Of a stretch of 64,000 nucleotides of DNA, positions 1 to 64,000 are shown piece after piece. The stretch is taken from positions 20,939 to 84,938 of the forward strand of contig JBDWCD010000010.1 in NCBI GenBank assembly GCA_039977975.1. Direction: 5' to 3'. Both the position numbers and the translations under genes were made by a program. Origin of the DNA: Rhizobiaceae bacterium. GTDB lineage: Bacteria; Pseudomonadota; Alphaproteobacteria; Rhizobiales; Rhizobiaceae. Each line of letters begins with the position of its first letter. Position 1 is the first letter of the stretch. The notes under the pieces are model-generated. The model did no database searches. It saw only the letters and a list, made by a program, of their open reading frames with translations, and was not told where the DNA came from.

Positions 1-1
1 C

Positions 2-346
2 GGCATCCATAAGCCTTTGCGCAAAAAAAGGAAACCATTGGTGTTTCCATTTTACGATAGCCACCTCCGTACCAAAGGGCAGGGTGGCTTTGCGTTGGTC
101 AATTACGCTTGTGGATTGTATGTCGATTACCCTGGTCTCCAGAACCGTCGCCTCCCGGTCAATGCCAAATCGAGAGGTTTGCGTCGACAATTGATATTGC
201 GCGGATATCAGGGAATGGGAAAATATTTACTCCCGATAGTTGATGCAGACAGGGCAGATGCTTGGTGGGCGGATTCTGCGAGTAAAATCGATCGGAAGGC
301 TGGATTGTTTGGCAAATTTAGCAAAAAAAATCGCCTTTTGATTTAA
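2..346 (+). CDS. Possible hypothetical protein, open at the left window edge; may be spurious
   Basis: Frame is open from base 2 to the TAA at 344-346, with no recognisable motif. A minus-strand ATG at 50-48 preceded by an SD-like GGAGG/GGTGG is an alternative reading. Confidence 0.25.
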   Translation, partial: GIHKPLRKKRKPLVFPFYDSHLRTKGQGGFALVNYACGLYVDYPGLQNRRLPVNAKSRGLRRQLILRGYQGMGKYLLPIVDADRADAWWADSASKIDRKAGLFGKFSKKNRLLI

Positions 347-384
347 GTAGTTGATATCAGGGAAAAAATCATTCCACTTATTGG

Positions 385-413
385 TTGTATATTTTTTTCA
401 TTTCCCCTAAATA
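385..413 (+). promoter_or_regulatory. Sigma70-type promoter of tRNA-Thr
   Basis: TTGTAT (385-390), a 17-nt spacer, then TAAATA (408-413), ending 10 nt before the tRNA 5' end. Confidence 0.55.
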
Positions 414-423
414 ACACGCCAGT

Positions 424-499
424 GCCCTTATAGCTCAGCTGGTAGAGCAACTGATTTGTAATCAGTAGGTCCGCGGTTCGAGTCCGTGTGGGGGCACCA
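424..499 (+). tRNA. tRNA-Thr(UGU)
   Basis: 76-nt cloverleaf: acceptor stem GCCCTTA/TGGGGGC, D arm AGCTCAGCTGGTAGAGC, anticodon arm ACTGA-TTTGTAA-TCAGT (anticodon TGT), T loop GGTTCGAGTCC, encoded CCA end. Confidence 0.97.
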
Positions 500-693
500 T
501 TTTTCTACAACGTTTTTGATCTATGTGCGATTTTGCAGGCCATCCGCATGCGGATCAAAACTGTGGGTGGGCATGTTGGTCACCCGACAGACTGCCATAG
601 CCAAAATACTCAGGAACCCAGTGACCAATAACATGGTCTCCATGAGAGAATTTCGTTACCCTGCAAATCTATGCAATCGGTCTCCGGGGTTTT

Positions 694-2007
694 ATGGCAC
701 AGCAGCAGAATATTGGTGCGCAATTGTTTTTCAGCCTGATGGAGTCTGAGAAACTACCACCTGGGGAGCTAAAGTCTTACTGCCAAAATCAACTTCTTCA
801 GACACTTTCCCATGCCGCCAATACGGCGCCGTTTTATGCCGAGAGGCTGAAAGCATTCAGATCCAATCCGGGTAGAATTGACCCGGAAACCTGGCAGCAA
901 ATACCACTTTTGACCCGCGCCGATATCCTGAACAATCTGGATGACATAGCCAGTTCCGATTACCCGAAAGGGCACGGTGGACATCATTTTACCGGCACAT
1001 CCGGCACGTCAGGAATATCGATACTGGTCAAATACACCACGCTGGTCGCCTTAACGGAGGCCGCCCTGCAGGACCGTTTCTATGCCAGAATGCGGTTTGA
1101 TGGCGGACGACGTCTCGTTCACATCAAGGGCAACAGAACTGGCGACTATCCCGACGGTCAGATATCAACTCAGCCATGGGCAGGTGAGTATTTAGGAGCT
1201 GGCGGTGAGGGGCTTTCAGTGCAATTGAAACAACCGCTTGCAATGGAAAAACAGCTGGAGTTTTTGAACCGGCAAGGGCCCTGTTATCTCAATACCCAGC
1301 CCAGCAATCTGTCTGGGCTGGCACAGCAGATGCTTTCCGAACCGGGCACCTATCCAAACATCGACATTGCCAAGGTCATAAGCATCGGAGAACTGGTTCA
1401 ACCTTACCACCGGGAACTGGCCCGATCGGCGTTTGACTGCGAAATCACCGATATTTACTCGGCCACCGAAGTCGGCAGTGTGGCCCATCAATGCGCGGCC
1501 GGCAATTTACACGTAAACAGCGAAATTCTTCATGTGGAAGTGCTCAGGGACGATGGAACTGCTTGCGATGAAAATGAAACGGGACGCATTGTTGTCACCT
1601 CAACGATCAACTGGGCGATGCTGCTGATCCGCTATGATATTGGCGATATGGGAGCTCTGTCGACGGGCTGCTCATGCGGCAGCTCGCTGCCGGTGCTCAA
1701 ACTGACGGTTGGTCGAAATCGCAATCTCTTTAAATTCTCGGACGGCACCAGCGTTCTGGGCCTGGTGTCTCTGGCCCAGTTTCACGAGTTTTTCCCGGCC
1801 CAGCAATGGCAGATTGCACAAACCGGACCGGAAGAACTCACGCTACGGTTTTTCAGCAATGCGTCAGAAGAAAATCTGGATTACCCGCGGCTCACTTTGG
1901 CCCTGCAGGAGCATTTCCAGAGGCCGTTGACTGTTCTTTATCGTCGGCAGGAAGCCTTAGCGCTGACCGCTTCTGGCAAACGCCAGGAAGCGGTCAGAGA
2001 AATTTAA
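694..2007 (+). CDS. Phenylacetate-CoA ligase (PaaK/CapK)-like adenylate-forming enzyme
   Basis: 437 aa with P-loop-like FTGTSGTSG, SIGE, DIYSATEVG, GRIVVTS, LIRYDIGDMG, CSCG..LP and GR motifs typical of the PaaK/CapK family. Confidence 0.8.
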   Translation: MAQQQNIGAQLFFSLMESEKLPPGELKSYCQNQLLQTLSHAANTAPFYAERLKAFRSNPGRIDPETWQQIPLLTRADILNNLDDIASSDYPKGHGGHHFTGTSGTSGISILVKYTTLVALTEAALQDRFYARMRFDGGRRLVHIKGNRTGDYPDGQISTQPWAGEYLGAGGEGLSVQLKQPLAMEKQLEFLNRQGPCYLNTQPSNLSGLAQQMLSEPGTYPNIDIAKVISIGELVQPYHRELARSAFDCEITDIYSATEVGSVAHQCAAGNLHVNSEILHVEVLRDDGTACDENETGRIVVTSTINWAMLLIRYDIGDMGALSTGCSCGSSLPVLKLTVGRNRNLFKFSDGTSVLGLVSLAQFHEFFPAQQWQIAQTGPEELTLRFFSNASEENLDYPRLTLALQEHFQRPLTVLYRRQEALALTASGKRQEAVREI

Positions 2008-2015
2008 CCTGGGGT

Positions 2016-2945
2016 TCAAGTGTCCAGACTTATATACCTCATCATCGGTGCTTCGCCACAACCGGTATCGGAAGGAATGGTATCGAGCAACAAGGTGCGC
2101 GCGAGGCGAGGGTTAAATGACGGCTGGACAAATTCGCAGACATCCAGCCCATTCAGGTCCAGCAAACGTGGTTTGGGGTCATCCTGGCGGTGACGATCAA
2201 TGAGGGATTTGCCCTGCTCGCCAAAATAGATGCGAAGCCCGGCTCTGACGCTTGTCGCGTCATCGCCAAAGGATGCATTGGTGTAGATTGACGTGTTGTT
2301 ATGAAACATTGGAAGAATGGCTTCAAAGCCAATCGTTGCAACAGTTTCATCAAATTTTAGATTTACACCAGCTTCAATTCTCGTGTTGTCATTGATGTAA
2401 TAGGCAGCGGTGAAATCCAAGTTCGCATAGGTTTGGTCAATTGCGCCGCCATCAACATGATCGGCACCAGCAAAGCCCTCAAGGGAGACCTGGTTCAAAT
2501 ACCATTCGGCTTCGATACCATAGCGGTAGGAATCCAATTCAACCAGGCCGAAATCGGTGTTCAGATAGTGCGCATAGACACCCAGCAGGCCGACGGATGG
2601 ATCGCGTGTGAAGACGTGACCGGCGATACCGTACTGATCTATGTCGCCAACCGGATTGCCTGCATCGTTGCGGCTGAGGCCCGCATCAATCTGCCAACCG
2701 AAGCGCTGTCCCAATGGCGCCGACAAGGAACCAACGACCGCAGCGCCGTGGACATCGTCAACGGGGCCGCCCAGATCCGTGTAGAGATAACTGAAATCCA
2801 GTTTGGCGTTCACACCCGATACAGCGGGCAGGGAATTTTCGTCGCCCAAGGCTAAATCGGTTGCCAGTGCGGTTGTTGTGTGAAGAACTGCGATCATCGC
2901 AGCAAGGCCCATACATTTACCCGCTGAATACTTGCTCAAAATCAT
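2016..2945 (-). CDS. Secreted outer-membrane beta-barrel-like hypothetical protein
   Basis: N-terminal signal peptide (..TTTALA), many amphipathic beta-strands with alternating aromatic residues, final strand RAGLRIYFG followed by RHRQDDP and a short tail. Confidence 0.6.
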   Translation of the reverse strand: MILSKYSAGKCMGLAAMIAVLHTTTALATDLALGDENSLPAVSGVNAKLDFSYLYTDLGGPVDDVHGAAVVGSLSAPLGQRFGWQIDAGLSRNDAGNPVGDIDQYGIAGHVFTRDPSVGLLGVYAHYLNTDFGLVELDSYRYGIEAEWYLNQVSLEGFAGADHVDGGAIDQTYANLDFTAAYYINDNTRIEAGVNLKFDETVATIGFEAILPMFHNNTSIYTNASFGDDATSVRAGLRIYFGEQGKSLIDRHRQDDPKPRLLDLNGLDVCEFVQPSFNPRLARTLLLDTIPSDTGCGEAPMMRYISLDT

Positions 2946-3100
2946 TTCAGCAAACTCCTACTAATCCTACTTTAGCGGATATAGCACAGAAATCGTATTT
3001 ATGTGTTGCATAAATGCAATAGAAGCCTGAGATTCGAGCACCTGATAATTGTGCATGGGTTTGGGGATTTGCACGGCGACTAGCCGCCCCACCTCCGAGT

Positions 3101-3709
3101 CTAGCTGTGGCTCCAATTATCCGGTTCGTCGGAATTGTTTGGTGACAGGCCAAGGATATCGCCTTTTGTGGAGCATCCAAGACCCTGCACCGTTCGGTTG
3201 GCATAGGAGAAATAGGCAGATACCTGATTTATCTCCAGAACCTCACCGTCTGTATAACCGGCTGCAAGCAATCGCATGACGATGTTCCGGCTCATGCCGG
3301 CAGGATCACGGGTCAGTTGTCGGGAATATTCCATCGCGACCTTCTGGCGCGCGTCGAGAGGTGCGTGTTCTATGTCGCGGCTTTCGATGGCGGCACGAAG
3401 GGCGTCTGCTCTCTCATCGTCGCCCAGAAGCCGCTTAAGCCCGGCAAAATGGTGCTCGACGCAATAGGTGCATTCGTTCAAGGAACTGACCCAGACTCCC
3501 AGCGTTTCCAGAAACCATTTGTCGATCGTATTGCCCGAATGGTGCAGCACATATTTGTAGATCGCCATATGGCCTTCCATTGAATGGGGTCGCAGAGAAT
3601 GCATCATCATGATGTTGTCGACATTGTTGTCCGGCCCCTTCACACGGTCATAGAGCTTTTTGAGTTTGCCGGTGGCATCGTCGTAGTCGATGGTTTCAAT
3701 CCAGGCCAT
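3101..3709 (-). CDS. AhpD/carboxymuconolactone decarboxylase family peroxidase-related protein
   Basis: 202 aa; VSSLNECTYCVEHH CxxC motif and EINQVSAYFSYANR. Confidence 0.85.
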   Translation of the reverse strand: MAWIETIDYDDATGKLKKLYDRVKGPDNNVDNIMMMHSLRPHSMEGHMAIYKYVLHHSGNTIDKWFLETLGVWVSSLNECTYCVEHHFAGLKRLLGDDERADALRAAIESRDIEHAPLDARQKVAMEYSRQLTRDPAGMSRNIVMRLLAAGYTDGEVLEINQVSAYFSYANRTVQGLGCSTKGDILGLSPNNSDEPDNWSHS

Positions 3710-3735
3710 TTGCTTGTCCTCGCGGAATGGTGGCT

Positions 3736-4542
3736 CTAAAGATTCGGTTGCCAGCTGGCGGTGTTCAGCGCCTTGTCATGCAGGACAAAGGACAGACCGT
3801 GCCAGCCAAACTGCAGATGGGGAATCAGCTCCCACCTGTCGAGATTGCCAAAGCATTCCATCATTGCCAGACGTTCACCGGAGGGTTGCTTGTCTGACCA
3901 GCAATAATAGTCGTCAAAGGCGATGATCATTCCGTGTTTGAAACGTGGCGTGAGGAATTCCAGCACGTCCATGGTGCTGGAATAGAGATCGCAGTCGATA
4001 TAGGCCAAAGCAATGTTGTCGGGTGCTTCATCGGCGGGCAGGTTGGGCAGAACGTCTGAAAAGAAACCGGCGTGAACCGTGTAGGCCGATTGAGGCACAC
4101 CGCGTGACTTGCACAGGCGATGAAAGTCTTCCAGCGACGTGGACATGCGCCCCTTTATCCATTTGGGATGATAGTCCTGATCACCGACTTGGTCGGGAAA
4201 GCCCTGGAAGGAATCAAAGGCCCATAGTTTCGCCTTGTGCCGGTGCAGGGCGGCCTGATGATAGGCGAGGCAGAAAGTAGTGGCGCCATGGCTGCCAAAT
4301 TCGACATAATCGCCGTCAATCTGGTTGAAAGACAGGGCGCGGAAGGTCAGGTAGAAGAACTCTTCGCGGCCCAGGCGTTCGCGGTATTTGATACGTGAGT
4401 CGAAGGGCACATTGCTGGTCTGCTCCTGCAATTGTGCCACCTGGCGTTGAAGCTGTCGGACTTGCCCCCGCAAACGCGCCGTTTCGGCTTTCCTGAGGCT
4501 TTTGACACCATTTCGACTACTTGGTCTGTTCAATCTCGACAC
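3736..4542 (-). CDS. TylF/MycF-type (macrocin) O-methyltransferase
   Basis: GDYVEFGS, LWAFDSFQGFP, GFFSD, IALAYIDCDLYSST and IIAFDDY motifs; short N-terminal coiled coil; GTG start is uncertain. Confidence 0.8.
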   Translation of the reverse strand: MSRLNRPSSRNGVKSLRKAETARLRGQVRQLQRQVAQLQEQTSNVPFDSRIKYRERLGREEFFYLTFRALSFNQIDGDYVEFGSHGATTFCLAYHQAALHRHKAKLWAFDSFQGFPDQVGDQDYHPKWIKGRMSTSLEDFHRLCKSRGVPQSAYTVHAGFFSDVLPNLPADEAPDNIALAYIDCDLYSSTMDVLEFLTPRFKHGMIIAFDDYYCWSDKQPSGERLAMMECFGNLDRWELIPHLQFGWHGLSFVLHDKALNTASWQPNL

Positions 4543-4699
4543 TGATTAGTTCCGCAATTTATCCAGCTGCGCCATTTCTAGCACAATCTGGCGCAAGGCC
4601 CAGAGGCAGGCAGTGCTCTCCTGTCAGACATTGGTTCAATTTCCATCACAAACCTGAAAGGGTCTAAGGTGCAGCAAACACGCATCCAAGAGATAAGTC

Positions 4700-5455
4700 A
4701 TGCATCTGTTTGAACCCAACATGTTTCACGATAAAACCGTTGTCATCACCGGCGCGGGGCGGGGCATTGGCCGAGCGGTTGCGCAATTGTTCAAACAGCA
4801 TGGTGCCAAACTGATCGCTCATTCGGGACGGGTCGGGACCGCCGGGCGGCTGGAAGGCATAGCCGATCAGGTGATTGAGGCAGATTTCAGCGGGCCAGGG
4901 GGAGCGGCAGATTTCACCGCCGCAGTATTGAAGCAGTGCGACCGCATTGATGTGCTGATCAACAATGCTGGCACGATGCATGGCCGATTTCCGGCGGACC
5001 AGTTGACCGATGAAGCCTATCAGGCGCTGGTTGCGCTCAATCAAACGTCGGTGGTTGCAATTACCCGTGAGCTGATACCGGAGCTGCGTCGGGCCGATGC
5101 GGCGGCGATCATCAACACGGTTTCTATTTCCGCAAAAACCGGCGGCAGTCCGGGATCGTCCATTTACAGTGCTACCAAAGCCTTTGTCAGCACTTATACC
5201 AGATCGCTGGCGAGGGAATTGGCGCCGGATGGAATTCGCGTCAATGCGGTGTCGCCCGGCACCATTGATACAGATTTTCACCAGCGCTACTCGTCGCCGG
5301 AAAAGCTGGAAACGACGCGTCAGCAAATCCCACTGGGTCGACTGGGCACGCCTGAAGACTGTGCGCCGGCCTTTCTGTTTTTCGCGTCTGCATCTTTATC
5401 TGGCTACATCACCGGCCAAACGCTTGAAATCAATGGCGGCCATTTGATGGTTTGA
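4700..5455 (+). CDS. SDR oxidoreductase resembling DEH reductase (Sphingomonas A1-R type)
   Basis: TGAGRGIG, NNAG, YSATK catalytic motif, GGSPG, SPGTIDTDFH and APAFLFFAS..SGYITGQ.LEINGG match A1-R as I recall it. Confidence 0.8.
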   Translation: MHLFEPNMFHDKTVVITGAGRGIGRAVAQLFKQHGAKLIAHSGRVGTAGRLEGIADQVIEADFSGPGGAADFTAAVLKQCDRIDVLINNAGTMHGRFPADQLTDEAYQALVALNQTSVVAITRELIPELRRADAAAIINTVSISAKTGGSPGSSIYSATKAFVSTYTRSLARELAPDGIRVNAVSPGTIDTDFHQRYSSPEKLETTRQQIPLGRLGTPEDCAPAFLFFASASLSGYITGQTLEINGGHLMV

Positions 5456-5466
5456 CGCCGGGTCCC

Positions 5467-5850
5467 CTATGCGGGCAAATGGCACACGGCTTCGATATTG
5501 TTGCCGTCGGGATCCAGCACGAAGGCGCCGTAATAGTTCTGGTGATAGTGGAGGCGCAATCCCGGCGGCCCATTGTCACGGCCGCCAGCGGCCAATGCGG
5601 CGGCGTGGAACGCGTCCACCTGGGCCCGGGATTCCGCCGCCAGGGCGATATGCAGGCCCGGGTCCTGTGGCTCGCCCTGGGAAATCCAGAAGGTTGGCCT
5701 GTCGCGGCCATAGCCACCAACATCCACACCGTCGGTATACTCCTTCGGTACCATGTACAAAAGCGAACCATTTAAAGCTGCAAAAGCCGCATCATAGAAT
5801 TTCCGGGCGGTGCTGAAATCGGCGACACTGATACCGGTATGATCAATCAT
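5467..5850 (-). CDS. VOC/glyoxalase family protein
   Basis: MIDHTGISV..., HIALAAESRAQVDAFHAAALAAGG and YYGAFVLDPDGNNIEAV. Confidence 0.92.
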   Translation of the reverse strand: MIDHTGISVADFSTARKFYDAAFAALNGSLLYMVPKEYTDGVDVGGYGRDRPTFWISQGEPQDPGLHIALAAESRAQVDAFHAAALAAGGRDNGPPGLRLHYHQNYYGAFVLDPDGNNIEAVCHLPA

Positions 5851-5889
5851 GACATGTCCTTACGTTTGCAGCGGCGGTGTTCTGGTTGA

Positions 5890-6822
5890 TTAGTCTTCGG
5901 CGATGATCGCTCCCCGGTGGCCGACAACCTTTGACGCCAACTGGTGACCGGCCAGAAGGCAAGTTGCGGCATCGTCACCTTGCAGGAAGGCGGCCAGGTA
6001 TCCGGCGTTGAAACTGTCGCCGGCTGCCGTTGTGTCGACGACCTTTTCAGCCGGTGGAAAGGACGGCAAAAGATCTGCGGCAAGCGCCGGACTGACCGGT
6101 CCCTTGACGCCACGCTTGATGGCACAGGCCCGCCATTGTCTGCTGGCAAAGCGGGCAATGACCGCCTGTTCGGAAGTCTCTCCGAACAGGTCCATTTCGT
6201 CATCAATGGAGGGCAGGGCGATATCCGCCATGTCCCACATTTCAGACATTACCGAGCGTGCGGTTGACTGATCTTCCCAAAGAGCGGGGCGGTAGTTTGA
6301 GTCAAAGGCAACCAGTGTGGCGCCGCTTTTTGACTGGGCGGCAAGATGGTCCATCAACCGTCGACGGGCCGGGGCGCTGATAATGGCCAGCGAGATGCCC
6401 GACAGATAGGTGATGCGCGCCGGGGGCAGGGCGCTGACGCTCTCGTCGTGGGAAAACAGCTGCCGGGCTGCGGAATTGTCGCGCCAATAGGAAAAACTGC
6501 GCTCGCCGGTGGCGTCGGTGGACACGGCATAGATGCCGATCAGCTTTTCCCTGTCGCGGGCGATGTGATCGGTTCCAAGCCCTTCGCGTTTCGCCATTGC
6601 AATGAGATCGTCGGACAGGGGGTCAGACCCGACGCGGGTGAAATAGCCAACTTTCCCACTCGTTCTCAGTTGACGGGCGCAATAGACGGCCGTGTTGAAA
6701 GTGTCACCTGCAAATCCGACCTTAAAGCCACTCTCACCGCCGCCGCCGCCGCCGTCGCCGCCGCTGCGGCGAAGTTCGGCCATGACTTCGCCGATGGCCA
6801 ACAGGTCCAGTTGATCACTCAT
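5890..6822 (-). CDS. kdgK: 2-keto-3-deoxygluconate kinase (PfkB family)
   Basis: IGEVMAEL, GFAGDTFNTAVY, FDSNYRPALW, DTTAAGDSFNAGYL. Start trimmed to the ATG at 6822. Confidence 0.88.
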   Translation of the reverse strand: MSDQLDLLAIGEVMAELRRSGGDGGGGGGESGFKVGFAGDTFNTAVYCARQLRTSGKVGYFTRVGSDPLSDDLIAMAKREGLGTDHIARDREKLIGIYAVSTDATGERSFSYWRDNSAARQLFSHDESVSALPPARITYLSGISLAIISAPARRRLMDHLAAQSKSGATLVAFDSNYRPALWEDQSTARSVMSEMWDMADIALPSIDDEMDLFGETSEQAVIARFASRQWRACAIKRGVKGPVSPALAADLLPSFPPAEKVVDTTAAGDSFNAGYLAAFLQGDDAATCLLAGHQLASKVVGHRGAIIAED

Positions 6823-6844
6823 GTCTGAAGTATCTCCCCGGCCT

Positions 6845-7615
6845 CTAACGGCCCATCCAGCCGCCATCGACGGTCAGGATTTCGCCGCTGACATAGTCAG
6901 AGGCGGATGAGGCGAGAAACACTGCTGGTCCGGCAAAGTCCTCAGGACGACCCCAACGACCTGCGGGAATGCGTTCCAAGATGCTCTTTGACCGGTCAGG
7001 ATCATCCTGCAGAGCCTGGGTATTGTCTGTGGCGATATAGCCAGGCGCGATGGCGTTGACGTTGACGCCTTTTGACGCCCATTCGTTGGCAAATGCCTTG
7101 GTCAGTTGACCGATACCGCCCTTGGAGGCGGAATAGCCTGGCACGGTAATGCCGCCCTGGAAGGTGAGCAGCGAGGCCGTGAAGATGATTTTACCGCTAC
7201 CACGTTCAACCATGGTCTTGCCGACTTCACGGGTGAGAACGAATTGAGCTGACAGATTGACCTCGATTACCTCATCCCACAATTCGTCTTCGTGTTCTGC
7301 CGCCGGTTTACGTTTGATGGTGCCGGCATTGTTAATCAGGATGTCAATTGTCGGATGGTCGGCGACAACCTGTGCTGCAAAGCTGCGCACCGAGTCGCGG
7401 TTTGAAAAATCACACTGATAGGCCGAGAAATTGCGGCCCATGGCGCGAATGGCTTCGCCGACTTCACCACCGTCGGCGCCCAATGTGGCGCTGACGCCGA
7501 TAATATCGGCACCGGCGGAGGCCAGGGCCTCAGCCATGCCGCGGCCAATGCCGCGTTTGGCGCCGGTGACAAGAGCGGTTTTGCCGGTAAGATCAAATGA
7601 ATTGAGAATGCTCAT
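6845..7615 (-). CDS. kduD: 2-dehydro-3-deoxy-D-gluconate 5-dehydrogenase (KduD-type SDR)
   Basis: TGAKRGIG, NNAGTIKR, FQGGITVPGYSASKGG, NEWASKGVNVNAIAPGYIATDNT, VDGGWMGR. Confidence 0.9.
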   Translation of the reverse strand: MSILNSFDLTGKTALVTGAKRGIGRGMAEALASAGADIIGVSATLGADGGEVGEAIRAMGRNFSAYQCDFSNRDSVRSFAAQVVADHPTIDILINNAGTIKRKPAAEHEDELWDEVIEVNLSAQFVLTREVGKTMVERGSGKIIFTASLLTFQGGITVPGYSASKGGIGQLTKAFANEWASKGVNVNAIAPGYIATDNTQALQDDPDRSKSILERIPAGRWGRPEDFAGPAVFLASSASDYVSGEILTVDGGWMGR

Positions 7616-8646
7616 GTTGCGGTCTCCGAAATGCGGATCATGGATTTCATGGCGTTAGGGTTGGTGGTCAGCGCTTCAAACGCCCCCTGTATTTCATCCA
7701 GGCCCTTTATATCGGTGATGAAGCTGTCGCAATCGACCACGCCTTCATCAAGCAGTTTCATGGCTTCGTCATAGTCTTCCTTGTGATAAACGCGGGCACC
7801 AACCATTTCCAGCTCGCGCCAGAAGAACTTGAAAAGATCGATGGTTGGTTTGGTTGCGTGGATGGCGACCATGACGATGCGGCCGCGTGTGGCAGCCGCT
7901 TCAGTCATCAGATCAACACCGGGCTGGCTGCCGGAAACTTCAAACACCACATCGGCCCCTTTGCCACCGGTCGTGTCATGCATTGTCTTGGCGACGTCAT
8001 CGGATTTCGGGTTCAGCGTCTTGAAGCCAAGCTTTTGCGCATAGGCGAGACGGTTCTCATTGATTTCCGAGATTGTCACATCGCCCCCGGCATTGCGGGC
8101 CACCAGGGCGACAAGCATGCCGATGGGTCCGCCACCGATCACCAGCACATCCTCACCCTGTGCCACACGGCCACGCTGGACATCATGGCAGGCCACGGCG
8201 AGAGGTTCGATCAGGGCGGCGTGGGACAGGTCAAGATCAGCGGGCAATACATGGATCGTATGGGCCGGCACATTCCATTTTTGCTGGAACGCCCCTTCGC
8301 TGTCGATGCCAATAAATTTCAGATTGTGGCAGACATGTTCGTGGCCGGCATTGCATGCCGGGCAGTCGCCACAATGGTCCAGCGGTCGAACGACAATGTT
8401 CTGACCAACTTCCAGACCGGTGACACCTTCACCGATGGCCGATATAACCCCCGACATTTCATGACCAATTGTGCGCTCAAAGCCCACCCGCGCGTCCATA
8501 TGTCCAAGATAGATATGCAGATCAGTGCCGCATATGCCGCAATAGGCAACATCCACCTGAACCTCACCGGTGGCCGGAGCTGCGGCTTGCTTTTCATCCA
8601 CACTGAATGTCTTGTCACCGCGATAGACGGCTGCTTTGATCGTCAT
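7612..8646 (-). CDS. Zn-dependent (MDR) sugar-acid dehydrogenase
   Basis: CGICGTDLH, GHEMSG, structural-Zn CGDCPACNAGHEHVC and GGGPIG. Start trimmed to the ATG at 8646; the stop overlaps the kduD start. Confidence 0.88.
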   Translation of the reverse strand: MTIKAAVYRGDKTFSVDEKQAAAPATGEVQVDVAYCGICGTDLHIYLGHMDARVGFERTIGHEMSGVISAIGEGVTGLEVGQNIVVRPLDHCGDCPACNAGHEHVCHNLKFIGIDSEGAFQQKWNVPAHTIHVLPADLDLSHAALIEPLAVACHDVQRGRVAQGEDVLVIGGGPIGMLVALVARNAGGDVTISEINENRLAYAQKLGFKTLNPKSDDVAKTMHDTTGGKGADVVFEVSGSQPGVDLMTEAAATRGRIVMVAIHATKPTIDLFKFFWRELEMVGARVYHKEDYDEAMKLLDEGVVDCDSFITDIKGLDEIQGAFEALTTNPNAMKSMIRISETAT

Positions 8647-8900
8647 GAAGATTACACCTTTTTCGGTCTTGTTTGTTTGGTTGGGGGCGTTGAGGCGCCT
8701 GTTCGATTTCTGTGGCCACAATGGTCGATCACGGCGTGGCTTAACGCGGCGTTGGCAACGGCAATTGGCTCGGGGCTGAGCGGATATCTGGGACGGATGC
8801 CCGCTCAATTGCCTATTGAATGCCTCATGGCGGGTGAACATGCAACCGCCGTATTGGGTGGCTAAGCGGGCCGCTTCCGTCCGGATGAGGGCACATCAGA

Positions 8901-9431
8901 TTGAGAGATGTTAAATTGATCAGAAAATTTGCCCGATCCGCAGCATTGATCGGTGTGTTGCTGATGTTGAGCGGGTGTTTTGTGAGTACCGTGCCGTTTA
9001 TAAGTGCGGCCGAAGCCGATTTTCCATTTCAATCGATCACTTATGAATTCGAAGGGGAAGATGATCGCGTCACTTTGGTGAGAGTGGGCGATGCCTATAC
9101 AGCCCCGGACGAGCAGGGCGATTCCACATTGCTGATGAAGGCGTTGAAAAACGATCTCTATGTGGTGCAGGCCTCAACTCGCGATGGAGAATCGCGGGTT
9201 TTACTTTATTCGGTTATCAAACTGGCTGCTGACAAGAAAAGTGCAGAATTGATTAGGCCATTCGCTGAGAGCGAAGATCTCATGGCCGCTGCACAGGGCA
9301 GGTTCGGTCTACAGACCTGTCCACAGGATGATCGGATGGTCTGTCTGACCAGCCTTCAGGCCTATATTGACTATGCTTTGTCTTCCCCGGTGCAAGAGCA
9401 AAAACGCATTCGCATTATTGACCTGAAGTGA
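8901..9431 (+). CDS. Hypothetical lipoprotein
   Basis: Basic N-terminus, hydrophobic stretch and lipobox LSGC. Confidence 0.65.
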   Translation: MRDVKLIRKFARSAALIGVLLMLSGCFVSTVPFISAAEADFPFQSITYEFEGEDDRVTLVRVGDAYTAPDEQGDSTLLMKALKNDLYVVQASTRDGESRVLLYSVIKLAADKKSAELIRPFAESEDLMAAAQGRFGLQTCPQDDRMVCLTSLQAYIDYALSSPVQEQKRIRIIDLK

Positions 9432-9632
9432 TCGGGCCAGATGGCATAAAACTCATTGTCTGCTTTGCAACCATCCACGGCCTGGTCAACATAATGTTCG
9501 GTATGTGCATTTTTGCACATACCGTGTCTGCGCCGCCTGAATAGTCTTACCGTGTCGGTGCCTAAAGCCCCCACTTTGCACGCCGACACTTCCGCTCGGG
9601 GCCGTGACAAGTCGTGGTCATTGTTTGGAAGA

Positions 9633-9676
9633 TTTCCTGCCCGGTTGCTCCGTCAAGTTTGCAACTGGGCAGGAAA
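9633..9676. terminator. Probable terminator between convergent genes
   Basis: 16-bp stem TTTCCTGCCCGGTTGC / GCAACTGGGCAGGAAA (one G-U pair) with a 12-nt loop. Confidence 0.55.
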
Positions 9677-9694
9677 ATTGGGTTTATTCAATTG

Positions 9695-10696
9695 TCAGAT
9701 CGTCGAGTCAGTCGGTGCGGTGAGGTCAATCACGGCGGCGGCAGCAATCAGTAGACCGCCGAACAAGGCGGTCGAATCAAGACTTGTGCCGATCAACAGG
9801 AACGCACTGACCGTCGCGGTGATCAATTCGACCATTGTCAGCAGTGCTGCGGTGGACGAAGGCATCAGCCTGGCACCCCATACCTGCCCATAAATTGCTG
9901 GCGCCAGTACAACCAGACCGAATAGTCCGGCAAAGGCCAGACCAGGCAGCAGGTCGGTGGCCGGGGGAAGGGTGGGGGCAATGTCGGGTGCGAAATAGAG
10001 CATTAAAATGGCGGCAATGATGGCAATCGGTGCGCCAAAGACAAAGGGGGCAGCTGTAGCCATGATCGGATTGAAGGTTGAGTTGCGGCGCAGAAATACC
10101 AGCGAACTTGCCCACAGAAATCCGCTGGCCAGCCCGAACCAGTCGCCGATATTGGTAGGTATCGGCAAGGCGCCGAAGCCGCCATCGCCGTGGCCGCCGC
10201 CGCCGCCGTCGCCGCCGCCGAGCAGCAGATAGAGGCCCAACAGGGCCAGGGCGATGGCGCAAAGCTTTCTTGGGCCGATCAGTTCGCGGTTGATCAGGCG
10301 TCCCAGCAGTGTGGTCCAGATTGGCAGCATGTAGAATAGGAAAATGACCCGCACCACGTCGGAAAACAGCACGCCGCCAAAATACAGAACGACTGAACAT
10401 CCGATGATCAGGCCGAGAATGATGAAATTGCGGTCGAAATTGACGACTAACCGCCGCATCAGGAAGGGAGCGGCCAGAACCAGTGGCACCACCAATGTTA
10501 CCGCGACGGCCCAAAGACCCTCCAGACCATATTCGGACAGATGGCGCAGGGGAATCCAGAACAGGCCCCAGACACCGGCGCCGAAGATAATCGACAGGGC
10601 GCCGCGCAGCCGCTGATTTGACGAATGTGGATTGGCTTGTGTGGTCAAGGGAGACCCCGAGGCAGACGTGGAACCGGACGTCCCAGTGACGGCCAT
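9695..10696 (-). CDS. DMT (EamA-like) transporter
   Basis: About 10 hydrophobic segments; GVWGLFWIPLR and FYMLPIWTTLLG; Gly-rich loop. Confidence 0.85.
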   Translation of the reverse strand: MAVTGTSGSTSASGSPLTTQANPHSSNQRLRGALSIIFGAGVWGLFWIPLRHLSEYGLEGLWAVAVTLVVPLVLAAPFLMRRLVVNFDRNFIILGLIIGCSVVLYFGGVLFSDVVRVIFLFYMLPIWTTLLGRLINRELIGPRKLCAIALALLGLYLLLGGGDGGGGGHGDGGFGALPIPTNIGDWFGLASGFLWASSLVFLRRNSTFNPIMATAAPFVFGAPIAIIAAILMLYFAPDIAPTLPPATDLLPGLAFAGLFGLVVLAPAIYGQVWGARLMPSSTAALLTMVELITATVSAFLLIGTSLDSTALFGGLLIAAAAVIDLTAPTDSTI

Positions 10697-10742
10697 TGGT
10701 GACCAAATCAGGACCGGGGTTCAAAGTCCAGAAAATAAGGGT

Positions 10743-12872
10743 CTAACGAATGACCACATCCAGTGCCTGGGACTGGCCCAGAGAATCCACCACTGAGAGG
10801 CGGGAAGTGCCCCGCGAGGAAGGCGACCAGAGCAATTTGCGCTGCCGGTGGATTTCGGGCAGTGGATTTTGGTTTTCCAGCAGTCGAAAGGGCGGTACGC
10901 CCCCCTGAAGCTTGATAACGATCGGCGCTTTCGAGCCATCGGCAAATTCGGCCAGTTCCAGCTGGTCGCCATGGGTAGGAAAGGCGATTTCCAACGCATC
11001 TTCCCGGTGGATATTTGAAAACCGCGCGCGGTGGCGCTTTTCTTCAAACAGGCGCAACGGTGTTGGCAGTTCCAAAACGGTTTCCCGCAGGGCTCCGGCC
11101 GGGGCGGGCGGCATTGGTTCGATCTTCAGACCAGAGCGGGCGAAGGCTTCAAAGAGAATGGGAGCTGCCGTTTTTGTGCCGGTGATGCCGGGCACCGGGC
11201 CATTATCTGCACGCCCCACCCACACGCCGATGACATGACGGCCGTCAAATCCCACCGACCAGGCATCGCGATGGCCATAGCTGGTGCCGGTCTTGTAACC
11301 GATTGACAGGGCACGGGCACCGTTGGGGGGGCGAAGGCCAGCGAGCATGTCGCGGATATGCCAGGCTGATACCGGTGACAGGATCGGACGACCGTTCATC
11401 AATCCGGGCTGTGAGCGGATTCCGTCGCCGATGGCCAGCGGGCGCCCGGCCGTGCTGACCAGATTGGCGTAAAGCTGTACCAGTTCGGTCAGGGACAGGC
11501 TTGTGCCACCCAGTACAAGGCCCAGTCCGGCACGACTGTTTTGCGGCAGCCGGGTTGTGACGCCGGCGCGTTTCATGCGGGCGACGAGCCGCGATGGCCC
11601 AACCGCATCGATCAGTTTGACTGCCGGCACATTGAGCGACATTTGCAGGGCGCGACGGATGCTGACACTGCCCTGATAGGTGAGGTCAAAATTGGTCGGC
11701 CGATAGCCAGAAAAATCTGCCGGACTGTCCATGATCATCGAGGCAGGGCGCACCAGGCCGTCCTCGATGGCCAGGCCATATACAAAGGGTTTCAGCGTCG
11801 AACCTGGTGAGCGCGGTGCCTGGGTCATGTCGATCCAGCCACGGCGGGCTTCGCTGCCAATACCTGCCGAGCCGACGCTTGCCAGTATCGCCCCGGAATG
11901 GGAATCGGCAATGACAATGGCAACTGACGCCCTGGGAGCAATCCTGCTGGCCGCCTGACGGGCCAGGGCCTCCATTTTTTGCTGCAGGGGAGCGTCAAGC
12001 AGTGTGCGGTGAACCAGCACCGTGGGATCTCTGTCCCGAGCCTGTTGGGACAGGTGGCTTGCAAGACGCGGGGCAGGGCGCCGCCTGGCGGAAAGGGGCA
12101 GCTTAGCAACCCGCTGCGCCTCGCGGGAAGAGACGATGTCGGTCGTTGCCAGGCGTTTCAGCACCCGGTCTCGTGCCGACTTGGCGCGTTCCGGCCAGCG
12201 ATCCGGTCGGCGGCTTTCGGGCGATTGGGGCAGGGCGACCAAAATGGCAGCTTCGCGCAGGGCAAGGCTTGCCGGTTCCTTGCCGAACCATGACAGGGAA
12301 GCCGCACGGACCCCTTCAATATTACCGCCATAGGGGGCGAGCGTCACGTAACGCTGCAGAATTTGGTCTTTTGACAGCCGTTGCTCGATCTGCAGCGCGC
12401 GAAAGATCTGCCATAGTTTAGAACTGACTGAACGGCGTTTGCGTGGCTCCAACAACCGAGCCAACTGCATGGTGATTGTCGAACCGCCGGAAACAACTTT
12501 GCCGGAGGTGATCAATTGTCCCCCGGCGCGCAACAGGGCCAGGGGATCGACCCCGTAATGGTCAAAAAACCGCTTGTCTTCATAGGCGATCAACATGTCC
12601 AGAAACTTGCGATCAACCTGCTGTAATTGCGTTTTCAGACGCAGTCGACCGGCCCCGTTTGTAAATATTCGTAGCGGCGCTCCATTGCGGTCCAGCACTT
12701 CAACTGAATAGTCATCGTTGTGATCAAGTGGCGGCGGATTGGTGTGGTCGAGCCAGAGCAGCCCACCAATCAATGCAAACAAAAGGGTAGCGCAAACCAA
12801 GCCAATCAGCCGCCAGCGCAGGGTTTTCAACCAACGCAAGGAAAACAGGTGTGAAGGGCTTGTGGTCAACAT
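10743..12872 (-). CDS. pbpC: Penicillin-binding protein 1C
   Basis: Transglycosylase motifs EDKRFFDH.GVD, GGSTITMQLARL, YGGNIEG; transpeptidase motifs SPGSTLKPF, SLN, KTGT; C-terminal BiPBP_C-like region; directly downstream of the alpha-2-macroglobulin gene. Confidence 0.95.
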   Translation of the reverse strand: MLTTSPSHLFSLRWLKTLRWRLIGLVCATLLFALIGGLLWLDHTNPPPLDHNDDYSVEVLDRNGAPLRIFTNGAGRLRLKTQLQQVDRKFLDMLIAYEDKRFFDHYGVDPLALLRAGGQLITSGKVVSGGSTITMQLARLLEPRKRRSVSSKLWQIFRALQIEQRLSKDQILQRYVTLAPYGGNIEGVRAASLSWFGKEPASLALREAAILVALPQSPESRRPDRWPERAKSARDRVLKRLATTDIVSSREAQRVAKLPLSARRRPAPRLASHLSQQARDRDPTVLVHRTLLDAPLQQKMEALARQAASRIAPRASVAIVIADSHSGAILASVGSAGIGSEARRGWIDMTQAPRSPGSTLKPFVYGLAIEDGLVRPASMIMDSPADFSGYRPTNFDLTYQGSVSIRRALQMSLNVPAVKLIDAVGPSRLVARMKRAGVTTRLPQNSRAGLGLVLGGTSLSLTELVQLYANLVSTAGRPLAIGDGIRSQPGLMNGRPILSPVSAWHIRDMLAGLRPPNGARALSIGYKTGTSYGHRDAWSVGFDGRHVIGVWVGRADNGPVPGITGTKTAAPILFEAFARSGLKIEPMPPAPAGALRETVLELPTPLRLFEEKRHRARFSNIHREDALEIAFPTHGDQLELAEFADGSKAPIVIKLQGGVPPFRLLENQNPLPEIHRQRKLLWSPSSRGTSRLSVVDSLGQSQALDVVIR

Positions 12873-12875
12873 GAA

Positions 12876-15800
12876 TTACCGGGCTGGCAGGATTTCCAGA
12901 AAGCCGGAGGCCGTCCGGGCGGAAAATTGCGGGCGATACATATCTTCCACGCTGGCCGCCGGATGGGCGTAACGTCCCGGGGTAACGGCGCGCACCACAT
13001 AGGCCAGATTGAAACTGCGTGACTTGCCAACATTGCGCTGAAGGGCGGCGAGGAAGCGGTCACTGCGGAACTCGCTGTGGCTGATCTGCACTTGCCCGAG
13101 CCAGTCAAAATTTTCCAACTGCGCCGACTGTACCAGTTGCGGATTGTCGATCTCAAAACCTCCGGGCAACAGGTCGCTGACCATTATCTGAGACGCCAGG
13201 TTGCTGAATTCCGAGACTGTCAGCACCACAACAAAGCGCTGGTTCTGATGCACATTGTTGAGCGACGCCTCGCTGCCGTCGAGATTGTAGTAGTGCCGCT
13301 TGATTTCATAGCCTTCGGAACTGGCCGGCAGTGCAACAAGGGGAGAGGCATATTTGGTGACGATTGCAGAGACCGGCTTGGACGTGCGGTTAACCACCGA
13401 CAGTGGCTCGGCCAGCAATTCAGCGCCGGGCAGCTTTTCCTTCAACGCCCCTACACGGGTTTGATTGTTGACCGTGAGTTGCAGAGTGCGATTGGCTTCT
13501 TCAACGGCCCGTGCGGCGAGAACCAGCCAGGCATCTTCCTGTGTGGATGTGTAGCTGCGGTGATCCATTTCACTGTCGATAAATTTCAGCAGGTCGGGAA
13601 CCATCGAGCGGACATTTGGCGTTTCTGCAGCAAGTGCCAGCATGGCCGCCCCGTCGCGCAACAGTGAACCGTAATAGTCGTTCTTGTAATTGATCGCCAG
13701 GCTTCTGTTCGCCATGTCCAAAGCGGAGGCAAATGTGTTGCTGCTGCGCTGTTGCTCATTATACAGCGACAGGGCAGCGGCCAGATGGGCGCGTGCCAGC
13801 GGCGTCTTGAACGAGGCGATCTTGGTATCGGCGAAATATCGCAGGTCCGAGGCCGATGCCATGCGGTTGCGCGCCAGAACGTAAAGACTGTAGGCCTGCG
13901 CATCCCCGGAGCCGGTTATCTTGTTCTGAAAGGCAAGGCGGTTTTGCAGGTTCTGGATTGCCAGGCGCATGGCCTGTTCCGGCACGGTGTAGGATTTCTC
14001 CCGCGCCCGGGTGAGGAAATCGCTGATATAGGCATCCAGCCACAGATCACCGCTGCCAGGTCCCCAAAGCCCAAAGCCGCCACTGGCCGACTGGAACGTG
14101 ACCACCCGCTGGATCGCCTTGTCGATCCGCTCGCTCAAATCTTCGGTGGCCGACAATGCGCTGGGCGCATCCAATTCCGACAGGTAAAGCAGGGGCAGGG
14201 CCCTGCTGACGGTCTGCTCAGCACAGCCATAGGGATAGCGGTCCAGTCGCATCAACAATGACGAGACGTCCAGCGATTTGTTGTAGCCGACATGAATGCC
14301 GACTTCTGATCCGGCGATATGGCTGTCTCCCAACAGGGATTTGTCGATTGTCACGCTGCCACCATTGGCGGCCAGCAGAAATTCAGATCGGGTCGCGACG
14401 GCGGGTGTTGCCGGGCGGATTGTCAGCGCGCGGGAGACCTGCGTTACAACATCACCATCGCGGCTAAGAGTGAATTCCAACTCTGCCGTCCCGGGATTTA
14501 TGGCATCGATGGTCAATGCCACCACCCGGCGCTCATTGGCCGCCAGGGTTACGCTGTCGGGCAGAGAGGTCAGCTTGAGCTGATCGGTGGCGGTCGCGGA
14601 CAGTTCGTAGGTGCCCGGCGTGCCGTCGGTATTGTGAATCTCGACCAGGGTTCTGGCCTGGTCCCCCGGTGCCAGCACTTTGGGCAGGCTGGAACTGAGC
14701 AGGATCGGATCGCGGATGATGACATCCTCGCTGGCCTGTCCAACCGCCTTGCTCGACCAGGCAACGGCCATGACGCGCGCCGTGCCATTGAACTGGGGAA
14801 TGTAAAAAGAGACCTGGCCGCGACCATCGGCATCCAGTCGCACGGCGCCTGAAAACAACGACAATAATTGTTCGGTGGGCGGACTGCCTTCGGCGGTCAT
14901 GCCCGGACCATCGCCGCCGGAGCGGATGCGCCCGAAAGCGCCCTGTGAGCCATCGATCAAGCGACCATAGAGATCGCGAATTTCAAGTCCCAATGCACGC
15001 TGACCGAAATACCACTCGGACGGATTGGGTGGCTGATAACGCGTCAGGTTGAGAATGCCGACATCAACCGCTGCAACGGTGACGAATATTTCTTCACCTT
15101 CTGCTGCACCAGCCACAGAAAGCGGAATATCCAGCAATGCATTGGGTTTGATTCTCTCCGGCAGGTCCAACGAAACGGCGAGCGATTTATCTCCCGGATC
15201 TACAGTCAGCCACGTGGTGCCGATGGAGCGAGCGGGCAGGCGGGATTGCTCAAGATTGCCCGGCTTGAACAGGGTTGCCGTGACATAGGCACCGGCGCCC
15301 CAATTGTCCTTCACAGGCACATTCACCTGATTGTCGCCGGCTTTCACCTTGACGCGGAAGGCATCGACAATGCGATCTGCGCCGATTGTCACCAGCAATT
15401 CACCTTGATGACGGGCAGAGACATTCAGCTGGGCAGATTCGCCAGGAAGATAGCTGGACTTGTCCAGGGCAATTTCCAGTGCATCCGGAGTTTCTGTCGA
15501 GCTGGTCTCCACATACCATCCGGAATTGAACTGCACGCTGGTGGCCGGCCCATCTGCGCGGGGGCTTTCTATCTGCAGGCGATAGCGCCCCCAGTCGACG
15601 GGGAATGAAAGGTCGGCAGCACGATCGGCTTTGACGTCAATTTGGCCATTTTGAACCAGTCGCGGCACTTCAACCGCCTCGTAACGCCAACTGGAATTGG
15701 AGCGATACCATTGATAATTGCGCTCGATGCGATGCAGCGACCAGTTGAGCCGGCTGATGTCCAGCCGTTTGTCGGCGGCATCAAGGGCGATGATTTTGAA

Positions 15801-18353
15801 ACCCGCCGTGCCACCTTCTTCTACTTGTCCGCCGCCGAATTGAGGTCGAATGCCGATCATCGGACCATTCGCAGCGACAGGGATTTTCAGTTGCCGTTCA
15901 ACGGCGCGGCCACCGGTTTCGCGCAGCCGCACGCTGATTTCAGCAACCAACGGACTTGTGGTTGAAGGCAGACGATCAAGAGCGGCTGCAAAACGGGCTT
16001 TGCCTTCTGCATTGGTCTTCGGCAATTTTTCAAGCTGGATGACCCGGCCACCAGCGCTTTCCGCTCCCGCCAGTCCAAACAGATAGCCTTTCGCAGCGGC
16101 GCGATCACGGCTTGGCTTGAGGCGGATTTCTCCCTCCAAGGACATGTCGGCGGCCGCCGCGCCATAGAGATATCTGCCGGTCAGATCGATGGCTGCAGGG
16201 GCGGCAGGCGACAGGTATTTTGCTGAACTGGCCAGGTCAAACTCAATCCGGTCGGGCACAAAGTCCTCGACCAGAAACTGTTTCTCTGAAAGAGCAGGCC
16301 CGTTGGGGTCGGCATGGACCCGCAGTTTCCAGACTCCGCGCATGGCATTGTCTGGCAATACAAAGGCCAGATCATGGCCCCCTAATTGTGCGTGTTTGGA
16401 GACTGTTCTATCAGCCTCAACATCATCCGGTCGCACCAACATGGCCGTCAGGGGCAGGTCGTTTATGGCTTCCACCTTGTGATCGCGGGCCAGGGTGACC
16501 AGATTGACCGTTTCACCGGGGCGGTAAATGCCGCGGTCGAGATAGGTATAGAGGTCCAGTGTTCCCGGGCTTGGGCGCCCCTCGACACCGCGATCCGACA
16601 GATCAAATCCGGCGCGGGAAATATCAAGAAATACAAAATCCGTGCCGTCATCCTGGGATCGTTTGGCGGTGACCAGGGTCGGCGCCAAACCAGCCGAGCC
16701 GCGCATCAGGCCGGGTTCAAAACGTGCTTTTCCTTCAGTATCTGTGACAGCAGTGCCGAGAACCTCATTGTTGCGGGCCAGCAGGTCTACTGACACGCCG
16801 GCCAGCGAAGCGCCGCTATCCAGCGAACTGGCAAATACGGTAAGGCCATCATTGCCTGCATAGGTGACAAGTCCGATGTCTGAAATCAGGAACCACTGGG
16901 TGGCGACCGGATCCCAACTGCTGCGTTTTTCTCCTTCGGCCTTGGCGGTGAGAATGTAGATGCCCGGTTGCCGGTCGGGCAATGCCTCGTCGATTGGGAA
17001 GCTGGTGACAACCTCACGGTTCAGGCTGCGCTGCAGATCGATCTTTCCTTTCCAGATGCTCTGTCCGATGTCGCTGGCGATTGTGTTGGATGTATAGTCG
17101 CGCAGCTGCGACAGGAATTGCGAGCCGGCTACGAGCCTGCTCAGCGATCTTTCGCCGACGCGCAACACTTCCAGCTCTGCAGACTGGGCATTGATGCCAA
17201 CAATTGGAATGCCGTGGCGGGCTGAACTGGCGAGGACAAAATTGTCGCCGGTAAACCGCACCGCTGCGGCGCGGTCGCGGATATAGGTGTTGAGCACAAC
17301 ATCGCGGTCGAGAATTTCCCCCGACTTTGCAGGAAGTCCCTGGCGCAAGACGAGCTTGTATTCCTGGCCGTGCTGCAGGCCTTCAACACAGAGGCGGGAA
17401 TTCGATACGGCCAGCGCCGGATTGGATAGGCCCTGCGTCGACAGGTAATTTTCATACGCGGTGTCTGCGGTATCCAACGGCTCCGAAAAGTCGACACAAA
17501 TGCGTGGGCTTGTCGTATCTGCTTCCACCGAGTGATTGGTTATCCTGAAACCCTTTTCCCGACGCAGTTGGGTAAAGGCGCGGCGCACATCGCCATTATC
17601 CTTCAGCTTCAGACTTGCGCGATAGGAGACAATCGCCTCCCGATAGAGGCGCTTTTGCACCAAAGCTTCGGCGACGGACACCAGTGCATCGGCGCGGACC
17701 CCTGCGGTGCGACTTTTTTGATAGGCACCGAGGGCGGCATTCATCGCCAGGTTTTGAAGATCGCGGTTGTACTTGCGATTTTTGCGCAACCAGCCACTCG
17801 CAGACCGGGATATCAACCACCAATTGGCTGGCAGGTCCGCAGATCGTGCCAGGACTTGGCCAAACATCTGTTGCGCCAGCACCAGATCGTTGCGCGCCAG
17901 GGCACTACGTCCGGTTTCGATGAGAAATTCGGTTGTTCCGAAGGATGTATCTGTCGACTGTTTTTTCAGCTTTGCGACAAATGCCTTGGCACTGTTCCTG
18001 AGCGGAGCAGGAACGCCGGTCAGTTCTGGAGGAGCCCCCAGGTCCGGCTCGCTGGAGATTTCCACCACCTTGCCTGCGGTTGCCCCTTCAAAGGCAATGA
18101 TCTGCGAATAGTCGCTCTTCAGGAAACACCAGTTAACGCGGGTGTTATAGGTAAAGGCCCGGCAGTCGCGGTCCTTGATGCAGATCAGCTTGCACTGATC
18201 GAGCGACACGTCTTTCTCAGATCGCAAGTCAAAGCCGAAATAGTCGGAATTCTCGCTGATCACAACTTGCCGCTTGTTTTCCTGTGCAATGGCATGTGAC
18301 CCGGCAAGGAGCGCGAGAACCAGGAATGCGATTAAAATACGTGCCAAACCCAT
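12876..18353 (-). CDS. Bacterial alpha-2-macroglobulin (YfhM/MG2 family) with N-terminal PAN/apple domain
   Basis: 1825 aa; signal peptide; PAN cysteines (CKLIC..DRDCRAFTY..WCFLK); YLDRGIYRPGE; AAVDVGIL; thioester YPYGCAEQ; FSGG/DLWLDAY; AVTPGRYAHPAA.VEDMYRP. Confidence 0.95.
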   Translation of the reverse strand: MGLARILIAFLVLALLAGSHAIAQENKRQVVISENSDYFGFDLRSEKDVSLDQCKLICIKDRDCRAFTYNTRVNWCFLKSDYSQIIAFEGATAGKVVEISSEPDLGAPPELTGVPAPLRNSAKAFVAKLKKQSTDTSFGTTEFLIETGRSALARNDLVLAQQMFGQVLARSADLPANWWLISRSASGWLRKNRKYNRDLQNLAMNAALGAYQKSRTAGVRADALVSVAEALVQKRLYREAIVSYRASLKLKDNGDVRRAFTQLRREKGFRITNHSVEADTTSPRICVDFSEPLDTADTAYENYLSTQGLSNPALAVSNSRLCVEGLQHGQEYKLVLRQGLPAKSGEILDRDVVLNTYIRDRAAAVRFTGDNFVLASSARHGIPIVGINAQSAELEVLRVGERSLSRLVAGSQFLSQLRDYTSNTIASDIGQSIWKGKIDLQRSLNREVVTSFPIDEALPDRQPGIYILTAKAEGEKRSSWDPVATQWFLISDIGLVTYAGNDGLTVFASSLDSGASLAGVSVDLLARNNEVLGTAVTDTEGKARFEPGLMRGSAGLAPTLVTAKRSQDDGTDFVFLDISRAGFDLSDRGVEGRPSPGTLDLYTYLDRGIYRPGETVNLVTLARDHKVEAINDLPLTAMLVRPDDVEADRTVSKHAQLGGHDLAFVLPDNAMRGVWKLRVHADPNGPALSEKQFLVEDFVPDRIEFDLASSAKYLSPAAPAAIDLTGRYLYGAAAADMSLEGEIRLKPSRDRAAAKGYLFGLAGAESAGGRVIQLEKLPKTNAEGKARFAAALDRLPSTTSPLVAEISVRLRETGGRAVERQLKIPVAANGPMIGIRPQFGGGQVEEGGTAGFKIIALDAADKRLDISRLNWSLHRIERNYQWYRSNSSWRYEAVEVPRLVQNGQIDVKADRAADLSFPVDWGRYRLQIESPRADGPATSVQFNSGWYVETSSTETPDALEIALDKSSYLPGESAQLNVSARHQGELLVTIGADRIVDAFRVKVKAGDNQVNVPVKDNWGAGAYVTATLFKPGNLEQSRLPARSIGTTWLTVDPGDKSLAVSLDLPERIKPNALLDIPLSVAGAAEGEEIFVTVAAVDVGILNLTRYQPPNPSEWYFGQRALGLEIRDLYGRLIDGSQGAFGRIRSGGDGPGMTAEGSPPTEQLLSLFSGAVRLDADGRGQVSFYIPQFNGTARVMAVAWSSKAVGQASEDVIIRDPILLSSSLPKVLAPGDQARTLVEIHNTDGTPGTYELSATATDQLKLTSLPDSVTLAANERRVVALTIDAINPGTAELEFTLSRDGDVVTQVSRALTIRPATPAVATRSEFLLAANGGSVTIDKSLLGDSHIAGSEVGIHVGYNKSLDVSSLLMRLDRYPYGCAEQTVSRALPLLYLSELDAPSALSATEDLSERIDKAIQRVVTFQSASGGFGLWGPGSGDLWLDAYISDFLTRAREKSYTVPEQAMRLAIQNLQNRLAFQNKITGSGDAQAYSLYVLARNRMASASDLRYFADTKIASFKTPLARAHLAAALSLYNEQQRSSNTFASALDMANRSLAINYKNDYYGSLLRDGAAMLALAAETPNVRSMVPDLLKFIDSEMDHRSYTSTQEDAWLVLAARAVEEANRTLQLTVNNQTRVGALKEKLPGAELLAEPLSVVNRTSKPVSAIVTKYASPLVALPASSEGYEIKRHYYNLDGSEASLNNVHQNQRFVVVLTVSEFSNLASQIMVSDLLPGGFEIDNPQLVQSAQLENFDWLGQVQISHSEFRSDRFLAALQRNVGKSRSFNLAYVVRAVTPGRYAHPAASVEDMYRPQFSARTASGFLEILPAR

Positions 18354-18571
18354 GTGAACAGCCCACCTATTCCAATTATTCAGGAGTTCACGATACCGGC
18401 ACTATTGAGTCAATTAAATGGCGGTGGGGCAGGAACGCAGTTGGATATATTTCAAAGTCAATGCCGTTCAATAATAAAATCAATCAATTCAACTGATTAT
18501 CAACTGTTTCTGACTCAATTTGTGAGCCTCAGATATACGTCTGATGTTCGCCGCATTCTGGTATTTACCGG

Positions 18572-19033
18572 TCAGGCCAGCAGGCTGAGGCCCAATACAG
18601 TCAGCAGACCGGCGCCGATTCCGGCCACAATATCATCTGCCATAATGCCGACGCCGGCAGGCTTGAGATGTTCGGCGGCGCTGATCGGCCAGGGCTTGGT
18701 GATGTCGAGCAGTCGAAACAGCACGACGGCCGCAACAACGCTGAGCCATGTGGTCGTGCCAGCCAGAAACAGCGCCAGCAGGACACCGGCGGTTTCGTCG
18801 ATTACGACGATCTGCGGGTCTTCCAGTTTCATCTCGTGGGCCAGTTTATTGGCACTCCAGGTGCCGGCGCCAATCAATACAAGCAGCGCCGCCAGATGCC
18901 AAAGCCATGGCAGTTGGATGAGCAAAAAATGGGCCGGCAGCGACGCCAAGGTTCCCACTGTTCCAGGAGCCGTCGGCGACAGCCCGGTTCCAAACCATGT
19001 CGCCAGCCAAAAGTGTGGAGAGTTACGGGACAT
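18572..19033 (-). CDS. pgpA: Phosphatidylglycerophosphatase A
   Basis: LATWFGTGLSPTAPGTVGT, DPQIVVIDE, FRLLDITKPWPI, GIMADDIVAG. The ATG at 19033 is preferred; the ORF can extend to 19171. Confidence 0.92.
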   Translation of the reverse strand: MSRNSPHFWLATWFGTGLSPTAPGTVGTLASLPAHFLLIQLPWLWHLAALLVLIGAGTWSANKLAHEMKLEDPQIVVIDETAGVLLALFLAGTTTWLSVVAAVVLFRLLDITKPWPISAAEHLKPAGVGIMADDIVAGIGAGLLTVLGLSLLA

Positions 19034-19415
19034 GGAGAGCTGTGTACCTTGGATTCGGGAACAGGCCCATCCATGCCAGCATTTGGCGCAAATGAGAACC
19101 TCCCGTGGGCGGGTGTTTGGGAGCAGGGACCCGTTTGTCCAAGTGGCGTCGAACGGCAGGTGTGCGAACAAAGCGCCTGAATAGCTAGAGCTCTAAACGT
19201 CAGCTATCCGATGATGCAAAGGACCAGCATGCGTGCGGATTTGTGTTTGCATCCCTAGTAGGCACCAAATTAATCTGTTGGTCTTGGGAAGACGACCGCG
19301 ATGACACTTTTGGACATTGAATCCCAATGTGCGGATAACGTTTATTATTGCTGACCAAACGAGCAATTAGTTAATCAGCTCGACAGTCCTCAGTTTTCTC
19401 GATTCAATTAACACT

Positions 19416-20678
19416 TTATTCCGCAATGTCATCAATGCTTGGCCATCGACAGTGTACAAATCTTGCATCTGGAAGAACGGCTAATTTCACGGAATTGTTC
19501 ACGTTACCGCCCAGGATATAGTGTGTGTTATTATGACTCCCTAAATAGAATCCTACCATTCCTGTTCCAGCTCCAGGTGTCGCCATTTCGAAGAACCCAA
19601 TACACCCTATTCGTTTCGAAACTGCTTTCCCCCATCCGGACCAAGATGCACTTACTGCTGATCTAGATCCTACGTAACCAGCCTCTCGCATGACCCAGTT
19701 TACGAATATGCTAGCCCACGGAATTTGGTCCGCCGGAGGGATGTTGAGATTGTCGATGCTTTCAAAGTACTCAACTATGCGCGGATTATTCAACCGACCT
19801 TCAACTTCCTTTTGGCCGATCTCCGCGGCAGCGATTTCCAACCATTTCTTGGCTTCGCCCGAATTCCGGACGATCTCGGAAAGATCAAAACCTTCTTCCG
19901 GCGAAGGAGGATTCCAAGGCTCTACTGGGCCTGGCTCAATCGGAGGAATCGGATTTTCTCTTTCATAGAAAAACCAGACAGAGAATAATATTACAAAAGC
20001 TGACAACAAATATTTTATTGGGAATATGTGGATTAACCGAACGAACAACGAAGCCGGAGACGGGTCATCGGCCGCCTCGAAGGTTTTTGTATCACTTAAG
20101 TAGGGAACCCAGTACTTCTCGCAAAACCCCTCGTTCAAAAAGTATCCATGCGACGCATCATTATGCCAACGATCTCGAACTAAGGGCCGCTTAAACCCAA
20201 AACTCCCTGCCGAACCGTAACCCCAGGTTACACTCTGGGCCATCGCAGGCCATTTATCCGCGGTACCAATCTCATTAATTACGGGGCTATCAAATCTTTC
20301 TTGCGACCGTTGAAAAGGAAATGAATAAGGGACAACACTTCCACAAAAGATGATTCTGTGGAATTTTGCATCAAACTCATCATGAATGATGTTTGATATC
20401 ACGTATGTTCCGAAACTGTGCGCAATCACCGAAATCTGCGCATTAGGATATAGCTGACGTACAATCCTGATTTGTTCCCAAACCGTCTGGATTGCTTTTC
20501 GCCTAAAAAACGATACTGGCAAGAGAAATTGAATAAGATTTAGTCGACCATAGTTAGTCGCTTCAACGGCGAGGCCGGCTTTTTCCAACGGTTTACGGAC
20601 TCTACTTTGCCATATTGCATGATCTCGAATTCCATGGACCAGAAGCACTACATGGCTGGGCGCTTCTTCGGATTCCAT
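19416..20678 (-). CDS. Alpha/beta-hydrolase - TM - inactivated TIGR02594/NlpC-P60-like fusion protein
   Basis: N-terminal LLVHGIRD, IAHSFGT (GxSxG-like), CGSVV, TADKW, SHGYF; TM segment YLLSAFVILFSVWFFY; Pro-rich linker; C-terminal WLEIAAAEIG..NNPRIVEYF..PWASIFVNW..AG..SW..WG..GMVGFY..LGGNV..RWP. Visibly more AT-rich than its neighbours. Confidence 0.8.
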   Translation of the reverse strand: MESEEAPSHVVLLVHGIRDHAIWQSRVRKPLEKAGLAVEATNYGRLNLIQFLLPVSFFRRKAIQTVWEQIRIVRQLYPNAQISVIAHSFGTYVISNIIHDEFDAKFHRIIFCGSVVPYSFPFQRSQERFDSPVINEIGTADKWPAMAQSVTWGYGSAGSFGFKRPLVRDRWHNDASHGYFLNEGFCEKYWVPYLSDTKTFEAADDPSPASLFVRLIHIFPIKYLLSAFVILFSVWFFYERENPIPPIEPGPVEPWNPPSPEEGFDLSEIVRNSGEAKKWLEIAAAEIGQKEVEGRLNNPRIVEYFESIDNLNIPPADQIPWASIFVNWVMREAGYVGSRSAVSASWSGWGKAVSKRIGCIGFFEMATPGAGTGMVGFYLGSHNNTHYILGGNVNNSVKLAVLPDARFVHCRWPSIDDIAE

Positions 20679-21098
20679 CGAGCCTCCATCAATACAGAAT
20701 GAGCACTCGTACTCATTTGCCGCTTAGTAAAAATGATTGAGTCTTCAAATAGAGGACGTTTATTTTCCATGCAACCTTTGCAAAGGCTATCATTAGCAAT
20801 TCGGTAGTGATGGCACAGAGACTACACTCTATTGCATTCGATACTTCCCACCAATCAGGTAAAGCCGACTACCACAAACCCGCCGTTTGTCATAGTTTCC
20901 AAAATAGTCAAAATAGGCTCCATCCCGACGGTCGCCATCGTTCAATTCCACGCCCCCCGACCTCAATCAAGAACCCACCCGATGGTGTCTAATAGCTTTT
21001 GCTTATGGCGGAAGTGGAGAAGTAATACTGGCACTTTTGCAATTTCGTGTAATTATGGGGCGTTCGTCGACCTTGGGGTCGACTTGGGAGGAATCAGA

Positions 21099-22148
21099 AT
21101 GAAACCAATTAAATCACTCATGGCGCTCGGCACGGCGGCGCTGTTGTCAACGACAGTTGCCCATGCGGCTGAAAACCTGACAGGCGAGACTGCTTCACCG
21201 GGCGGGTCTATTCACCTGTCGATGGCTCATTTGGCGGAAGTTGCCGCCGAAGCTGGCGTTGCAAATATTCAGGTGGCCGATGGGCAGACCCTGACCAATT
21301 CCGTGCAGAATGTTGCCGAAGGCAAAACCGATGTTGCCGGGACGCCCTATATTCTACCGTTCCTGTTGTCGAAGGGCCGGGGGCCGTATTCGAAATTGGG
21401 TGCTGAGAAAGGCGCGGAGCTGGCCTCCAACCTGCGCGCGCTCTATCCGGTGACGCTGGGCATTTTCGCCCTCTATGCCTATGATTCCAAAGGCCTTGGT
21501 GGCTGGGGCGATCTGGAAGGCAAGTCAATCTATAACGGCCCGCCGCGCGGCGCCGCCGTTGCCAATGCGCGTGCCGTGATCCAGCTGACGGCCGGTCTGA
21601 AGGAAGGCAAGGGCTACAAGGGCGTTCAGGTGAACTGGGGTCAGGCCGTGAAAACCATCTCCGATGGTTCTGCCGACGCCGTGGTGCTGCCGATCCTGTT
21701 TCCGGACAGCCGTATTACCCAGGCACTCGCTTCAGGCAACATGACTGTCTGGTCGATCCCCAAGGACAAATGGGATTCAGAGGGCTTTCAGAAATACCTG
21801 CGGGCGCCTGGCTCAGCACCGTTTGAAATTTCCGCGGCTGATGCAAATCTCGGTTCGGGTGTAACTCTGAAAACCGAAGACGGCGTGTTCCGCGGCCTTG
21901 CCACCATCGGTGGAGACATCGTCAACAAGAACATGTCCTTTGACCTGGCCAAAGCATTGACCAAGGTACACATCGAGACGCTGGATCGTTTGAAGGCCAA
22001 GGCACCTTTTGCCAAACAGGCCGGATACGGTGTGGTTGACGTTGTCAAATCCGGCATGTGTGGACCCAACCCGCTCAAATACCATGCCGGCGCTGTCGCC
22101 GCCTGGGAGGAAGCCGGTTACAAGATTGAGGATTGCGCCAAGCCTTAA
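21099..22148 (+). CDS. TAXI-family TRAP transporter solute-binding protein
   Basis: GGGAGG RBS, signal peptide, TASPGGS, NLRALYP, YNGPPRGAA, YHAGAVAAWEEAG. Confidence 0.88.
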   Translation: MKPIKSLMALGTAALLSTTVAHAAENLTGETASPGGSIHLSMAHLAEVAAEAGVANIQVADGQTLTNSVQNVAEGKTDVAGTPYILPFLLSKGRGPYSKLGAEKGAELASNLRALYPVTLGIFALYAYDSKGLGGWGDLEGKSIYNGPPRGAAVANARAVIQLTAGLKEGKGYKGVQVNWGQAVKTISDGSADAVVLPILFPDSRITQALASGNMTVWSIPKDKWDSEGFQKYLRAPGSAPFEISAADANLGSGVTLKTEDGVFRGLATIGGDIVNKNMSFDLAKALTKVHIETLDRLKAKAPFAKQAGYGVVDVVKSGMCGPNPLKYHAGAVAAWEEAGYKIEDCAKP

Positions 22149-22237
22149 GGCCGCGCATCATTCACCGATATTGGTCGTTCGCCCTGCTTGGGGCGTCCGA
22201 CCAGCATCGGGCGCACGCTTAAAAATCGGAACCGTCA

Positions 22238-24580
22238 ATGTCGAATGAAGCACCGGCTCAACGAGATCGAGCGGATCTGGGCGAAAAGCTAGTCTATTGG
22301 CTGGCCTTGGCGTTGGTCATCGTTGGACTGTTGAACGCCATGCCGGGAATTCCCGGCATTGACGATGGTTTTGCCGGGTTTCTTGGTTTCGACAATTTCA
22401 CCATCCGGAAATACCCCTACGAATATTTCTACCCCATCGCTTTCGCGGTGATGATGATCATCGTTGCCCTGAAACATTCCCTGTGGCGGGAATTGCGGGG
22501 CGAAACTCCTCTCAAACGGAAATTTGGCCTGGGGCTGGATGTGGCGCTGATCATTGCCGCAGTTTCCATTTCGCTCACCTATATGGTGGAGATCGAGGCG
22601 GTCTGCCTGGTTGATCAGATCACGGGGGAACGCGCCGAGCTGATTGCCAAGAGCCTGGCGGAAGAGCGGGAGTTTGCCGAGCTATACGGGCTGCCGATTC
22701 CCGATTCCGTCGAGGATCCCCAATGTATCAACACCACCCAGGGATGGCTGGTGGCGATTATCGGTCTCTCCGTTGTGGTGTTTCTGGCCTACAATGTGAA
22801 GGTGTGGGGCCTGCCGCTGGTTCTCGTCGCCATTGCCATTGCTGCCTATACCATTATCACCGTGCTGGTCTGGTATTTCCACGGTCCTGACGACATCAAT
22901 AAATATTTGATGACCAAGCTGGGGGGCGAGCCACGCCTGCTCACTGACGGGCGGCCACGGCTGCACGATGCGCTGGTCAACAATTCTTCCGGTCTGCTGG
23001 GCCGGTTCATGGACATCATTCTCAACACCGTCTTTCCCTATATCGTGCTTGGCGGCTTGTTCGGCGCCTCTGCCGGCGGACGCTCGCTGATAAAGCTCGC
23101 CTTCCTGTGGACCCGCAACATGCGCGGTGGCCCGGCCCATGCGGCAATCGTTTCGTCCGCCATGTTCGGTACGATTTCCGGGGGGCCGGTTGTCAATGTC
23201 CTGTCGACCGGGGTTTTGACGATCCCGATGATGATCAAGCGCGGTTTTTCGAAAGTCTTTGCCGGCGGCATGGAGGCCGCAGCCTCGTCCGGCGGCTCGA
23301 TCATGCCGCCGGTCATGGGTGTTGCCGCCTTTATTCTGGCCGCACTGACCGCTGTACCCTATCGCGAGGTAATCATCGCTGCGGCTATTCCGGCGGTTGC
23401 CTATTTCTTCTGCCTGTTCCTGTCGGCCGTTTTTCAGTCGCGCAAACAGGGCATCGAAGCACTGGGCAAGGTCACCGAAGACATGATCCTGACCCGCACG
23501 GATAAGCTCAATCTGGTGATGATCTTCGCGCCAATCCTGCTGATCCTGTTCTTGTTGCTGACACCGAAAGAGGCCATTGGCTGCGGGATCTTCGGCTCTA
23601 TTTTTGGAATTCAGACTGTCGTTGAAAACGATACCTGTCGGGCGGTTGATTTGCCGTGGTTCTTTGAAGTGCTGCAGAATTCTGCGGGCGATGCGGGCAG
23701 TGCCGGTTGGTGGGCGGTCTTCCTGCTGTGTTTTCTGCTGTTCCTGGACGCCGGCATGCGCCAGCAGCCGAAACGTCTGCTGGACGCCCTGTCGGGTTCG
23801 GGCGTTCTGGTTTCGACCCTCTACTTGATGTTCTTAGCCGTTTCGATCATCGATTTCTGCCTGAACTTTACGGGCCTGTCGGACTTCATTGCCCTGGATA
23901 TTCTGGGCTGGTTGCGGGCGCTGGATCTCGGCGGCAGTGGGTCAGGCCTGTTCCAGTTCATTGCCCTGTTGACCACAATGGGCCTGGCGGTTCTGCTTGG
24001 CATGGGCATGCCCGCGGTACCCGCCTACATCAATGTGGCGCTGTTGATGGGGCCCGTTCTGGCAGGTCTCGGCCTGTCGATCTTCACCGCCCATATGTTC
24101 ATTTTCTATTTCGCCGTGGCGTCGGCCATCACTCCGCCTGTGGCGATTGCCGCATTCACTGCAGCAACAATCACCAAGGCCGAACCGATGGCGACAGGAT
24201 TTTCGGCGGTGCGCTCCGGCATCGTGATGTTTGTCATTCCCTTCGTGTTCGCGCTGAATCCGGAAATATTGCTGATTGAAGCCGCGGTGCTGGACCCCAA
24301 TTCCTTGCCTTCGGCGGCGCAATATTTGCCGGGCTATGACGGACAGTTGCATCTGGGGCCGCTGATCTGGCTGCTGGCGCGTCTGATGATCGCTCTGTTC
24401 CTGTTGGCCAGCGCCCTGGCGCGCTTTGACCGGGCCCCTCTGACATTTGGGGAATCAATTGCAAGACTGGCCCTGGCTGCCGGTCTGATGTTCTCAAATC
24501 CCTATATTCACGGACCTGTCCTGGCCTTGTCGATCGCGCTGATTGCCCTGCATTTCAGCCGTAACCGGGCCCCAGCATAG
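22238..24580 (+). CDS. TAXI-TRAP fused 4TM/12TM permease
   Basis: RGGPAHAAIVSSAMFGTISG, EAAASSGGSIMPPVMG, LGMGMPAVPAY, AHMFIFYFAVASAITPPVA. Confidence 0.92.
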   Translation: MSNEAPAQRDRADLGEKLVYWLALALVIVGLLNAMPGIPGIDDGFAGFLGFDNFTIRKYPYEYFYPIAFAVMMIIVALKHSLWRELRGETPLKRKFGLGLDVALIIAAVSISLTYMVEIEAVCLVDQITGERAELIAKSLAEEREFAELYGLPIPDSVEDPQCINTTQGWLVAIIGLSVVVFLAYNVKVWGLPLVLVAIAIAAYTIITVLVWYFHGPDDINKYLMTKLGGEPRLLTDGRPRLHDALVNNSSGLLGRFMDIILNTVFPYIVLGGLFGASAGGRSLIKLAFLWTRNMRGGPAHAAIVSSAMFGTISGGPVVNVLSTGVLTIPMMIKRGFSKVFAGGMEAAASSGGSIMPPVMGVAAFILAALTAVPYREVIIAAAIPAVAYFFCLFLSAVFQSRKQGIEALGKVTEDMILTRTDKLNLVMIFAPILLILFLLLTPKEAIGCGIFGSIFGIQTVVENDTCRAVDLPWFFEVLQNSAGDAGSAGWWAVFLLCFLLFLDAGMRQQPKRLLDALSGSGVLVSTLYLMFLAVSIIDFCLNFTGLSDFIALDILGWLRALDLGGSGSGLFQFIALLTTMGLAVLLGMGMPAVPAYINVALLMGPVLAGLGLSIFTAHMFIFYFAVASAITPPVAIAAFTAATITKAEPMATGFSAVRSGIVMFVIPFVFALNPEILLIEAAVLDPNSLPSAAQYLPGYDGQLHLGPLIWLLARLMIALFLLASALARFDRAPLTFGESIARLALAAGLMFSNPYIHGPVLALSIALIALHFSRNRAPA

Positions 24581-24601
24581 TCCCTTTCAGGTTTGGTTGG
24601 T

Positions 24602-25510
24602 CTACGGCGCCTCGCCACGCAAGGTTGAGCAGCGGCGGCGGATGCAATTGGTCAGGTGAGACGCTGCAGGTGTCAGAGGTGTTGCTGCCCGGGTAATCAG
24701 GGATATCTGCATTGGCTTGAGATCCTCGACGATCTCAATCTGCTTGATTTTCCATCCCCCCAGATTGGACTTCAGAAGGCGATCGGGGAAATTGCACACC
24801 GCATGCATGCTCTCCAACATTGAGAGCGCCCCATAATAGCTTTCAGAAATCGTGTTGACCTTTGGTGCTGGCAGCCCATGGCGACGAAAGGCTCGTTTGA
24901 ATTCTTCGCCCGGACCTTCTCTGGGGCCAATCAGCACCCAATTGGCATCGATCAGGTCTTCCAGCCTATTGACCTTCAGCCAGGGAGAATTTTCTCCGGT
25001 TACCAGCACAGTGCCGGTTTCAAACAATGGCTCAACCAACAAACCGGCAGTTTGATCTTCCGGCGGGGTCGGTCCTACCAGAATATCGGTCAATCCATCG
25101 CGCACCGGACCCAGCGCGCTGGGATACAGACCATTGGAGATATGCACCTCGACACGGGGAAATTCGCGGCGGAACAGCGACAGGGCAGGGGGGAGAATTT
25201 CCACCGCAGCTATTGGTGAAACGCAGACAGAGATCGTGCCGGTTTCTCCGTCGTGCAGTTGCAGGACTTCATCGATGAGCCGTTGATGTTCGGTTGTGAT
25301 CATGCGAGCCCGGGTCAGAACCTTGCGGCCCAATTCCGTTGGCTCCACGCCGCTGGCTGCGCGGTGAAAGACGGCAAATCCCAAGTCAGATTCCGCCTGT
25401 CGCAATGTTTTGGTTACCGCTGGTTGGGATTTGTTGAGTGCCTCTGCCGCTCGCCGAATGCTGCCGGCTTCGGCAATGGCTACCAGGACGGGGGCATATT
25501 GCAGTCTCAT
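24602..25510 (-). CDS. LysR-family transcriptional regulator
   Basis: N-terminal HTH GSIRRAAEALNKSQPAVTKTLRQAESDLG..VFHR..G..PT..G; 302 aa; divergent from dctP. Confidence 0.95.
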   Translation of the reverse strand: MRLQYAPVLVAIAEAGSIRRAAEALNKSQPAVTKTLRQAESDLGFAVFHRAASGVEPTELGRKVLTRARMITTEHQRLIDEVLQLHDGETGTISVCVSPIAAVEILPPALSLFRREFPRVEVHISNGLYPSALGPVRDGLTDILVGPTPPEDQTAGLLVEPLFETGTVLVTGENSPWLKVNRLEDLIDANWVLIGPREGPGEEFKRAFRRHGLPAPKVNTISESYYGALSMLESMHAVCNFPDRLLKSNLGGWKIKQIEIVEDLKPMQISLITRAATPLTPAASHLTNCIRRRCSTLRGEAP

Positions 25511-25698
25511 GACTTGGTGGCACTTTCCATAATGTTATCAACCCGGCCTGTTTGGTGTATTTAGTAATACCCATCAAAAGTCCGTGGCTGCAAGTTTGTC
25601 GGTATGTCATTGCCAGCCTTGCTGACTTTACAACAAGTTGGGCTGGACAATGGACGGCGTTGGGTGAAAACTGAATGCAGTTTAGGGAGGACGCACAT

Positions 25699-26688
25699 AT
25701 GAAATTTTTGAAACTTGCAATTGCAGCTGGCATTGCGCTGAGCGCGCTGACTGTGGCTCAGGCATCGGCAAAGGAACTGTCGTTGGCCTATTTCATGGGA
25801 CCCAAACATCCGATGAATAAGGGGGTGTTCACGCCGTTTGCCGAAAAACTGAAGGAAGTTTCCGGCGGAGCGCTGACCGTCAAGCAATATGCCGGTGGCG
25901 CACTCAACAAGGTGCCGCCGAAGCAATATTCGATTCTTCTGGATAATGTCGCTGACATCGTCTTCACATTGCCCGGCTATACAGCAGATGTCTTTCCCAA
26001 GACCAATGTGGTGGGACTGCCCGGCGTCTGCGATACGGCAACCGAATGCACCGAGGGCATGATCCGCGCACGTGCGGTATTGGAAAAAGAATACAACGCC
26101 AAAGTGTTGGCGCTTTGGTCGAACGCCCCGCCCGTATTGATCACCAAGGATAAGCCGGTGACCAAACTGGCCGATATTCAGGGCATGAAGATCCGGGTAA
26201 CGTCAAAAAGCGACGTGCCCTTTGTGGAAGCGCTGGGGGCGTCAGCCGTTGCGCAACCGGTGACCCAGATCAACCAGAACCTGACCAATGGTGTCATCGA
26301 CGCCATCATGATCGATTCCTCCGCCGTGCGTTCGTTCAAGCTGCATGAGCCAGCCAATTATGTGACCACCTGGTTCCCGGGTTCCGGCTCGTCATTTGCG
26401 CTGCTGATGAACCTGGACGTCTATAACGGTCTGACCGAACAGGAACAGGCCTGGGTGGACGAAGCTTCCGGCACCGAACTCGCTATGGGCGGTGGGCGCA
26501 TGTATGACAAAGTGTCCGTAGGCGGTCTGAAACTGGCGGCTGATAAAGGCAACAAGCTGCTCGAGTGGGATGCTGGAGAAAGAGAAAAAGTCCAGGCACT
26601 GATTGATGCAGCCATGGCAGATCTGGTGACCAAAAAGGTTGGTGACAGCACAATTGGCGATGTCATCAAGCTGATGAAAGGCCAGTAA
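25699..26688 (+). CDS. dctP: TRAP transporter substrate-binding protein (DctP family)
   Basis: GGGAGG RBS, signal peptide, DIQGMKIRV, LGASAV, LTNGVIDA, LLMNLDVYNGL. Confidence 0.9.
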   Translation: MKFLKLAIAAGIALSALTVAQASAKELSLAYFMGPKHPMNKGVFTPFAEKLKEVSGGALTVKQYAGGALNKVPPKQYSILLDNVADIVFTLPGYTADVFPKTNVVGLPGVCDTATECTEGMIRARAVLEKEYNAKVLALWSNAPPVLITKDKPVTKLADIQGMKIRVTSKSDVPFVEALGASAVAQPVTQINQNLTNGVIDAIMIDSSAVRSFKLHEPANYVTTWFPGSGSSFALLMNLDVYNGLTEQEQAWVDEASGTELAMGGGRMYDKVSVGGLKLAADKGNKLLEWDAGEREKVQALIDAAMADLVTKKVGDSTIGDVIKLMKGQ

Positions 26689-26709
26689 GCACAGACGCGG
26701 AGCCGTCAA

Positions 26710-27234
26710 ATGGACGGACTGCTGGACTGGATGGATAGACAGCTCGGTCGCTTGACCGGGCTGTTTGCTCTTGTCGGCTCGCTCGGGGTGTTGTCGCTGA
26801 TGCTGATCATCCTGGTGGCGGTGATCTGGCGCTATGGCATCAACAATCCGATTTTCGGCATTGGTGACCTGTCGGTGCTGGTGCTGTCAGTGGTTGCTGC
26901 GTCATCGGTTATCTTCGGCGCCCGCAACAATGCCCATATCAGCATTGATATCATCACCCGGTTTTTTGGTCCCAAAGTGGTGCGGGTAACTGATGCCATC
27001 ATGCGATTGCTGACGATCTTCATTTTGGGTCTCGCCAGCTATGCTCTGGTGACCAAGGCCTGCGGTTTTGAAAAGGGCTGCATCACTGAAAATCTCAGCA
27101 TTGTGCATCGGCCATTCTATTACATTCTTGCGGTGACCATGGGTCTGTTCACCCTGCAGATCGTTCTGGAATTGTTGCGCGGCCTGCGCCAGCCCATCGA
27201 CTCGTCAATCAGCGATGAGGAGGAAGCCGACTGA
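26710..27234 (+). CDS. dctQ: TRAP small permease
   Basis: Four TM segments; VIWRY..NNPI and HISIDII; lies between dctP and dctM. Confidence 0.88.
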   Translation: MDGLLDWMDRQLGRLTGLFALVGSLGVLSLMLIILVAVIWRYGINNPIFGIGDLSVLVLSVVAASSVIFGARNNAHISIDIITRFFGPKVVRVTDAIMRLLTIFILGLASYALVTKACGFEKGCITENLSIVHRPFYYILAVTMGLFTLQIVLELLRGLRQPIDSSISDEEEAD

Positions 27235-28538
27235 TGGACGGGTCGACAATCGCCTTTTTGGGCTTTGCCGCCCTGTTCGTCTTGTTGTTTATCCGCATGC
27301 CGGTGGGACTGGCGATGATGCTGATCGGCACGGTTGGCATCTATTTCATCCGTCCGCCGGCGGCGATCCCCAAACTGGCTGGCGAGATTTTCAGTGAATC
27401 GGCAAATTACCCGCTGACCATCATTCCGCTCTTCGTTCTGATGGGCAATCTGGCCGGCGTATCCGGCATGAGCCGCGATCTCTACGACGCTGCCCATTCC
27501 TGGTTTGGCCATCGGCGGGGCGGGCTGGCCTCGGCGACTGTCGTTGGATGTGCTGGATTTTCGGCCCTGTCCGGCTCGTCGCTCGCAGCGGCGCTGACCA
27601 TGGGGCGCGTTGCGTTGCCGGAAATGAAACGCTATAATTATGACAGCGGACTGGCCACCGGCGCTATTGCCGCCGGAGGCACATTGGGCATTTTGATCCC
27701 ACCCTCTGCGGGTTTTGTCATCTATGCCATTTTGACAGAAGAAAGCATTGGTCGCCTGTTCCTGGCCGGTGTTTTGCCCGGCATTTTGCTGACAGTTCTG
27801 TTCGTCATTGCCATCACCATTGTTGTCTGGCGCGACCCCGACAAGGCACCGCAGGCTCTGTCCGCTGTTCCGATGAGCGAAAGACTGCGGGCGCTGGGCA
27901 AGGCGGGCTGGATCCTTGGCATCATCGTTTTGACAATCGGCGGCATTTATACAGGCGTCTTTTCCGCTGTCGAGGCGGCTGGCATCGGTGCTGCACTGGC
28001 TTTTGTGGTGACGTTCATCCGAGGTGCTATTACCTGGCCGAATATGGTGGATGTTTTTACCACCACGCTGCGGGCTTCCGGCACGCTGTTTCTGATCCTG
28101 TTCGGCGCCTTTGTTTTCAAATCCTTCGTCGGCTTCACCGGTGTCACCTTTGCCTTGGCCGAATGGGTTGAAAACCAGGGATTTACCGGCACTCAGATCG
28201 TGGTTGCTTTCCTGATCATGTTCATCGTGATGGGTACGTTCATGGAAGGTTTTGCCATTCTGGTGCTGACGGTTCCGCTGCTGCAGCCGATTCTCGAACC
28301 TCTCGGAATTAACATGGTGTGGTTCGGCGTGCTGATGGTGATCGTGCTTGAAATGGGCCTCATTTCGCCACCGGTCGGGGTCAATGTCTTCGTGGTGAAA
28401 GGCATTGCGCCGGATGTGCCCCTGTCGACCATTTTCCGCGGTATCTGGCCGTTCTGGTTTGCCATGCTGGCTTGCGTGATCCTGCTGGTGCTGTTCCCAC
28501 AGATCGCCCTGTTGCTGCCGAACACGATGTTTAATTAG
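27234..28538 (+). CDS. dctM: TRAP large permease
   Basis: IPLFVLMG, GGLA, SGSSLA, AAGGTLGILIPPS, GLISPPVGVNVFV; TGATG coupling with dctQ. Confidence 0.93.
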   Translation: MDGSTIAFLGFAALFVLLFIRMPVGLAMMLIGTVGIYFIRPPAAIPKLAGEIFSESANYPLTIIPLFVLMGNLAGVSGMSRDLYDAAHSWFGHRRGGLASATVVGCAGFSALSGSSLAAALTMGRVALPEMKRYNYDSGLATGAIAAGGTLGILIPPSAGFVIYAILTEESIGRLFLAGVLPGILLTVLFVIAITIVVWRDPDKAPQALSAVPMSERLRALGKAGWILGIIVLTIGGIYTGVFSAVEAAGIGAALAFVVTFIRGAITWPNMVDVFTTTLRASGTLFLILFGAFVFKSFVGFTGVTFALAEWVENQGFTGTQIVVAFLIMFIVMGTFMEGFAILVLTVPLLQPILEPLGINMVWFGVLMVIVLEMGLISPPVGVNVFVVKGIAPDVPLSTIFRGIWPFWFAMLACVILLVLFPQIALLLPNTMFN

Positions 28539-28544
28539 CCAGGG

Positions 28545-29678
28545 TCAGAGGTCCTGCTTGAATTCCACCACCAGGGATCGGACCACCTGTCTTAGCGCTT
28601 CCTGTTCATCGGCCCCGGACTTCAAGGCATGCTGGTAGACATCGACCTGTCGGTCGGCGCTGGTGCCGCTTTGCAATATGCTGACTGAACCGGTGACCTC
28701 GTCCACACAGTTAAGCGCCTTGGCATGGGGCAGGAGCAACTCAACCAATTCGTGCAGCAATTCGCCAAAGGAAACCACTTCGCCGCGTCCGAAATCGATC
28801 AGGCCTTCCGACATGCCATAGCGCTGGGCGCGCCAGCGGTTTTCTTCCACCAGAAAGCGGTCATATTCGCGCCAGCGCTGATTGCTGCGGCGCAGGCAGA
28901 ACAACATGCGGAACAGACATTGAGTAAGGGCAGCGATGGCAATTGTGTCATTCAACCGGGGCGAGACATCGCAGATGCGTGATTCCAGGGTTGGAAAGCG
29001 TGCCGATGGCCTCAGATCCCACCAGATCTTGGTGGCGTCCTGAATGGTGCCGGAATTGATGATCGTCTGGACCGATCTTTCATATTCGCCAAAGCTGGAA
29101 AAATGTGGCGGAATGCCGGTGCGGGGCAGGTTGTCGAAGACGGTGAGCCGGTATGAACGCAGGCCGGTTTCGCGCCCTTCCCAAAACGGAGAGGAGGTCG
29201 ACAGCGCCAGTAGATGGGGCAGGAAATAGGCGAACTGGTTCAGCAGGTCGGCCCGCAAATCATCGTCGTCCAGGCCGACATGGACATGCATGCCGCAGAT
29301 CAACATCCGGCGAGCAACGCCGGCAAGATCTTTTTCCAGCGCCCGATAGCGCTCCTTGTCGGTAAAACTCTGTTCCTGCCAGCGGGCAAAGGGGTGGGTT
29401 GATACAGCCAGCGGCGCCAGGCCAAATTTGTTGGAAACTTCCGAGATGGTGCGACGCAGATGGGCCAGGTCCTTTTTGGCCTCTCCAACGGTCTGGCAAA
29501 CGCCGGTGCCGACTTCAATCTGGCACTGCAGAAATTCCGGGCTGACCTTGTTTTCAAGCCGCTCGACGCATTCATTCATCAGCGCATCGGGGGCGGCGGC
29601 CAGATCCAGTGTTTCCAGATCAACCAGCAGATATTCTTCTTCAATTCCCAGGGAAAAGCTTGGTTCCTTAATCGCCAT
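28545..29678 (-). CDS. ybdK: Carboxylate-amine ligase / glutamate-cysteine ligase GCS2 (YbdK-like)
   Basis: [56 protein letters not shown]. Confidence 0.88.
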
Positions 29679-29761
29679 AACGCAAGCCTGCCAAACTCAC
29701 AGGGTTGAATGCAACAAAATAGTGAATAGGCGCGGCCAATTCGACGTGGACGGCATGAGCC

Positions 29762-31987
29762 TTATTTGGACGTTGCCACGTAAACCCCGTCCCAATCCCG
29801 TCCGGGCGGATTGTCGGTAAATTCAATCACTCGGGTCTCATACATGAACAGGTAGGTATCGAGATCAATCTCAGCTTTCTCCGCCTGGTCCTGCATCAGT
29901 TCCAGCAGGGCGTTGGTGGCCTCCCAGTCCTGAGCCCGATAGGTGGCGAGCATCGATGTATTGAGCCGCTGCAATTCACGAAACTCTTCATTGGCCAACA
30001 TGTCGGCGTCACCAAACAGACCGTAAACCGTTTCCGGCTCCTGCTTGCCCTTCACCCGCAGCCGGTCAATTTCCAGTGTCGCCATTTCGTCCTGCACATA
30101 GACGGCGGTGTTCTGGCCAAGAATGATCAACACACCATAGGGTTTGGATTGACCTTCCAGGCGGGAGGCGAGGTTCACCGGGTCGCCGAGGCAGGTATAG
30201 TCAAAGCGCAGTTCACTGCCCATATTGCCGACAACGCAGTCACCGGAATTGATGCCGATGCCGATATTGATCTGGTGCAATGGCCCGCGTTCAGATTCGT
30301 TTTGAATGGCTTCCCATTCATCTTTCTTCTGCTTGTTGAGTTCGTCCACATCATTGAGCATTTTCAGCGCCGCGAGACAGGATGAGCGGGCGTGTTGTTC
30401 ATGAGGAACAGGGGCGTTCCAGAAAGCCATCACCGCATCGCCCATGAATTTGTCGATCGTGCCATTGTGCTTGAGGATCGCATTCGACAGCACAGTGAGA
30501 AATTCGTTCATCAAAACGGTCAATCCCTGGGGGTTTTCCTTAAAACTCTCAGAAATGGCGGTGAAACCACGCACGTCGCTGAACAGGATCGACAATTCGC
30601 GGGTTTCACCCCCCAAAGACAGGCCTTCGGGACTGTCCGCCAACTCGCTGACCAGGTCGGGGGAGACATATTGACCAAAGGCGCTGCGGATTTCCCGCCG
30701 TTTCTTTTCCTCGCGCAGATAGTTGAACGTTGCCAATATGATAAATATCACGATCACCGTCACCGATGGAAACACCGGATCAATCAGCAAGCGGTAATTG
30801 GCGAAGGCGTAATAGGAACTGGCCACATAGGAGACAACCACCACGGCAGCGAAGACAAAGGCCCAGGTGGCGTTGAGCAACGGCACAAAGGCGATGGCCA
30901 GCAGGCCAACGATGAGGATGGTCAGCAGTTCCACGGCGATGGCATAATTGGGCCGAACCAGCATCTGGTTGGTGAGGATGTTCTCAATCACCTGGGCATG
31001 GATTTCCACACCGGCCATCAGATTGCCCATGGGGGTGGCACGAAAGTCCTCAAGACCAATCGCCGAAGTGCCCACCAATATTAAGTGACCCTTCAGGCGG
31101 TTGGGTGGTATTTTGTCCTCAAGCACATCGACAGCGGATACAAATCGGGCAGGCACGTTGGGGGTGAAATAGGGCCAGACATGCGCTGTGCGGTCCGTAT
31201 TGACCAGGGTTCGGCCGATCTTCAGTGCGCTGACACCGGCTTCATCCGATTTGACCGCAAAGGCACGCCCGCCGGTGGCGACGCGCAAAATTTCCGCTGA
31301 CAGGCTCAGTCGCAGCTTGCCCTCGATCTGAAACAGCAGAGGTACATGGCGGAAAACCCCGTCGGCATCGGGAATAACCGTAAACACGCCGCGACCCAAG
31401 GTCGACTGTTCCAGCTCCGGCAGGTTTTGCACGATCGCCGGATAGTTTGGCAGGTAGGGACGGGGATCTTCGCCAAGATAGGCGTGTGGCATGTCTTCCA
31501 ATTCCGATGTCGCAGTGTCTCCCATATCACTGCGACGGCGGACGCTGGTCTGTCCCAGCACGATCCGCGATCGTTTGATGGCATCGGCAAATACCGAATC
31601 ATTTGACGGCAGATTCGACAGTGCCTGTTTCACTTCAGGGGACAAAGACTCGTTATCTTCGGCGATCTTTTCTGGGGACAATCTGTCCGGCTCTGCAAAA
31701 ACAATATCGAATCCGACCACAACGGCCCCCGCAGCCATCAATTTGTCGACCAGAGCGGCGACTTTGGTGCGCGGCCAGGGCCACTGGCCCAATTTGCGAA
31801 TGCTTTCCTCGTTGATGTCCAAAATTGAGACGGGCAGGGGCTGATAGACACGCGGTTTGACCCGCTGGTAAGCGTCAAAGGACTGGGCGCGAGACACTTT
31901 TACTGGCGTCGGATCCACAATGCGAATTGCCACGAGCCCAAAAAGAACCGCCAAGGCAACAAGTCGACCAATGCCAAATTTTCCCAC
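29762..31987 (-). CDS. CHASE2-domain class III adenylate cyclase
   Basis: CHASE2 region (DINEESI..LGQWPWPR, FDIVFAEPDR, GVEIHAQ) plus 3 TM segments; cyclase motifs FSDVRGFT, IDKFMGDAVMAFW, FDYT.LGD.VNLASRLE. The Lys and Asp specificity residues indicate ATP as substrate. Confidence 0.93.
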   Translation of the reverse strand: MGKFGIGRLVALAVLFGLVAIRIVDPTPVKVSRAQSFDAYQRVKPRVYQPLPVSILDINEESIRKLGQWPWPRTKVAALVDKLMAAGAVVVGFDIVFAEPDRLSPEKIAEDNESLSPEVKQALSNLPSNDSVFADAIKRSRIVLGQTSVRRRSDMGDTATSELEDMPHAYLGEDPRPYLPNYPAIVQNLPELEQSTLGRGVFTVIPDADGVFRHVPLLFQIEGKLRLSLSAEILRVATGGRAFAVKSDEAGVSALKIGRTLVNTDRTAHVWPYFTPNVPARFVSAVDVLEDKIPPNRLKGHLILVGTSAIGLEDFRATPMGNLMAGVEIHAQVIENILTNQMLVRPNYAIAVELLTILIVGLLAIAFVPLLNATWAFVFAAVVVVSYVASSYYAFANYRLLIDPVFPSVTVIVIFIILATFNYLREEKKRREIRSAFGQYVSPDLVSELADSPEGLSLGGETRELSILFSDVRGFTAISESFKENPQGLTVLMNEFLTVLSNAILKHNGTIDKFMGDAVMAFWNAPVPHEQHARSSCLAALKMLNDVDELNKQKKDEWEAIQNESERGPLHQINIGIGINSGDCVVGNMGSELRFDYTCLGDPVNLASRLEGQSKPYGVLIILGQNTAVYVQDEMATLEIDRLRVKGKQEPETVYGLFGDADMLANEEFRELQRLNTSMLATYRAQDWEATNALLELMQDQAEKAEIDLDTYLFMYETRVIEFTDNPPGRDWDGVYVATSK

Positions 31988-32249
31988 TTAACCAACCCAA
32001 ATGCTTCCTGGTCCCGGAAAAAACTCTAGGACTTGAAAAGCAAAACACAAGAAATCTTTACCATTTATTTACTTTTCTTTATTTTGTCAGCGGCTTGTGG
32101 TACCTGTTTCATTGGTTGGGTGCCGGTTGACTTTGATCAACCTCTTGGCTCCTTGGTTGGAATGTTTGAGGTCGCACTTGTTGCGCGTTGAGTAGGAGCC
32201 GTAAGTCTGTAGCTCGAATCTAAGTCAGTTTGGGTGGCCATGATGGCCA

Positions 32250-33680
32250 TTGCTGATTTCGGTGAACTTCTGCAGCCGCAATGTAATGTATAGTAAGCGC
32301 CCCTTCATAATGTCAGTGCTGTCCCTGCTATTGGTCAGCGTCGCCCCGGCAAATGCCATGTCGTTGAAAACGGCGGTGGAAAAAGCCGTTACCGAAAATC
32401 CCAAGATTCGCGCAGCCCAGGCCAGCCGCAGGGCAACCGACCGCGTGTTGAGCCAGGCGAAACGCCGTTATCTGCCTGAAGTCAGCATCGACGGCGATTT
32501 CGGTATTGAGAAGGTCGACAAGCCGCAGGCCTTTGGTGTCAACGACAACGACCAGTGGCGGAATCGCAAACGCATTGCGCTCAACATCAAACAGACCCTG
32601 TTTGATGGCTTTGAACGGGCCAACAATGTCTATGAATCCCAGGCCCGCATTTCGGCCGCCGCCCACAAGATTTTGGCGCGTTCTGAAGTTGTCGCTCTCA
32701 ATGTTATTGAAGCTTATATCGACGTGCGTCGTCATGACCGGCTAATTTGGCTGGCCGGTGAGAATGTCAAACGGCACCGCAAATTGCTGGAAGTTGTGAA
32801 CACCCGTGTCGAAGGCGGAAAGACTTCAGACGGCGACCTGTTTCAAACCAGAGAACGGCTGCAGGCGGCCATCGCCCTTCGATCTCAGATCAAGCTGGTG
32901 CGCGCGGCAGCCGCTGCCAAATTCAAACGATCAGTCGGTATCGGACCACGTCGGTTGAACTCGGTGAAGATGGCCCGCAATCCATATCGCTCCTCTTCTG
33001 AAGCAATTACAGCGGCTATCAGCAAAAATTCCAGATTGGCGGCATTGCAGGACGAAATAGATTCCGCCGGTTTCCGCACCGACCGCTCTCGGTCTGAACT
33101 GTTTCCGGTTGTTACTCTTGAAGGGTCGGCCTCACGCGGTGAAGACCTGGACGGAACCAATGGTCGCGCCGACGAAATCAAGGGCATGGTTGTGCTGCGC
33201 TGGAAATTAATCGACGGCGGCGTGCGCCGTCAGCGGACCGAGGAACTGACCGAAAGAGAGTTTGTTAAAGTCTCTGAGTATGACGCCGCGGTGCGACAGG
33301 TTGGTGAGGAAATCGAGATTGCCTGGTCCAAGATTGTCGAAGGCGGGCGTCAGATTGCTGCCAAACGCCGTCAATTGGCTGAAACCGGAAAGGTTGTTTC
33401 CTCCTATCGCAAGGAATACGAAGCCAATAAACGCAGTTTGTTGGACGTTCTCGACGCTGAGAATTCGCGTTTTGCCGTTGAGTTCGACCTGTCCAATGCG
33501 AATTCCATTCGTTTGTTTTCAGGGTATGAACTTCTTGCCCAGACGGGTTCTCTGCTGCCTTATTTGGGCATTGCACGACCCAAGGGATCAGAAGTTGACG
33601 AAAGCATGTTCAGATCGACCAAAGGCAGTTCTTCGGGAAGCAACATGTTCAAATCATTTGTAATTCCGCCTCTTAGATAG
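32250..33680 (+). CDS. TolC-family T1SS outer-membrane protein (LapE/AggA-like)
   Basis: Signal peptide; SLKTAVEKAV..NP; QTLFDGF; W.LIDGG; RSLLDVLDAENSRF. The true start may lie 12-19 codons downstream. Confidence 0.9.
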   Translation: MLISVNFCSRNVMYSKRPFIMSVLSLLLVSVAPANAMSLKTAVEKAVTENPKIRAAQASRRATDRVLSQAKRRYLPEVSIDGDFGIEKVDKPQAFGVNDNDQWRNRKRIALNIKQTLFDGFERANNVYESQARISAAAHKILARSEVVALNVIEAYIDVRRHDRLIWLAGENVKRHRKLLEVVNTRVEGGKTSDGDLFQTRERLQAAIALRSQIKLVRAAAAAKFKRSVGIGPRRLNSVKMARNPYRSSSEAITAAISKNSRLAALQDEIDSAGFRTDRSRSELFPVVTLEGSASRGEDLDGTNGRADEIKGMVVLRWKLIDGGVRRQRTEELTEREFVKVSEYDAAVRQVGEEIEIAWSKIVEGGRQIAAKRRQLAETGKVVSSYRKEYEANKRSLLDVLDAENSRFAVEFDLSNANSIRLFSGYELLAQTGSLLPYLGIARPKGSEVDESMFRSTKGSSSGSNMFKSFVIPPLR

Positions 33681-33732
33681 GTGCCGGAATCGATCGAACC
33701 CGCACAGTCCCATCTAACTTCAGGCAAACCCA

Positions 33733-35937
33733 TTGACTGCACCCGACGAAAGACAACCTTCTGAGGAACAGTCGAGTTCGCACGACATACATGATGCGCT
33801 GCTAAGTGCCATTGAATGGGTTTCCGACTATCACGGCCGCCCGTTCAGCCCCGAAGTTGCCGTCAGGGGATTACCGCTGGTGAACGGTCATCTTTCGGTC
33901 GCAAATCTGGAAGGCGCATTTGCAAATGTCGGGCTCGGTGCCCGCGTTGTCAGAAAAAAACCTTCCAATGTGCCGTTGATCGTCTGCCCGTTTCTGGTGT
34001 TTTTTGAGGGCGGCGATGTTGGCATCGTCACCGGGCGTCGCGGGCGACGGGGCAAATATCAGGTGATCATTGCCGGACACCGTGGCACGCGGCGCATGTC
34101 CCAAAAAGAGCTTGAACGCCAAACACTGGACTTCGTTGTCTATGTGAGTCCCTCCAGTGATGTGTTTTCGCAGGAAGAAAACATGCGCGAACTGGCCAGG
34201 GGACACTGGTTGTGGTCCACGGTCCGCCGCTTCTGGGGGGCATGGACCCAAGTGGTTCTTGTCGCCTTTTTTGTAAATATTCTCGGCCTGGCGCTGCCTC
34301 TTTTCGTGATGAATGTCTATGACAGAGTGATCCCCTATAACGCCATTCCGACACTCTGGGCGTTGGCGGCCGGGGTCGTGTTAGCAATGATATTCGACTT
34401 TATTTTGAGGATGTTACGGGCAACGGTTATCGATAATGCCGGGCGGCGTATCGATATGAAAGTGTCCTCGGATGTGTTCAGCCACGTGCTCGACACAAAG
34501 ATGTCGGAGCGCAAGAGCAGTTCCGGTGACATGGCCAGTTCGGTGCGCGAATTTGAGGCAGTCCGTGACTTTTTCACGTCTGCCAGCCTGACATCGGCGA
34601 TCGATCTGTTGTTCATCGGCGTCTTCCTAGGGGTATTGTGGCTGATCGTTGGACCGCTGGTGCTGGTGCCAATGGTGGCCGTGCCCATCGTGTTAATTTC
34701 CACTTTGCTGATTCAGATCCCTATGAAGCGGTCGGTGAACAAGGGGTTGGTGTCTTCCAACAACCGTCATTCGGTATTGGTGGAATCACTGGTTGGCATC
34801 GAAACGATCAAGGCGGCGTCGGCGGAAGGACCGTTCCAGCGTCGCTGGGAATCGGCGGTAGCAGACACCGTCAGGGCGTCTTCAAAAACCCGTTTCTGGT
34901 CATCCCTGGCAATCTTCTTATCGATGACGATTCAACAGCTTGTAAGCGTTGTCGTGATTGTCTGGGGTGTCTACCTGGTGGCCGCAGGAGAGATTTCCGT
35001 TGGTGCGCTGATTGCATCGAATATCCTGGCGGGCAGGGTGCTTGCGCCCTTGGGCGGGATCGCAATGACCCTGTCGCGGCTGCAGCAATCATTCAACGCT
35101 CTGGGCAATCTGGACCGCCTGATGGACAGTCGACGCGATCATGGCGTCCACAATGCCCACACAGAAACCGTCGAAACCGGCTTTCTGGAATTGCGCGAAG
35201 CGGGTTTCAACTATCCCGAAAGCATCAATATGGTTCTGCAGGGTGTGACGACCAGAATTCAGCCAGGCGAGCGGGTTGGCATAATCGGCAAGGTCGGATC
35301 GGGCAAGTCGACTTTGGGCAAGTTGCTGTGCGGCCTTTACGAAACCACCAATGGTGCGATCCTGCTCGATGACATTGACATCCAGCACCGCAGTGTCGCC
35401 GATCTGCGCAAGGCGATCTACTATGTGCCGCAGGATGCAGATCTGTTTTCCGGCTCCATTCGACAGAATATTTGTTTTAACGGTCCGGTTGCTCCGGATG
35501 TATTTGACAAGGCCTGTCAGGTGGCCGGCGTGGCGGACTTCGTTCAACAGGAGCCGCTTGGCTATGAAATGCCGGTGGGGGAGCGCGGGCGCAACCTGTC
35601 GGGCGGACAGCGACAGGCAGTCGCCCTGGCACGCTGCCTGGTGAACCTGCCCAAGATTGTATTTCTCGATGAGCCAACCGCTGCAATGGACACGTCGACC
35701 GAGGCTGCCTTTGTCGAGGCAATGGCAGAGTTCAGGGACGAAATCTCGACTTTGATCATTGCCACCCACCGCTCGTCGCTATTGGATCTGGTCGACCGGA
35801 TAATCGTCCTCGACCGCGGTCGCATTGCCGCTGATGGTCCAAAAAAACAGATTCTGGATTCGCTTAGCAAAAACGCCACTGGCAAGCCCGGCAATAACCG
35901 GCAGAAAAAAGTGCAGGTGAAAAACGATGGCAAATGA
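33733..35937 (+). CDS. T1SS permease/ATPase (LapB/LssB type)
   Basis: N-terminal C39-like domain without the catalytic Cys; LALPLFVMNVYDRVIP; Walker A GKVGSGKST; LSGGQRQ; FLDEPTAAMD; IATHR. Confidence 0.95.
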   Translation: MTAPDERQPSEEQSSSHDIHDALLSAIEWVSDYHGRPFSPEVAVRGLPLVNGHLSVANLEGAFANVGLGARVVRKKPSNVPLIVCPFLVFFEGGDVGIVTGRRGRRGKYQVIIAGHRGTRRMSQKELERQTLDFVVYVSPSSDVFSQEENMRELARGHWLWSTVRRFWGAWTQVVLVAFFVNILGLALPLFVMNVYDRVIPYNAIPTLWALAAGVVLAMIFDFILRMLRATVIDNAGRRIDMKVSSDVFSHVLDTKMSERKSSSGDMASSVREFEAVRDFFTSASLTSAIDLLFIGVFLGVLWLIVGPLVLVPMVAVPIVLISTLLIQIPMKRSVNKGLVSSNNRHSVLVESLVGIETIKAASAEGPFQRRWESAVADTVRASSKTRFWSSLAIFLSMTIQQLVSVVVIVWGVYLVAAGEISVGALIASNILAGRVLAPLGGIAMTLSRLQQSFNALGNLDRLMDSRRDHGVHNAHTETVETGFLELREAGFNYPESINMVLQGVTTRIQPGERVGIIGKVGSGKSTLGKLLCGLYETTNGAILLDDIDIQHRSVADLRKAIYYVPQDADLFSGSIRQNICFNGPVAPDVFDKACQVAGVADFVQQEPLGYEMPVGERGRNLSGGQRQAVALARCLVNLPKIVFLDEPTAAMDTSTEAAFVEAMAEFRDEISTLIIATHRSSLLDLVDRIIVLDRGRIAADGPKKQILDSLSKNATGKPGNNRQKKVQVKNDGK

Positions 35938-37249
35938 GGAGCTGGAATTTGCCAATGATCCCGCCGGAGCGGTGATCGCTACCACATCAACACCTGCATG
36001 GCGGGTGTTGCTGGCGATCGGCTGTCTGATATTTGTGGCGATTTACTGGGCCAGCGAGGCCGAAGTTGAGCAGGTCACGACGGGGCAGGGCAAGGTCATT
36101 CCGTCTCGTCAGATTCAAGCCGTCGAATCCTTCGAGCCAGGCATCGTGGCCGAAATCATGATCAAAGTGGGCGACAGGGTTTCACGAGGCCAGAGCCTGA
36201 TCCGCATCGATGACACCGGCGCCGCCTCCCGACTGGGCGAGTTGCGGCAGCGCCAGGCATCGCTGGCGGCAGAGAGAAACCGCCTGCGTGCCCAACTGAC
36301 CGGTGCTCAGACCTATGTGATCGAAGACGTTGAGGATGCCAATCTGCAGCGCTTTTATCTCGACCAGCAGGCCGTATTTGTGGCCAATCGCAGAAAGCTG
36401 GACGAACAAGCGGCGATCCGGCGTCAGCAATTGGCTCAGAAAGAACAGAGCCTGGCGGAGGCGATTGCCAGCACCAACAAGACATCGGGATTGTTGAACC
36501 TGGCTCGCAAGGAAGAAGAGCTGATTAAGCGGCTTTTTGCCAGGCGGGCGATTCCCGAGATCGACTTTATTCGCGTGCAGCGTGAAAGCGTCCAACTGGC
36601 CGGCGATCTGAAGATCTGGGAAGCCACCAAAGCACGCCTGCAGGCGGAGGTTGACGAGGCCCGCGCGCTGATCGGATCTGAGGAGGTCTCTTTTCGTTCC
36701 GAAGCCACCGCCAGACTGTCTATCGTCAACGCTGATCTGGCCATTGTGGAGCAGACTTTGAGAGCCGCCAGCGACACCGTCAGGCGTGCAATTTTGCGTT
36801 CTCCGGTCAACGGAATTGTCAACAAGGTTAACGTAGCGGCGGAAAATGAGGTGGTTCGGGCTGGTGACAGCGTGGTTGAAATCGTGCCAATCGATGACAT
36901 TTTGTTGATCGAAACCCAGATCAGACCGGAAGACATCGCCTTTATACGCGCCGGACTGAAAGCCACGATCCGAATCTCAGCATTTGACTATACCCGATAC
37001 GGAACCCTGCAGGGAACTGTCTTGAGAATCGGCGCAGACACCATAACCGACGAGAATCGTGAGACTTTTTACCAAATTGTGGTCAGTACCGACATCAAGG
37101 AAACGGTCCCCGGCGGGGCTGGTCAACTGGACATCATCCCCGGAATGGTGGCCACAGTTGACATTGCAACCGGCAAAAGATCGGTCCTGGAATATTTGAT
37201 GAAGCCGATACTGGTGATGAAGGACCGCGCTCTTAGAGATCCGCGTTAG
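35927..37249 (+). CDS. HlyD-family T1SS membrane fusion protein (LapC-like)
   Basis: GQGKVIPSRQIQAVESFEPG, long coiled coil, LRSPVNGIV, PEDIAFI, FDYTRYG, PGMVATVDI.TGKRSVLEYL.KP. Confidence 0.95.
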   Translation: MANEELEFANDPAGAVIATTSTPAWRVLLAIGCLIFVAIYWASEAEVEQVTTGQGKVIPSRQIQAVESFEPGIVAEIMIKVGDRVSRGQSLIRIDDTGAASRLGELRQRQASLAAERNRLRAQLTGAQTYVIEDVEDANLQRFYLDQQAVFVANRRKLDEQAAIRRQQLAQKEQSLAEAIASTNKTSGLLNLARKEEELIKRLFARRAIPEIDFIRVQRESVQLAGDLKIWEATKARLQAEVDEARALIGSEEVSFRSEATARLSIVNADLAIVEQTLRAASDTVRRAILRSPVNGIVNKVNVAAENEVVRAGDSVVEIVPIDDILLIETQIRPEDIAFIRAGLKATIRISAFDYTRYGTLQGTVLRIGADTITDENRETFYQIVVSTDIKETVPGGAGQLDIIPGMVATVDIATGKRSVLEYLMKPILVMKDRALRDPR

Positions 37250-37371
37250 CCATATGTAATCAATCGTCTTTTCACCGATGGACAATTTTACTGAATTATC
37301 ATAAGCTTTTGTTGGCACTTGGGGCAGAGCCATAGTTTTCAACCGACTACTTGTTCGGAGAAACTTGTGAT

Positions 37372-40300
37372 ATGGCCGTGGGCAATAATACAAGTGGTGG
37401 CACCCTACCGCAATCAATTAGGGGCGACTCGACCGATTCTACACGCGTTGTGGAAGCTGACGAAGGACGCCTGATCATAGACAATCCAGAACTGTTGTTT
37501 CTTGGCGATTTCGAACGCCAGGGAGACGATCTGTCCATCTCTTACGGCGGTGAGACAAATCTGGTTATTGGCTATTTCGCCAACGGCACACCTGCAAATC
37601 TGGAAGCCCTCAACGGCGCCTATCTGACCGCTCAGGCGGTCAACTCTCTGACAGGAGACCCGACCGCCGGACAATATGCCCAGGCAGGTGGCGGCGGTGA
37701 ACCGCTGCAAATTGGTAAGGTCGTCAAGCTGGAAGGCTCCGCGTCGACGACATCGGTGTCCGGCACCAAGAACGAACTGGAAGTCGGCTCCCCGGTTTTC
37801 CAGGGAGACGTGGTTGAAACTGGAGCGGATTCCAGCCTTGGCATCAGCTTTGTCGATGAAACCGTTTTCTCGATGTCGTCCGATGCCCGGATGATATTGG
37901 ACGAATTGATTTACGACCCCGCCAATGTCGAAAACAGTTCCATGGCCTTTAACCTGGTCCAGGGAGCATTTGTATTTGTTACCGGTGAAATTGCCCCCAC
38001 CGGCAATATGGCGATTGAAACACCAGTCGCCACCATGGGTATTCGCGGCACCACGCCAAGAGTTGTGGTCAATACCGCACTCGGGGTGACTGAATTTACA
38101 ATCCTGCCCGATCCGGGATCGGAAAATGTTGGCAGCTACACAATCGTCAATAAGGCGACAGGTGCCATTATGGGCTCTGTCACGGCGGTTGCAGACAAAT
38201 GGGTTGTCACCGGCGCCTTCAGCGACGCAGTCAAGATCACCAAGTCGGGCCTCGATCTGCTGGAAGACCAACTGGCGCTGGATGAAATTACTGACATCTT
38301 TAACCGGGCGGCCAGCGACCGCGCCGAGTTGGATGGATCCACCAATTATACCAACGTGGCCATTGATCTTTCCGGTGGTGACGACGGCGAAGCCGGTGAC
38401 GACCTGGCCGGCGATGACGGCGGAACCGACGTCTCGGTCGGCGTCGAAGACACGCCCAATCAGGACGATCCACCGATTGCCTTTGATGATGACCTTTTCA
38501 CCGACGATTCATCGCCGATTACCGTCAATCTAAACGTTATCACCGGAAATAACGGCCAAGGCGTCGATATTGACCCTGAGGGCTTCCCGATCATTCTGAC
38601 CCAAATCAATGGGCGCAATCTCAGCTTTGTCGACGGTGAGGCAAAGTTCATCCTGCCCTCGGGCGCGGTCATCAAGGTGACGAACAATGGTGGCATTACC
38701 TATTTCCCGAACGAAGCCTACAAGTTTCTGGGTCTCGGCAATGTTGATATCGATCAGTTTGAATACACCATTCAGGATCAGGGCGGACAAACTGACCGAG
38801 GTGTCATTTCGGTCAGTCTGACTGGTCGCAACCAACAACCCCTGGTGCTGAATGTCGGCTCACGCGATCTTTCCGATACGGTCATAGAAGGCGACGATAC
38901 CGGCAATGCCGCTCCTTCGCTTATTGCCGCTGGTCAGCTTGTCATCAGCGACCCGGATGCATCGGATCAGCATAGCAGTGTCGTAGTGTCAGATTCTGTC
39001 TCCTGGGAGAAATCAGACGGCACAACCGACACGTCGCTCGGCGAAGTCGGTTCCGTGGCATTGGATTTGCAAGAATCAATGCAGGACGATTCGCCGAATC
39101 TGGTATTTGACCTTATCCAGACAAATCCGCCGCAGCCAGGGGTTTACGGGCCGCTGGTTTCCCGTCCGGAAGAAATTCGGGGCACTGTCGACTGGACATG
39201 GACAGGCAGTGAAGCAGATATCGACTTCCTCGGCGTCGGCGAAATCCTGACCCTTGTTTACGAAGTAACGGTTACCGATGACAGCGGTGTGGGCGGTGGC
39301 AGTGAACCCGCCTCAGTGACGCAGCTGATTACGATCGTGCTGGTGGGCACAAATGATGGGCCGACGATTTCGTCGATCGTCAACGCTTCCCCAGACCGGG
39401 ACGAAAATGAGCTCGGTCCAACTATTGGTTCGTTTGAAGTCACCGATGTTGATGTCACCGACGTTGTTTCCATCACCGATGTGCGCCTGGTGTCTGCTGA
39501 AAATGATGGCAACCAGGAAACGCCCGATCCGGCTGATTTGCTTGACATGTTCAGCCCGCGATCCGGCGATACTATATCCAGCGGTGCGACAGTTGGCACG
39601 GTCAATTGGCAATTCACCCCCAATGGCGAAACCTTTGACTATCTGGCGGACGGTGAATCCCTGGAACTGACCTATGCCATCACACTGGATGACGGCAAAG
39701 GCGGAACCGTCACTCAGGATATCGTGGTGACCATAAACGGTCTCAACGACGATCCGTTCACCAGCGATGAGACAGATGTTGACGATAGCCTGTCAGAAAT
39801 ATCTTCTCTGAAGACCGCTGGATCGTTCGAAGTCACCGATCTCGACACCAGCGACACAGTGTCGATTTCGGGCGTTACGGTTGCCACAAGCGAAGATGAT
39901 TCCGACAGTGCTTTGCCAAATAATGGGGTTCTGTTGGCAATGTTCACGCCGCAGAGCGGAACAATCATTGATGATGGTTCTACCGTCGGCGTGGTAAATT
40001 GGAGTTTTAACGCCAACGGGTCAAATTTCGATTATCTGTCGTCGACCGAACAATTGGTGCTCACCTACACGGTGACCTTTGAAGACAACAGCGCCGCCGG
40101 TGCCTCGCAAGCTACCCAGCTGGTTGAGATCACCATTACCGGCACCAACAGTGATCCGATTGTTACCGGGTCGACTATTGCCGTTTCGCCGCTGATTGAA
40201 ACCAATGATCCCCTGATCACCACCGGCACTATCAGTTTTGCAGATACTGATACCAGTGACGTAGTCTCGATAACCCAAATCGACGTGACGACTGCGGGCG

Positions 40301-43300
40301 ATACTGCCGGGCTGACCGCAACACTGCCGCAGCTGGACGCAATGTTTACGCCACAAACTGCGACAGCGGTGGCCGGAGGCGCAAATACAGGAACCGTCAA
40401 TTGGACATTTGATTCATCCACTCTTCCCACGGCATTCAACTATCTCGCCGTCGGCGAAAGCCTGGTGCTCAACTATGAGGTTACGTTCAGCGATAATGGG
40501 GGCTCCGGCGCCTTAACCCATAATGTCGCGGTTACGATAAACGGCACCAATGACGGACCTACGATCACCGCAACCAATGGTGAGTTGCAGACGCGTGCCG
40601 AAGGTTCCACGGCGACTACAACGGGTTCATTCTCCGTTGAGGACCTTGACCACACCGATGTCGTCACGGTCTCCCAGGTCAAACTGATCACCGATTTGAA
40701 TGATGCCGACGAAGCGACGCCGGACCATGCCGCTTTGCTGGCGATGCTCAATGTGAATGCCGGCGATCCAGTTATCGCCAATGGTGCCACTACCGGTACG
40801 GTCAACTGGATTTTCGATCCCGATGGGTTTCCCGCACCGGGCACTCCAGACCCAGAGCTTTTCAGCTATCTGGCCGATGGTGAGGAACTCGAACTCACCT
40901 ATGAAGTTACAGTAACTGACAGCAATGGCGGCAGCGACACTCAACAGATCGTCATCACTGTTGTAGGTGGGAATAACGCCCCGCAGGCCGCATCTGATTC
41001 CGACGCCTTCGATGAAGGCGATACTTTGGCCACCAGCGGTTCCATTATTGTCACTGATTTGGATACCAGTGATGTTGTCAGTTTTGATCCCTCAGGCGTA
41101 ACGGTTGCTGTTGACGGGACCTATGCCGGTGTTGATCCGCTGACAATGTTCACACCGACATCCGGTGATGTTATTGGCGACAAATCTACCAGTGGCACCA
41201 TTGAATGGTCGTTTAATGCGGGCGGACAGTCGTTTGAGTATCTTGCCTCCGGCCAGGAGGTCGAATTCACCTATACGTTGCCATTGACCGACGGCAATTC
41301 GGGTGCGGCCGCACCTACTGTTGTGATCACCATCACAGGTACAGATGATGATCCATTTGTTTCCGCTGAAACGGGCTCGGCCCAGTCTCAGTTCGGTGAG
41401 CCGACAACACCGGCACTCGCCGGTTCCTTCACCATCAGCGATGTGGACACAACTGATTCTGTCAATATAGGTGAGATCACCGATGGCGCCGCTGCCGGAA
41501 CGGTGACGGTTACCACGTCCGGTCCGCTAAATTCGGGCGGGGAACCGACAGTCGATAAACTGGCCGACTTGCTCAGCTTCGGCGCAACACCGGTTGGCAC
41601 CGACAATCCCAACACCGTAAACTGGACCTTCGAGGTGCCAGCCGTCGACAATCCCTTTGAATATCTGGGCCTCGGCGAGAGCCTTGAGCTGACCTATAGT
41701 GTACCGTACAGCGACAGTGGGGTTCCGACTGGTACGTCGGATGTTCATGAAATTGTCATTACGGTCCACGGCACCAACAGCGGACCGGTCATCGTAGAAG
41801 CCGATTCCGGGCCGAATGTTATCAGCGCCACGATTGACGAAGACGCCGCGCTCACGGCAGTTGGAAAGTTCGGTGTCGAAGACGCAAATATCACTGATGT
41901 CCTGACAATATCCGAAGTTCGACTGATCACTTCGGGTGCCGACGGCCACGAGGCGACACCAGATCATGCCGACCTGCTGGCCATGTTCTCGACAGTCAAC
42001 AACACGCCAACGACAAACGAGATCAACTGGAACTTCAACGCCGTTGACCCCGATGCGTTTGATTATCTCAGCGGTATTACTGAGGACCTGATCCTTACCT
42101 ATACCGTTGTATTGGAAGACGGCAAAGGTGGCCGGATCACCGAAGATGTCGTTATCACTATCAACGGGGTCAACAATGTAACAACCGTCGACAACAGGAC
42201 AAACTCTGGTCTCGCACTGAACGAGACCGAAGGTGGTCTCATGACGATGGGCAGCTTTGATGTCCACGACGTCGACACCAGCGACATAATCGCGATCACC
42301 GGTGTGTCTGTCGATACTGCCGGAACTTCAGCTGGGGTGGTTTATCCACCTGGGACGAACATCACCACATTGCTGGAGGGGATGTTCTCGCAACAATCCA
42401 GCGCTGTGATCAGCAACACCGCCAATGATGGCACGGTGAACTGGGCGTTCAATGCCGGCCACGACGCCTTTGACTTCCTTGCCGCCGGTCAGGACCTGGT
42501 TGCCACCTATACCGTCACTCTAACAGGCGGTGTGACAGAGACCGTCGTGATCACGATCAGCGGCACCAACGATCTGCCCTTCGTCTCCGCGACAGGCGTT
42601 GTCGACGCTACGCTGTCGGAAACGTCGTTGCTGTCGAGTTCGGGCACGTTTGACGTCACTGATGTCGACCTCCCGGACGTGGTTTCTGTTGATACTATAA
42701 CCGTTACAACGTCAGGCGATGTCGGTGGCACGGCTCCCAATGGAGTACCGGATGGTACAGCACTATTGGCAATGTTTTCAACGACATCGTCCACTGCAGT
42801 CGCCGCTGGAACAGATACCGGTACGGTAGCCTGGGACTTTGACGGCACAACCACAGCAAATGCCTTTGAATATCTTGCCGCCGGTGAGAGTGTTGTCCTG
42901 ACTTATCACGTGCCGTTCAGCGATGCTGATGGTGGTGGATCGCAAGATATCGTGATTACCGTCACTGGTACCAATGATCTGCCATTTGTATCCGCAACCG
43001 GGACTGTCACAGACACGCTGTCTGAATCCTCGCCTCTGTTAAGCACCGGGACATTCGATGTCACCGACGTCGATACGTCAGATGAGGTATCGGTTGACGC
43101 AATAACGGTGGTGCCGTCAGGAGACCTTGGCGGCGTTCCATCAAATGCGGCGCTTTTGGCAATGTTCTCGACGGTTTCTGCCATAGCGGTCACCGATACT
43201 CAGGACGTTGGAACGGTCACCTGGAACTTTGACGGCACCACGACGCCGGGAGCCTTTGACTATCTGGCGGCTGGCGAGAGCCTGCTTCTGACCTACACTG

Positions 43301-46300
43301 TGGCGCTGGACGACGGCAATGGCGGCACCACCAGCCAAAACGTCACGATTACTGTGGATGGCGTCAACGAGGGGCCAGCTCTAGCGACGACCGGAAATGT
43401 TGTCTCAGCAGGGCTCACCGAAGGTGGCATGCTGATGGCGAACGGAGTGTTTGGCGTCACCGATTCCGACACAAGCAACACGGTCCAGACACTGAACAGT
43501 GGCGCGGATCTTGTAACCGTCAGTGCTGTCGGCGACATAGGCACGCTGACCAATGCTGACCTGCTCAACATGTTCACGCCGGAAATCGGCACGATTGTTG
43601 ACGGCACTTCAAACAGTGGTACGGCAAGCTGGTCGTTTAACGCTGGCGACGAAACCTTTGGCTATCTGTCTGATGGCGAAACCCTCGTTGTGACCTATTC
43701 CATTCCGGTGGAGGATTCGACCGGTGCGTCCTTTATGCAATCCGTTGATATCACCATCACAGGCGTCAATAATGCGCCATCGGTGATTGCCAATCCTCTG
43801 TTTGCCTCGGCATTTGACGGATTGGCGGCTCAGGATACGGGCGGTGCAGGCAATCCCTATGTCACACAGTTGCTGACCAATGACGGGGCCAACAATTTTG
43901 TAGTCACCCAGCCAGGCACCCCTGCGGTCCGGGCTTCAGATATCGCCCTGGGTGACTTCGACAATGACGGCGATCTTGACGCCTTTACAGGGGTCTATTT
44001 CGGCGACGGCCAGTTGATGATTAACCAAGGCGGCGCACAGGGCGGCGTTGAGGGCGTATTCAACACATCTACCTTTGTGCAGGGCTCACTGAACAGCCTG
44101 GGTGGATTCGATCCGACCTACACATTGGACGTTGAGATCGGCGACGTAACCGGCGACGGCTTTGTCGACATCCTGATTGCCAATTGGAACGGTCAGGCCA
44201 ACCAGTTGCTGACCAATGATGGTGCCGGTGGATTTGCGGTGAGCGTCCTGCCTGGTGGAAGTCTTAGCACGCGCGATATCCGGCTTGGTGATATTGATGC
44301 CGATGGTGATCTTGACGCCATCCTGACAACCGATAACGGCACCAATCAATTGCTGACGAACCTGGGCGGAACCCAAGGTGGGACGGAAGGCACTTTTGCT
44401 GCTTCGTTCTTGCCGTCCGCCGTTAATCAGTTAGCAAGTCTCAGTGTTGGCATCGATATCGGAGATGTGAACGGTGACGGACATCTCGATGTTCTCATCG
44501 CCAGCACCCTGGATCAGAACGAATTGTTGCTGGGCAACGGCGCCGGAGGATTTACTACGGGCGTTCTGGCAGGTGGCAACCGCGACAGCACGTCGATTCG
44601 ACTGGGCGATCTGGATGGCGACGGGGATCTGGATGCCTTTGTCACCAATATTGATGGCCAGGCCAATCAGGTTCTGATCAACCAGGGCGGCACACAGGGT
44701 GGCACACTGGGGACATTCGTCGCCAGCGACGTGGCCGGAGGTAACCAAAACAGTTCAGCAGTCACCCTGGTTGATGTCGATCAGGATGGTGATCTGGACG
44801 CGATTGTCAGCAATAACGACTATTCGCCTATCGTTGATCAGACCAACAAATTACTGATCAATGACGGAACCGGCGTGTTCACGGCAATCACCCTGCCTGA
44901 CGGGAATATGCCAACCAACAACATTGCCATTGGCGACCTGGATGGTGATGGAACGGTGGCTGCGGTCAACGCGGACGGCCTGCCGAACCTCTACAGCGGT
45001 CTCAATGTCGGCATCCTGGTGCCTGAACTGGCCGCAACACTCACTGAAACCGGTGCAGGACTAAGCACCAGCGGTTCGTTCCTCGTTTCAGATGGCGATG
45101 CCGGAGAGACGATTTCTCTGACCGCAGGGTTGGCGGTTTCTGAGTCCGGTACCACTGCCGGATTGGGATTGAATAATGCTCAATTGCTGGCCTTGTTCTC
45201 GCCAGCAATTGCCGCAAATCAGGTTGACTGGACATTCGATTCGTCCGCCCAAGGGAACGCATTCGACTATCTCAACAGCGGCGAAAGTCTGGTTCTGACC
45301 TATACAGTGCCGTTCCAGGACAACAGTGGTTCAGCCACTGCTGCCGGCGCTCAGGATGTGGTTATCACCATCAATGGCATTAACGATGTTATTGCCTATG
45401 CTGCACCAGATGCGTCCCCCACAACTGGCCAGTTCGTTATTGAAGCAGGTGATGATGACGCTGGCACACCAACACTTGGCACGCCTGCTGCGGCCGGCGG
45501 GACGTTTGCAACCGCCAACCCGGCGGACCCAGCGACAGTCGTCTGGACTCAGACCAGCGCTACTGACACCTATGGTTCATTTACTCTCGATGCAGCTGGT
45601 AATTGGGGTTACAGCATCGACAACGCGTTGGGTGTTACTGAAGCTCTTTCAGAGAACCAGGTTGAAACTGAAACGCTGGAAGGCTCAGTCACTTATAATG
45701 AAGTAAAGACCACGAGCTTCTCAATTGCGGTCACCGAAACGAACCTCGGTGACATTCTGATAGAACCAGTCGACGAATTCCCTGCAGTCGACCTTGCCTT
45801 TGATGGTGTATTCACCCACCTCACCGAGTCGGAATCGGCAGGCACAATTACTGTTATTGGAACCAATGGCACGCTGGAACTGACGGTCGCTACCGGTGCC
45901 TGGACCTTCACTCCCTTCGGTGGAGCCCCAGCCAGCTACAGCGAAAATTTCGATTTTGACTATGCCTACACATCAACGACCACCCACACTGAACCCGTAA
46001 GCCAGACTGTAGATGTTCACGGCACTAATGATGGGCCGGAAATTGTTCTGGGTCCAACGGACACCGTCATCAGCGGTTCAGTGACCGAGGATGCCGGTAC
46101 GCCAACGACGGTTTCCGGTGGACTTTCAGCTACAGATGATGATTCAGACGCCAGCCTGGTCTGGACGGTTGATAACGGTTTTGGAGCCTTTGGCAATCTG
46201 GTTGTTAATGACACCAATGATGGGTGGACATACACGCTCGACGACAGCAACCCTATCGTCAACGGATTAGCTGCTGGTGATCCAGCGCTGACCGACACAT

Positions 46301-49300
46301 TCAATCTGAGGGTGACCGACAATCACGGCGCCACGCAGACGCAGGTCGTGACCATCACGATAAATGGCGCTGACGATCAACCGGTCTTCAACGTTGCCGC
46401 CTCTGATCTCAGTGGGACAGTTGTTGAGCAGGACGAGAATATCGTAGCAACACCTGTTTTCGGCGGCATTGCAGGCCTTACTGTTGATCCAACCTCAGAC
46501 TTTTCGCTGGCCAATGCCCAGATCGAAACAGGAACTTCATCGGATGCAACAGACAATGTTGTAAATGGTCCTGTTGGCTCCCTGTTAGCCTACACAGCAA
46601 CTGGGTTGACGAGCGGAGAGGGAAGCGCCCCCGGGCATCCCGGCTTTGGTGGCACAGATTATGATCTTTTCAACCTGAACGACGGTGACGCGAACTCAGC
46701 AGGCGGTGATGGATTCCATGCGATTCCAAATGCCGGCGCCAATTCCCTCGTGCTCGATCTGGGATCAGAACAGACCATATATTCGATTGCTATCTATAAC
46801 GGTTACACCAATAGAGACGACGGCACCTATACGTTGAAAGATGGTGACGGCAACATCTTGGGTAATTGGACCATATCCGGCACCCCCCTTCCTGGCGCCC
46901 CTAACAACCCAGTGCATTCCTTCTGGCTTACCTTCGACCAGCCGGTGACCACCGACACATTGGTTTTTGACACCACAACCACCGACTTTGACGGCGGTCA
47001 GCACACCAACAGCTACCGCGAAATCGAAATTTACGGCGTGCCGCCACTGACGGAGAGCGGCGAGATTGCCTTCAACGATGTCGATACTGACGTAGCGCTG
47101 CTTACTGTGGGTACGATAACCGCGTCTGTCGGTGCGTTGGGTGTTTTGGAAGCCACTATCGACGCGCCAGACAGTGAAATCGATTGGAGCTATTCTGTTC
47201 AGCTTGAGGACATTCAGTATCTGGCGCACGGCGAAACCAAAGTCGAAACGTTCGAGATTCCACTTTTCGATGGGACAAATACAGTAACCGAGACGGTGAC
47301 CATTACCCTGAAGGGCACCAACGATGATCCATTTGTCTCATCAACTGGCGTGATCAGTGGAATTCTGGGTGAAGATAGTTCGCTGGCGGCCGCAGGTTCT
47401 TTCCAGGTCACCGATGTTGATCTGCTCGATACAGTTTCCACCGGTGCAGTGACCGTTGCTGCCACCGGTGTGACCGACGGCATGCCTGCGGCAACACAGA
47501 CTGCTCTTGCAAGCATGATGATGCCGGTGACCGGCACCTCCGTGATCGATGGTTCGACGACAGTTGGCACGGTCAACTGGAGTTTCGATGGCTCCGGCAG
47601 TTCCTTTGACTACCTTGCCAATGGCGAGAGCCTTATCCTCACCTATACGATTCCGTTTACCGACGGCATGGGTGGGGACGGTTCACAGGAAGTGGTTATT
47701 ACCATCACCGGCGCTGACGACGCGACAAGCGTGACCAATACGGCAACACCATTGAACCTCGACGAGACCGAAGGTGCTCTGGGCCCGTTTGCCGGCTCCT
47801 TTACCGTCGATGATGACGATGTCAGCGGCCTGGTGATTATCTCTGACGTCAACGTGACAACCACGGGGTCGACTGCCACTGCGCTGCCCGCCGATATCTT
47901 GACCATTCTGGATGGCATGTTCACCGCGACGCCGGAAACGGTGATTGACGGCACTTCGGTCATGGGAACTGTCAACTGGACGTTCGATGCAGGTACCGAT
48001 GCGTTTGACTTCCTCGGTGTAGGCGAGGTTTTGACAGCAAACTTTACTGTTCAAATGATCGGTGCCACCGACCAGACAATCGTCGTCAACATTACCGGAA
48101 CCAACGAAGCGCCATTGGTCAGTATGGCAGACAATGCAGGCGATCTGTTGACCGATGAAGGCCGCAACCTGGTGGAAACCGACAGCGCGCTGACAACAAG
48201 TGGTTCCTTCGAAATTACCGATCTCGATGTCACCGACACCGTGGATGTGGGAGCTGTAGTTGTCGCAACGACATCCGGCACAACAACTGGTCTTCCGATA
48301 AATACCGATCTGGCAAACATGCTGGTTCCAACACCGACGACAGATGTTGTCGATGGATCATCCACCACCGGAACAGTCGACTGGACCTTCACCTCCGGTG
48401 CCGCAGATTTCGATTATCTGGCGGCAGGTCAGACGGTCACCATTGTCTATACAATACCGTTTACTGACGGCAATGCTGCAGGCAGCGAAACGGTCACCAT
48501 CACGGTCAAGGGCACCAATGATGTCCCAACGATCACTGGCGTCACCGGTGATGAGCAGACCATGGTCGAGAGTGCCACGGCGGTATTGGAGGGAACCATA
48601 GGGGTCTCCGATGTCGACATCACCGACGCTGTTTCAATTTCTGATGTGCAACTTGTAACGACTGGCAATGACGGCGATCCCGCTACGCCGACGCCGGCGA
48701 TACTTCTGGGAATGTTCACACCCAAGACCGGGATAGAAGTCGCGTCGGGTAGCACGACCGGAACCATCGATTGGGACTTTGACCCAGGCAGCAATAATTT
48801 TGATTATCTTGCCCCTGGCGAAGACCTGGTGCTCACCTACACGATCGTCCTGGACGACGGTAATGGCGGCACAGTCAGCGAAGAGGTCGAGATCACCATC
48901 CAGGGCGGCAATAACGGCCCGACTGTCTCGGTGCAGACCGATGTTGCAGAAACATTCACCGAAGCTCCCGACCTGCAGACCACCGGTTCCTTTGTCCTGT
49001 CCGATCTGGATACGTCTGATGTGGTCATGGTCACGGGCGTCACCGTAGCAGCAGTCGAATCCAATCCGGTCGCCCTCAATCCGGCCACACCACTGCTGGC
49101 AGATCTGGATGATATGTTCGTGCCGCAATCGGCAACCATTGTTGATGGGGTCTCCAATACTGGCACCGTCTTCTGGTCTTTCAATGCCAATGGTGAGTCC
49201 TTCGCTTATCTCGCCGACGGAGAAAGCCTGGTTGTGACCTATAGTGTTGCGTACCAGGACGACAATCTCGCAACTGGGTCGCAGGACGTGACCATCACCA

Positions 49301-52300
49301 TCAACGGCACCAACAGCCTACCGGTGGTAACCAGCGACACCAATCCGACACCGGTTCTGACTGAAACCGACGCCGGTTTGATGACAAGTGGCGTCATCAG
49401 TTTTGCCGATGTGGACACTACCGATATTGTCACCGTTTCGACGCCGGTGAGCTTTGCCAGGGGTGGAGACGTGGCCGGAATTCCGGTAAGCGACGCTCAA
49501 CTGACTGCGATGTTCTCGCTTGCGTCCACTTCAGCAATTACCGATACGCAGACCACCGGCACAGTCGGATGGACGTTTAATTCTTCAACGCATCCCGCTG
49601 CCTTCGATTATCTGGCAGTCGGCGAAAGCCTGGAACTGACCTATACCGTGACTTTCGCCGATGACAGCGGTTCCGGCGATCAAACTCACGATGTTTTCAT
49701 CACCATTAACGGCACAAATGATGGTCCCGAATTCACCGCAGTTATTGGAGATGACACGCCGGACTTCACCGAGGGCCCGGTTCCGGCCTCCGCCAGCGGT
49801 TCGTTTGTGTTTACCGACGCTGATGCATCGGATGTGGTGACGATCACCGAAGTGCGGGTGATGACAGGCCTGGTCGACAATGATGGCGCCACACCGAACG
49901 CGACAGCACTGCTCGGCATGTTGAATGCGGTTACTGCCGTGGATAATTCGGGAGCTGAACCGGTCCACACGGTCGACTGGACGTTCACGCCAGGCACCAC
50001 TTTCGAATATCTGGCCGACGGCGAGATGCTGACGATCAACTACGAGATCATTATCGACGATGACAATGGCGGTACCGCCAGCGAGAACGTTGCCGTGACG
50101 ATCATCGGAACCAATAGTGCGCCGATTGTCAGCGCCCTGACCGATGTTGATGAAACACTTTCGGAAACGTCTCCGTTGAACACCACCGGTTCCTTCGAAC
50201 TGACCGATGTGGATACGACAGACGAAGTCAGCATCGATAGTGTGGACGTTGTCACGTCAGGTGATGATGGTGATCTGGCAACGCCATTGCCAGCAGCCCT
50301 TGGCCCGATGTTTGTTACCCAACTTGGTACGGTCATCGATGGTGCGTCGAACACTGGGGTCGTCAACTGGTCGTTCAACGCCAATGGGGAAACGTTTGAC
50401 TATCTGGCTGTCGGCGAAACGTTGACCATCGATTACACGGTGAACTTCTCCGATAACCATTCGACACCAGCGACCGGATCACAACTTGTCCGCATCATGA
50501 TCACCGGAACAAACGATCTGCCGGTGATTACCGCCACTACCAACGCGACACCAACGCTGATCGAAACCAATGCAACGCTGGTGACTGACGGATCGATCGA
50601 CTTTGCAGACGCCGACACCAGCGATGAAGTGACGATTACCAATGTTGCGGTGGTTGAGTCGGGTGCGATTGCCGATCTTCCACCGGGTCTCGATCTCGGC
50701 GCAATGTTCAGCCTGGTTTCGACAGATGCGGTTGCTGTCGGTGCCAATACAGGCACTGTTGAATGGGATTTCAGTTCCGGCGCAGAAGTGTTCAACTATC
50801 TGGCCGTTGGTGAAAGTCTGGTTCTCACCTACACGCTCACCTTCAGCGATGGCACCGTTGCGGGAACATTCACCGAAGATGTGGTTATCACCATCAATGG
50901 CACCAATGATGGCCCGACCATCTCCAACGTCAGCGGTGACACTTTTGCCATGTCTGAGGGGACTTTGGCCCCGGTCATCGGAGACTTCGACGTCACCGAC
51001 CTGGATGTGTCAGATGTCGTTTCCGTCCGCGAAGTGCTGCTGGAAACATCCGAGCTGGACGGAGCGCAGGCAACGCCAGACACAATCGATCTGATTGCGA
51101 TGTTCACGCTGGTGCCCGGCAATGCGATCGAGGACACCACCACGACAGGTGATGTTAACTGGACCTTCAACCCTGGCAGCGAGACATTTGAATATCTTTC
51201 CGTCGGTGAAAGCCTGGTTCTGACCTATACGATTGTCCTGGAAGACCATAATGGCGCAACGGTCAGCCAGAATATCGAAATCACCATCAATGGCAGCAAC
51301 AATGCGCCAACGATCACTGCGACGACCTTTGTCAGCGACACGATGGACGAGACCGACGGCGTGCTGGCAACCTCTGGCTCATTCGATATCCAGGACGTCG
51401 ACACAACCGACGAAGTGACCGTTTCCGACGTCGAAGTCCTGACCGATGACATCACCGGATTGGTGCCATCCGATATTGACTTGCTGGCGATGTTCTCACC
51501 GGATTCAGGGCAGTTGGAAATCGATGGCGATAATATCGATGGAACCGTTTTCTGGGCCTTCAATGCCGGTACTGAGGCTTTTGACTATCTGGGCGATGGT
51601 GACAGTCTTGAACTTACCTATCGGTTGACCATTGAGGACGACAACGGCGAATTCACCAAGCAGGATGTGGTCCTGACCATTAACGGCACCAATGACAGTG
51701 CAGTCATTGGCGGTGATCTCACAGGAGCCGCCGCCGAAGACAGCGGCATAATTCTGACTGGCAGAGTTACAGCCACCGATCTTGATAATCCCGACAATAT
51801 GTTTGTAGCCGACTCTGGGGACGCCACCTTTGGCAGCTATACCATCGATGTGGACGGCAACTGGACTTATACGCTGGATGACGGCAATCCACTGGTTGAC
51901 GGGCTGACCTTGGTCAGTGATGCGATCACCGATAGCTTCACCGTAACTTCAGAAGATGGCACAACAGAAACTGTTGAAATCAGCATCACCGACGATCCAC
52001 TGGTGGGTACACCGGCTGGTGAAACCATCATAGGTGGTCTGAATGACGATATCATTCTGGGGGGTGCCGGTGGTGACACGCTGTTCGGCGCAGCCGGCAA
52101 AGATTTGCTCAATGGTGGTGAAGGCAATGACTTTTTGCAAGGCGGTGGCGGTGCCGATATCTTCCAGTTTACCGATCTGAACCTTTCACTCGACGAGGTG
52201 GTGGACTTTGAATATGAGGTCGACAGCTTGGATTTGGACGCCTTGTTGGATGCGGGCATGACCGCGACTGTGAGTGAAACTGAGTCCGGTGGCCAGGTCA

Positions 52301-52440
52301 CGGGTGTTTCGATATTCGTAGAGGAGACGCCTGGATCTCCAACCCAGATTGCTGATGTTACATTTGCCACTTCAATTGACAGTGCCACATTCGACAGCGA
52401 AGCATTGTTTGCGGCAAATAACGGGGCGGTGACATCCTGA
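37372..52440 (+). CDS. Giant T1SS-secreted RTX/VCBS adhesin (~5,022 aa)
   Basis: Uninterrupted 15-kb ORF with a GGAG RBS before the ATG at 37372. No signal peptide; strongly Asp/Thr/Gly/Val-rich and depleted in Lys/Arg/Cys. FecR-like N-terminus, VCBS-type repeats, C-terminal RTX nonapeptides; directly follows the T1SS genes. Confidence 0.93.
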   Translation: MAVGNNTSGGTLPQSIRGDSTDSTRVVEADEGRLIIDNPELLFLGDFERQGDDLSISYGGETNLVIGYFANGTPANLEALNGAYLTAQAVNSLTGDPTAGQYAQAGGGGEPLQIGKVVKLEGSASTTSVSGTKNELEVGSPVFQGDVVETGADSSLGISFVDETVFSMSSDARMILDELIYDPANVENSSMAFNLVQGAFVFVTGEIAPTGNMAIETPVATMGIRGTTPRVVVNTALGVTEFTILPDPGSENVGSYTIVNKATGAIMGSVTAVADKWVVTGAFSDAVKITKSGLDLLEDQLALDEITDIFNRAASDRAELDGSTNYTNVAIDLSGGDDGEAGDDLAGDDGGTDVSVGVEDTPNQDDPPIAFDDDLFTDDSSPITVNLNVITGNNGQGVDIDPEGFPIILTQINGRNLSFVDGEAKFILPSGAVIKVTNNGGITYFPNEAYKFLGLGNVDIDQFEYTIQDQGGQTDRGVISVSLTGRNQQPLVLNVGSRDLSDTVIEGDDTGNAAPSLIAAGQLVISDPDASDQHSSVVVSDSVSWEKSDGTTDTSLGEVGSVALDLQESMQDDSPNLVFDLIQTNPPQPGVYGPLVSRPEEIRGTVDWTWTGSEADIDFLGVGEILTLVYEVTVTDDSGVGGGSEPASVTQLITIVLVGTNDGPTISSIVNASPDRDENELGPTIGSFEVTDVDVTDVVSITDVRLVSAENDGNQETPDPADLLDMFSPRSGDTISSGATVGTVNWQFTPNGETFDYLADGESLELTYAITLDDGKGGTVTQDIVVTINGLNDDPFTSDETDVDDSLSEISSLKTAGSFEVTDLDTSDTVSISGVTVATSEDDSDSALPNNGVLLAMFTPQSGTIIDDGSTVGVVNWSFNANGSNFDYLSSTEQLVLTYTVTFEDNSAAGASQATQLVEITITGTNSDPIVTGSTIAVSPLIETNDPLITTGTISFADTDTSDVVSITQIDVTTAGDTAGLTATLPQLDAMFTPQTATAVAGGANTGTVNWTFDSSTLPTAFNYLAVGESLVLNYEVTFSDNGGSGALTHNVAVTINGTNDGPTITATNGELQTRAEGSTATTTGSFSVEDLDHTDVVTVSQVKLITDLNDADEATPDHAALLAMLNVNAGDPVIANGATTGTVNWIFDPDGFPAPGTPDPELFSYLADGEELELTYEVTVTDSNGGSDTQQIVITVVGGNNAPQAASDSDAFDEGDTLATSGSIIVTDLDTSDVVSFDPSGVTVAVDGTYAGVDPLTMFTPTSGDVIGDKSTSGTIEWSFNAGGQSFEYLASGQEVEFTYTLPLTDGNSGAAAPTVVITITGTDDDPFVSAETGSAQSQFGEPTTPALAGSFTISDVDTTDSVNIGEITDGAAAGTVTVTTSGPLNSGGEPTVDKLADLLSFGATPVGTDNPNTVNWTFEVPAVDNPFEYLGLGESLELTYSVPYSDSGVPTGTSDVHEIVITVHGTNSGPVIVEADSGPNVISATIDEDAALTAVGKFGVEDANITDVLTISEVRLITSGADGHEATPDHADLLAMFSTVNNTPTTNEINWNFNAVDPDAFDYLSGITEDLILTYTVVLEDGKGGRITEDVVITINGVNNVTTVDNRTNSGLALNETEGGLMTMGSFDVHDVDTSDIIAITGVSVDTAGTSAGVVYPPGTNITTLLEGMFSQQSSAVISNTANDGTVNWAFNAGHDAFDFLAAGQDLVATYTVTLTGGVTETVVITISGTNDLPFVSATGVVDATLSETSLLSSSGTFDVTDVDLPDVVSVDTITVTTSGDVGGTAPNGVPDGTALLAMFSTTSSTAVAAGTDTGTVAWDFDGTTTANAFEYLAAGESVVLTYHVPFSDADGGGSQDIVITVTGTNDLPFVSATGTVTDTLSESSPLLSTGTFDVTDVDTSDEVSVDAITVVPSGDLGGVPSNAALLAMFSTVSAIAVTDTQDVGTVTWNFDGTTTPGAFDYLAAGESLLLTYTVALDDGNGGTTSQNVTITVDGVNEGPALATTGNVVSAGLTEGGMLMANGVFGVTDSDTSNTVQTLNSGADLVTVSAVGDIGTLTNADLLNMFTPEIGTIVDGTSNSGTASWSFNAGDETFGYLSDGETLVVTYSIPVEDSTGASFMQSVDITITGVNNAPSVIANPLFASAFDGLAAQDTGGAGNPYVTQLLTNDGANNFVVTQPGTPAVRASDIALGDFDNDGDLDAFTGVYFGDGQLMINQGGAQGGVEGVFNTSTFVQGSLNSLGGFDPTYTLDVEIGDVTGDGFVDILIANWNGQANQLLTNDGAGGFAVSVLPGGSLSTRDIRLGDIDADGDLDAILTTDNGTNQLLTNLGGTQGGTEGTFAASFLPSAVNQLASLSVGIDIGDVNGDGHLDVLIASTLDQNELLLGNGAGGFTTGVLAGGNRDSTSIRLGDLDGDGDLDAFVTNIDGQANQVLINQGGTQGGTLGTFVASDVAGGNQNSSAVTLVDVDQDGDLDAIVSNNDYSPIVDQTNKLLINDGTGVFTAITLPDGNMPTNNIAIGDLDGDGTVAAVNADGLPNLYSGLNVGILVPELAATLTETGAGLSTSGSFLVSDGDAGETISLTAGLAVSESGTTAGLGLNNAQLLALFSPAIAANQVDWTFDSSAQGNAFDYLNSGESLVLTYTVPFQDNSGSATAAGAQDVVITINGINDVIAYAAPDASPTTGQFVIEAGDDDAGTPTLGTPAAAGGTFATANPADPATVVWTQTSATDTYGSFTLDAAGNWGYSIDNALGVTEALSENQVETETLEGSVTYNEVKTTSFSIAVTETNLGDILIEPVDEFPAVDLAFDGVFTHLTESESAGTITVIGTNGTLELTVATGAWTFTPFGGAPASYSENFDFDYAYTSTTTHTEPVSQTVDVHGTNDGPEIVLGPTDTVISGSVTEDAGTPTTVSGGLSATDDDSDASLVWTVDNGFGAFGNLVVNDTNDGWTYTLDDSNPIVNGLAAGDPALTDTFNLRVTDNHGATQTQVVTITINGADDQPVFNVAASDLSGTVVEQDENIVATPVFGGIAGLTVDPTSDFSLANAQIETGTSSDATDNVVNGPVGSLLAYTATGLTSGEGSAPGHPGFGGTDYDLFNLNDGDANSAGGDGFHAIPNAGANSLVLDLGSEQTIYSIAIYNGYTNRDDGTYTLKDGDGNILGNWTISGTPLPGAPNNPVHSFWLTFDQPVTTDTLVFDTTTTDFDGGQHTNSYREIEIYGVPPLTESGEIAFNDVDTDVALLTVGTITASVGALGVLEATIDAPDSEIDWSYSVQLEDIQYLAHGETKVETFEIPLFDGTNTVTETVTITLKGTNDDPFVSSTGVISGILGEDSSLAAAGSFQVTDVDLLDTVSTGAVTVAATGVTDGMPAATQTALASMMMPVTGTSVIDGSTTVGTVNWSFDGSGSSFDYLANGESLILTYTIPFTDGMGGDGSQEVVITITGADDATSVTNTATPLNLDETEGALGPFAGSFTVDDDDVSGLVIISDVNVTTTGSTATALPADILTILDGMFTATPETVIDGTSVMGTVNWTFDAGTDAFDFLGVGEVLTANFTVQMIGATDQTIVVNITGTNEAPLVSMADNAGDLLTDEGRNLVETDSALTTSGSFEITDLDVTDTVDVGAVVVATTSGTTTGLPINTDLANMLVPTPTTDVVDGSSTTGTVDWTFTSGAADFDYLAAGQTVTIVYTIPFTDGNAAGSETVTITVKGTNDVPTITGVTGDEQTMVESATAVLEGTIGVSDVDITDAVSISDVQLVTTGNDGDPATPTPAILLGMFTPKTGIEVASGSTTGTIDWDFDPGSNNFDYLAPGEDLVLTYTIVLDDGNGGTVSEEVEITIQGGNNGPTVSVQTDVAETFTEAPDLQTTGSFVLSDLDTSDVVMVTGVTVAAVESNPVALNPATPLLADLDDMFVPQSATIVDGVSNTGTVFWSFNANGESFAYLADGESLVVTYSVAYQDDNLATGSQDVTITINGTNSLPVVTSDTNPTPVLTETDAGLMTSGVISFADVDTTDIVTVSTPVSFARGGDVAGIPVSDAQLTAMFSLASTSAITDTQTTGTVGWTFNSSTHPAAFDYLAVGESLELTYTVTFADDSGSGDQTHDVFITINGTNDGPEFTAVIGDDTPDFTEGPVPASASGSFVFTDADASDVVTITEVRVMTGLVDNDGATPNATALLGMLNAVTAVDNSGAEPVHTVDWTFTPGTTFEYLADGEMLTINYEIIIDDDNGGTASENVAVTIIGTNSAPIVSALTDVDETLSETSPLNTTGSFELTDVDTTDEVSIDSVDVVTSGDDGDLATPLPAALGPMFVTQLGTVIDGASNTGVVNWSFNANGETFDYLAVGETLTIDYTVNFSDNHSTPATGSQLVRIMITGTNDLPVITATTNATPTLIETNATLVTDGSIDFADADTSDEVTITNVAVVESGAIADLPPGLDLGAMFSLVSTDAVAVGANTGTVEWDFSSGAEVFNYLAVGESLVLTYTLTFSDGTVAGTFTEDVVITINGTNDGPTISNVSGDTFAMSEGTLAPVIGDFDVTDLDVSDVVSVREVLLETSELDGAQATPDTIDLIAMFTLVPGNAIEDTTTTGDVNWTFNPGSETFEYLSVGESLVLTYTIVLEDHNGATVSQNIEITINGSNNAPTITATTFVSDTMDETDGVLATSGSFDIQDVDTTDEVTVSDVEVLTDDITGLVPSDIDLLAMFSPDSGQLEIDGDNIDGTVFWAFNAGTEAFDYLGDGDSLELTYRLTIEDDNGEFTKQDVVLTINGTNDSAVIGGDLTGAAAEDSGIILTGRVTATDLDNPDNMFVADSGDATFGSYTIDVDGNWTYTLDDGNPLVDGLTLVSDAITDSFTVTSEDGTTETVEISITDDPLVGTPAGETIIGGLNDDIILGGAGGDTLFGAAGKDLLNGGEGNDFLQGGGGADIFQFTDLNLSLDEVVDFEYEVDSLDLDALLDAGMTATVSETESGGQVTGVSIFVEETPGSPTQIADVTFATSIDSATFDSEALFAANNGAVTS
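37711..38230 (+). other. FecR-like / retention-module-like domain of the adhesin
   Basis: IGKVVKLEG..GSPVFQGDVVETGADSSLGISFVDETVFSM...LVQGAFVFVTG...IETPVATMGIRGT. Domain boundaries are approximate. Confidence 0.8.
43939..44952 (+). repeat. Seven FG-GAP repeats (probable 7-bladed beta-propeller)
   Basis: GDFDNDGDLD, GDVTGDGFVD, GDIDADGDLD, GDVNGDGHLD, GDLDGDGDLD, VDVDQDGDLD, GDLDGDG. Confidence 0.85.
46441..47040 (+). other. Discoidin/F5-8 type C (CBM32-like) domain inserted in the adhesin
   Basis: LNDGD...LVLDLGSEQTIYSIAIYN..R...TFDQPVTT..L...SYREIEIYG pattern. Confidence 0.6.
52006..52440 (+). repeat. RTX Ca2+-binding nonapeptides and C-terminal T1SS secretion signal region
   Basis: GGLNDDIIL GGAGGDTLF GAAGKDLLN GGEGNDFLQ GGGGADIFQF, then D.VVDF....D.LDL..LL. 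Confidence 0.92.
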
Positions 52441-53795
52441 TGCAACGACGGTTATTGGGCCATGTCGGTAGGGGCGTATTGGCGCTTGTGTTGATCACCT
52501 GTTTGAGTCTGACAGCCAGAGCGGCCAACAATGAGGCTGTTGGCTTGGCGCTCAAGGAATTGATTTCAAATCCAAATTTGAAAACCGGATCGGCTACCGC
52601 TGACGCAAATATCGCTGATATCAAAGCCTTTTATGCCAGCCGCAGTTTCAAGCCGATCTGGAGCCGCGACACCGGTCCCAAGGGCAAGGCCAAGGCGCTT
52701 CTGGGAGAGCTGAAAGCATCCACCGTCCATGGCCTGTTGCCGGACTTCTACGGGGTTGGCGAAATCGCAAATCTGATGAAAAGTCTGGAACCCGCCGACC
52801 TGGCGCGCATGGATTTTCTATTCTCCGGCGCGCTGGTGGATTTCAGCCATGACCTGCTCAACGGTCGGCTGACCAATCTGGCAAGCTATGAGCGCAACCG
52901 CGTTGACCCGGTCCGACTGGACCCGGCTGCACTCATTGAAAAAGCTGCAGCGGCCGGCAATCTGCGCACCATGTTGGCTGAGATTGTAGGCGATGACCGG
53001 CGTTACCTGCGGCTGGTCGCCAAAATGATTGAATATGTGCGTCTGGAACAATCCCGCCACTGGCCGACAAAGATCGGCAAAGCGGATTTCGCCAAACTGC
53101 GCCGCCTGTTGGCACTGACCGGCGATTTGCCCTTTGATCAGATGACTAAGAAGGGTCCCATTGATGCCACGCTCAGCGACGCTATCCGTTCCTATCAGGG
53201 GCGCATGGGTCTGCAGGCTGACGGCAAGCTGGGACCCGCAACTCTGGAAGAGCTGAACACGCCGTTAAGCGCGCGCATTCAGCGCATCAAAGTCAATCTG
53301 GAACGCCGCCGCTGGCAAAACCGCGCCACCGATCAAAAACTGTTCTACCTGAACATGGTTGATGGGCAGTTGAAGCTGACCATCAATGACAAGACCCGAG
53401 CTTTGACCGGTGTATCACTGGGCGAGGCACAGCATAAACTGCCGACCTTTTATGGCACGATCACCGGTGCCAGATCATCGGATTCAAATGGGCAGGGCAA
53501 TGTTGAGCTGGTTTACGATGCCGGCGAGAGTGCTGGTGATGGTCTGCGTTTCGGCAGTCTGGTGCTGAACGATGGCAATCAAGGCGCCATCACTTTGCTG
53601 GAAGAAGCCATCGATGCCACTGACAAAGCCGCATTGGCAGAATTCAAGTCGAATGGCGGCGAGTTGAAACTCGCCAGGCCCATCGACCTGTTTGTCACCT
53701 ATCTGACCGTTTGGGCGACTCGCAACGGCAAGATTCAGTTTCGCCCGGACATATTTCAGCGCGACGCCAAAGTCATTGATGAACTGGGGCTTTAG
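52440..53795 (+). CDS. YcbB-type L,D-transpeptidase homologue lacking the catalytic motif
   Basis: Signal peptide; scaffold FYASRSFKPIW..HGL.P..Y; PG-binding AIRSYQGRMGLQADGKLGPATLEELN; NLERRRW; C-terminal TYLTVW...G.IQFRPDIFQRD. No HxxxxxxxSHGC motif and no Cys in the mature protein. Confidence 0.8.
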   Translation: MQRRLLGHVGRGVLALVLITCLSLTARAANNEAVGLALKELISNPNLKTGSATADANIADIKAFYASRSFKPIWSRDTGPKGKAKALLGELKASTVHGLLPDFYGVGEIANLMKSLEPADLARMDFLFSGALVDFSHDLLNGRLTNLASYERNRVDPVRLDPAALIEKAAAAGNLRTMLAEIVGDDRRYLRLVAKMIEYVRLEQSRHWPTKIGKADFAKLRRLLALTGDLPFDQMTKKGPIDATLSDAIRSYQGRMGLQADGKLGPATLEELNTPLSARIQRIKVNLERRRWQNRATDQKLFYLNMVDGQLKLTINDKTRALTGVSLGEAQHKLPTFYGTITGARSSDSNGQGNVELVYDAGESAGDGLRFGSLVLNDGNQGAITLLEEAIDATDKAALAEFKSNGGELKLARPIDLFVTYLTVWATRNGKIQFRPDIFQRDAKVIDELGL

Positions 53796-53817
53796 ACCCC
53801 AGCCGCCCATTCTGTGC

Positions 53818-54228
53818 TCATCTTAGGATATGAACCGCACATTTGGCGTGACGCACGACCCGCGCAGCAGTGGAACCGAGGAAATAGTCCTCCAATCCCG
53901 GCTTGTGCGAGGCAATAACGATGCAATCGGTATTATGTTCCTCGCCATAGTCCAATATGGCCCGGCTTGAATGGCCCTTGATGACGTCGCTGTGGGCGCT
54001 TGGCTGATACTTGGCGACAAATTCCTTGATGCCCTTTTGGGCAGATTTGACCGAATTGGCCCAGACTTCCTTGGGAATCATTGTCGCGGCATAGGAAGGA
54101 ATTTCTTCAACCACATGCAACAGCGTTACTTTGCCATTTTCTGCGAGAAGCTCATTGGCCACGGCCAGCGCCTTTTCCACGGCTGGCTCGTGCTCAAAGA
54201 CCACGGGGACAAGAATATTGGAATACAT
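53818..54228 (-). CDS. Universal stress protein
   Basis: MYSNILVPV, DCIVIASHKPGLEDYFLGSTAARVVRHAKCAVHILR. Confidence 0.93.
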   Translation of the reverse strand: MYSNILVPVVFEHEPAVEKALAVANELLAENGKVTLLHVVEEIPSYAATMIPKEVWANSVKSAQKGIKEFVAKYQPSAHSDVIKGHSSRAILDYGEEHNTDCIVIASHKPGLEDYFLGSTAARVVRHAKCAVHILR

Positions 54229-54285
54229 GACGCAGATCCTTTCTCAGTTGATGATCTACAATGCCATCAATGGACAAGGCCCGGT

Positions 54286-54299
54286 ATGATCTAGGTCAA
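54286..54299 (-). promoter_or_regulatory. FNR/FixK-like box upstream of the USP gene
   Basis: TTGAC-CTAG-ATCAT on the minus strand versus the consensus TTGAT-N4-ATCAA, about 60 nt upstream of the start. Confidence 0.45.
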
Positions 54300-54349
54300 T
54301 GAACGCGATAGTCGCATTCAGCACTCATTTGACGTTGTTTTGGACCGCA

Positions 54350-55054
54350 TCAGTCGCGCAGGGTCAGCCGGTCGCCACGCTTTTCGTAAGAGTGGAGCGA
54401 CTCTAAAAACTGCTGGCCCAACAGGCTTTTGCCCAGTCTGCCAGGTTCGGCGACCAGCACATTCATGCCGCGCCGTTCGATGCCACCAAGATAGAAGTGA
54501 TCAATCCGTGCTCTCGCCGCGCGCCCGGTACCATTGGCGGTCTGGGTGCGGATTGAATAGCTGAGATCGTCGACCCCGATCCCGGCCGCACGGGCGTCAT
54601 CATAGCTGAGCACGATTGAACTGGCGCCGGTATCGACAAGAAAGCGGATGCTTTGTTCATTGACCCCGGCAGTGGCCTCAAAATGACCATTGTCAGCCCG
54701 GATCAGCGTCACAATCCGGCGTCCGCTGTCGTCGGTGGCCGAAATCGGGCTGCCGGGAATGACACCACCGCTGAACCGCGAGGCGATGTCCTGCAGGTCA
54801 AACCGGAACACATAGGCAGCCATCAGTGCCAGGATGATCAGGATCCATATGCCGATCTGCTTGATGGTTTCCCAGATGCCGGTGCCGCGGCCAAACACCG
54901 CCGAACCGATCAGCAAGGCCCACAGGGCAGATACCGCCGCTGTTCCGATCCGGTTGCTTTCAAAGCCCAGGGTCGTGCCGGTATCGCCACTGGCGATCAA
55001 CAGGATCAGCACCAGGCCCATCAGGCCGACAAGAACCCAAAAAAAACGGCCCAT
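54350..55054 (-). CDS. TIGR02281-type clan AA (retropepsin-like) aspartic protease
   Basis: N-terminal TM segments; ADNGHF, FLVDTGAS, TQTANG, SLLGQQFL. Confidence 0.9.
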   Translation of the reverse strand: MGRFFWVLVGLMGLVLILLIASGDTGTTLGFESNRIGTAAVSALWALLIGSAVFGRGTGIWETIKQIGIWILIILALMAAYVFRFDLQDIASRFSGGVIPGSPISATDDSGRRIVTLIRADNGHFEATAGVNEQSIRFLVDTGASSIVLSYDDARAAGIGVDDLSYSIRTQTANGTGRAARARIDHFYLGGIERRGMNVLVAEPGRLGKSLLGQQFLESLHSYEKRGDRLTLRD

Positions 55055-55314
55055 CAGGAAGAAATGTCCAGCACGTCGCGTCGCTTGGTGTCTCCGCGCA
55101 TCCGTGCCCGGCGTGTCACCCGCCTGGGGCGGCGTTCCAGTTTGGAAACCCGGGCCGGCAGCTCTTCCATGATCGCATCACGCAATTGCGGGGAGAAATT
55201 CACCCAGCCGGCAATTTCGTCGCGCGAACGGCCGCAGCCGTAGCAATGGCCGGAGTCCGGCTCGATTGCACACACGAGAATACAGGGAGATTTGATCGGG
55301 GCTGAAGTATCCAT
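55054..55314 (-). CDS. DUF1289 family protein
   Basis: IKSPCILVCAI..DSGHCYGCGRSRDEIAGW. Confidence 0.88.
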   Translation of the reverse strand: MDTSAPIKSPCILVCAIEPDSGHCYGCGRSRDEIAGWVNFSPQLRDAIMEELPARVSKLERRPRRVTRRARMRGDTKRRDVLDISS

Positions 55315-55319
55315 TGTTC

Positions 55320-56156
55320 TTACATAGTCCAAACCAGGCCCAGCAAAAGCCCCAATTCCGACAATTGTTGCGTCGCACCTAAAGTATCACCGGTGTGACC
55401 ATCAATGTGATGCTTACACAAGGCGATTACCGCCATCACCGCCAATTGCAGCCCGGCCAGTGCGATCAGTGTAGAAAACAGGCCGCAGACCCACAACAGT
55501 AACAGAACCGCGGGCAGGGCGGCCAGACTGCCCCAAATCAAGGTGTCGGTGTCAGGCACACCATAGCGGGCAGAAAGCCCTGACAGCTGTTTTTCACCTG
55601 TTTGGGGAACAACCTCCGTGTCATCATCAGAACTTGGGCGCGCGGGCAGCAACAGCGTCCAGGGTTGCAATATGGCCGCCCGGCTCAAACTGGCACTGGT
55701 CAGCACGACCAGGGCTGCCGCAAGTCCGCCCACGGAATCGATCAGATAGGTGAGCAGGACGACCCGCAACAAGATGGTGACCACCAGGCCGAGCACCCCA
55801 TAGGTGCCGATCGTGCTGTCGCGCATGATATCCAGCTTGCGCTGCCGGCTGTGGCCGCCCCAGAATCCGTCGACAGTATCGGCCAGCCCGTCTTCATGCA
55901 GCGCGCCGGTGATAATGACCATAGTGGCGATGCTCAAAAGAGCCGAAACACTGGCTGGCATTCCGGTGGCGAAAGTTATCCACAAAATCAGTGCAGCGGG
56001 CAGGGCAATGATAAGTCCGGCAAATGCAAAGCAACGCGAAGACTGAGAGAAGTCGGGCAGGGCAGTTTGTGCAGAATAAGACATCGGTAGTCGCGACAGA
56101 AACAGAACGCTGCTGCGCGTGTCTGCAATTAATCCCTGAATCACGTTGACCTCCAA
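55320..56156 (-). CDS. cobS: Adenosylcobinamide-GDP ribazoletransferase
   Basis: FLSRLP, TGALHEDGLADTVDGFWGG, LDIMRDSTIGTYG, GHTGDTLGA. Confidence 0.95.
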   Translation of the reverse strand: MEVNVIQGLIADTRSSVLFLSRLPMSYSAQTALPDFSQSSRCFAFAGLIIALPAALILWITFATGMPASVSALLSIATMVIITGALHEDGLADTVDGFWGGHSRQRKLDIMRDSTIGTYGVLGLVVTILLRVVLLTYLIDSVGGLAAALVVLTSASLSRAAILQPWTLLLPARPSSDDDTEVVPQTGEKQLSGLSARYGVPDTDTLIWGSLAALPAVLLLLWVCGLFSTLIALAGLQLAVMAVIALCKHHIDGHTGDTLGATQQLSELGLLLGLVWTM

Positions 56157-56266
56157 TTGTTGGTGTCACAAGTATTCGGCCACGATCTCTGGGACGCTGT
56201 TATTCGACCGGTCGGTCGGGTTATAGCCCACCCCCAGCCCCATGCAATTGTTTCTTCAGAGGTTCC

Positions 56267-57286
56267 ATGTCCACCACCGCTCTGCCTTTCGACGATATCC
56301 GCGCCCTGTTCAAGTCGCTGCCGGGTCCAGATACCCATGCGGCCCAGATGGTCGCTGAGCGCGATGCACAACTAACCAAGCCGCCAGGTGCACTGGGCAA
56401 GCTGGAAGATCTGGCAGAATGGCTGGCCGCCTGGACCGGCAGAAAGCCTCAGGTCACGCGTCCGCTGGTTGCTATTTTTGCCGGCAATCACGGGGTTACC
56501 CAACAAGGTGTGTCGCCATTTCCTGCAGAAGTCACCGCCCAGATGGTCGCCAATTTCACCAATGGCGGCGCGGCCATCAACCAGATCTGCATCGCACATG
56601 ATCTGGGACTGAAAGTATTCGACCTGGCGCTGGAAATTCCCACCAAGGATATTTCAGTCGAAGCGGCGATGGATGAGCGCACCTGCGCGGCAACCATGGC
56701 CTTTGGCATGGAAAGCATTGCCGGCGGAACCGACCTGTTGTGCATCGGCGAAATGGGCATCGGCAACACGACCATTGCCTCGGCCATCTATTTGGCGCTG
56801 TTTGGCGGCACAGCGGAAGAATGGGTCGGACCAGGCACCGGCCATGATCCGGCCGGTGTTGCGCTGAAGGCCGATGTAATCAGCCGGGCGGTCAAACTGC
56901 ATGAAGATCATCTGGGTGACCCACTGGAAGTTCTGCGGCGCCTCGGCGGGCGCGAAATTGCCGCCATGGCCGGCGCCATCCTTGCCGGGCGCGTGCAGCG
57001 CATTCCCGTTGTCATTGACGGATTTGTGGCAAGTGCGGCCGCAGCGGTGCTCTATGCAGCGGATTCCACCAGTCTCGACCATTGCATCTTTGCCCATGTG
57101 TCAGCAGAGCCCGCTCACCAGAAGGCATTGCAGGCGATGAACAAAACCGCATTGCTCAATCTCGATATGCGCCTGGGCGAAGGGACAGGTGCTGCACTGG
57201 CCGCCGGTATCATCAAGGCCGCAGCCCTGTGCCACACTGGCATGGCGACCTTTGCGGAGGCGGCGGTCAGCGGCAAAGAGGCCTGA
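56267..57286 (+). CDS. cobT: Nicotinate-nucleotide--dimethylbenzimidazole phosphoribosyltransferase
   Basis: LTKPPGALGKLE, FAGNHGV, GEMGIGNTT, GGREIAAMAG, MRLGEGTGA. Confidence 0.96.
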   Translation: MSTTALPFDDIRALFKSLPGPDTHAAQMVAERDAQLTKPPGALGKLEDLAEWLAAWTGRKPQVTRPLVAIFAGNHGVTQQGVSPFPAEVTAQMVANFTNGGAAINQICIAHDLGLKVFDLALEIPTKDISVEAAMDERTCAATMAFGMESIAGGTDLLCIGEMGIGNTTIASAIYLALFGGTAEEWVGPGTGHDPAGVALKADVISRAVKLHEDHLGDPLEVLRRLGGREIAAMAGAILAGRVQRIPVVIDGFVASAAAAVLYAADSTSLDHCIFAHVSAEPAHQKALQAMNKTALLNLDMRLGEGTGAALAAGIIKAAALCHTGMATFAEAAVSGKEA

Positions 57287-57407
57287 TCAATGTCGGTCTG
57301 CGACTCAACTGTCGACACAGTTTGGTGAGAAATCTGCCGATTTATACGACATTGCGGTGAAAAAGCCCTATTCTTGCGGTTCAACACAACTGCAAGGGAG
57401 TGTCGTT

Positions 57408-58034
57408 ATGAAGCGTGCATTGGGGTTTGGGACTAAAATCATGGCATTGGGACTGTTGCTGTCCCTTCTGAGCCCGGCAGTTCTGCAGGCGCAGGAAGAT
57501 GCTGAAACGGCCCATATTGCCGTGAAAAACCCCGCCGATCTCAGTCAGGCCGAAGCCAACCGCATCTATGATGCGCTGAAGCAAACGCTGGAAGAGCGCT
57601 ATTCAATTGCCAAACTGGGTCTTATCGACGGCTATCAATCCTGGAAGCGATACAATTCCGCCCCCTATCTCTCTGCCACCCATGGCCAGCGGTTTGTCAA
57701 TAATTACGCCAATCAGCTGGGCGCTGACTATGGCAAGCTTGGGGAGGGTGAAACCTATCCCGCAGGCACAATTTTTGCCAAGGACACAATCACCGTCACG
57801 GAAGAGGGAAAAAACTTTCCCGGGGCCATATTGGTGATGGAGAAACTGGCCGCCGGAAAAAGCCCGCCAACCGCAGACTGGCGCTATGTCATGGTAATAC
57901 CTGACGGCACCATATTTGGTGATACGATTGGTGATGAGCCGGAATTGGTGGAATATTGCCATGCCTGCCATGAGGCGGTGGCCGATGATGACTATGTATT
58001 TTTTGTGCCCGACGACTATCGCATATCGCCGTGA
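57408..58034 (+). CDS. Cytochrome P460 / c'-beta family periplasmic c-type cytochrome
   Basis: Signal peptide; YPAGTIFAKD, VMEK, DWRY and a C-terminal CHACH heme motif followed by DYVF. Confidence 0.8.
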   Translation: MKRALGFGTKIMALGLLLSLLSPAVLQAQEDAETAHIAVKNPADLSQAEANRIYDALKQTLEERYSIAKLGLIDGYQSWKRYNSAPYLSATHGQRFVNNYANQLGADYGKLGEGETYPAGTIFAKDTITVTEEGKNFPGAILVMEKLAAGKSPPTADWRYVMVIPDGTIFGDTIGDEPELVEYCHACHEAVADDDYVFFVPDDYRISP

Positions 58035-58048
58035 CGTCTGAAGGGTGT

Positions 58049-59632
58049 CTATTGCGCCATGGGCGGAGCAGACACTTTGCGGCGCACATTGGAAAATCCG
58101 TTTGAAATGCGGTTTGGCTTGTTCCCTTCAACCGGGATGACCGGCAATTCTTCCATCACCCTACTTTTTGGGAAAGTGGCAATCACTTCGGTTCCCTGAC
58201 GCAACTTGCTCTTCAGGTCGAAACTGCCCTCATGCATATGCACCAGCGCCTGAACGATGGGCAGGCCCAGTCCGGTACCCTGTTCGGCCGATTTGATGGC
58301 AATCGACCCCTGTCCGAATGAGGACAGTACGATCGGGATTTCCTCTTCGGGAATGCCAGGGCCGGTATCCCGCACCGAGACATATTGACCACCGCCTGCT
58401 GTCCAGCCGACTTTCAGCCAGATGGTGCCGCCGGATGGTGTAAACTTCAGCGCGTTGGACAACAGGTTTAATATGACCTGTCTGACCGAGCGGGAATCGG
58501 CCCAGAGCTGGGGCAGATCCGGCTGAATCTGCGTGACGATGGTGACATTCTTTTCTGCCGCCTTCAGTTTCATCATCTGCTGGGATTCGTCCGCCGCATG
58601 GGCCAGGCTGGTTGGTTCTTCGTTCAGTTCATAGCGACCGGCCTCGACCCGTGACAGATCGAGAATTTCGTTGATCAGTTTCAGCAGGTGACTTCCGGAG
58701 CGGTGAATATCGCCCAGATATTCTTTGTAATGGTCGTTATCGATCGGTCCCATTACCTCATTGGTCATCACTTCGGAAAAACCCAAAATAGCGTTCAATG
58801 GGGTGCGCAATTCGTGGCTCATGGTTGCCAGGAAACGTGACTTGGCCAGATTGGACTCTTCCGCACGGCGCCGCGCTTCATCAGAAATGCTGCGCGAGGC
58901 TTCCAATTCCATCACCAGTTGATCGCGCTCGGCCCGGGCCTTTAAAAAATCAATCAGCGAATTGCGCATGGCGTCGGCAACCACGTGAAAAAACAGCAAT
59001 ACAGCAATGATAAGCGCGCTTGCAGCCATGCATTGCGGCGACAGATCAACCAGCAACATGGCGGCCAGAGCCAATGCCGACGGCGCAGCCTCGATGATGA
59101 CTCCAAATTTCAGGAAGCGGGACTGGATCAGTGACAGGCCGCAGATCATCATGACACCGGCCAGCGTAATGCTTGAAACGCCGCCTGCCGCCCCATGGGC
59201 CGGCAACATCAAAAACATGCTGGACCACAACAAGCCGTTGAGGAATCTGACCAGAATAAAATTATGTTCCCACTTAACCGCCTTTTGATCTTCCGGCTCT
59301 GCATTCAAAAACCTTGAAGCCAGAAAAAACCCAAGTGCCGTCAGCGCAACGCCAATAGCCAGCCACGTGCCGATGAGTAGATTGGGCAGGACGTACCGAC
59401 CGGTCATGGCGACGAGCGCGAAGACTATGACCGGCACCGGCAAAGCAGATTTTTGCAATTGGGCGTGGCGGTAAAGGATATCCAGCTCAAAACCGGAGAT
59501 GCGCTTTTTGCCGCTCCGCGACCCCATGCCTGCGCGCAGGCTTTTAACCGCCTGACGGGACTTGGACCCGGAATGCCCGACGCGGCGTTCTACGATTGTC
59601 TTGTCGTGGTTTTTTTGGGCCTGCACGGACAT
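58049..59632 (-). CDS. Membrane sensor histidine kinase (PleC/DivJ-like HisKA)
   Basis: Multi-TM N-terminus; H-box KSRFLATMSHELRTPLNAILGFSE; NLLSNALKFT; DTGPGI; GTGLGL. Start trimmed to the ATG at 59632. Confidence 0.92.
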   Translation of the reverse strand: MSVQAQKNHDKTIVERRVGHSGSKSRQAVKSLRAGMGSRSGKKRISGFELDILYRHAQLQKSALPVPVIVFALVAMTGRYVLPNLLIGTWLAIGVALTALGFFLASRFLNAEPEDQKAVKWEHNFILVRFLNGLLWSSMFLMLPAHGAAGGVSSITLAGVMMICGLSLIQSRFLKFGVIIEAAPSALALAAMLLVDLSPQCMAASALIIAVLLFFHVVADAMRNSLIDFLKARAERDQLVMELEASRSISDEARRRAEESNLAKSRFLATMSHELRTPLNAILGFSEVMTNEVMGPIDNDHYKEYLGDIHRSGSHLLKLINEILDLSRVEAGRYELNEEPTSLAHAADESQQMMKLKAAEKNVTIVTQIQPDLPQLWADSRSVRQVILNLLSNALKFTPSGGTIWLKVGWTAGGGQYVSVRDTGPGIPEEEIPIVLSSFGQGSIAIKSAEQGTGLGLPIVQALVHMHEGSFDLKSKLRQGTEVIATFPKSRVMEELPVIPVEGNKPNRISNGFSNVRRKVSAPPMAQ

Positions 59633-59757
59633 GATACTCAATCGGCGAGGAGGTACTAAACGTGTAATTGCCTCTATTGTTGTACAAGGTGGAAAATTTT
59701 GAGTTAACGTGATGTTAGAATCTTCCAAAAAATGCAGCTTTTTTCGGACATTATTTG

Positions 59758-60369
59758 ATGGCATGGCGACGATCAGACCGCTTACGACGGCGACTGCCAC
59801 AGCAACGGGGCTGGGCCAGTTTCTCGACAACGCTGGTTGGCTTTGCAGCGCTGACAGCGATCATCGTATGGCTCGATCAAAGTAGCAGCACCACACTCAG
59901 CGGCGCCGCGCGCATTGTCGACGGCGACAGCCTGCTGGTGCGGGGCAAGAGCCTGCGTTTAATGGGAATTGATGCGCCGGAACTGGATCAGCAATGTCAG
60001 CTTGGTTCGGGGCCTTGGCGCTGTGGCCGGGATGCGCGATCTGCCTTGGCGGCGTTAATCGACGACCGTCAGGTAAGCTGCCGCACCCATGGGCATGACA
60101 AATACCAACGCTTGCTGGCGATTTGCCGGAGCAATGGTGTCGAACTCAACGCCCGCATGGTCGAAACCGGGTTTGCTGTGGATTATGGCGGCTATGCCGC
60201 TGAGGAGGGCAGGGCGCGTCGCAACAAACTGGGCCTGTGGCGGGGCGACTTCGACTTTCCACAGGAATGGCGGCAGGCCAATCGGTCGCAATCCACCGGC
60301 GCACCTGTTAGTCTGAATGACCGATGGCAAAGCTTCTGGTCACGGATTAGTGCAATCATCTTAGGATAA
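59758..60369 (+). CDS. Thermonuclease (SNase) family protein
   Basis: IVDGDSL, RLMGIDAPEL, DKYQRLLA, AEEGRARRNKLGLW.G.F..P.EWR. Confidence 0.92.
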   Translation: MAWRRSDRLRRRLPQQRGWASFSTTLVGFAALTAIIVWLDQSSSTTLSGAARIVDGDSLLVRGKSLRLMGIDAPELDQQCQLGSGPWRCGRDARSALAALIDDRQVSCRTHGHDKYQRLLAICRSNGVELNARMVETGFAVDYGGYAAEEGRARRNKLGLWRGDFDFPQEWRQANRSQSTGAPVSLNDRWQSFWSRISAIILG

Positions 60370-60381
60370 GGACTGAAAACC

Positions 60382-60993
60382 ATGAAATTGCTGGATGGTG
60401 GCCGTGCGCCCAACCCGCGTCGGGTGCGTGTATTCCTGGCCGAAAAAGGCTTTGAATTGCCGATGGAGCCTGTCGATATGGGAGCTTTGGGTCACAAGGA
60501 AGAGGCGGTGACCCAACACAATCCGCTGCAACGGTTGCCCGTTTTGGTACTGGACGATGGCACCGCGCTGAGCGAGAGCGTTGCCATCTGTCGCTTTATC
60601 GAAGAACTGCATCCCGAACCGCCGCTGATGGGCGTCGATGCTTTCGACAGGGCGCGGGTGGAAATGTGGCAGCGGCGCATGGAATTCAACCTGTTGCAGT
60701 TGGTCGCCAATGTGTTCCGCCATGCCCATCCGGCGATGGCCACATGGGAAGTGCCGCAAATTACTGAATTCAGCGAGGCTAACCGCCCAAAAGTTATCAA
60801 AACGCTGAAATGGTTGAATGACGAATTGGCCGATCGCCCGTTTATTGCCGGTGAGCGCTATACGATCGCCGATATCACGGCGATGATTGCCGTGGACTTT
60901 ATGAAGCCCGCCCGCATTGAACTTCCCGACGATTTGTCCAATTTGCTGGAATGGTATCACCGGGTTAAAGAAAGACCGTCGGCTGGTGCATAG
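60382..60993 (+). CDS. Glutathione S-transferase
   Basis: APNPRRVRVFLAEKG, NPLQRLPVL.LDDG..LSESVAIC, YTIADITA. Confidence 0.93.
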   Translation: MKLLDGGRAPNPRRVRVFLAEKGFELPMEPVDMGALGHKEEAVTQHNPLQRLPVLVLDDGTALSESVAICRFIEELHPEPPLMGVDAFDRARVEMWQRRMEFNLLQLVANVFRHAHPAMATWEVPQITEFSEANRPKVIKTLKWLNDELADRPFIAGERYTIADITAMIAVDFMKPARIELPDDLSNLLEWYHRVKERPSAGA

Positions 60994-61037
60994 CGTAATA
61001 TCAATGGGTTGTAGTAGTTATTTAAAGTTATAGATAA

Positions 61038-61670
61038 ATGAATGATGCCCCTGCAACAGAGTTGGCTGAGCTGGTCGAAGAGATCGGTCGTTGCACGATT
61101 TGCGTTGACAATCCCATTGTCTCGCCGCTGCCTCATGCGCCTCGGCCGGTTGTGCGGTTGTCTTCCACGGCACGGTTGTGCATAGCCGGGCAGGCACCTG
61201 GCCTGCGGGTTCATCACAGCGGTGTGCCCTTTACCGACCCGTCCGGTGACCGGTTGCGGGACTGGATGGGGGTGACCGAGCAGGAGTTCTACGACGTCAG
61301 CCGTCTGGCCATCGTGCCGATGGGGTTTTGCTTTCCTGGCTATGACGCAAAAAAAAGCGACCTGCCACCGCGCAAGGAATGCGTGCAAGCCTGGCATGAC
61401 CGGATATTTGCTCTGATGCCGCAGCTGGAACTGATATTGGTCATCGGCCAATATGCCCAAGCCTATCACATGGGCAGCAGTCGGCGGAAAATGTTGACGG
61501 AAACGGTGGCCAACTGGCGTGAAACCTTTGAGCGTGACCAGCATCCCAAAATATTGCCGCTGCCCCATCCCTCCTGGCGCAATACGGGCTGGCTCAAGAA
61601 GAATCCGTGGTTTGAAGGGCAGGTTTTGCCGGTCTTGAGAGCCGAGGTCCAGCGTTTGGTCAGAGAATAA
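61038..61670 (+). CDS. Uracil-DNA glycosylase-like protein (family 4-like)
   Basis: CTIC, GQAPG, FTDPSGDRLRDW, PMGFCFPG, LPHPSWRN. Confidence 0.9.
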   Translation: MNDAPATELAELVEEIGRCTICVDNPIVSPLPHAPRPVVRLSSTARLCIAGQAPGLRVHHSGVPFTDPSGDRLRDWMGVTEQEFYDVSRLAIVPMGFCFPGYDAKKSDLPPRKECVQAWHDRIFALMPQLELILVIGQYAQAYHMGSSRRKMLTETVANWRETFERDQHPKILPLPHPSWRNTGWLKKNPWFEGQVLPVLRAEVQRLVRE

Positions 61671-61774
61671 TATTGCGCGGTTCAGGTAATACTTGCACTT
61701 GAGCAGAAATAAACCTAATTGAATGCCAGTGATTGTGGAATACAAATCCACGCATGCTTTTCCGAGGCCTTCCC

Positions 61775-62242
61775 ATGGACCGTATCGACAAACGCATTTT
61801 GACCCTGCTGCAGCAGGATGCCACAACGCCTGTGGCTGAAATCGGCAAGAAGGTGGGCCTGTCTACCACACCATGCTGGCGGCGCATCCAGAAGCTTGAA
61901 GAAGATGGTGTCATCACCAAACGGGTGGCCGTGCTTGATCCCAAGCAGGTAAATGCCAAGGTCACGGTGTTTGTTTCGATCCGCACCAACAGTCACACGG
62001 CCGAATGGCTGAAGCGGTTCTCTGAAGTGACCAGTGAGTTCCCCGAAGTTGTGGAACTCTATCGCATGAGCGGCGAGGTCGATTATCTGCTGCGGGTCGT
62101 GGTGCCAGATATCCAGGCTTATGACGCCTTCTATCAGCGCTTGATCAGCAAGGTCGATATCACTGATGTGAGTTCGTCCTTCGCCATGGAGCAGTTGAAA
62201 TACACCACACAATTGCCATTGGACTACTTGCTGGAAGGCTAA
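61775..62242 (+). CDS. Lrp/AsnC-family regulator (DecR-like)
   Basis: MDRIDKRIL..LQQDA, GLSTTPCWRRIQKLEEDGVI, YRMSGEVDYLLRVVV. Confidence 0.93.
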   Translation: MDRIDKRILTLLQQDATTPVAEIGKKVGLSTTPCWRRIQKLEEDGVITKRVAVLDPKQVNAKVTVFVSIRTNSHTAEWLKRFSEVTSEFPEVVELYRMSGEVDYLLRVVVPDIQAYDAFYQRLISKVDITDVSSSFAMEQLKYTTQLPLDYLLEG

Positions 62243-63390
62243 CCTGCTGCCACGGCGGCGGCGGCTTCTGCCTTCAACAATGTCCCAATACCGTCATACA
62301 GCCGGGCGACAATCTCCCCCTCGGTTATGCACAGCCGCGCTCTGGGAGAGACGTCTACCGTGCCATCGGTGCCCACAGGGGTGTGTTCACCGCCAAGTCC
62401 GCGAATGGCCAGGCCCAATGGCTTGGCGATCTCCTTGACCCGCTCTGTTGATCCGTCTGCAGTGAGATGCGGCAGTTTCAGATGGATCGATGCCCGCATG
62501 CCGGTGCCCAGATTGGTTGGACAGGTGGTGATCGCCCCATACCGGTCTGACATGGCAAATTCGCTGGTCAGGCGGGATTCAATAGCCTGCAGGGCGTTGT
62601 GGAGGAGGTCGAGAACCGATTTCAGTTCGGTGCCGGTCTTCATGCACATGATGCGCAGGTGATCTTCTTCCCCGATCCAGACGATGAAGGATCGATCAGC
62701 AGTGGCGTAACAGCCGCGCCCATGGGGCCAATCGGCGGAAATTCCGGCGCTGGCCAGATAGCTGTCGGCCCCCATGTCCTTGAACATCACATGCTCGGCG
62801 ACCAGTTGCTGGTATTGCTCCGGGCTCAATTGTCTGGGATGGCCGGGAGTCAGCGAATGATAGGTCCCTGCCAGTGTCTCGACCTCCTGCAACTGGTCAA
62901 ACACAGCAGACATACGGTCTTCCAATGCCAGCCGATCGTCGCGTGACATGGCGGATGTCAGCGGCAGGTCTGAAAAATTGCGCCCAACCCGGATGCGCAG
63001 TGAAAGCGGACCAAGGCCAAATTTGGTGATGTCTAGGGGATCACCTGCCATCCGTTCGCCGCCGCCCTCGCCGCCGGCCGCGGCGGGAATGGACCAGTCG
63101 CTGACATGGCGGGCGTCTGGGGCAATGCCGTGATGGCGGCCTATTGCGCAGGAGAAGAACGGGCGCAGCAGCTTGTAATCATCGGCTTCGCGGGCATAGC
63201 AGCCCATCTCGCTGTCAGGGTTTTCAATTCCTGAACGCATGCAATCAAGTAAGCGTTGCTGCAGTGGTGCATCGAGCGTCTCGAAATAATCCCGATCAAA
63301 GCACTGCACCGCTATATTGTTGGGCTGAGTGGCCTTGAGGCTGGCGATTTTTTCAAGTTGTGAGTTCAAAGCTTCGGTCGGTGTGGACAT
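62239..63390 (-). CDS. Phosphagen (arginine-kinase-like) ATP:guanido phosphotransferase with N-terminal domain
   Basis: SGIENPDSEMGCYA, RIRVGRN, WPHGRG, WIGEEDHLRI, TTCPTNLGTGMRAS, RGLGGEH, VDVSPRARL. The ATG at 63390 is preferred. Confidence 0.92.
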   Translation of the reverse strand: MSTPTEALNSQLEKIASLKATQPNNIAVQCFDRDYFETLDAPLQQRLLDCMRSGIENPDSEMGCYAREADDYKLLRPFFSCAIGRHHGIAPDARHVSDWSIPAAAGGEGGGERMAGDPLDITKFGLGPLSLRIRVGRNFSDLPLTSAMSRDDRLALEDRMSAVFDQLQEVETLAGTYHSLTPGHPRQLSPEQYQQLVAEHVMFKDMGADSYLASAGISADWPHGRGCYATADRSFIVWIGEEDHLRIMCMKTGTELKSVLDLLHNALQAIESRLTSEFAMSDRYGAITTCPTNLGTGMRASIHLKLPHLTADGSTERVKEIAKPLGLAIRGLGGEHTPVGTDGTVDVSPRARLCITEGEIVARLYDGIGTLLKAEAAAAVAAG

Positions 63391-63452
63391 AACGAAGCCT
63401 AGAACATTGGCGGCGATCAATAAATATGCGCCAATATCAATTCTCACCAAAC

Positions 63453-63483
63453 AAAAAAGGCCGGATCTGGTGATCCGGCCTTT
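63453..63483 (-). terminator. Rho-independent terminator of the repeat-protein gene
   Basis: Perfect stem GGCCGGATC / GATCCGGCC with a 4-nt loop, followed on the minus strand by TTTTTT. Confidence 0.85.
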
Positions 63484-63507
63484 GCTGAATTAGTTTTTGT
63501 GGGGAGA

Positions 63508-64000
63508 TTAGCAGCCACCCTCGGCGGCGCTGACCCGGATCCACTCGGTCTTGCCGTGATGGACCAGAACCTTCTCTTTTACCCATTTATAGCGCGCCGG
63601 AGAGCGGTGAACGATCTTCTGGGTATGTTGCTCCAGAACTTTCTCCTTTACCCATTTGTAGCGGGCGGGCTCCACAATCTTGTGGCGCTTGGCGTGACGC
63701 ACCAGAACCCGTTCTTCCACATGTTTATAGCGGGCAGGGTGCACGGTCTTATGCCGCTTGGCCGCACGCCACAGGACTTTTTCCTTTACATAGCGGTATT
63801 GCGCCGGAATTTTGCTGTAGGAAGTGCGCGCACGGCGCACCAGTTTGCGATGGGCAACGGTCTTGTAGACCGCCGGATATTCCACCTTGCAGTGGATCGG
63901 CTTGCCCCATTTGTCATGCTTGATGGTCCAGCCGCTATGGGCCGGAGATACCATGACTTTCTTGTGCACCGTCTTGTATTTTGCCGGTGTGGTATGGGCG
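63508..64000 (-). CDS. His/Lys/Arg-rich 23-aa repeat protein, 5' end outside the window
   Basis: Frame is open to the window edge; six PAxYxxVxExVL-type units; ends ..AAEGGC-stop, followed by a terminator. Confidence 0.75.
   Translation of the reverse strand, partial: AHTTPAKYKTVHKKVMVSPAHSGWTIKHDKWGKPIHCKVEYPAVYKTVAHRKLVRRARTSYSKIPAQYRYVKEKVLWRAAKRHKTVHPARYKHVEERVLVRHAKRHKIVEPARYKWVKEKVLEQHTQKIVHRSPARYKWVKEKVLVHHGKTEWIRVSAAEGGC

Follow-up and report, generated by a model that had tools for sequence, protein, structure and literature searches.

The protein P0001 is probably an undescribed, one-protein sensor-effector of the bacterial envelope. It is encoded in the window (the whole stretch of 64,000 nucleotides of Rhizobiaceae DNA that was analysed) and combines, within a single polypeptide, an alpha/beta-hydrolase domain, a transmembrane (TM) helix, a proline-rich linker and an NlpC/P60-type domain in which the catalytic residues are replaced. 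The reading preferred here, which is given about an even chance, is that P0001 is a bitopic inner-membrane protein belonging to a modular, horizontally mobile conflict family (anti-phage or inter-bacterial), with the hydrolase as the effector and a wall-binding domain in the periplasm as its input. What appears to be new from the comparisons described below is the modularity both of the hydrolase+TM core and of Cys-less TIGR02594 domains. A preceding interpretation of this DNA, made from the letters alone (the sequence-only reading), did not recognise the architecture from any described system. No description of the P0001 family or of its architecture was found in the literature. In PADLOC-DB v2, none of the models matches P0001, the paralogue, any of the hydrolase variants or the conserved partners; only the TIR parts of relatives are matched.

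The gene and its site of insertion

The P0001 gene is a complete open reading frame on the minus strand (19416..20678) of 420 codons and a stop, with an ATG at 20676-20678 and a GGAGG sequence 4 nt upstream. It is the sole gene carried by a low-GC insertion of 1981 bp (19035..21015, no strand), which is located between pgpA and a TAXI-TRAP transporter operon. The gene and its flanks had been described as AT-rich, and the low GC content is real, at 0.467 for the insert versus 0.554 for the whole window. In two congeners that share the A2M-pgpA-TAXI synteny, the insertion is absent and the site measures ca. 35 bp, compared with 1.98 kb in the window. Furthermore, the distribution of the hydrolase is patchy, with matches in only 2 of the 41 genomes searched (that of P0001 and one other). 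Taken together, the empty site, the low GC content and the patchy distribution indicate that the P0001 gene was acquired horizontally. At the ends of the insertion, no target-site duplications, terminal inverted repeats or other repeats of at least 10 nt were found, and a scan for a promoter and a terminator gave results no better than those for shuffled sequences. In three RNA-seq data sets that carry the same species label, 0 reads mapped to a 4-kb region that also takes in the neighbouring housekeeping genes; this bacterium is probably missing from these runs, so that the zero is not evidence against expression.

In this genome, the P0001 gene is a solitary acquisition, and the proposal that it stands alone is to this extent correct. 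It does not hold for three close orthologues, which have an operon-like arrangement: each is located directly upstream of, and overlaps or abuts, a Type III methyltransferase (Mod) gene (PADLOC, 1196 bits) that is absent here, and the Mod proteins of these loci are 74-80% identical to one another. The loci of the three orthologues are restriction islands, in which the other neighbours are an HNH gene, a GajB-like helicase and either a GmrSD-like nuclease or a Type III Res. By tblastn, no remnants of the Res, Mod or HNH genes of the orthologues were found in the window, and the P0001 genome contains neither the Type III Mod nor the Res of the close orthologues. If P0001 needs the Mod that is present at all three of these loci, the copy described here may be inert.

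An orphaned passenger of this kind, which would work only in concert with the flanking Type III restriction-modification or GmrSD genes and would here be a recently transferred, currently functionless remnant, would fit both the shared Mod and its absence from the P0001 genome. However, the reading frame is intact and is preceded by a good Shine-Dalgarno sequence, and the partner upstream of the orthologues varies (Res versus GmrSD-like). In addition, no neighbouring gene is conserved across 25 loci of the near branch of the family, which indicates that the family is normally autonomous. The copy in this genome is therefore considered fairly improbable as a functionless remnant.

The hydrolase domain and its orientation in the membrane

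The N-terminal region of P0001 (residues 1-212; 20043..20678, minus strand) is a minimal alpha/beta-hydrolase domain, as judged by its invariant motifs, its AF2 model (pLDDT >90) and its Foldseek matches. The Ser-Asp-His triad, previously regarded as plausible, is formed by the nucleophile Ser88 in AHSFG (20415-20417), Asp141 in TADKW (20256-20258) and His177 in SHGYF (20148-20150), all of which are invariant in 121 homologues. Likewise invariant among these sequences are the HG oxyanion motif H15-G16 (20631-20636; all on the minus strand), His172 and the nucleophile elbow Sm-x-Ser-x-Sm, which corresponds to A86-H87-S88-F89-G90. The best structural matches are monoacylglycerol lipases (MGL; 3jwe, 6eic) and the minimal bacterial lipases LipA from Bacillus (1isp) and Lip_vut1 (6nkc), which have the lid-less core, the HG motif and the Ser-Asp-His triad in common with P0001. 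Unlike P0001, these enzymes are soluble or secreted and contain neither a TM helix nor an ectodomain, and their sequence identity to the hydrolase is only 10-20%. In fact, a sequence comparison of whole P0001 with the PDB returned a single marginal match, to a monoacylglycerol lipase. Pfam similarity to lipases of the Tle3 and DUF676 types is weak, and all Pfam scores are below the gathering threshold (Hydrolase_4, 23.1 bits with a cut-off of 27; DUF676, 18.1 bits with a cut-off of 20.3), so that the hydrolase is classed, on these scores, as a divergent subfamily for which there is no Pfam model. The N-terminal domain is thus a lid-less, lipase-like alpha/beta-hydrolase, which, with its HG/Ser88/Asp141/His177 apparatus intact, is apparently active.

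The hydrolase is directly followed by a single TM helix predicted by hydropathy (residues ~216-241; 19956..20033, minus strand), which is modelled by AF2 as a helix spanning residues 221-241, and by a Pro-rich periplasmic linker of low pLDDT (residues 242-262; 19893..19955, minus strand), in which 9 of the 21 residues are proline; both elements were recognised in the sequence-only reading. The linker is the least constrained segment of P0001 (pN 0.39-0.55). No signal peptide was found in P0001. Within the family, the number of Lys and Arg residues is greater on the N-terminal flank of the helix in 63 cases, smaller in 16 and tied in 34. The domains fused to the hydrolase also differ on the two sides of the membrane, with TIR, SEFIR, EAD1, PNP_UDP and Metallophos found only at the N-terminal (cytoplasmic) side, while Pentapeptide, SH3 (SH3_3), PAN and TPR, like the dead peptidase of P0001, are found only beyond the TM helix. 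Because of this positive-inside bias (63 versus 16) and the restriction of cytoplasmic-type fused domains to the N-terminal side, a single-pass (bitopic) inner-membrane protein with an N-in/C-out topology is favoured, with the hydrolase in the cytoplasm and the pseudo-peptidase in the periplasm, as had been supposed. The reverse topology, with the hydrolase in the periplasm, was rejected on account of the same bias and of the N-side-only fusions of the TIR/EAD1 type.

Loss of the catalytic triad in the NlpC/P60 domain

The C-terminal region (residues 263-420; 19419..19892, minus strand) was identified as a TIGR02594/NlpC-P60-fold pseudo-peptidase by NCBIfam, PHROG, AF2 and Foldseek. The resemblance to the TIGR02594 pattern seen initially extends over almost the entire profile (positions 2-132 of 132) with a score of 82.9 bits, compared with a cut-off of 70.55, and the tail lysozyme family PHROG 1259 also matches this domain (4e-20). 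A first AF2 run on the family alignment, which contained only 4 rows in this region, gave a pLDDT of <50 for the C-terminal half; the domain was consequently remodelled from a domain alignment, with a resulting pLDDT of 92.4. The Foldseek matches of this model are the NlpC/P60 autolysins 7cfl (E 1e-4, TMt 0.68) and 9ubf, as well as MepS (8xup) and LytE (8i2e), and the domain as modelled has the NlpC/P60 fold.

The family profile places its PWC and GHVGF motifs on the catalytic Cys and His residues of CwlO, and alignment to the CwlO NlpC/P60 structure shows these positions to be occupied in P0001 by Ala322 (19713-19715) and Met374 (19557-19559), respectively, which are the two replacements that the sequence-only reading had reported. 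A third loss is found at Val393 (19500-19502; all on the minus strand), which is aligned to the Gln of the family's GGNQ motif. The domain is thus without the whole Cys-His-Gln triad and, judged by its residues, is not an NlpC/P60 enzyme. The three close orthologues are also devoid of both Cys and His, with triads of T-M-V, S-T-I and S-V-V compared with A-M-V in P0001. Such losses are not unique to P0001, being found in about a quarter of the nearest representative domains: Cys and His are both kept in 112 of 153 representative TIGR02594 domains, and the C-H-Q triad in 109 of the 153.

Outside the triad, 30 of the 31 invariant or near-invariant family positions are kept in P0001. The pN values for the dead domain (0.19-0.27) are close to those for the hydrolase (0.15-0.22) and below those for the linker, with pS being saturated (0.75-0.94). 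Pseudogene decay of the domain was rejected on the basis of these pN values and of the equivalent losses in the orthologues, and the dead domain is, as first suggested, maintained by selection, which is purifying. A precedent for an NlpC/P60 domain that is devoid of catalytic residues and kept as a wall-binding module is provided by RipD from Mycobacterium tuberculosis, the non-catalytic NlpC/P60 domain of which binds peptidoglycan. The analogy is a partial one, as RipD, unlike P0001, is a secreted, single-domain protein that is not of the TIGR02594 type and has no membrane-crossing coupling to an effector.

The TIGR02594 family comprises peptidoglycan peptidases of the NlpC/P60 or CHAP-like kind from phage baseplate hubs and of T6SS effectors (PMC13055248), its typical members being short soluble lysins or domains of tail and effector proteins, and its catalytically active phage representatives being tail-tip or baseplate-hub wall peptidases (tail lysozymes). 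With this family, P0001 shares the full HMM, the fold and the signature positions described above, whereas its triad is replaced and its domain is tethered to the inner membrane of the host itself and fused to a hydrolase. Such a kinship, together with the strong conservation of the dead domain and a Pro-rich tether that is long enough to reach the wall, might be expected of a decoy or shield, in which the pseudo-peptidase would occupy stem-peptide sites, or bind incoming enzymes of the TIGR02594 type, such as T6SS amidases or the tail-tip lysins of phages, thereby blocking a breach of the wall in the manner of superinfection exclusion or immunity, with the hydrolase being accessory or unrelated. 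However, a decoy would not account for the hydrolase+TM core, with its invariant triad, being better conserved and more widely shared than any other part of the protein, nor for the coupling of this dead domain to TIR and EAD1 in other proteins. In addition, immunity proteins that act against wall-degrading effectors are usually small, unrelated binders rather than dead copies of the enzyme. A decoy is accordingly regarded as quite improbable.

The occurrence of TIGR02594 domains in T6SS effectors, as well as the weak similarity of the hydrolase to Tle3 and DUF676 lipases, could also be taken to indicate a secreted or contact-delivered polymorphic toxin, the lipase domain of which would act on other cells. 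This is highly improbable for a protein that has neither a signal peptide nor a trafficking domain of the PAAR, VgrG, Rhs or LXG type, that contains an internal TM helix with an N-in topology, whose gene has neither an immunity gene nor a secretion locus next to it and whose relatives carry cytoplasmic TIR and EAD1 fusions on the hydrolase side.

Domain shuffling, genomic context and a possible mode of action

The hydrolase is common to more than 500 proteins with 50-60% identity and differing partners (a family of >500 database clusters, with 155 matches among species-representative genomes). Almost every one of the 121 homologues has the hydrolase+TM arrangement, with the TM helix beginning 3-30 residues after the hydrolase, and many members of the family consist of the hydrolase and TM helix with at most 35 residues outside. 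The existence of these forms implies that the periplasmic domain is an add-on and not an obligatory sensor, and, since the core works without it, the ectodomain could merely localise the protein. EAD1 is carried by the hydrolase relatives P0009 and P0033, as well as by a relative of the dead domain, P0203 (EAD1-TM-domain), while P0126 and P0187 have the arrangement TIR-TM-dead domain. Membrane anchoring is observed for 30 of the 41 Cys/His-deficient TIGR02594 domains but for only 5 of the 112 intact ones, and one group of the domain tree, which has moderate support (SH-aLRT 91, branch length 0.046), contains 36 of these 41. From these arrangements, the hydrolase+TM unit is identified as the conserved core module, with both halves of the protein having been independently recombined with immunity modules.

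A constant module combined with fast-varying domains is also a feature of the NTP-dependent and EAD-coupled conflict systems described by Kaur, Burroughs, Iyer and Aravind (eLife 2020, PMC7159879; eLife 2021, PMC8195603), with which the relatives of P0001 share EAD1, TIR and PNP fusions. For these systems, an alpha/beta-hydrolase fused to adaptor domains figures among the effectors predicted to act on membrane lipids (PMC8195603). P0001 differs in that it lacks an EAD and that its surroundings contain neither an NTPase nor a vWA-MoxR core, and a hydrolase+TM+ectodomain architecture with a dead NlpC/P60 partner was not found in either report (PMC7159879, PMC8195603).

In an uncontrolled tally, the 91 nearest neighbours at 25 loci of the wider family include near-full-length GajA/GajB, DndB/DndC, a pAgo with TIR-APAZ, MTase_II, MTase_III, mad3 and AriA. 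Elsewhere in the family, the context is a Type ISP restriction-modification system, or comprises caspase, trypsin, patatin and IS110 genes; in the distant branch, there are two conserved upstream genes without a Pfam or PADLOC match. The context of P0094 looks metabolic rather than defensive. On the whole, the homologues appear to be located in variable regions or defence islands and not in vertically inherited housekeeping settings.

These contexts bear on the explanation that P0001 serves envelope housekeeping or localisation, as an enzyme for the constitutive remodelling of membrane lipids, lipoproteins or esters (an esterase), the dead NlpC/P60 domain only tethering it to the sacculus and neither signalling nor conflict being involved. 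The minimal hydrolase+TM forms, which need no ectodomain, would be consistent with such a function, as would the plausibility of SH3_3, PAN and dead NlpC/P60 domains alike as wall or glycan anchors, the lack of a PADLOC model for the family, the metabolic context of P0094 and the proximity of the P0001 gene to pgpA, a lipid-metabolism gene. However, the proximity to pgpA is seen as an accident of insertion because the congeners have no P0001 gene at that site, and the sporadic distribution, the low GC content and the frequent defence-island neighbours argue against housekeeping, with which TIR, SEFIR, EAD1 and PNP fusions are also hard to reconcile. Housekeeping is, on this evidence, unlikely.

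The idea that P0001 is a sensor-effector, possibly anti-phage, which was put forward in the sequence-only reading, receives strong circumstantial support from the shuffling with TIR and EAD1. The mode of action proposed for it is as follows. The pseudo-peptidase would bind peptidoglycan stem peptides or fragments, or a wall-attacking protein of the invader such as a phage tail lysin, and a local breach of the wall would alter this binding. The single helix could transmit this change, clustering being the simplest means, and the signal would switch on the membrane-proximal hydrolase, which may then cleave inner-leaflet phospholipids or another ester; the predicted outcome is membrane damage, followed by abortive infection or growth arrest. 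The same killing mode, in which hydrolysis of membrane lipids is the output of abortive infection, may be shared with the CBASS patatin CapV, a soluble, nucleotide-activated lipase effector, and with the DefenseFinder system Rst_Hydrolase-3Tm, which resembles P0001 further in pairing a hydrolase with TM segments. In contrast to both, P0001 has no sequence relationship to them that is detectable with PADLOC models, and its hydrolase, TM helix and putative input domain are parts of one polypeptide.

Receptors with a comparable layout are known from animals: Drosophila PGRP-LC is a single-pass protein that carries a catalytically inactive peptidoglycan-hydrolase fold on the outside and a signalling domain on the inside, and Toll-like/TIR receptors likewise combine an outer repeat sensor, a single pass and an inner signalling domain. 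The likeness to P0001, and to its TIR-TM-dead-domain relatives, is one of functional analogy only, in that an outer dead-enzyme or sensor domain is joined to an inner output. The folds of PGRP-LC and P0001 are unrelated (amidase_2 versus NlpC/P60), the inner domain of P0001 is an enzyme and not an adaptor, and its ligand binding is putative. More broadly, and more tentatively, with chances well short of even, the hydrolase+TM, TIR-TM and EAD1-TM proteins that share these ectodomains might constitute an unrecognised class of immune receptors that span the envelope with a single pass, as a counterpart in prokaryotes to PGRP-LC or Toll. In such receptors, a pseudo-peptidoglycan-hydrolase (or SH3, PAN or pentapeptide) domain would detect, from outside the cytoplasm, a wall breach made by a phage tail lysin or a T6SS attack and would directly activate a lipase or NADase in the cytoplasm ahead of any expression of the invader's genome.

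Most characterised bacterial immune sensors are cytoplasmic and act on nucleic acids or on phage proteins made after entry. If the proposed mode of action is true, one polypeptide would unite a wall-binding pseudo-enzyme in the periplasm with a killing enzyme in the cytoplasm. Such a union would suggest that bacteria are able to sense infection or attack at the envelope stage, would assign a function to a large protein family that has no annotation and would constitute a bacterial case of a dead peptidoglycan hydrolase acting as a receptor, a logic known from insect PGRP-LC. P0001 would then offer a simple, single-gene system in which envelope-stage sensing could be tested. The comparisons also flag Cys-less TIGR02594 domains, which annotation pipelines now name like lysins, as candidate binding modules.

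Hydrolase and pseudo-peptidase domains of P0001

The open reading frame of P0001, the 420-residue protein under study (window 19416..20678, minus strand), is genuine, with an ATG start and GGAGG 4 nt upstream. PADLOC models gave no match to the protein, and in its N-terminal half Pfam detects a weak alpha/beta-hydrolase signal (Hydrolase_4, 23 bits; DUF676, 18 bits; both sub-threshold). Alignment of 121 homologs shows no variation at H15-G16, A86-H87-S88-F89, D141, H172 or H177, and almost none at G90. These residues correspond to a serine hydrolase's nucleophile elbow, acid, histidine and oxyanion motif (HG), and the triad proposed in the sequence-only reading is borne out by the invariance of S88, D141 and H177. 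Hydropathy analysis places a single hydrophobic helix at residues ~216-241, and AlphaFold models residues 10-245 at pLDDT >90, including a transmembrane (TM) helix at 221-241. Foldseek searches with the N-terminal domain matched monoacylglycerol lipases (E ~1e-6); by target coverage, LipA and Lip_vut1, minimal lipases without a lid, ranked first (TMt 0.65-0.73). Sequence identities are 10-20% throughout.

The C-terminal domain (residues 279-412) matches the whole TIGR02594 profile of NCBIfam (82.9 bits versus a cut-off of 70.55) and resembles, in PHROGs, the C-terminus of a 'baseplate hub subunit and tail lysozyme' (4e-20). Searched exhaustively with HMMER, residues 263-420 have 4379 relatives, and residues were tallied on 153 representative domains: the A322 position is Cys in 113 of these, the M374 position is His in 135, and both are canonical in 112. 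When a family profile is aligned to the NlpC/P60 structure of CwlO, these two columns coincide with its catalytic Cys and His. They co-vary with the Gln of GGNQ, giving a C-H-N-Q pattern in 109 representatives; in P0001 and its three close full-architecture orthologs, the same columns read A-M-N-V, T-M-N-V, S-T-N-I and S-V-N-V. Elsewhere the domain alignment has 31 positions that vary little or not at all; read against the sequence, 30 are unchanged in P0001, the exception being Thr76 to Ser. A domain-specific alignment yielded a model of pLDDT 92.4, which Foldseek matched to the NlpC/P60 autolysins 7cfl and 9ubf, MepS, LytE and CHAP lysins. Among the four orthologs synonymous sites are saturated (pS 0.75-0.94); pN is highest in the TM helix and linker (0.39-0.55), against 0.19-0.27 for the dead domain and 0.15-0.22 for the hydrolase. 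Because the signature is kept, an NlpC/P60 fold is modeled and pN is low at saturated pS, the domain is a maintained pseudo-enzyme and is not in decay. The observation that an apparently active hydrolase is fused across the membrane to a dead NlpC/P60 domain has held in every detail. New to it are the loss of a third catalytic residue, the signs of selection and an empty site in congeners.

Among relatives of the C-terminal domain with intact catalytic residues, the best is P0122, a 655-aa multi-lysin (Phage_lysozyme, CHAP, two LysM and TIGR02594/NlpC-P60) that illustrates the usual lytic setting of TIGR02594 domains. In phages (365 records), the peptidase domain occurs by itself, typically in tail baseplate hubs, and the hydrolase domain occurs in none. 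Active relatives of this kind would fit a periplasmic decoy, the least probable of the three main alternatives.

Exchange of both parts among relatives

The full architecture of P0001 is found in only three database proteins (P0002, P0003 and P0004; 60-65% identity), while more than 500 proteins share the N-terminal ~220 aa at 50-60% identity, joined to other partners. In nearly all of the best 121 homologs, one TM helix follows the hydrolase after 3-30 residues, with N-terminal extensions of 0-445 aa and post-TM extensions of 0-418 aa. Pfam domains fused to this hydrolase+TM core in 107 family members comprise Pentapeptide repeats (10 members), TIR (9-12), SH3_3 (6-8), EAD1 (2) and, in one member each, SEFIR, PAN, Metallophos, TPR, PNP_UDP and CarboxypepD_reg. 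Among ten individually scanned members, TIR, SEFIR, EAD1, PNP_UDP and Metallophos all lie N-terminal to the hydrolase, and Pentapeptide, SH3, PAN and TPR all lie C-terminal to the TM helix. Since this fusion polarity agrees with the positive-inside count over the family (63 for N-in, 16 against, 34 ties), P0001 carries, in order, a conserved catalytic apparatus that is likely cytoplasmic and a conserved, non-catalytic wall-peptidase fold that is likely outside. A second family member lies beyond the window on the same contig (G000:C10, ~142.6-145.0 kb; L109:8598-10958, plus strand), as a 786-aa ORF comprising a hydrolase (37% identical), a TM helix and a C-terminal region of ~530 aa; it had no PADLOC match and occupies a lower-GC stretch (~0.50 versus 0.55-0.58).

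The dead domain is exchanged in turn. Where Cys and/or His is missing from a TIGR02594-like domain, a hydrophobic anchor comes before it in 30 of 41 cases, versus 5 of 112 for intact domains. P0126 and P0187 have the order TIR-TM-dead domain and P0203 the order EAD1-TM-domain, and P0241 is a fifth, divergent hydrolase-TM-domain protein. In a domain tree that leaves out the catalytic columns, one group of 37 rows takes in 36 of the 41 deficient domains, with moderate support (SH-aLRT 91) on a short branch; this grouping is compatible with, and not proof of, a single Cys-less, membrane-anchored subfamily later swapped among effectors. A cluster of ~15 proteins of ~300-330 aa (P0123, P0124, P0129, P0143, P0151, P0153, P0158, P0161, P0176 and others, with the EAD1-bearing P0203 as a member) shares an N-terminal region of ~150 aa, with an N-terminal membrane anchor detectable in about half. 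Their TIGR02594-like domain retains His and Gln but has Ser, Asn, Thr or Asp in place of the Cys; such domains may serve as binding modules or use Ser as the nucleophile.

Both parts of P0001 are combinatorially exchanged with immunity modules, and relatives lie in apparent defense islands; the earlier proposal of a one-protein sensor-effector in biological conflict is on these grounds the best-supported reading, which we hold at about even confidence. The ectodomain's ligand would be a stem peptide, a fragment of the wall or the lysin of an invader, a change in its occupancy would be passed through the single helix by clustering, and the hydrolase would then attack inner-leaflet lipids. The strict 'sensor' part of the proposal is weakened because some family members have no more than 35 residues outside the membrane. 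Among the effectors that the Aravind group predicts to act on membrane lipids is an alpha/beta-hydrolase joined to adaptor domains (PMC8195603). An enzyme of that fold is common to their conflict effectors and P0001, whereas the TM-spanning architecture and the dead NlpC/P60 partner are P0001's and were not found in the Aravind-group texts or other literature; the architecture is new among modular conflict-system effectors that are themselves already known.

Genomic neighborhoods

On one side P0004 overlaps the gene of a 1023-aa Type III Res protein; on the other lies a Type III methyltransferase of 989 aa (1196 bits to PADLOC MTase_III), followed by a DUF4357-HNH nuclease and a GajB-like UvrD helicase. 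P0002 and P0003 have a GmrSD-like protein on one side and the same methyltransferase on the other (74-80% identity among the three loci). Between the P0004 ortholog and the methyltransferase lies a small ORF (53-55 aa) at L012:6108-6269 and at L013:5258-5425; L014 and L015 lack it, and there the two genes themselves overlap. The present genome lacks this methyltransferase, which further weakens the strict 'sensor' reading. The same lack would suit a passenger gene orphaned from its restriction island, an improbable account set beside the 25 near-branch loci in named genomes: no neighbor family recurs there, so the gene is normally autonomous. Their 91 nearest ORFs include, in an uncontrolled tally, GajA (1.8e-243) with GajB (1.3e-232), DndB with DndC, a class I pAgo (6e-202) with a TIR-APAZ partner (4.6e-136), MTase_III, MTase_II, mad3 and two AriA-like proteins. 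Other family members neighbor a Type ISP enzyme and DUF3631; a caspase, trypsin, patatin and IS110; or a Mu transposase and an Eco57I-type enzyme. The hydrolase is also present on rhizobial megaplasmids, and one member lies within a metabolic-looking stretch. The latter setting would fit a housekeeping lipid hydrolase with the dead domain as a passive wall anchor, which, set beside the module exchange, we consider unlikely, if the least so of the alternatives.

A distant hydrolase+TM branch (23 loci, mainly Burkholderiales and Pseudomonas, 30-42% identity; for example L051:5463-6825, L052, L057, L058, L060, L061, L063 and L064) always has two conserved, mutually overlapping upstream genes of ~340 and ~140 aa, which had no match in Pfam or PADLOC; the three genes form a candidate uncharacterized system. 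At seven further loci, mostly of Planctomycetota (Pirellulaceae, Stieleria), another conserved gene of 199-343 aa lies upstream of the hydrolase+TM gene (L073:5569-6564, L074, L075, L081, L082, L098 and L101), and its L073 representative (332 aa) had no match in Pfam or PADLOC.

Horizontal acquisition of the P0001 gene

The gene was horizontally acquired. In two congeners the order of an A2M-like gene, pgpA and a TAXI-TRAP operon is conserved, with ~35 bp in place of a 1981-bp insertion (window 19035-21015; GC 0.467 versus 0.554) in which no end repeats were found; GC over the gene itself is ~0.45 versus ~0.57 in its flanks. Across 41 genomes (the present one plus 40 relatives), the hydrolase module matches only here and in one congener, the latter at 42% identity. 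The locus is found without any difference on a contig of an independent assembly. The annotated 5' end of the pgpA-like ORF (199 aa; window 18572-19171, minus strand) is likely too long. Because similarity to the congeners' pgpA ends at ~19034 (residue ~46), exactly where the low-GC insertion starts, pgpA may have lost its native upstream sequence to the insertion. The neighboring alpha-2-macroglobulin-like ORF (1825 aa; window 12876-18353, minus strand), recognized by eye and syntenic in the congeners, has an N-terminus resembling a PAN/Apple-type Cys motif (CKLICIKDRDCRAFTYNTRVNWCFLK).

What the first reader, a model, noticed from the sequence alone, without database searches (positions are those of the whole stretch)
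29762..53795. CHASE2 adenylate cyclase + T1SS + FecR-headed giant adhesin + dead L,D-transpeptidase: possible cAMP-based analogue of the Lap adhesion system
Seen: the CHASE2 cyclase is transcribed divergently, across ~260 bp, from tolC-ABC-hlyD-adhesin-LDT-like. The window contains no LapD (GGDEF/EAL) or LapG (transglutaminase-like protease) gene. Established: LapA-type adhesins are held in the TolC pore by a periplasmic N-terminal retention module controlled by c-di-GMP through LapD/LapG; CHASE2 cyclase genes are frequently neighbours of FecR-domain genes. Inference: the FecR-like head stays in the periplasm as the plug and could be the ligand of the periplasmic CHASE2 domain. Adhesin display, tension or release would then be reported inward as cAMP, with the dead LDT as a wall-bound scaffold. 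This would be an outside-in surface-sensing module built on a T1SS adhesin.
Basis: partly seen in the sequence, partly recalled or inferred. Interest (0 to 1): 0.8.

Follow-up and report, generated by a model that had tools for sequence, protein, structure and literature searches.

The report
Adhesin exporter wired to cAMP cyclase
A marine Rhizobiaceae bacterium keeps a giant exported surface adhesin, its type I secretion machine and a membrane cAMP-making sensor together. The adhesin's FecR-fold head is the most likely partner of that sensor, which would give the orphan CHASE2 domain a candidate ligand and link adhesion to cAMP.

Summary
The six genes are real and sit at the stated coordinates. 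They are a CHASE2 class III adenylate cyclase, TolC, an LssB-type ABC exporter, HlyD, a 5022-aa RTX/VCBS adhesin and a catalytically dead YcbB-like L,D-transpeptidase.

The adhesin head is a true FecR fold (AF2 pLDDT 87; Foldseek hits to FecR-type anti-sigma domains). Its first half is homologous to the MpIBP "cell surface anchoring" retention domain.

The cyclase-T1SS-adhesin link is not chance.
- It is kept in all 7 close relatives.
- In a 401-genome alphaproteobacterial sample, 26-27 of 52 genomes with such FecR-headed giant proteins (about 20 GTDB families) have a CHASE2 cyclase beside the adhesin or its T1SS genes. In at least 9 loci it is the translationally coupled gene after hlyD.
- The head family and CHASE2 co-occur across genomes (odds ratio 107).
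- All three CHASE2 proteins of this genome have a FecR-domain neighbour.

- The genome holds two LapG-family proteases, though I found no LapD.
- The dead transpeptidase is a clade-specific add-on.
- In three other families a LapG-like protease and an HD-GYP-type (Pfam HD_5) membrane protein sit in the same cluster as the cyclase.

Direct head-CHASE2 contact and the direction of signalling remain inferred. I found no paper describing this link.

The parts
29762..31987 (-). CHASE2 receptor adenylate cyclase, 741 aa. TM1 at about aa 5-25, periplasmic CHASE2 at about 26-345, three TM helices at about 346-426, class III cyclase domain at about 460-660.
   Evidence: Pfam CHASE2 E 4.6e-54 and Guanylate_cyc E 5.4e-21. 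The hydropathy scan supports the N-terminal TM (window 1-29) and the 346-426 cluster; it also flags a weaker hydrophobic stretch at aa 76-98 inside the CHASE2 domain, which I do not read as a membrane span. The catalytic domain aligns to P. aeruginosa CyaB 3R5G (E 1e-31) with the metal Asp residues, substrate Lys, Asn and Arg kept.
31988..32249 (.). Divergent intergenic region of 262 bp. It holds a block conserved among close relatives (AAAACACAAG.AAATCTTTACC ... TGTGGTAC, about 32040-32105).
   Evidence: Sequence and alignment with 6 relatives. No sigma-70-like site was found. No match to the Clr-box consensus, which I recalled from memory.
32250..33680 (+). TolC-family outer membrane channel of the T1SS.
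   Evidence: TIGR01844 227.6 bits, above the cut-off; Pfam OEP.
33733..35937 (+). T1SS ABC permease/ATPase, LssB type, with a weak C39-like N-terminal domain.
   Evidence: TIGR03375 799 bits; Peptidase_C39 E 0.0026, below the cut-off.
35927..37249 (+). HlyD-family periplasmic adaptor of the T1SS.
   Evidence: TIGR01843 345 bits.
37372..52440 (+). Giant RTX/VCBS adhesin, 5022 aa from the ATG at 37372 (GGAGAA lies 9 nt upstream). An open TTG lies at 37351.
   Evidence: One open frame. Pfam and NCBIfam hits: FecR, Big_9, VCBS, Cadherin_4, FG-GAP_3, HemolysinCabind.
37438..37656 (+). N-terminal 'prefix' beta domain (aa 23-95). Its motif (...vPgg.fLL.AdF.R.G.DL.L...dYF) is conserved in this family of T1SS adhesins.
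   Evidence: AF2 model, pLDDT above 90. Alignment of 42 heads. The head domain starts about 105-140 aa into most of the large ORFs.
37708..38241 (+). FecR-fold head (aa 113-290). Its first half is homologous to the LapA/MpIBP-type retention ('cell surface anchoring') domain. I propose it as the periplasmic plug and the CHASE2 partner.
   Evidence: Pfam FecR E 1e-7. PDB 5IX9: E 2.7e-7 with the single sequence and 2.3e-12 with the profile. Foldseek: 4M0H, 4M0N, 6OVK (FecR-type anti-sigma domains) and 5IX9 at rmsd 0.8 A.
38038..38052 (+). GIRGT motif (aa 223-227), with G226/T227 in a hairpin turn. It matches the Gly-Thr self-cleavage dipeptide of FecR/FoxR in sequence and in its place near the end of the FecR domain.
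   Evidence: G223, R225 and T227 are invariant and G226 is at least 90% conserved in 42 T1SS-type heads. GT occurs in 131 and GS in 6 of 142 family members. E. coli FecR cleaves at G181/T182 (PMC12036975). Cleavage is not shown for this protein.
44143..44808 (+). FG-GAP/VCBS propeller-like block in the middle of the adhesin. It may be a ligand-binding region.
   Evidence: Pfam FG-GAP_3, several stretches, E 3e-15 and 6e-9.
52084..52164 (+). RTX nonapeptide repeats ahead of the C-terminal T1SS secretion signal.
   Evidence: Pfam HemolysinCabind E 5e-8; serralysin/RTX C-terminal hits in NCBIfam.
52440..53795 (+). Catalytically dead YcbB/LdtD-like protein, 451 aa. It has a signal peptide, a scaffold domain, a PG_binding_1 domain and a vestigial catalytic domain. 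Its start overlaps the adhesin stop (TGATG).
   Evidence: Pfam Scaffold E 2.8e-24 and PG_binding_1 E 1e-7, with no YkuD hit. PDB YcbB matches cover only the PG-binding and C-terminal pieces. Alignment with three active paralogues shows loss of HDTP, S[SH]GC and about 80 aa, and the orthologues show the same loss.

Best explanation
The locus encodes a type I secretion system (TolC, LssB-type ABC, HlyD) and its cargo, a 5022-aa RTX adhesin.

Proposed mechanism:
1. The adhesin is exported C-terminus first.
2. Its N-terminal FecR-fold head folds before export ends. Like the homologous LapA/MpIBP retention domain, it stays on the periplasmic side of the TolC channel and tethers the adhesin to the cell.
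3. That head is the protein partner of the periplasmic CHASE2 domain of the divergently encoded adenylate cyclase.
4. The state of the adhesin (displayed, loaded, or lost) therefore sets cAMP synthesis. One or more of the genome's 11 cNMP-binding proteins would read the cAMP.
5. The dead L,D-transpeptidase is a lineage-specific periplasmic peptidoglycan-binding accessory.

Shown here: gene identities, an intact cyclase active site, the FecR fold and the retention-domain homology of the head, and a wide, conserved genomic coupling of CHASE2 cyclases to T1SS genes and FecR-headed T1SS cargo.

Inferred: periplasmic retention, direct head-CHASE2 binding, and the direction and sign of the signal.
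For: - Domain calls. Cyclase catalytic residues are kept.
- Head structure: AF2 pLDDT 86.9, pTM 0.81. The best folds are FecR-type anti-sigma periplasmic domains 4M0H/4M0N/6OVK and the MpIBP 'cell surface anchoring domain' 5IX9. Sequence match to 5IX9 is E 2.3e-12.
- Synteny of cyclase and tolC in 7/7 close relatives, and with ABC-hlyD-adhesin head in all 4 with enough flank.
- Class-wide sample: 26-27 of 52 genomes with a T1SS-type FecR-headed large ORF have a CHASE2 gene next to the adhesin or its T1SS genes, in about 20 GTDB families. I estimate 1-2% by chance, from about 2-3 CHASE2 genes per roughly 4-Mb genome.
- Three more genomes have the cyclase beside unlinked T1SS genes.
- The CHASE2 cyclase follows hlyD at -3 to +12 bp in 9 loci.
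- Head family versus CHASE2 across 401 genomes: 133/139 versus 45/262, odds ratio 107, p 5.5e-58.
- All three CHASE2 genes of this genome have a Pfam-FecR neighbour. For this cyclase the only one nearby is the adhesin head.
- On a CHASE2 tree, the T1SS-linked cyclases cluster apart from the clade of small-FecR/NsrA-like-linked ones, which holds this genome's own paralogue.
- Precedent: S. meliloti NsrA is required for CyaK activation by an external protein signal (PMC7529298). On pSymB a FecR-domain ORF abuts a CHASE2 cyclase. LysM-FecR plus CHASE2 kinase operons occur in Burkholderiales (PMC5192318).
Against: - There is no physical or expression evidence. Multimer modelling was not available.
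- About half of the genomes with such adhesins have no CHASE2 gene next to them. Of 20 CHASE2 genes chosen away from T1SS-type heads, 15 had neither a FecR-like nor a T1SS neighbour detectable with my HMMs. Adjacency is therefore frequent, not obligatory.
- Co-operonic placement would also fit a cyclase that regulates secretion or expression rather than one that reads the adhesin.
- The fold match to full FecR domains is modest (TM 0.33 normalised to the query, 0.52 to the target).
- The retention_LapA NCBIfam model hits below its cut-off.
- The phyletic odds ratio is not corrected for phylogeny.
Confidence: 0.55

Rival explanations
1. Inside-out or co-regulation only. The CHASE2 domain senses some other envelope or environmental cue. 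cAMP then controls expression or activity of the T1SS/adhesin operon. The FecR-fold head is just a retention plug that never touches the cyclase.
For: The cyclase is divergent from, or co-operonic with, T1SS genes. It is sometimes beside T1SS genes whose cargo is encoded elsewhere (L187, L194, L195). The genome has 11 cNMP-binding proteins that could act on promoters.
Against: This reading does not explain the very strong genome-level coupling of this FecR family with CHASE2 (OR 107). It also does not explain why every CHASE2 gene of this genome has a FecR-domain neighbour. The S. meliloti precedent has an outer-membrane-associated protein, whose presumed gene encodes a FecR domain, upstream of the cyclase. 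No match to the Clr-box consensus I recalled was found in the intergenic region.
Confidence: 0.25
2. An ordinary Lap-type system. The adhesin is held by its retention head and released by one of the genome's two LapG-family (BTLCP) proteases. The cyclase is peripheral.
For: There are two BTLCP genes in the genome, one on the same contig. BTLCP co-occurs with T1SS-type FecR heads (33/52 versus 93/349, OR 4.8). In three families BTLCP plus a dCache-PAS-HD_5 membrane protein are clustered with T1SS, RTX proteins and the CHASE2 cyclase.
Against: I found no LapD (PF16448 gave no hit, though the controls were silent). This genome has no homologue of the HD_5 protein. No di-alanine site is conserved after or before the head: RAAS is not kept in relatives, and the consensus of 42 heads has none. 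The BTLCP genes here are unlinked, and one sits in a PilZ/PAS_5 triad. Six of the 27 genomes with a CHASE2-adjacent adhesin lack any BTLCP.
Confidence: 0.12
3. Chance neighbourhood. The cyclase and the T1SS/adhesin operon are unrelated genes that happen to be adjacent.
For: They are on opposite strands in this genome. The flanking genes (GCS2, Usp) are unrelated.
Against: The adjacency recurs in about 20 families, with translational coupling to hlyD in 9 loci. I estimate about 1-2% adjacency by chance.
Confidence: 0.02

Closest known systems
Lap system of Pseudomonas fluorescens (LapA adhesin, LapEBC T1SS, LapD/LapG) and the MpIBP adhesin of Marinomonas primoryensis
   Same: A giant repeat-rich RTX adhesin is encoded next to its TolC/ABC/HlyD exporter. 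The N-terminal domain is homologous to the solved MpIBP 'cell surface anchoring' (retention) domain 5IX9. LapG-family proteases exist in the genome.
   Different: - The head is a complete FecR fold preceded by a prefix of about 100 aa. It is not a short N-terminal module.
- There is no conserved di-alanine LapG site.
- I found no LapD.
- The membrane signalling protein encoded with the system is a CHASE2 adenylate cyclase, which makes cAMP, rather than a c-di-GMP receptor.
NsrA-CyaK (and CyaD1/CyaD2) receptor adenylate cyclase signalling of Sinorhizobium meliloti
   Same: A CHASE2 class III cyclase in the inner membrane is paired with a FecR-domain protein associated with the outer membrane. 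On pSymB a FecR+TPR ORF ends where a CHASE2 cyclase starts. NsrA is needed for CyaK activation by an external protein signal (PMC7529298). smc02177, a target gene of the cAMP-dependent regulator Clr, also encodes a FecR domain (PMC5498481).
   Different: Here the FecR domain is the head of a T1SS-exported 5022-aa adhesin rather than of a Sec-exported receptor. The link to the outer membrane would be through the TolC channel. The cue would be the state of the cell's own adhesin rather than a host protein. Identity to the pSymB cyclase is only about 33%.
FecR/FoxR/PupR cell-surface-signalling anti-sigma factors
   Same: They share the periplasmic fold (Foldseek 4M0H, 6OVK) and a Gly-Thr dipeptide near the end of the FecR domain. 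In FecR the chain self-cleaves at that dipeptide, and TonB-driven force later separates the two pieces (PMC12036975).
   Different: This protein has no N-terminal anti-sigma domain, no TM helix, no sigma factor and no TonB-dependent transducer. The domain is fused to an adhesin. Self-cleavage has not been shown for it.
LysM-FecR / CHASE2 histidine kinase operon of Burkholderia (BiofilmReg) and PA4035-PA4036
   Same: A periplasmic FecR-domain protein is encoded next to a CHASE2 sensor, and the operon is linked to biofilm formation (PMC5192318).
   Different: The output there is a histidine kinase, not a cyclase. The FecR protein is small and binds peptidoglycan through LysM. No secretion system or adhesin is involved.
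YcbB/LdtD L,D-transpeptidase of E. coli
   Same: The gene at 52440-53795 keeps the scaffold domain, the PG_binding_1 domain and the C-terminal strand motif.
   Different: The catalytic His and Cys motifs and about 80 residues of the YkuD domain are missing. The orthologues show the same loss.

Membership tests
LapA-type T1SS adhesin system (Lap) | Adhesin encoded with its dedicated TolC/ABC/MFP type I exporter; C-terminal RTX/T1SS signal | tested here: met
   TIGR01844, TIGR03375 and TIGR01843 are above their cut-offs. HemolysinCabind lies at the C-terminus.
LapA-type T1SS adhesin system (Lap) | N-terminal retention module | tested here: inconclusive
   The head is homologous to the MpIBP anchoring domain 5IX9 (E 2.3e-12; rmsd 0.8 A). 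The NCBIfam retention_LapA model scores 20.8 bits against a cut-off of 50. The module is internal (aa 113 onward), not at the extreme N-terminus.
LapA-type T1SS adhesin system (Lap) | Di-alanine LapG cleavage site next to the retention module | tested here: not met
   The only AA near the head (RAAS) is not kept in 3 of 4 close relatives. The consensus of 42 heads has no conserved AA.
LapA-type T1SS adhesin system (Lap) | LapG (BTLCP, Peptidase_C93) periplasmic protease | tested here: met
   There are two family members in the genome: C10:964-1563 at 227 bits and C6:226419-227531 at 79 bits. Neither is in the window or linked to a T1SS.
LapA-type T1SS adhesin system (Lap) | LapD (LapD_MoxY_N-HAMP-GGDEF-EAL c-di-GMP receptor) | tested here: inconclusive
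   PF16448 gave no hit in the genome, but it rang in none of the 14 control genomes either. A manual look at 10 EAL/GGDEF ORFs found none with LapD-like topology.
FecR-domain partner / CHASE2 sensor pair (NsrA-CyaK type) | Inner-membrane protein with periplasmic CHASE2 and a cytoplasmic class III cyclase with intact catalytic residues | tested here: met
   Pfam CHASE2 184 bits and Guanylate_cyc 75 bits. Topology. Alignment to CyaB 3R5G keeps the metal Asp residues, Lys, Asn and Arg.
FecR-domain partner / CHASE2 sensor pair (NsrA-CyaK type) | FecR-domain protein encoded next to the CHASE2 gene | tested here: met
   The adhesin head carries Pfam FecR and lies 5.4 kb away in the divergent operon. 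No other FecR-family member lies on this contig. The same pairing holds for the other two CHASE2 genes of the genome and on S. meliloti pSymB.
FecR-domain partner / CHASE2 sensor pair (NsrA-CyaK type) | Partner reaches the periplasm by Sec and is anchored by its own outer-membrane part | tested here: not met
   The adhesin has no signal peptide. It has a conserved prefix of about 110 aa and a C-terminal RTX/T1SS signal instead.
FecR-domain partner / CHASE2 sensor pair (NsrA-CyaK type) | Cyclase activity depends on the FecR-domain partner | not testable with these tools
   This needs cAMP measurements in mutants or in a reconstituted system.
FecR/FoxR-type self-cleaving periplasmic domain | FecR fold | tested here: met
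   Foldseek prob 1.00 to 4M0H, 4M0N and 6OVK; E 9e-6 to 2e-4. Pfam FecR is above its cut-off.
FecR/FoxR-type self-cleaving periplasmic domain | Gly-Thr dipeptide at the cleavage position, and actual N-O acyl self-cleavage | tested here: inconclusive
   G[IV]RG[TS] is near-invariant: GT or GS in 137/142 members. Equivalence to FecR G181/T182 is inferred from the Pfam profile position, not from a direct alignment. Cleavage itself is not testable here.
YcbB/LdtD L,D-transpeptidase | YkuD catalytic domain with conserved His and Cys (HDTP ... S[SH]GC) | tested here: not met
   Both motifs and about 80 aa are deleted here and in 4 orthologues. Three paralogues in the same genome keep them.

The most novel reading that the evidence does not exclude
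The FecR-fold head is a self-cleaved, force-sensitive plug. Like E. coli FecR, it cuts its own chain at the invariant Gly226-Thr227 while folding in the cytoplasm, and the two halves stay together by beta-sheet complementation. The plug tethers the adhesin under TolC. Tension on the 5000-residue stalk pulls the C-terminal half out. That pull releases the adhesin without any protease and leaves the N-terminal fragment behind, or changes the surface of the plug. The periplasmic CHASE2 domain reads this as a change in cAMP synthesis. This would be a bacterial counterpart of GAIN-domain adhesion receptors: a mechanosensor built from a T1SS adhesin. It would also give CHASE2 a ligand, namely the state of a FecR domain.
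Probability: 0.15. Interest if true: 0.95.

Novelty: new variant of a known kind. Interest (0 to 1): 0.78.

Why it matters
Pfam still lists the cue sensed by CHASE2 as unknown, as quoted in a 2016 paper (PMC5192318). Tethered T1SS adhesins are so far known to be controlled from the inside, by c-di-GMP through LapD/LapG.

This locus, and its counterparts in about 20 alphaproteobacterial families, suggest two things:
- The FecR-fold retention head of a T1SS adhesin is the protein partner of a CHASE2 adenylate cyclase.
- A bacterium may therefore read the state of its own surface adhesin as cAMP.

If true, this gives a concrete, testable ligand for CHASE2. It also links two second-messenger worlds: in some lineages the same cluster carries a LapG-like protease and a membrane protein with an HD_5 domain, an HD-GYP-type domain associated with c-di-GMP hydrolysis. 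And it extends the S. meliloti NsrA-CyaK paradigm to adhesion. The near-invariant Gly-Thr motif adds a testable protease-free release or force-sensing step.

Tried and rejected
- **Clr/CRP box in the 262-bp divergent region.** The pattern HGTYHCNNNNGRWACA, recalled from memory, with up to 1 mismatch gave no site there. The window-wide count (9) is below chance. No sigma-70-like promoter or terminator was found either.
- **LapD.** PF16448 gave nothing, but the controls were silent. Manual inspection of 10 EAL/GGDEF ORFs found no LapD-like topology.
- **LDT-like gene as a conserved part.** My HMM found it only in this genome's paralogues and in 5 of 7 close relatives. It is absent from all distant loci.
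- **'Every CHASE2 gene has a FecR neighbour' as a universal rule.** This holds in this genome (3/3). But only 2 of 20 CHASE2 genes sampled away from T1SS-type heads had a detectable FecR-like neighbour with my locally built HMM, and 3 more had T1SS genes. The local HMM misses divergent FecR domains: it scored the C18 one at only 1e-6.
- **A 765-aa ORF next to BTLCP in L116.** It turned out to be a wrong-strand, Arg/Pro-rich artefact of a high-GC genome. The real neighbour is on the same strand in a different frame and is a dCache-PAS-HD_5 homologue.
- **Literature.** Searches for CHASE2 with type I secretion/adhesin, with RTX, and for retention module with FecR gave nothing relevant. Garnerone et al. 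2018 (NsrA) is not held in the library.
- **Multimer modelling of head plus CHASE2.** The tools do not offer it.

Full report
**1. The observation**

The window is G000:C10:20939-84938. The closest public relatives are Rhizobiaceae MAGs.

- 29762-31987(-) is a 741-aa protein with CHASE2 (E 4.6e-54) and a class III cyclase domain (E 5.4e-21).
- 32250-33680(+) is TolC (TIGR01844).
- 33733-35937(+) is an LssB-type T1SS ABC exporter (TIGR03375, 799 bits) with a weak C39-like N-terminal domain.
- 35927-37249(+) is HlyD (TIGR01843).
- 37351/37372-52440(+) is one open frame of 5029/5022 aa. It has Pfam FecR at aa 146-231, Big_9, VCBS and cadherin-like repeats, an FG-GAP block and C-terminal RTX repeats.
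- 52440-53795(+) has the YcbB scaffold and PG_binding_1 domains but no YkuD domain.

The cyclase and tolC are divergent across 262 bp. The flanking genes are unrelated: GCS2 on one side; Usp, an aspartyl protease and CobS on the other.

**2. The cyclase**

Hydropathy supports one N-terminal TM helix and a cluster of three TM helices at about aa 346-426, which would place aa 26-345 in the periplasm and the catalytic domain in the cytoplasm; a weaker hydrophobic stretch at aa 76-98 lies inside the CHASE2 domain. The catalytic domain aligns to P. aeruginosa CyaB (3R5G, E 1e-31). It keeps both metal-binding Asp residues (FSDVRGFT, GDAVMAFW), the substrate Lys (IDKFMGD) and the Asn/Arg of GDPVNLASRLE. 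I read it as an active adenylate cyclase. The genome encodes 11 cNMP-binding proteins, none in the window. It also has many other cyclase-domain ORFs.

**3. The adhesin head**

The single sequence, and more strongly a profile of 42 heads, match one PDB entry. That entry is 5IX9, the N-terminal 'cell surface anchoring domain' of the Marinomonas ice-binding RTX adhesin (E 2.7e-7 and 2.3e-12).

An AlphaFold2 model of aa 1-347, built on that alignment, is confident (pLDDT 86.9, pTM 0.81). It has three parts:
- a beta-rich prefix domain (aa 23-95);
- a beta-sandwich (aa 113-290);
- a long helix (aa 293-322), followed by an acidic linker.

Foldseek against the PDB returns five hits with E at or below 0.001:
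- three chains of a putative FecR-type anti-sigma factor (4M0H A/B, 4M0N);
- the PupR cell-surface-signalling domain (6OVK);
- 5IX9, at rmsd 0.8 A and 37% identity over 62 columns.

The head is therefore a complete FecR fold. Its first half is the same module that tethers LapA/MpIBP-type adhesins. The NCBIfam retention_LapA model hits only below its cut-off.

**4. The Gly-Thr motif**

Within the head, TPVATxGIRGT is the most conserved stretch. G223, R225 and T227 are invariant and G226 is at least 90% conserved in 42 T1SS-type heads. Across 142 members of the wider family, the dipeptide is GT in 131 and GS in 6. In the model it lies in the turn between strands 220-225 and 228-234.

E. coli FecR cleaves itself between Gly181 and Thr182 in the cytoplasm. 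The two fragments stay associated during export. TonB-dependent force later separates them (PMC12036975). FoxR does the same by an N-O acyl shift (cited there).

I confirm its conservation. I could not test cleavage, nor make a direct alignment to FecR.

**5. Is the cyclase linked to the T1SS and adhesin?**

*Close relatives.* All seven relatives (67-84% identity on the cyclase) keep cyclase-tolC. The four with enough flank keep ABC-hlyD-adhesin head.

*Distant relatives.* I searched 401 evenly drawn alphaproteobacterial genomes with the 213-aa head. 139 had a match, many in ORFs of 1000-6900 aa. I pulled 120 neighbourhoods and scored them with HMMs iterated from this locus.

The head-bearing proteins fall into three types:
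- Large RTX proteins with a prefix of about 105-140 aa before the FecR domain. This is the T1SS type, as here.
- Proteins of about 900-950 aa with a signal-peptide-like start (NsrA-like).
- Small periplasmic proteins of 200-500 aa.

All three types occur next to CHASE2 cyclases.

*Counts for the T1SS type.* A CHASE2 gene was in the pulled region for 18 genomes. A Pfam CHASE2 search of 36 further genomes, with extra regions, added 9 genomes where the cyclase lies just past the adhesin 3' end or the T1SS genes. The total is 26-27 of 52 genomes, in about 20 GTDB families. With about 2-3 CHASE2 genes per roughly 4-Mb genome, I estimate chance adjacency at about 1-2%. Three more genomes have the cyclase beside T1SS genes while the FecR-headed cargo is encoded elsewhere (L187, L194, L195).

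*Operon position.* In 9 loci the cyclase gene follows hlyD at -3 to +12 bp, so it is the fourth gene of the T1SS operon. The Pfam CHASE2 search of the 401-genome sample lists hits at places that fall inside the CHASE2 ORFs my local HMM called in these loci. Pfam also confirms FecR in five distant heads.

**6. FecR-CHASE2 coupling in general**

Across the 401 genomes, 133 of 139 head-positive genomes have CHASE2, against 45 of 262 head-negative ones. The odds ratio is 107 and Fisher p is 5.5e-58, not corrected for phylogeny.

In this genome all three CHASE2 proteins have a Pfam-FecR neighbour:
- a 270-aa FecR protein directly upstream of a CHASE2-GGDEF-EAL protein (C18);
- a 319-aa FecR protein directly upstream of a paralogous CHASE2 cyclase (C23);
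- the adhesin head for the cyclase studied here.

On a tree of 56 CHASE2 domains, a well-supported clade (SH-aLRT 99) holds most of the small-FecR and NsrA-like-linked cyclases, including the C23 paralogue. T1SS-linked cyclases cluster elsewhere: 12 label changes against 19.1 in shuffles, with 2 of 500 shuffles as low. The window's cyclase is nearest to T1SS-linked ones. This fits old, partner-specific pairs rather than recent chance neighbours.

The rule is not universal. Of 20 CHASE2 genes chosen away from T1SS-type heads, 2 had a FecR-like neighbour and 3 had T1SS genes by my HMMs.

**7. Literature**

- CHASE2 cyclases CyaD1/D2/K of S. meliloti need the outer-membrane-associated NsrA to respond to an external protein signal (PMC7529298; PMC13001267).
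- The Clr-target gene smc02177 encodes a FecR domain (PMC5498481).
- On pSymB I found a FecR+TPR ORF that ends exactly where a 649-aa CHASE2 cyclase starts. I take this to be nsrA-cyaK, but the NsrA paper is not held.
- Burkholderiales and P. aeruginosa carry LysM-FecR plus CHASE2 kinase operons tied to biofilm (PMC5192318).
- Searches for CHASE2 with type I secretion/adhesin, CHASE2 with RTX, and retention module with FecR gave nothing relevant.
- Earlier notes of this scan describe a T1SS operon with a CHASE2 cyclase as fourth gene in Micavibrio-like bacteria (e1-2083887) and TPS-FecR-CHASE2 modules. My class-wide sample agrees with the first of these.

**8. LapG and LapD**

The genome, however, has two LapG-family (BTLCP) genes:
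- C10:964-1563 (227 bits) lies about 20 kb before the window start, in a triad with PilZ and PAS_5 proteins.
- C6:226419-227531 scores 79 bits.

PF16448 (LapD N-terminal domain) found nothing, but it also rang in no control genome. None of 10 EAL/GGDEF ORFs looks like LapD.

The adhesin has no conserved di-alanine site. RAAS after the head is AQ, SR or AQ in three of four relatives, and the 42-head consensus has none.

At class level, BTLCP occurs in 33 of 52 genomes with T1SS-type heads against 93 of 349 others (OR 4.8). It occurs in 21 of the 27 genomes with an adjacent CHASE2.

In three families (L114/L116, L202/L205, L203/L204) one cluster holds BTLCP, a dCache-PAS-HD_5 (HD-GYP-type) membrane protein of about 740 aa, and the CHASE2 cyclase. 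L202-L205 also hold T1SS genes, and an RTX protein was confirmed in L202 and L203; L114/L116 instead hold a FecR-headed adhesin, with no T1SS genes detected. This genome has no homologue of that HD_5 protein.

So a Lap-type protease pair and the CHASE2 cyclase can coexist. The cyclase is an added signalling arm, not simply a replacement for LapD/LapG. Whether the orphan BTLCPs cut this adhesin is open.

**9. The dead transpeptidase**

Three paralogues in the genome keep HDTP and S[SH]GCVR. The gene at 52440-53795 and four orthologues lack both motifs and about 80 residues between them. They keep the signal peptide, scaffold, PG-binding domain and C-terminal strands.

The orthologue follows the adhesin, with Usp after it, in 5 of 7 close relatives. 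It is missing in two of them and in every distant locus where the adhesin end was in view. It is a lineage-specific accessory, plausibly a peptidoglycan-binding scaffold. Its role is speculative.

**10. Mechanism**

*Most likely (0.55).* The adhesin is exported C-terminus first. The FecR-fold head folds early and stays under TolC as in LapA/MpIBP. There it contacts the periplasmic CHASE2 domain, so that adhesin state sets cAMP output.

- Shown: identities, folds, an intact active site, conserved coupling.
- Inferred: retention, contact, direction.

*Rivals.*
- A purely regulatory inside-out link (0.25).
- An ordinary Lap-type release by the orphan BTLCPs, with a peripheral cyclase (0.12). This one could coexist with the main model.
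- Chance (0.02).

*Boldest reading not excluded (0.15).* The head self-cleaves at G226/T227 like FecR and acts as a force-sensitive plug whose separation both releases the adhesin and switches the cyclase.

**11. Verdict**

The system combines two known kinds: a retention-module T1SS adhesin and a FecR-domain/CHASE2 cyclase pair. The searchable literature does not describe this combination, and it is widespread in Alphaproteobacteria.

Noticed in passing
L202 (G208:C22:11000-26161), L203, L204, L205; also L114, L116: A conserved cluster in three alphaproteobacterial families. In L202-L205 it holds T1SS ABC-HlyD, a CHASE2 cyclase, TolC, an FGE-sulfatase-like protein, a dCache-PAS-HD_5 (HD-GYP-type) membrane protein of about 740 aa, a BTLCP (LapG-family) protease and, in L202 and L203, RTX proteins. 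L114/L116 share the cyclase, the HD_5 protein and BTLCP beside a FecR-headed adhesin. It looks like a Lap-type control pair with an HD-GYP-type protein in LapD's place, plus the cyclase.
   Followed up: partly
G000:C17:205197-207580 (same genome, outside the window): A fourth FecR-family protein (321 aa, with a very acidic C-terminal tail) is encoded directly after a TPR/SlipAM-like (surface lipoprotein assembly modifier) outer-membrane protein. There is no CHASE2 gene nearby.
   Followed up: partly
G000:C10:964-3358 (about 18-20 kb before the window start): A high-scoring BTLCP/LapG-family protease sits next to a PilZ-domain protein and a PAS_5 protein. The triad has no LapD and no T1SS.
   Followed up: partly
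L200 (Ensifer sp. PDNC004 plasmid NZ_CP070354.1, 754123-763392): A CHASE2 cyclase is divergent from TPR, a FecR-domain protein, an NHLP-bacteriocin HlyD, two ABC exporters and a cNMP-binding protein, with Nif11-like precursor genes nearby. This is another export system paired with FecR/CHASE2.
   Followed up: no
L201 (S. meliloti pSymB NZ_CP021823.1, locus 3183-8791): A FecR+TPR ORF (up to 1219 aa) ends at the start codon of a 649-aa CHASE2 cyclase. This is presumably nsrA-cyaK. The record carries no annotation here.
   Followed up: partly
window 32040-32105: A block in the cyclase/tolC intergenic region (AAAACACAAG.AAATCTTTACC ... TGTGGTAC) is conserved in six close relatives while its surroundings vary. 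It may be an operator for an unknown regulator.
   Followed up: partly
L046 / L102 (G222:C27): Three FecR-headed RTX genes (863-1099 aa) lie in tandem next to one ABC-HlyD pair, with no CHASE2 gene on that 38-kb contig.
   Followed up: no
L113, L120, L124 (about 910-935 aa ORFs): NsrA-like proteins have a signal-peptide-like start and an N-terminal FecR domain. The rest is largely without Pfam hits, apart from one TbpB-like beta-barrel hit. Each lies directly beside a CHASE2 cyclase.
   Followed up: partly

Follow-up and report, generated by a model that had tools for sequence, protein, structure and literature searches.

A YcbB-type L,D-transpeptidase homologue without an active site is a probable accessory of a giant RTX adhesin system

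What is the role of a protein that is built like a peptidoglycan cross-linking enzyme, has lost the active site and is encoded directly behind a giant adhesin? The question is raised by a 64,000-nucleotide stretch of Rhizobiaceae DNA (hereafter the window). The gene at 52440..53795 (+) encodes a pseudo-L,D-transpeptidase of the YcbB type with a deleted catalytic core (pLDT), as shown by its ORF, its translation, Pfam matches and ca 55 homologues. As the first-pass annotation of the window had stated, the ORF is intact; it encodes 451 residues.

The start codon of pLDT shares one base with the stop codon of the preceding ORF (37351..52440), which encodes the 5,029-residue adhesin. The resulting TGATG junction (52438..52442, +) is read in the sequence as tccTGAtgc. 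This overlap had been described before and taken as a sign of translational coupling. Among 30 related loci, the two genes overlap or abut in only about 6. The spacing is 3-40 nt in nearly all remaining loci, and about 28/30 show either an overlap or a gap of at most 40 nt. Therefore, tight operon linkage is conserved, but the start/stop overlap itself is not conserved. Residues 1-29 of pLDT (52440..52526, +) read as a Sec-type signal peptide, with an RR n-region, a hydrophobic core and an ARA↓AN site. The sole cysteine of the protein, C21, lies within this peptide, in agreement with the previous description of a mature protein devoid of Cys. C21 does not belong to a lipobox because homologues do not conserve it. 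The protein has no transmembrane anchor, and we infer a periplasmic location.

Three regions of a YcbB-type enzyme are recognizable in pLDT. The Scaffold domain (PF20142, aa 60-195; 52617..53024, +) is detected by Pfam with an E-value of 2.8e-24 (86.8 bits, cut-off 24.6). It is the best-conserved region of the family, with the most invariant columns and the lowest dN/dS (0.04-0.16). The PG_binding_1 domain (aa 236-272; 53145..53255, +; Pfam E 1.1e-7) contains D261, which aligns with Asp337 of E. coli YcbB in the LdtD alignment. An invariant NLERRRW sequence (53295..53315, +; columns N286, E288, R289, R290, R291 and W292) is located in the central helix that joins the Scaffold, PG-binding and remnant domains. 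What is left of the catalytic domain (aa 296-451; 53325..53792, +) was delineated from alignments, AF2 secondary structure and a dN/dS of 0.05-0.25. It keeps the first strands as well as the C-terminal strands and helix; the capping subdomain is absent, as are the strands that bear His and Cys. A variable segment (aa 348-376; 53481..53567, +), where column conservation is lowest (0.29), takes the place of about residues 420-530 of E. coli LdtD in the alignment.

No match to the YkuD domain (PF03734) was found in pLDT at E <= 0.01, and NCBIfam NF007891 scores 35.9 bits for a cut-off of 425. A phmmer search of the PDB matches pLDT to YcbB/LdtA only in the PG-binding domain and in the C-terminal strands (aa 397-445). 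About 100 residues are gone, which bear Trp425, Tyr507, His509 and Cys528 in E. coli LdtD. In the alignment with true LDTs and E. coli LdtD, the columns of Trp425 (in NPxWxVP), Tyr507 and His509 are gaps. The Cys528 column is occupied by Ser in the window pLDT and by Thr, Glu or Asp in its relatives, and the Arg530 column by Val, Ala or Ser in the family. The substrate-capping subdomain that carries Trp425 is missing from all members. The LDT active-site motif, H-X15-18-[S/T]-X-G-C-h-[R/N] (His509, Cys528 and Arg530 in E. coli), was not found in pLDT, and [ST]HGC is absent from every locus of the short family. Pfam, phmmer and the alignments thus agree with the first-pass annotation that the scaffold, the peptidoglycan-binding domain and the terminal catalytic strands remain. 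The lack of a PF03734 match and the deleted columns support its view of a shortened catalytic domain deprived of the NPxWxVP and HxxxxxxxSHGC segments.

The AF2 model of pLDT is confident (pLDDT 92.8, pTM 0.87). A whole-chain search using Foldseek gave LdtA and YcbB as best PDB matches (E 1e-12 to 1e-13); 7ajx, 6ntw and 7aj9 match at E 4e-13 to 3e-11 with TM 0.55-0.65, and the three-domain YcbB fold is retained overall. The Pfam search and the alignments with LdtD and true LDTs confirm the loss of the active site. Judged from its sequence, pLDT is incapable of forming peptidoglycan cross-links. Two true YcbB-type LDTs are encoded elsewhere in the genome; therefore, wall cross-linking is covered without pLDT.

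All of the ca 55 homologues of pLDT (33-63% identity) have the short architecture, and the mature protein is Cys-free in 52/54 aligned members. The family is small: clustering at 50% identity gives about 23 groups, and a score gap separates it from true LDTs. In a tree, 30 pLDTs and 19 true LDTs are parted by a single branch with 100/100 support. The nearest sequence relatives outside the family are the true LDTs of Hyphomicrobiales. The deletion boundaries are identical across the aligned family. Relatives of the same genus share the short form, and in none of them is the catalytic domain of this gene intact. At dS 0.5-0.9, dN/dS is 0.08-0.17, far under 1, and it is low in all three regions, including the remnant domain. 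Comparison of these sequences shows purifying selection and a single origin of the family, and the loss of the catalytic core is old and conserved, not recent decay. A functionless pseudogene, or an artefact of assembly, would account for the missing catalytic core. It does not account for intact ORFs in more than 30 genomes at such divergence and with such dN/dS, nor for one deep clade with shared deletion boundaries and a confident predicted fold. This reading has a negligible probability and was rejected on these comparative data. Cultured carriers of pLDT include the isolate of the window, Mesorhizobium sp. KR9-304 and M. quangtriensis VNQ89. JGI annotates the family as 'murein L,D-transpeptidase YcbB/YkuD', a label that is wrong for pLDTs.

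The peptidoglycan-binding domain deserves separate consideration. YcbB requires the Asp of this domain in vivo (PMC6478713). This canonical residue, at the position of D261, is retained in only 12/54 pLDT members, and the other 42 have Thr, Ser or Asn there. An Asp is found four residues downstream in 40/54 members. Q253, R255 and G257 are invariant, and nearly all members have an acidic residue at one of the two nearby positions. About 12 members score under the Pfam PG_binding_1 threshold. Because of these sub-threshold scores and of the loss of the Asp in 42/54 members, PG binding by pLDT may be altered or may not be its core role. The domain itself is under purifying selection, with an omega of 0.07-0.18 in the closest pairs.

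Upstream of pLDT, the window encodes a type 1 secretion system (T1SS). A TolC-family outer-membrane channel (32250..33680, +; Pfam OEP, TIGR01844 over cut-off) is followed by an ABC transporter of the LssB type (33733..35937, +; TIGR03375 799 bits, over cut-off; Pfam) and by a HlyD-family periplasmic adaptor (35927..37249, +; TIGR01843 345 bits, over cut-off; Pfam). The giant RTX adhesin (37351..52440, +; likely start ATG 37372) was identified from its ORF and domain searches. Its conserved N-terminal module carries a FecR-like and a putative RIN-like domain. FG-GAP, VCBS and cadherin-like repeats are also present, and the C-terminus has RTX as well as VCBS repeats. The usual gene order at pLDT loci is TolC-ABC-HlyD-adhesin-pLDT, the T1SS genes being present where the flank allows. 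The association of Cys-less homologues with T1SS adhesins proved specific: the adhesin is directly upstream of pLDT in 34/34 related loci with readable upstream DNA, and an adhesin/T1SS context is found at 0 of about 20 true-LDT loci. In one locus (L011), the T1SS genes are on the opposite strand and the adhesin and pLDT are still adjacent. Even sampling of 400 genomes across the order yielded about 35 in which adhesins with the same N-terminal module occur without pLDT. Thus, pLDT is dispensable for secretion or retention in general.

Another conserved neighbor of the adhesin cluster is a CHASE2 adenylate/guanylate cyclase (29762..31987, -), recognized by Pfam and by synteny in other loci. 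It lies immediately 3' of the adhesin in 7/8 pLDT-less clusters and immediately after pLDT, in convergent orientation, in five loci (L021, L026, L028, L038 and L057). The window cyclase is divergently transcribed and its coding sequence ends about 20 kb upstream of pLDT.

The N-terminus of the adhesin scores 20.8 bits with NF033682 (retention_LapA), under the cut-off of 50. Its low-confidence model (mean pLDDT 49) matches the RIN plug of MpIBP (5ix9) in Foldseek with E 8.7e-5, 37% identity and an rmsd of 0.8 over 62 columns. This RIN-plug-like N-terminus, as far as a model of that confidence allows, would therefore offer a periplasmic binding target. No LapG gene adjoins the operon, nor is a LapD evident beside it. 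BTLCP (PF06035) genes were confined to contig C6 and to C10:985-1464, some 20 kb ahead of the start of the window. Inspection by eye of the first 400 residues of the adhesin revealed no TAAG-like dialanine cleavage site. There is no MotA-like gene in the operon, and the only Pfam matches of pLDT are Scaffold and PG_binding_1. In distance correlations among the operon proteins, the adhesin does not stand out as the partner of pLDT.

In all related genomes open to this check, pLDT is preceded by the same type of adhesin. It is therefore probably a periplasmic helper without enzyme activity, which links the adhesin, or the channel that secretes it, to the cell wall. The best explanation, towards which we lean on balance, is that of an exported pseudo-enzyme acting as a dedicated accessory of the adhesin and its T1SS, in contact with both the sacculus and a periplasmic partner. 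One ancient deletion in a YcbB/LdtD-type LDT of Hyphomicrobiales would have taken out the capping subdomain together with the strands that bear the catalytic Tyr, His and Cys. It would have left the helical Scaffold, the three-helix bundle that binds PG and a small beta-sheet remnant. pLDT would be carried by the same transcript as the adhesin and made right after it. Its PG-binding domain would then grip the sacculus, and the strongly conserved surface of the Scaffold, for which a partner-binding role has been proposed in YcbB, would grip a periplasmic part of the adhesin/T1SS system. The best candidate partner is the conserved N-terminal plug module of the adhesin, which would remain periplasmic; alternatively, the partner may be the TolC tunnel or HlyD. 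The retained adhesin would in this way be braced on the wall and not hung from the outer membrane alone. A wall-anchor or adaptor function, with its PG binding, its binding partner and its effect on retention, is what we infer for pLDT. It is tempered by the scarcity of the canonical Asp and by the adhesin operons of the same order that do without pLDT.

A more specific version of this explanation is tentative, and we regard it as possible rather than probable. pLDT would be a fifth dedicated structural component of the T1SS-adhesin system, a wall-bound clamp whose Scaffold holds the periplasmic plug of the adhesin and passes the pull of the fiber on to the sacculus. In a stronger form, which is compatible with the evidence, pLDT would present the N-terminus of the adhesin to a true LDT that attaches it covalently to peptidoglycan.

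Some of the same data can be read differently. Since the Scaffold and the central helix are the most conserved parts of pLDT and most members do without the canonical PG-binding residue, the target could be the wall machinery instead of the adhesin. The Scaffold would bind PBPs or true LDTs and bring them to the surroundings of the channel, or block them there; contacts of the YcbB scaffold with PBP1b and PBP5 have been proposed (PMC6478713). However, a general regulator has no cause to follow an adhesin gene invariably. pLDT stays with the adhesin even where the T1SS genes move, and the family is rare and gained or lost with the operon. Such a local regulator or recruiter is rather unlikely. 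Slightly less likely is a helper without any role at the wall, which would aid the N-terminal module of the adhesin to fold or to dock under TolC, with a vestigial PG domain. The production of pLDT right after the adhesin, the degenerate PG-binding residue in most members and the bulk of conservation carried by the Scaffold would all fit. A vestigial domain is difficult to reconcile with the purifying selection on the PG domain and with its invariant residues and near-universal acidic residue.

The neighboring cyclase suggests a signaling circuit, in which pLDT would bridge the periplasmic FecR-like head of the adhesin and the CHASE2 domain, likewise periplasmic, and a cyclic nucleotide would report occupancy or tension. 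The recurrence of this cyclase next to the adhesin or pLDT and the pairing of LysM-FecR proteins with CHASE2 kinases in Burkholderia (PMC5192318) argue in its favor. Yet the cyclase accompanies the adhesin in many genomes without pLDT, and in the window it is divergent and distant from pLDT. We consider this circuit improbable, more so than either a recruiter or a folding helper.

YcbB/LdtD of E. coli (PDB 6NTW) and LdtA of V. cholerae (7AJ9/7AJX) have in common with pLDT the signal peptide, the Scaffold, the PG_binding_1 bundle and the central helix, as well as the initial strands of the catalytic sheet and, at the C-terminus, the hairpin and helix. In contrast to these enzymes, pLDT lacks about 100 residues, with no conserved nucleophile to replace them, and pLDTs form their own clade in a fixed context behind a T1SS adhesin. 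The window's system resembles the 'two-step' T1SS of LapA and MpIBP by its own TolC-ABC-MFP genes and by the C-terminal RTX repeats; in those systems, periplasmic proteins act on the retained N-terminus of the adhesin. Unlike in LapA/LapG/LapD, the accessory here is a predicted non-catalytic wall-binding protein, not a protease, and the neighboring sensor is a CHASE2 cyclase. Catalytically dead homologues of wall enzymes serve as regulators or adaptors in the case of EnvC and NlpD, which have degenerate LytM domains. There also, a peptidoglycan-enzyme fold has lost its active site and is selected for a binding or regulatory role, but fold and partners differ from those of pLDT. Our literature searches found no published example of a catalytically dead regulator or adaptor of the YkuD/YcbB family.

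A precedent is SiiA, an accessory of the SiiE-secreting T1SS of Salmonella SPI-4, which binds PG; adhesin function needs this binding (10.1101/641415). Like SiiA with SiiB, pLDT would be an extra operon-encoded protein dedicated to a giant-adhesin T1SS, with predicted PG binding. SiiA is an inner-membrane, MotB/OmpA-like protein whose partner is a MotA-like proton channel, whereas pLDT is predicted to be a soluble periplasmic YcbB derivative, which has PG_binding_1 and a cleavable signal peptide and lacks a membrane anchor. SiiA and pLDT are non-homologous and the resemblance is a functional analogy only. A further precedent is the 'BiofilmReg' operon of Burkholderia, where a LysM-FecR periplasmic protein adjoins a CHASE2 sensor kinase (PMC5192318). 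Here too, PG-binding and FecR-like periplasmic modules occur with a CHASE2 sensor, but the FecR-like module heads a secreted adhesin, the PG module belongs to a separate protein derived from YcbB and the sensor is a cyclase, not a kinase.

pLDT is a new, uncharacterised pseudo-enzyme and a probable accessory of the T1SS adhesin system, and its family is optional. Retained RTX adhesins are thought to be held at the outer membrane by a plug beneath TolC. To our knowledge, the resistance of such long fibers to shear is largely unaddressed beyond SiiAB. That a conserved YcbB derivative without an active site is confined to one adhesin type suggests that type 1 secretion includes a bracing or adaptor step linked to the wall. 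If this is true, the L,D-transpeptidase fold would join the wall enzymes turned into non-catalytic binders. If the clamp or the LDT-presenting version holds, pLDT would be the first case of this fold reused as a non-catalytic anchor of a secretion system.

In the window, five genes on the forward strand form an operon. They encode a TolC-family channel (32250-33680), an LssB-type ABC transporter of the T1SS (33733-35937), an HlyD adaptor (35927-37249), an RTX adhesin of 5,029 aa (37351-52440) and pLDT, a 451-aa pseudo-L,D-transpeptidase of the YcbB type (52440-53795). The stop codon of the adhesin gene shares a base with the start codon of pLDT (TGATG), as described in the first-pass annotation. 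At its N-terminus, pLDT has a Sec-type signal peptide (RR, hydrophobic core, ARA/AN). Its sole cysteine, C21, lies within this peptide, and the mature protein is indeed free of Cys. We rejected a lipoprotein anchor via C21 because LITC is a poor lipobox and because the cysteine is missing from homologues. A promoter and terminator scan around the pLDT gene gave no signal above chance. Downstream, on the reverse strand, are genes for a universal stress protein (53818-54228), a retropepsin-like aspartyl protease (54350-55054) and CobS (55320-56156). Their synteny is limited to the closest relatives (loci L001-L003 and L007), which places these three genes outside the adhesin system.

Pfam recognizes a Scaffold domain (PF20142, aa 60-195) and a PG_binding_1 domain (aa 236-272) in pLDT, with no match to the YkuD catalytic domain. 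With 36 bits, pLDT stays far below the cut-off of 425 set for the NCBIfam LdtD equivalog. In a phmmer search of the PDB, YcbB and LdtA match only the PG domain and the last ~50 residues. The catalytic domain of YcbB comprises residues 375-576, including a capping subdomain (422-495), and carries the catalytic dyad His509/Cys528 (PMC6478713). We aligned E. coli ldtD with family members and with true LDTs, the catalytic YcbB/LdtD-type enzymes. All short-family members are gapped at Trp425 (of the capping subdomain), Tyr507 and His509. At the Cys528 position, pLDT of the window has Ser, and its relatives have Thr, Glu or Asp; the Arg530 column contains Val, Ala or Ser. Taken with the published domain limits, these gapped or replaced columns indicate that the entire active site is deleted. 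Some 110 residues have given way to ~29 of low conservation (aa 348-376). The lost catalytic segments had been correctly described from the sequence, and pLDT is shown to be unable to act as a transpeptidase.

An AlphaFold2 model calculated on the family alignment is confident (pLDDT 92.8, pTM 0.87). It comprises a bundle of helices, a PG domain made of three helices, one long helix at the centre and a small domain of beta-sheet. Foldseek searches against the PDB gave as only strong matches LdtA from V. cholerae and YcbB from E. coli, C. rodentium and S. Typhi (E 4e-13 to 3e-11, TM 0.55-0.65).

A search of 5.8 billion proteins retrieved ~55 proteins of 424-471 aa with the same architecture and 33-63% identity; the matches ranking next are true LDTs of 500-600 aa with at most 34% identity. 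In an exhaustive profile search over 1.84 billion cluster representatives, ~23 clusters match the pLDT profile full-length in one stretch (384-633 bits). After a drop in score come fragments, and true LDTs to which the profile aligns in two separate pieces. This shows that pLDTs form a discrete family. Cysteine beyond the signal peptide is absent in 52 of the 54 aligned members. Residues D77, E90, N141, D186, R188, R191, K195, N286, E288 and R290 are invariant and specific to the family. The 58 genomic loci are bimodal, with short ORFs devoid of both [ST]HGC and Cys on one side and, on the other, ORFs of 540-613 aa that have SHGC and exactly one Cys. In a maximum-likelihood tree, a single branch with 100/100 support separates 30 pLDTs from 19 LDTs, consistent with one loss event.

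The family is shown to be under selection. Nei-Gojobori dN/dS lies at 0.08-0.17 in those pairs where dS is not saturated (0.5-0.9); the regional values are 0.04-0.16 (scaffold), 0.07-0.18 (PG domain) and 0.05-0.25 (remnant domain). Within the genus of the window, 7 of 24 other genomes have the gene, and every copy is of the short kind (450-475 aa, 45-58% identity). An intact catalytic domain in a gene at this position was found in none of these 24 genomes. Recent decay or misassembly, which the first-pass annotation had linked to intact relatives, is therefore rejected; nor is dN/dS near 1, its second computational objection. We give almost no credence to pLDT being a non-functional relic. Two true YcbB-type LDTs are encoded elsewhere in the genome. 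In some loci from MAGs (L007, L038, L053, L057, L020 and L027), the pLDT gene is frameshifted or the adhesin ORF is interrupted, and in loci L049 and L051 a contig ends within what is left as a pLDT fragment. Rather than true pseudogenes, these are probably faults of assembly to which the repeats of the adhesin genes gave rise.

Genomic context was examined by tblastn of the window T1SS proteins and adhesin pieces against all loci. Adhesin sequence lies directly upstream in 34/34 short-family loci with readable upstream DNA, including four frameshifted copies, versus T1SS or adhesin genes in 0 of ~20 true-LDT loci. Cys-less homologues are thus found specifically behind T1SS adhesins, and pLDT is shown to be genetically bound to the adhesin. 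The order TolC-ABC-HlyD-adhesin-pLDT is observed wherever the 10-kb flank is long enough, with adhesins of about 1,650 to 5,029 aa. In ~6 loci the adhesin and pLDT reading frames overlap or abut, and in most others 3-40 nt lie between them. In locus L011, the three T1SS genes are convergent on the opposite strand and adhesin and pLDT are still adjacent, which argues that the pLDT gene is tied to the adhesin and not to the genes for transport. Mirror-tree distances of pLDT correlate alike with the adhesin N-terminus (r 0.79-0.85), HlyD (0.85-0.92) and ABC (0.95); they show no more than joint inheritance of the operon and name no partner.

The best-conserved part of the adhesin is its first ~330 residues (37372-38360), with a mean column identity of 56% over 17 loci. 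This N-terminal module, in which TPVATMGIRGTTP is invariant, exceeds the other accessory parts of the operon in conservation. Pfam finds a FecR-like domain in it, and the NCBIfam retention_LapA match is sub-threshold. AlphaFold2 modeled the N-terminal 393 aa with low confidence (mean pLDDT 49). The better-predicted part of this model matches PDB 5ix9 (E 8.7e-5, 37% identity, rmsd 0.8 Å over 62 columns), and from the model we draw on this local match alone. Entry 5ix9 is the RIN domain, a periplasmic plug, of the adhesin MpIBP from M. primoryensis and has also served as template for the modeled LapA retention module (PMC5550230, 10.1101/198937). This match suggests a retained adhesin, the N-terminus of which probably stays in the periplasm. 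Two genes for BTLCP, LapG-like proteins (PF06035), are present in the genome, on contigs C10 (985-1464) and C6 (226857-227291); neither adjoins the adhesin operon.

Across 400 genomes sampled evenly from the order, pLDT was found in none besides the genome of the window, all other matches being true LDTs. About 35 of the 400 encode giant adhesins with the same N-terminal module (38-47% identity) without pLDT. This led us to reject pLDT as an essential component of the adhesin type; it is dispensable for that type at large. In 7 of 8 pLDT-less clusters examined (L076 and L080-L085), the adhesin is directly followed by a CHASE2 adenylate/guanylate cyclase of ~750 aa with the end motif PPPxxWDGV[WF]xxxxK. 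This conserved neighbour of the adhesin type also comes right after pLDT in several pLDT loci (L021, L026, L028, L038 and L057), and a homologue in the window lies divergently upstream of TolC (29762-31987, reverse strand). From the order-wide distribution and the cyclase synteny, the wider cluster consists of adhesin, T1SS and CHASE2 cyclase, to which pLDT was optionally added in one sub-lineage. Cyclase and FecR-like adhesin head together suggest a cyclic-nucleotide circuit reading the state of the adhesin, comparable to LapD/LapG though with other components.

How pLDT might act can be considered from its sequence and predicted structure. Exported by Sec, it would be located in the periplasm and meet the adhesin N-terminus there. 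Its PG domain may hold peptidoglycan; pLDT of the window retains D261. This residue corresponds to Asp337 of YcbB, substitution of which leaves YcbB non-functional in vivo (PMC6478713). The Scaffold, the most conserved part of pLDT and a proposed protein-interaction surface in YcbB (PMC6478713), could bind some periplasmic element of the adhesin/T1SS system. By way of these two contacts, pLDT would act as a brace between the retained adhesin and the wall, in line with the anchor or adaptor first put forward. SiiA, a PG-binding accessory of the SiiE T1SS, offers a functional precedent (10.1101/641415).

Just 12 of 54 members retain the canonical PG-binding Asp; 40 of the 54 have Asp four residues further on instead, DGxxG becoming [TSN]GxxD. 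At aa 261-265 (53220-53234) the swap is correlated, with DGxxG in 12 members including pLDT of the window versus [T/S/N]GxxD in ~40. The acidic residue appears to be shifted by four positions, not lost, and PG binding may have changed in form, or the core function of the family may be another one. A chaperone without a wall role seems unlikely to us. With its conserved Scaffold, pLDT might regulate wall enzymes through that domain, an explanation we consider similarly improbable. A link to CHASE2 signalling, given the cyclase that follows pLDT in several loci, is about as doubtful. A brace between adhesin and wall is the reading we prefer.

Carriers of pLDT are mostly marine or saline Hyphomicrobiales MAGs, with a few isolates. 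In public databases, pLDTs are labelled 'peptidoglycan-binding protein' or, wrongly, 'murein L,D-transpeptidase'. Our literature search found neither a description of an LDT devoid of its active site nor an LDT-like protein in T1SS adhesin operons. We class pLDT as a pseudo-enzyme offshoot of the YcbB family, the fixed association of which with an adhesin is new.
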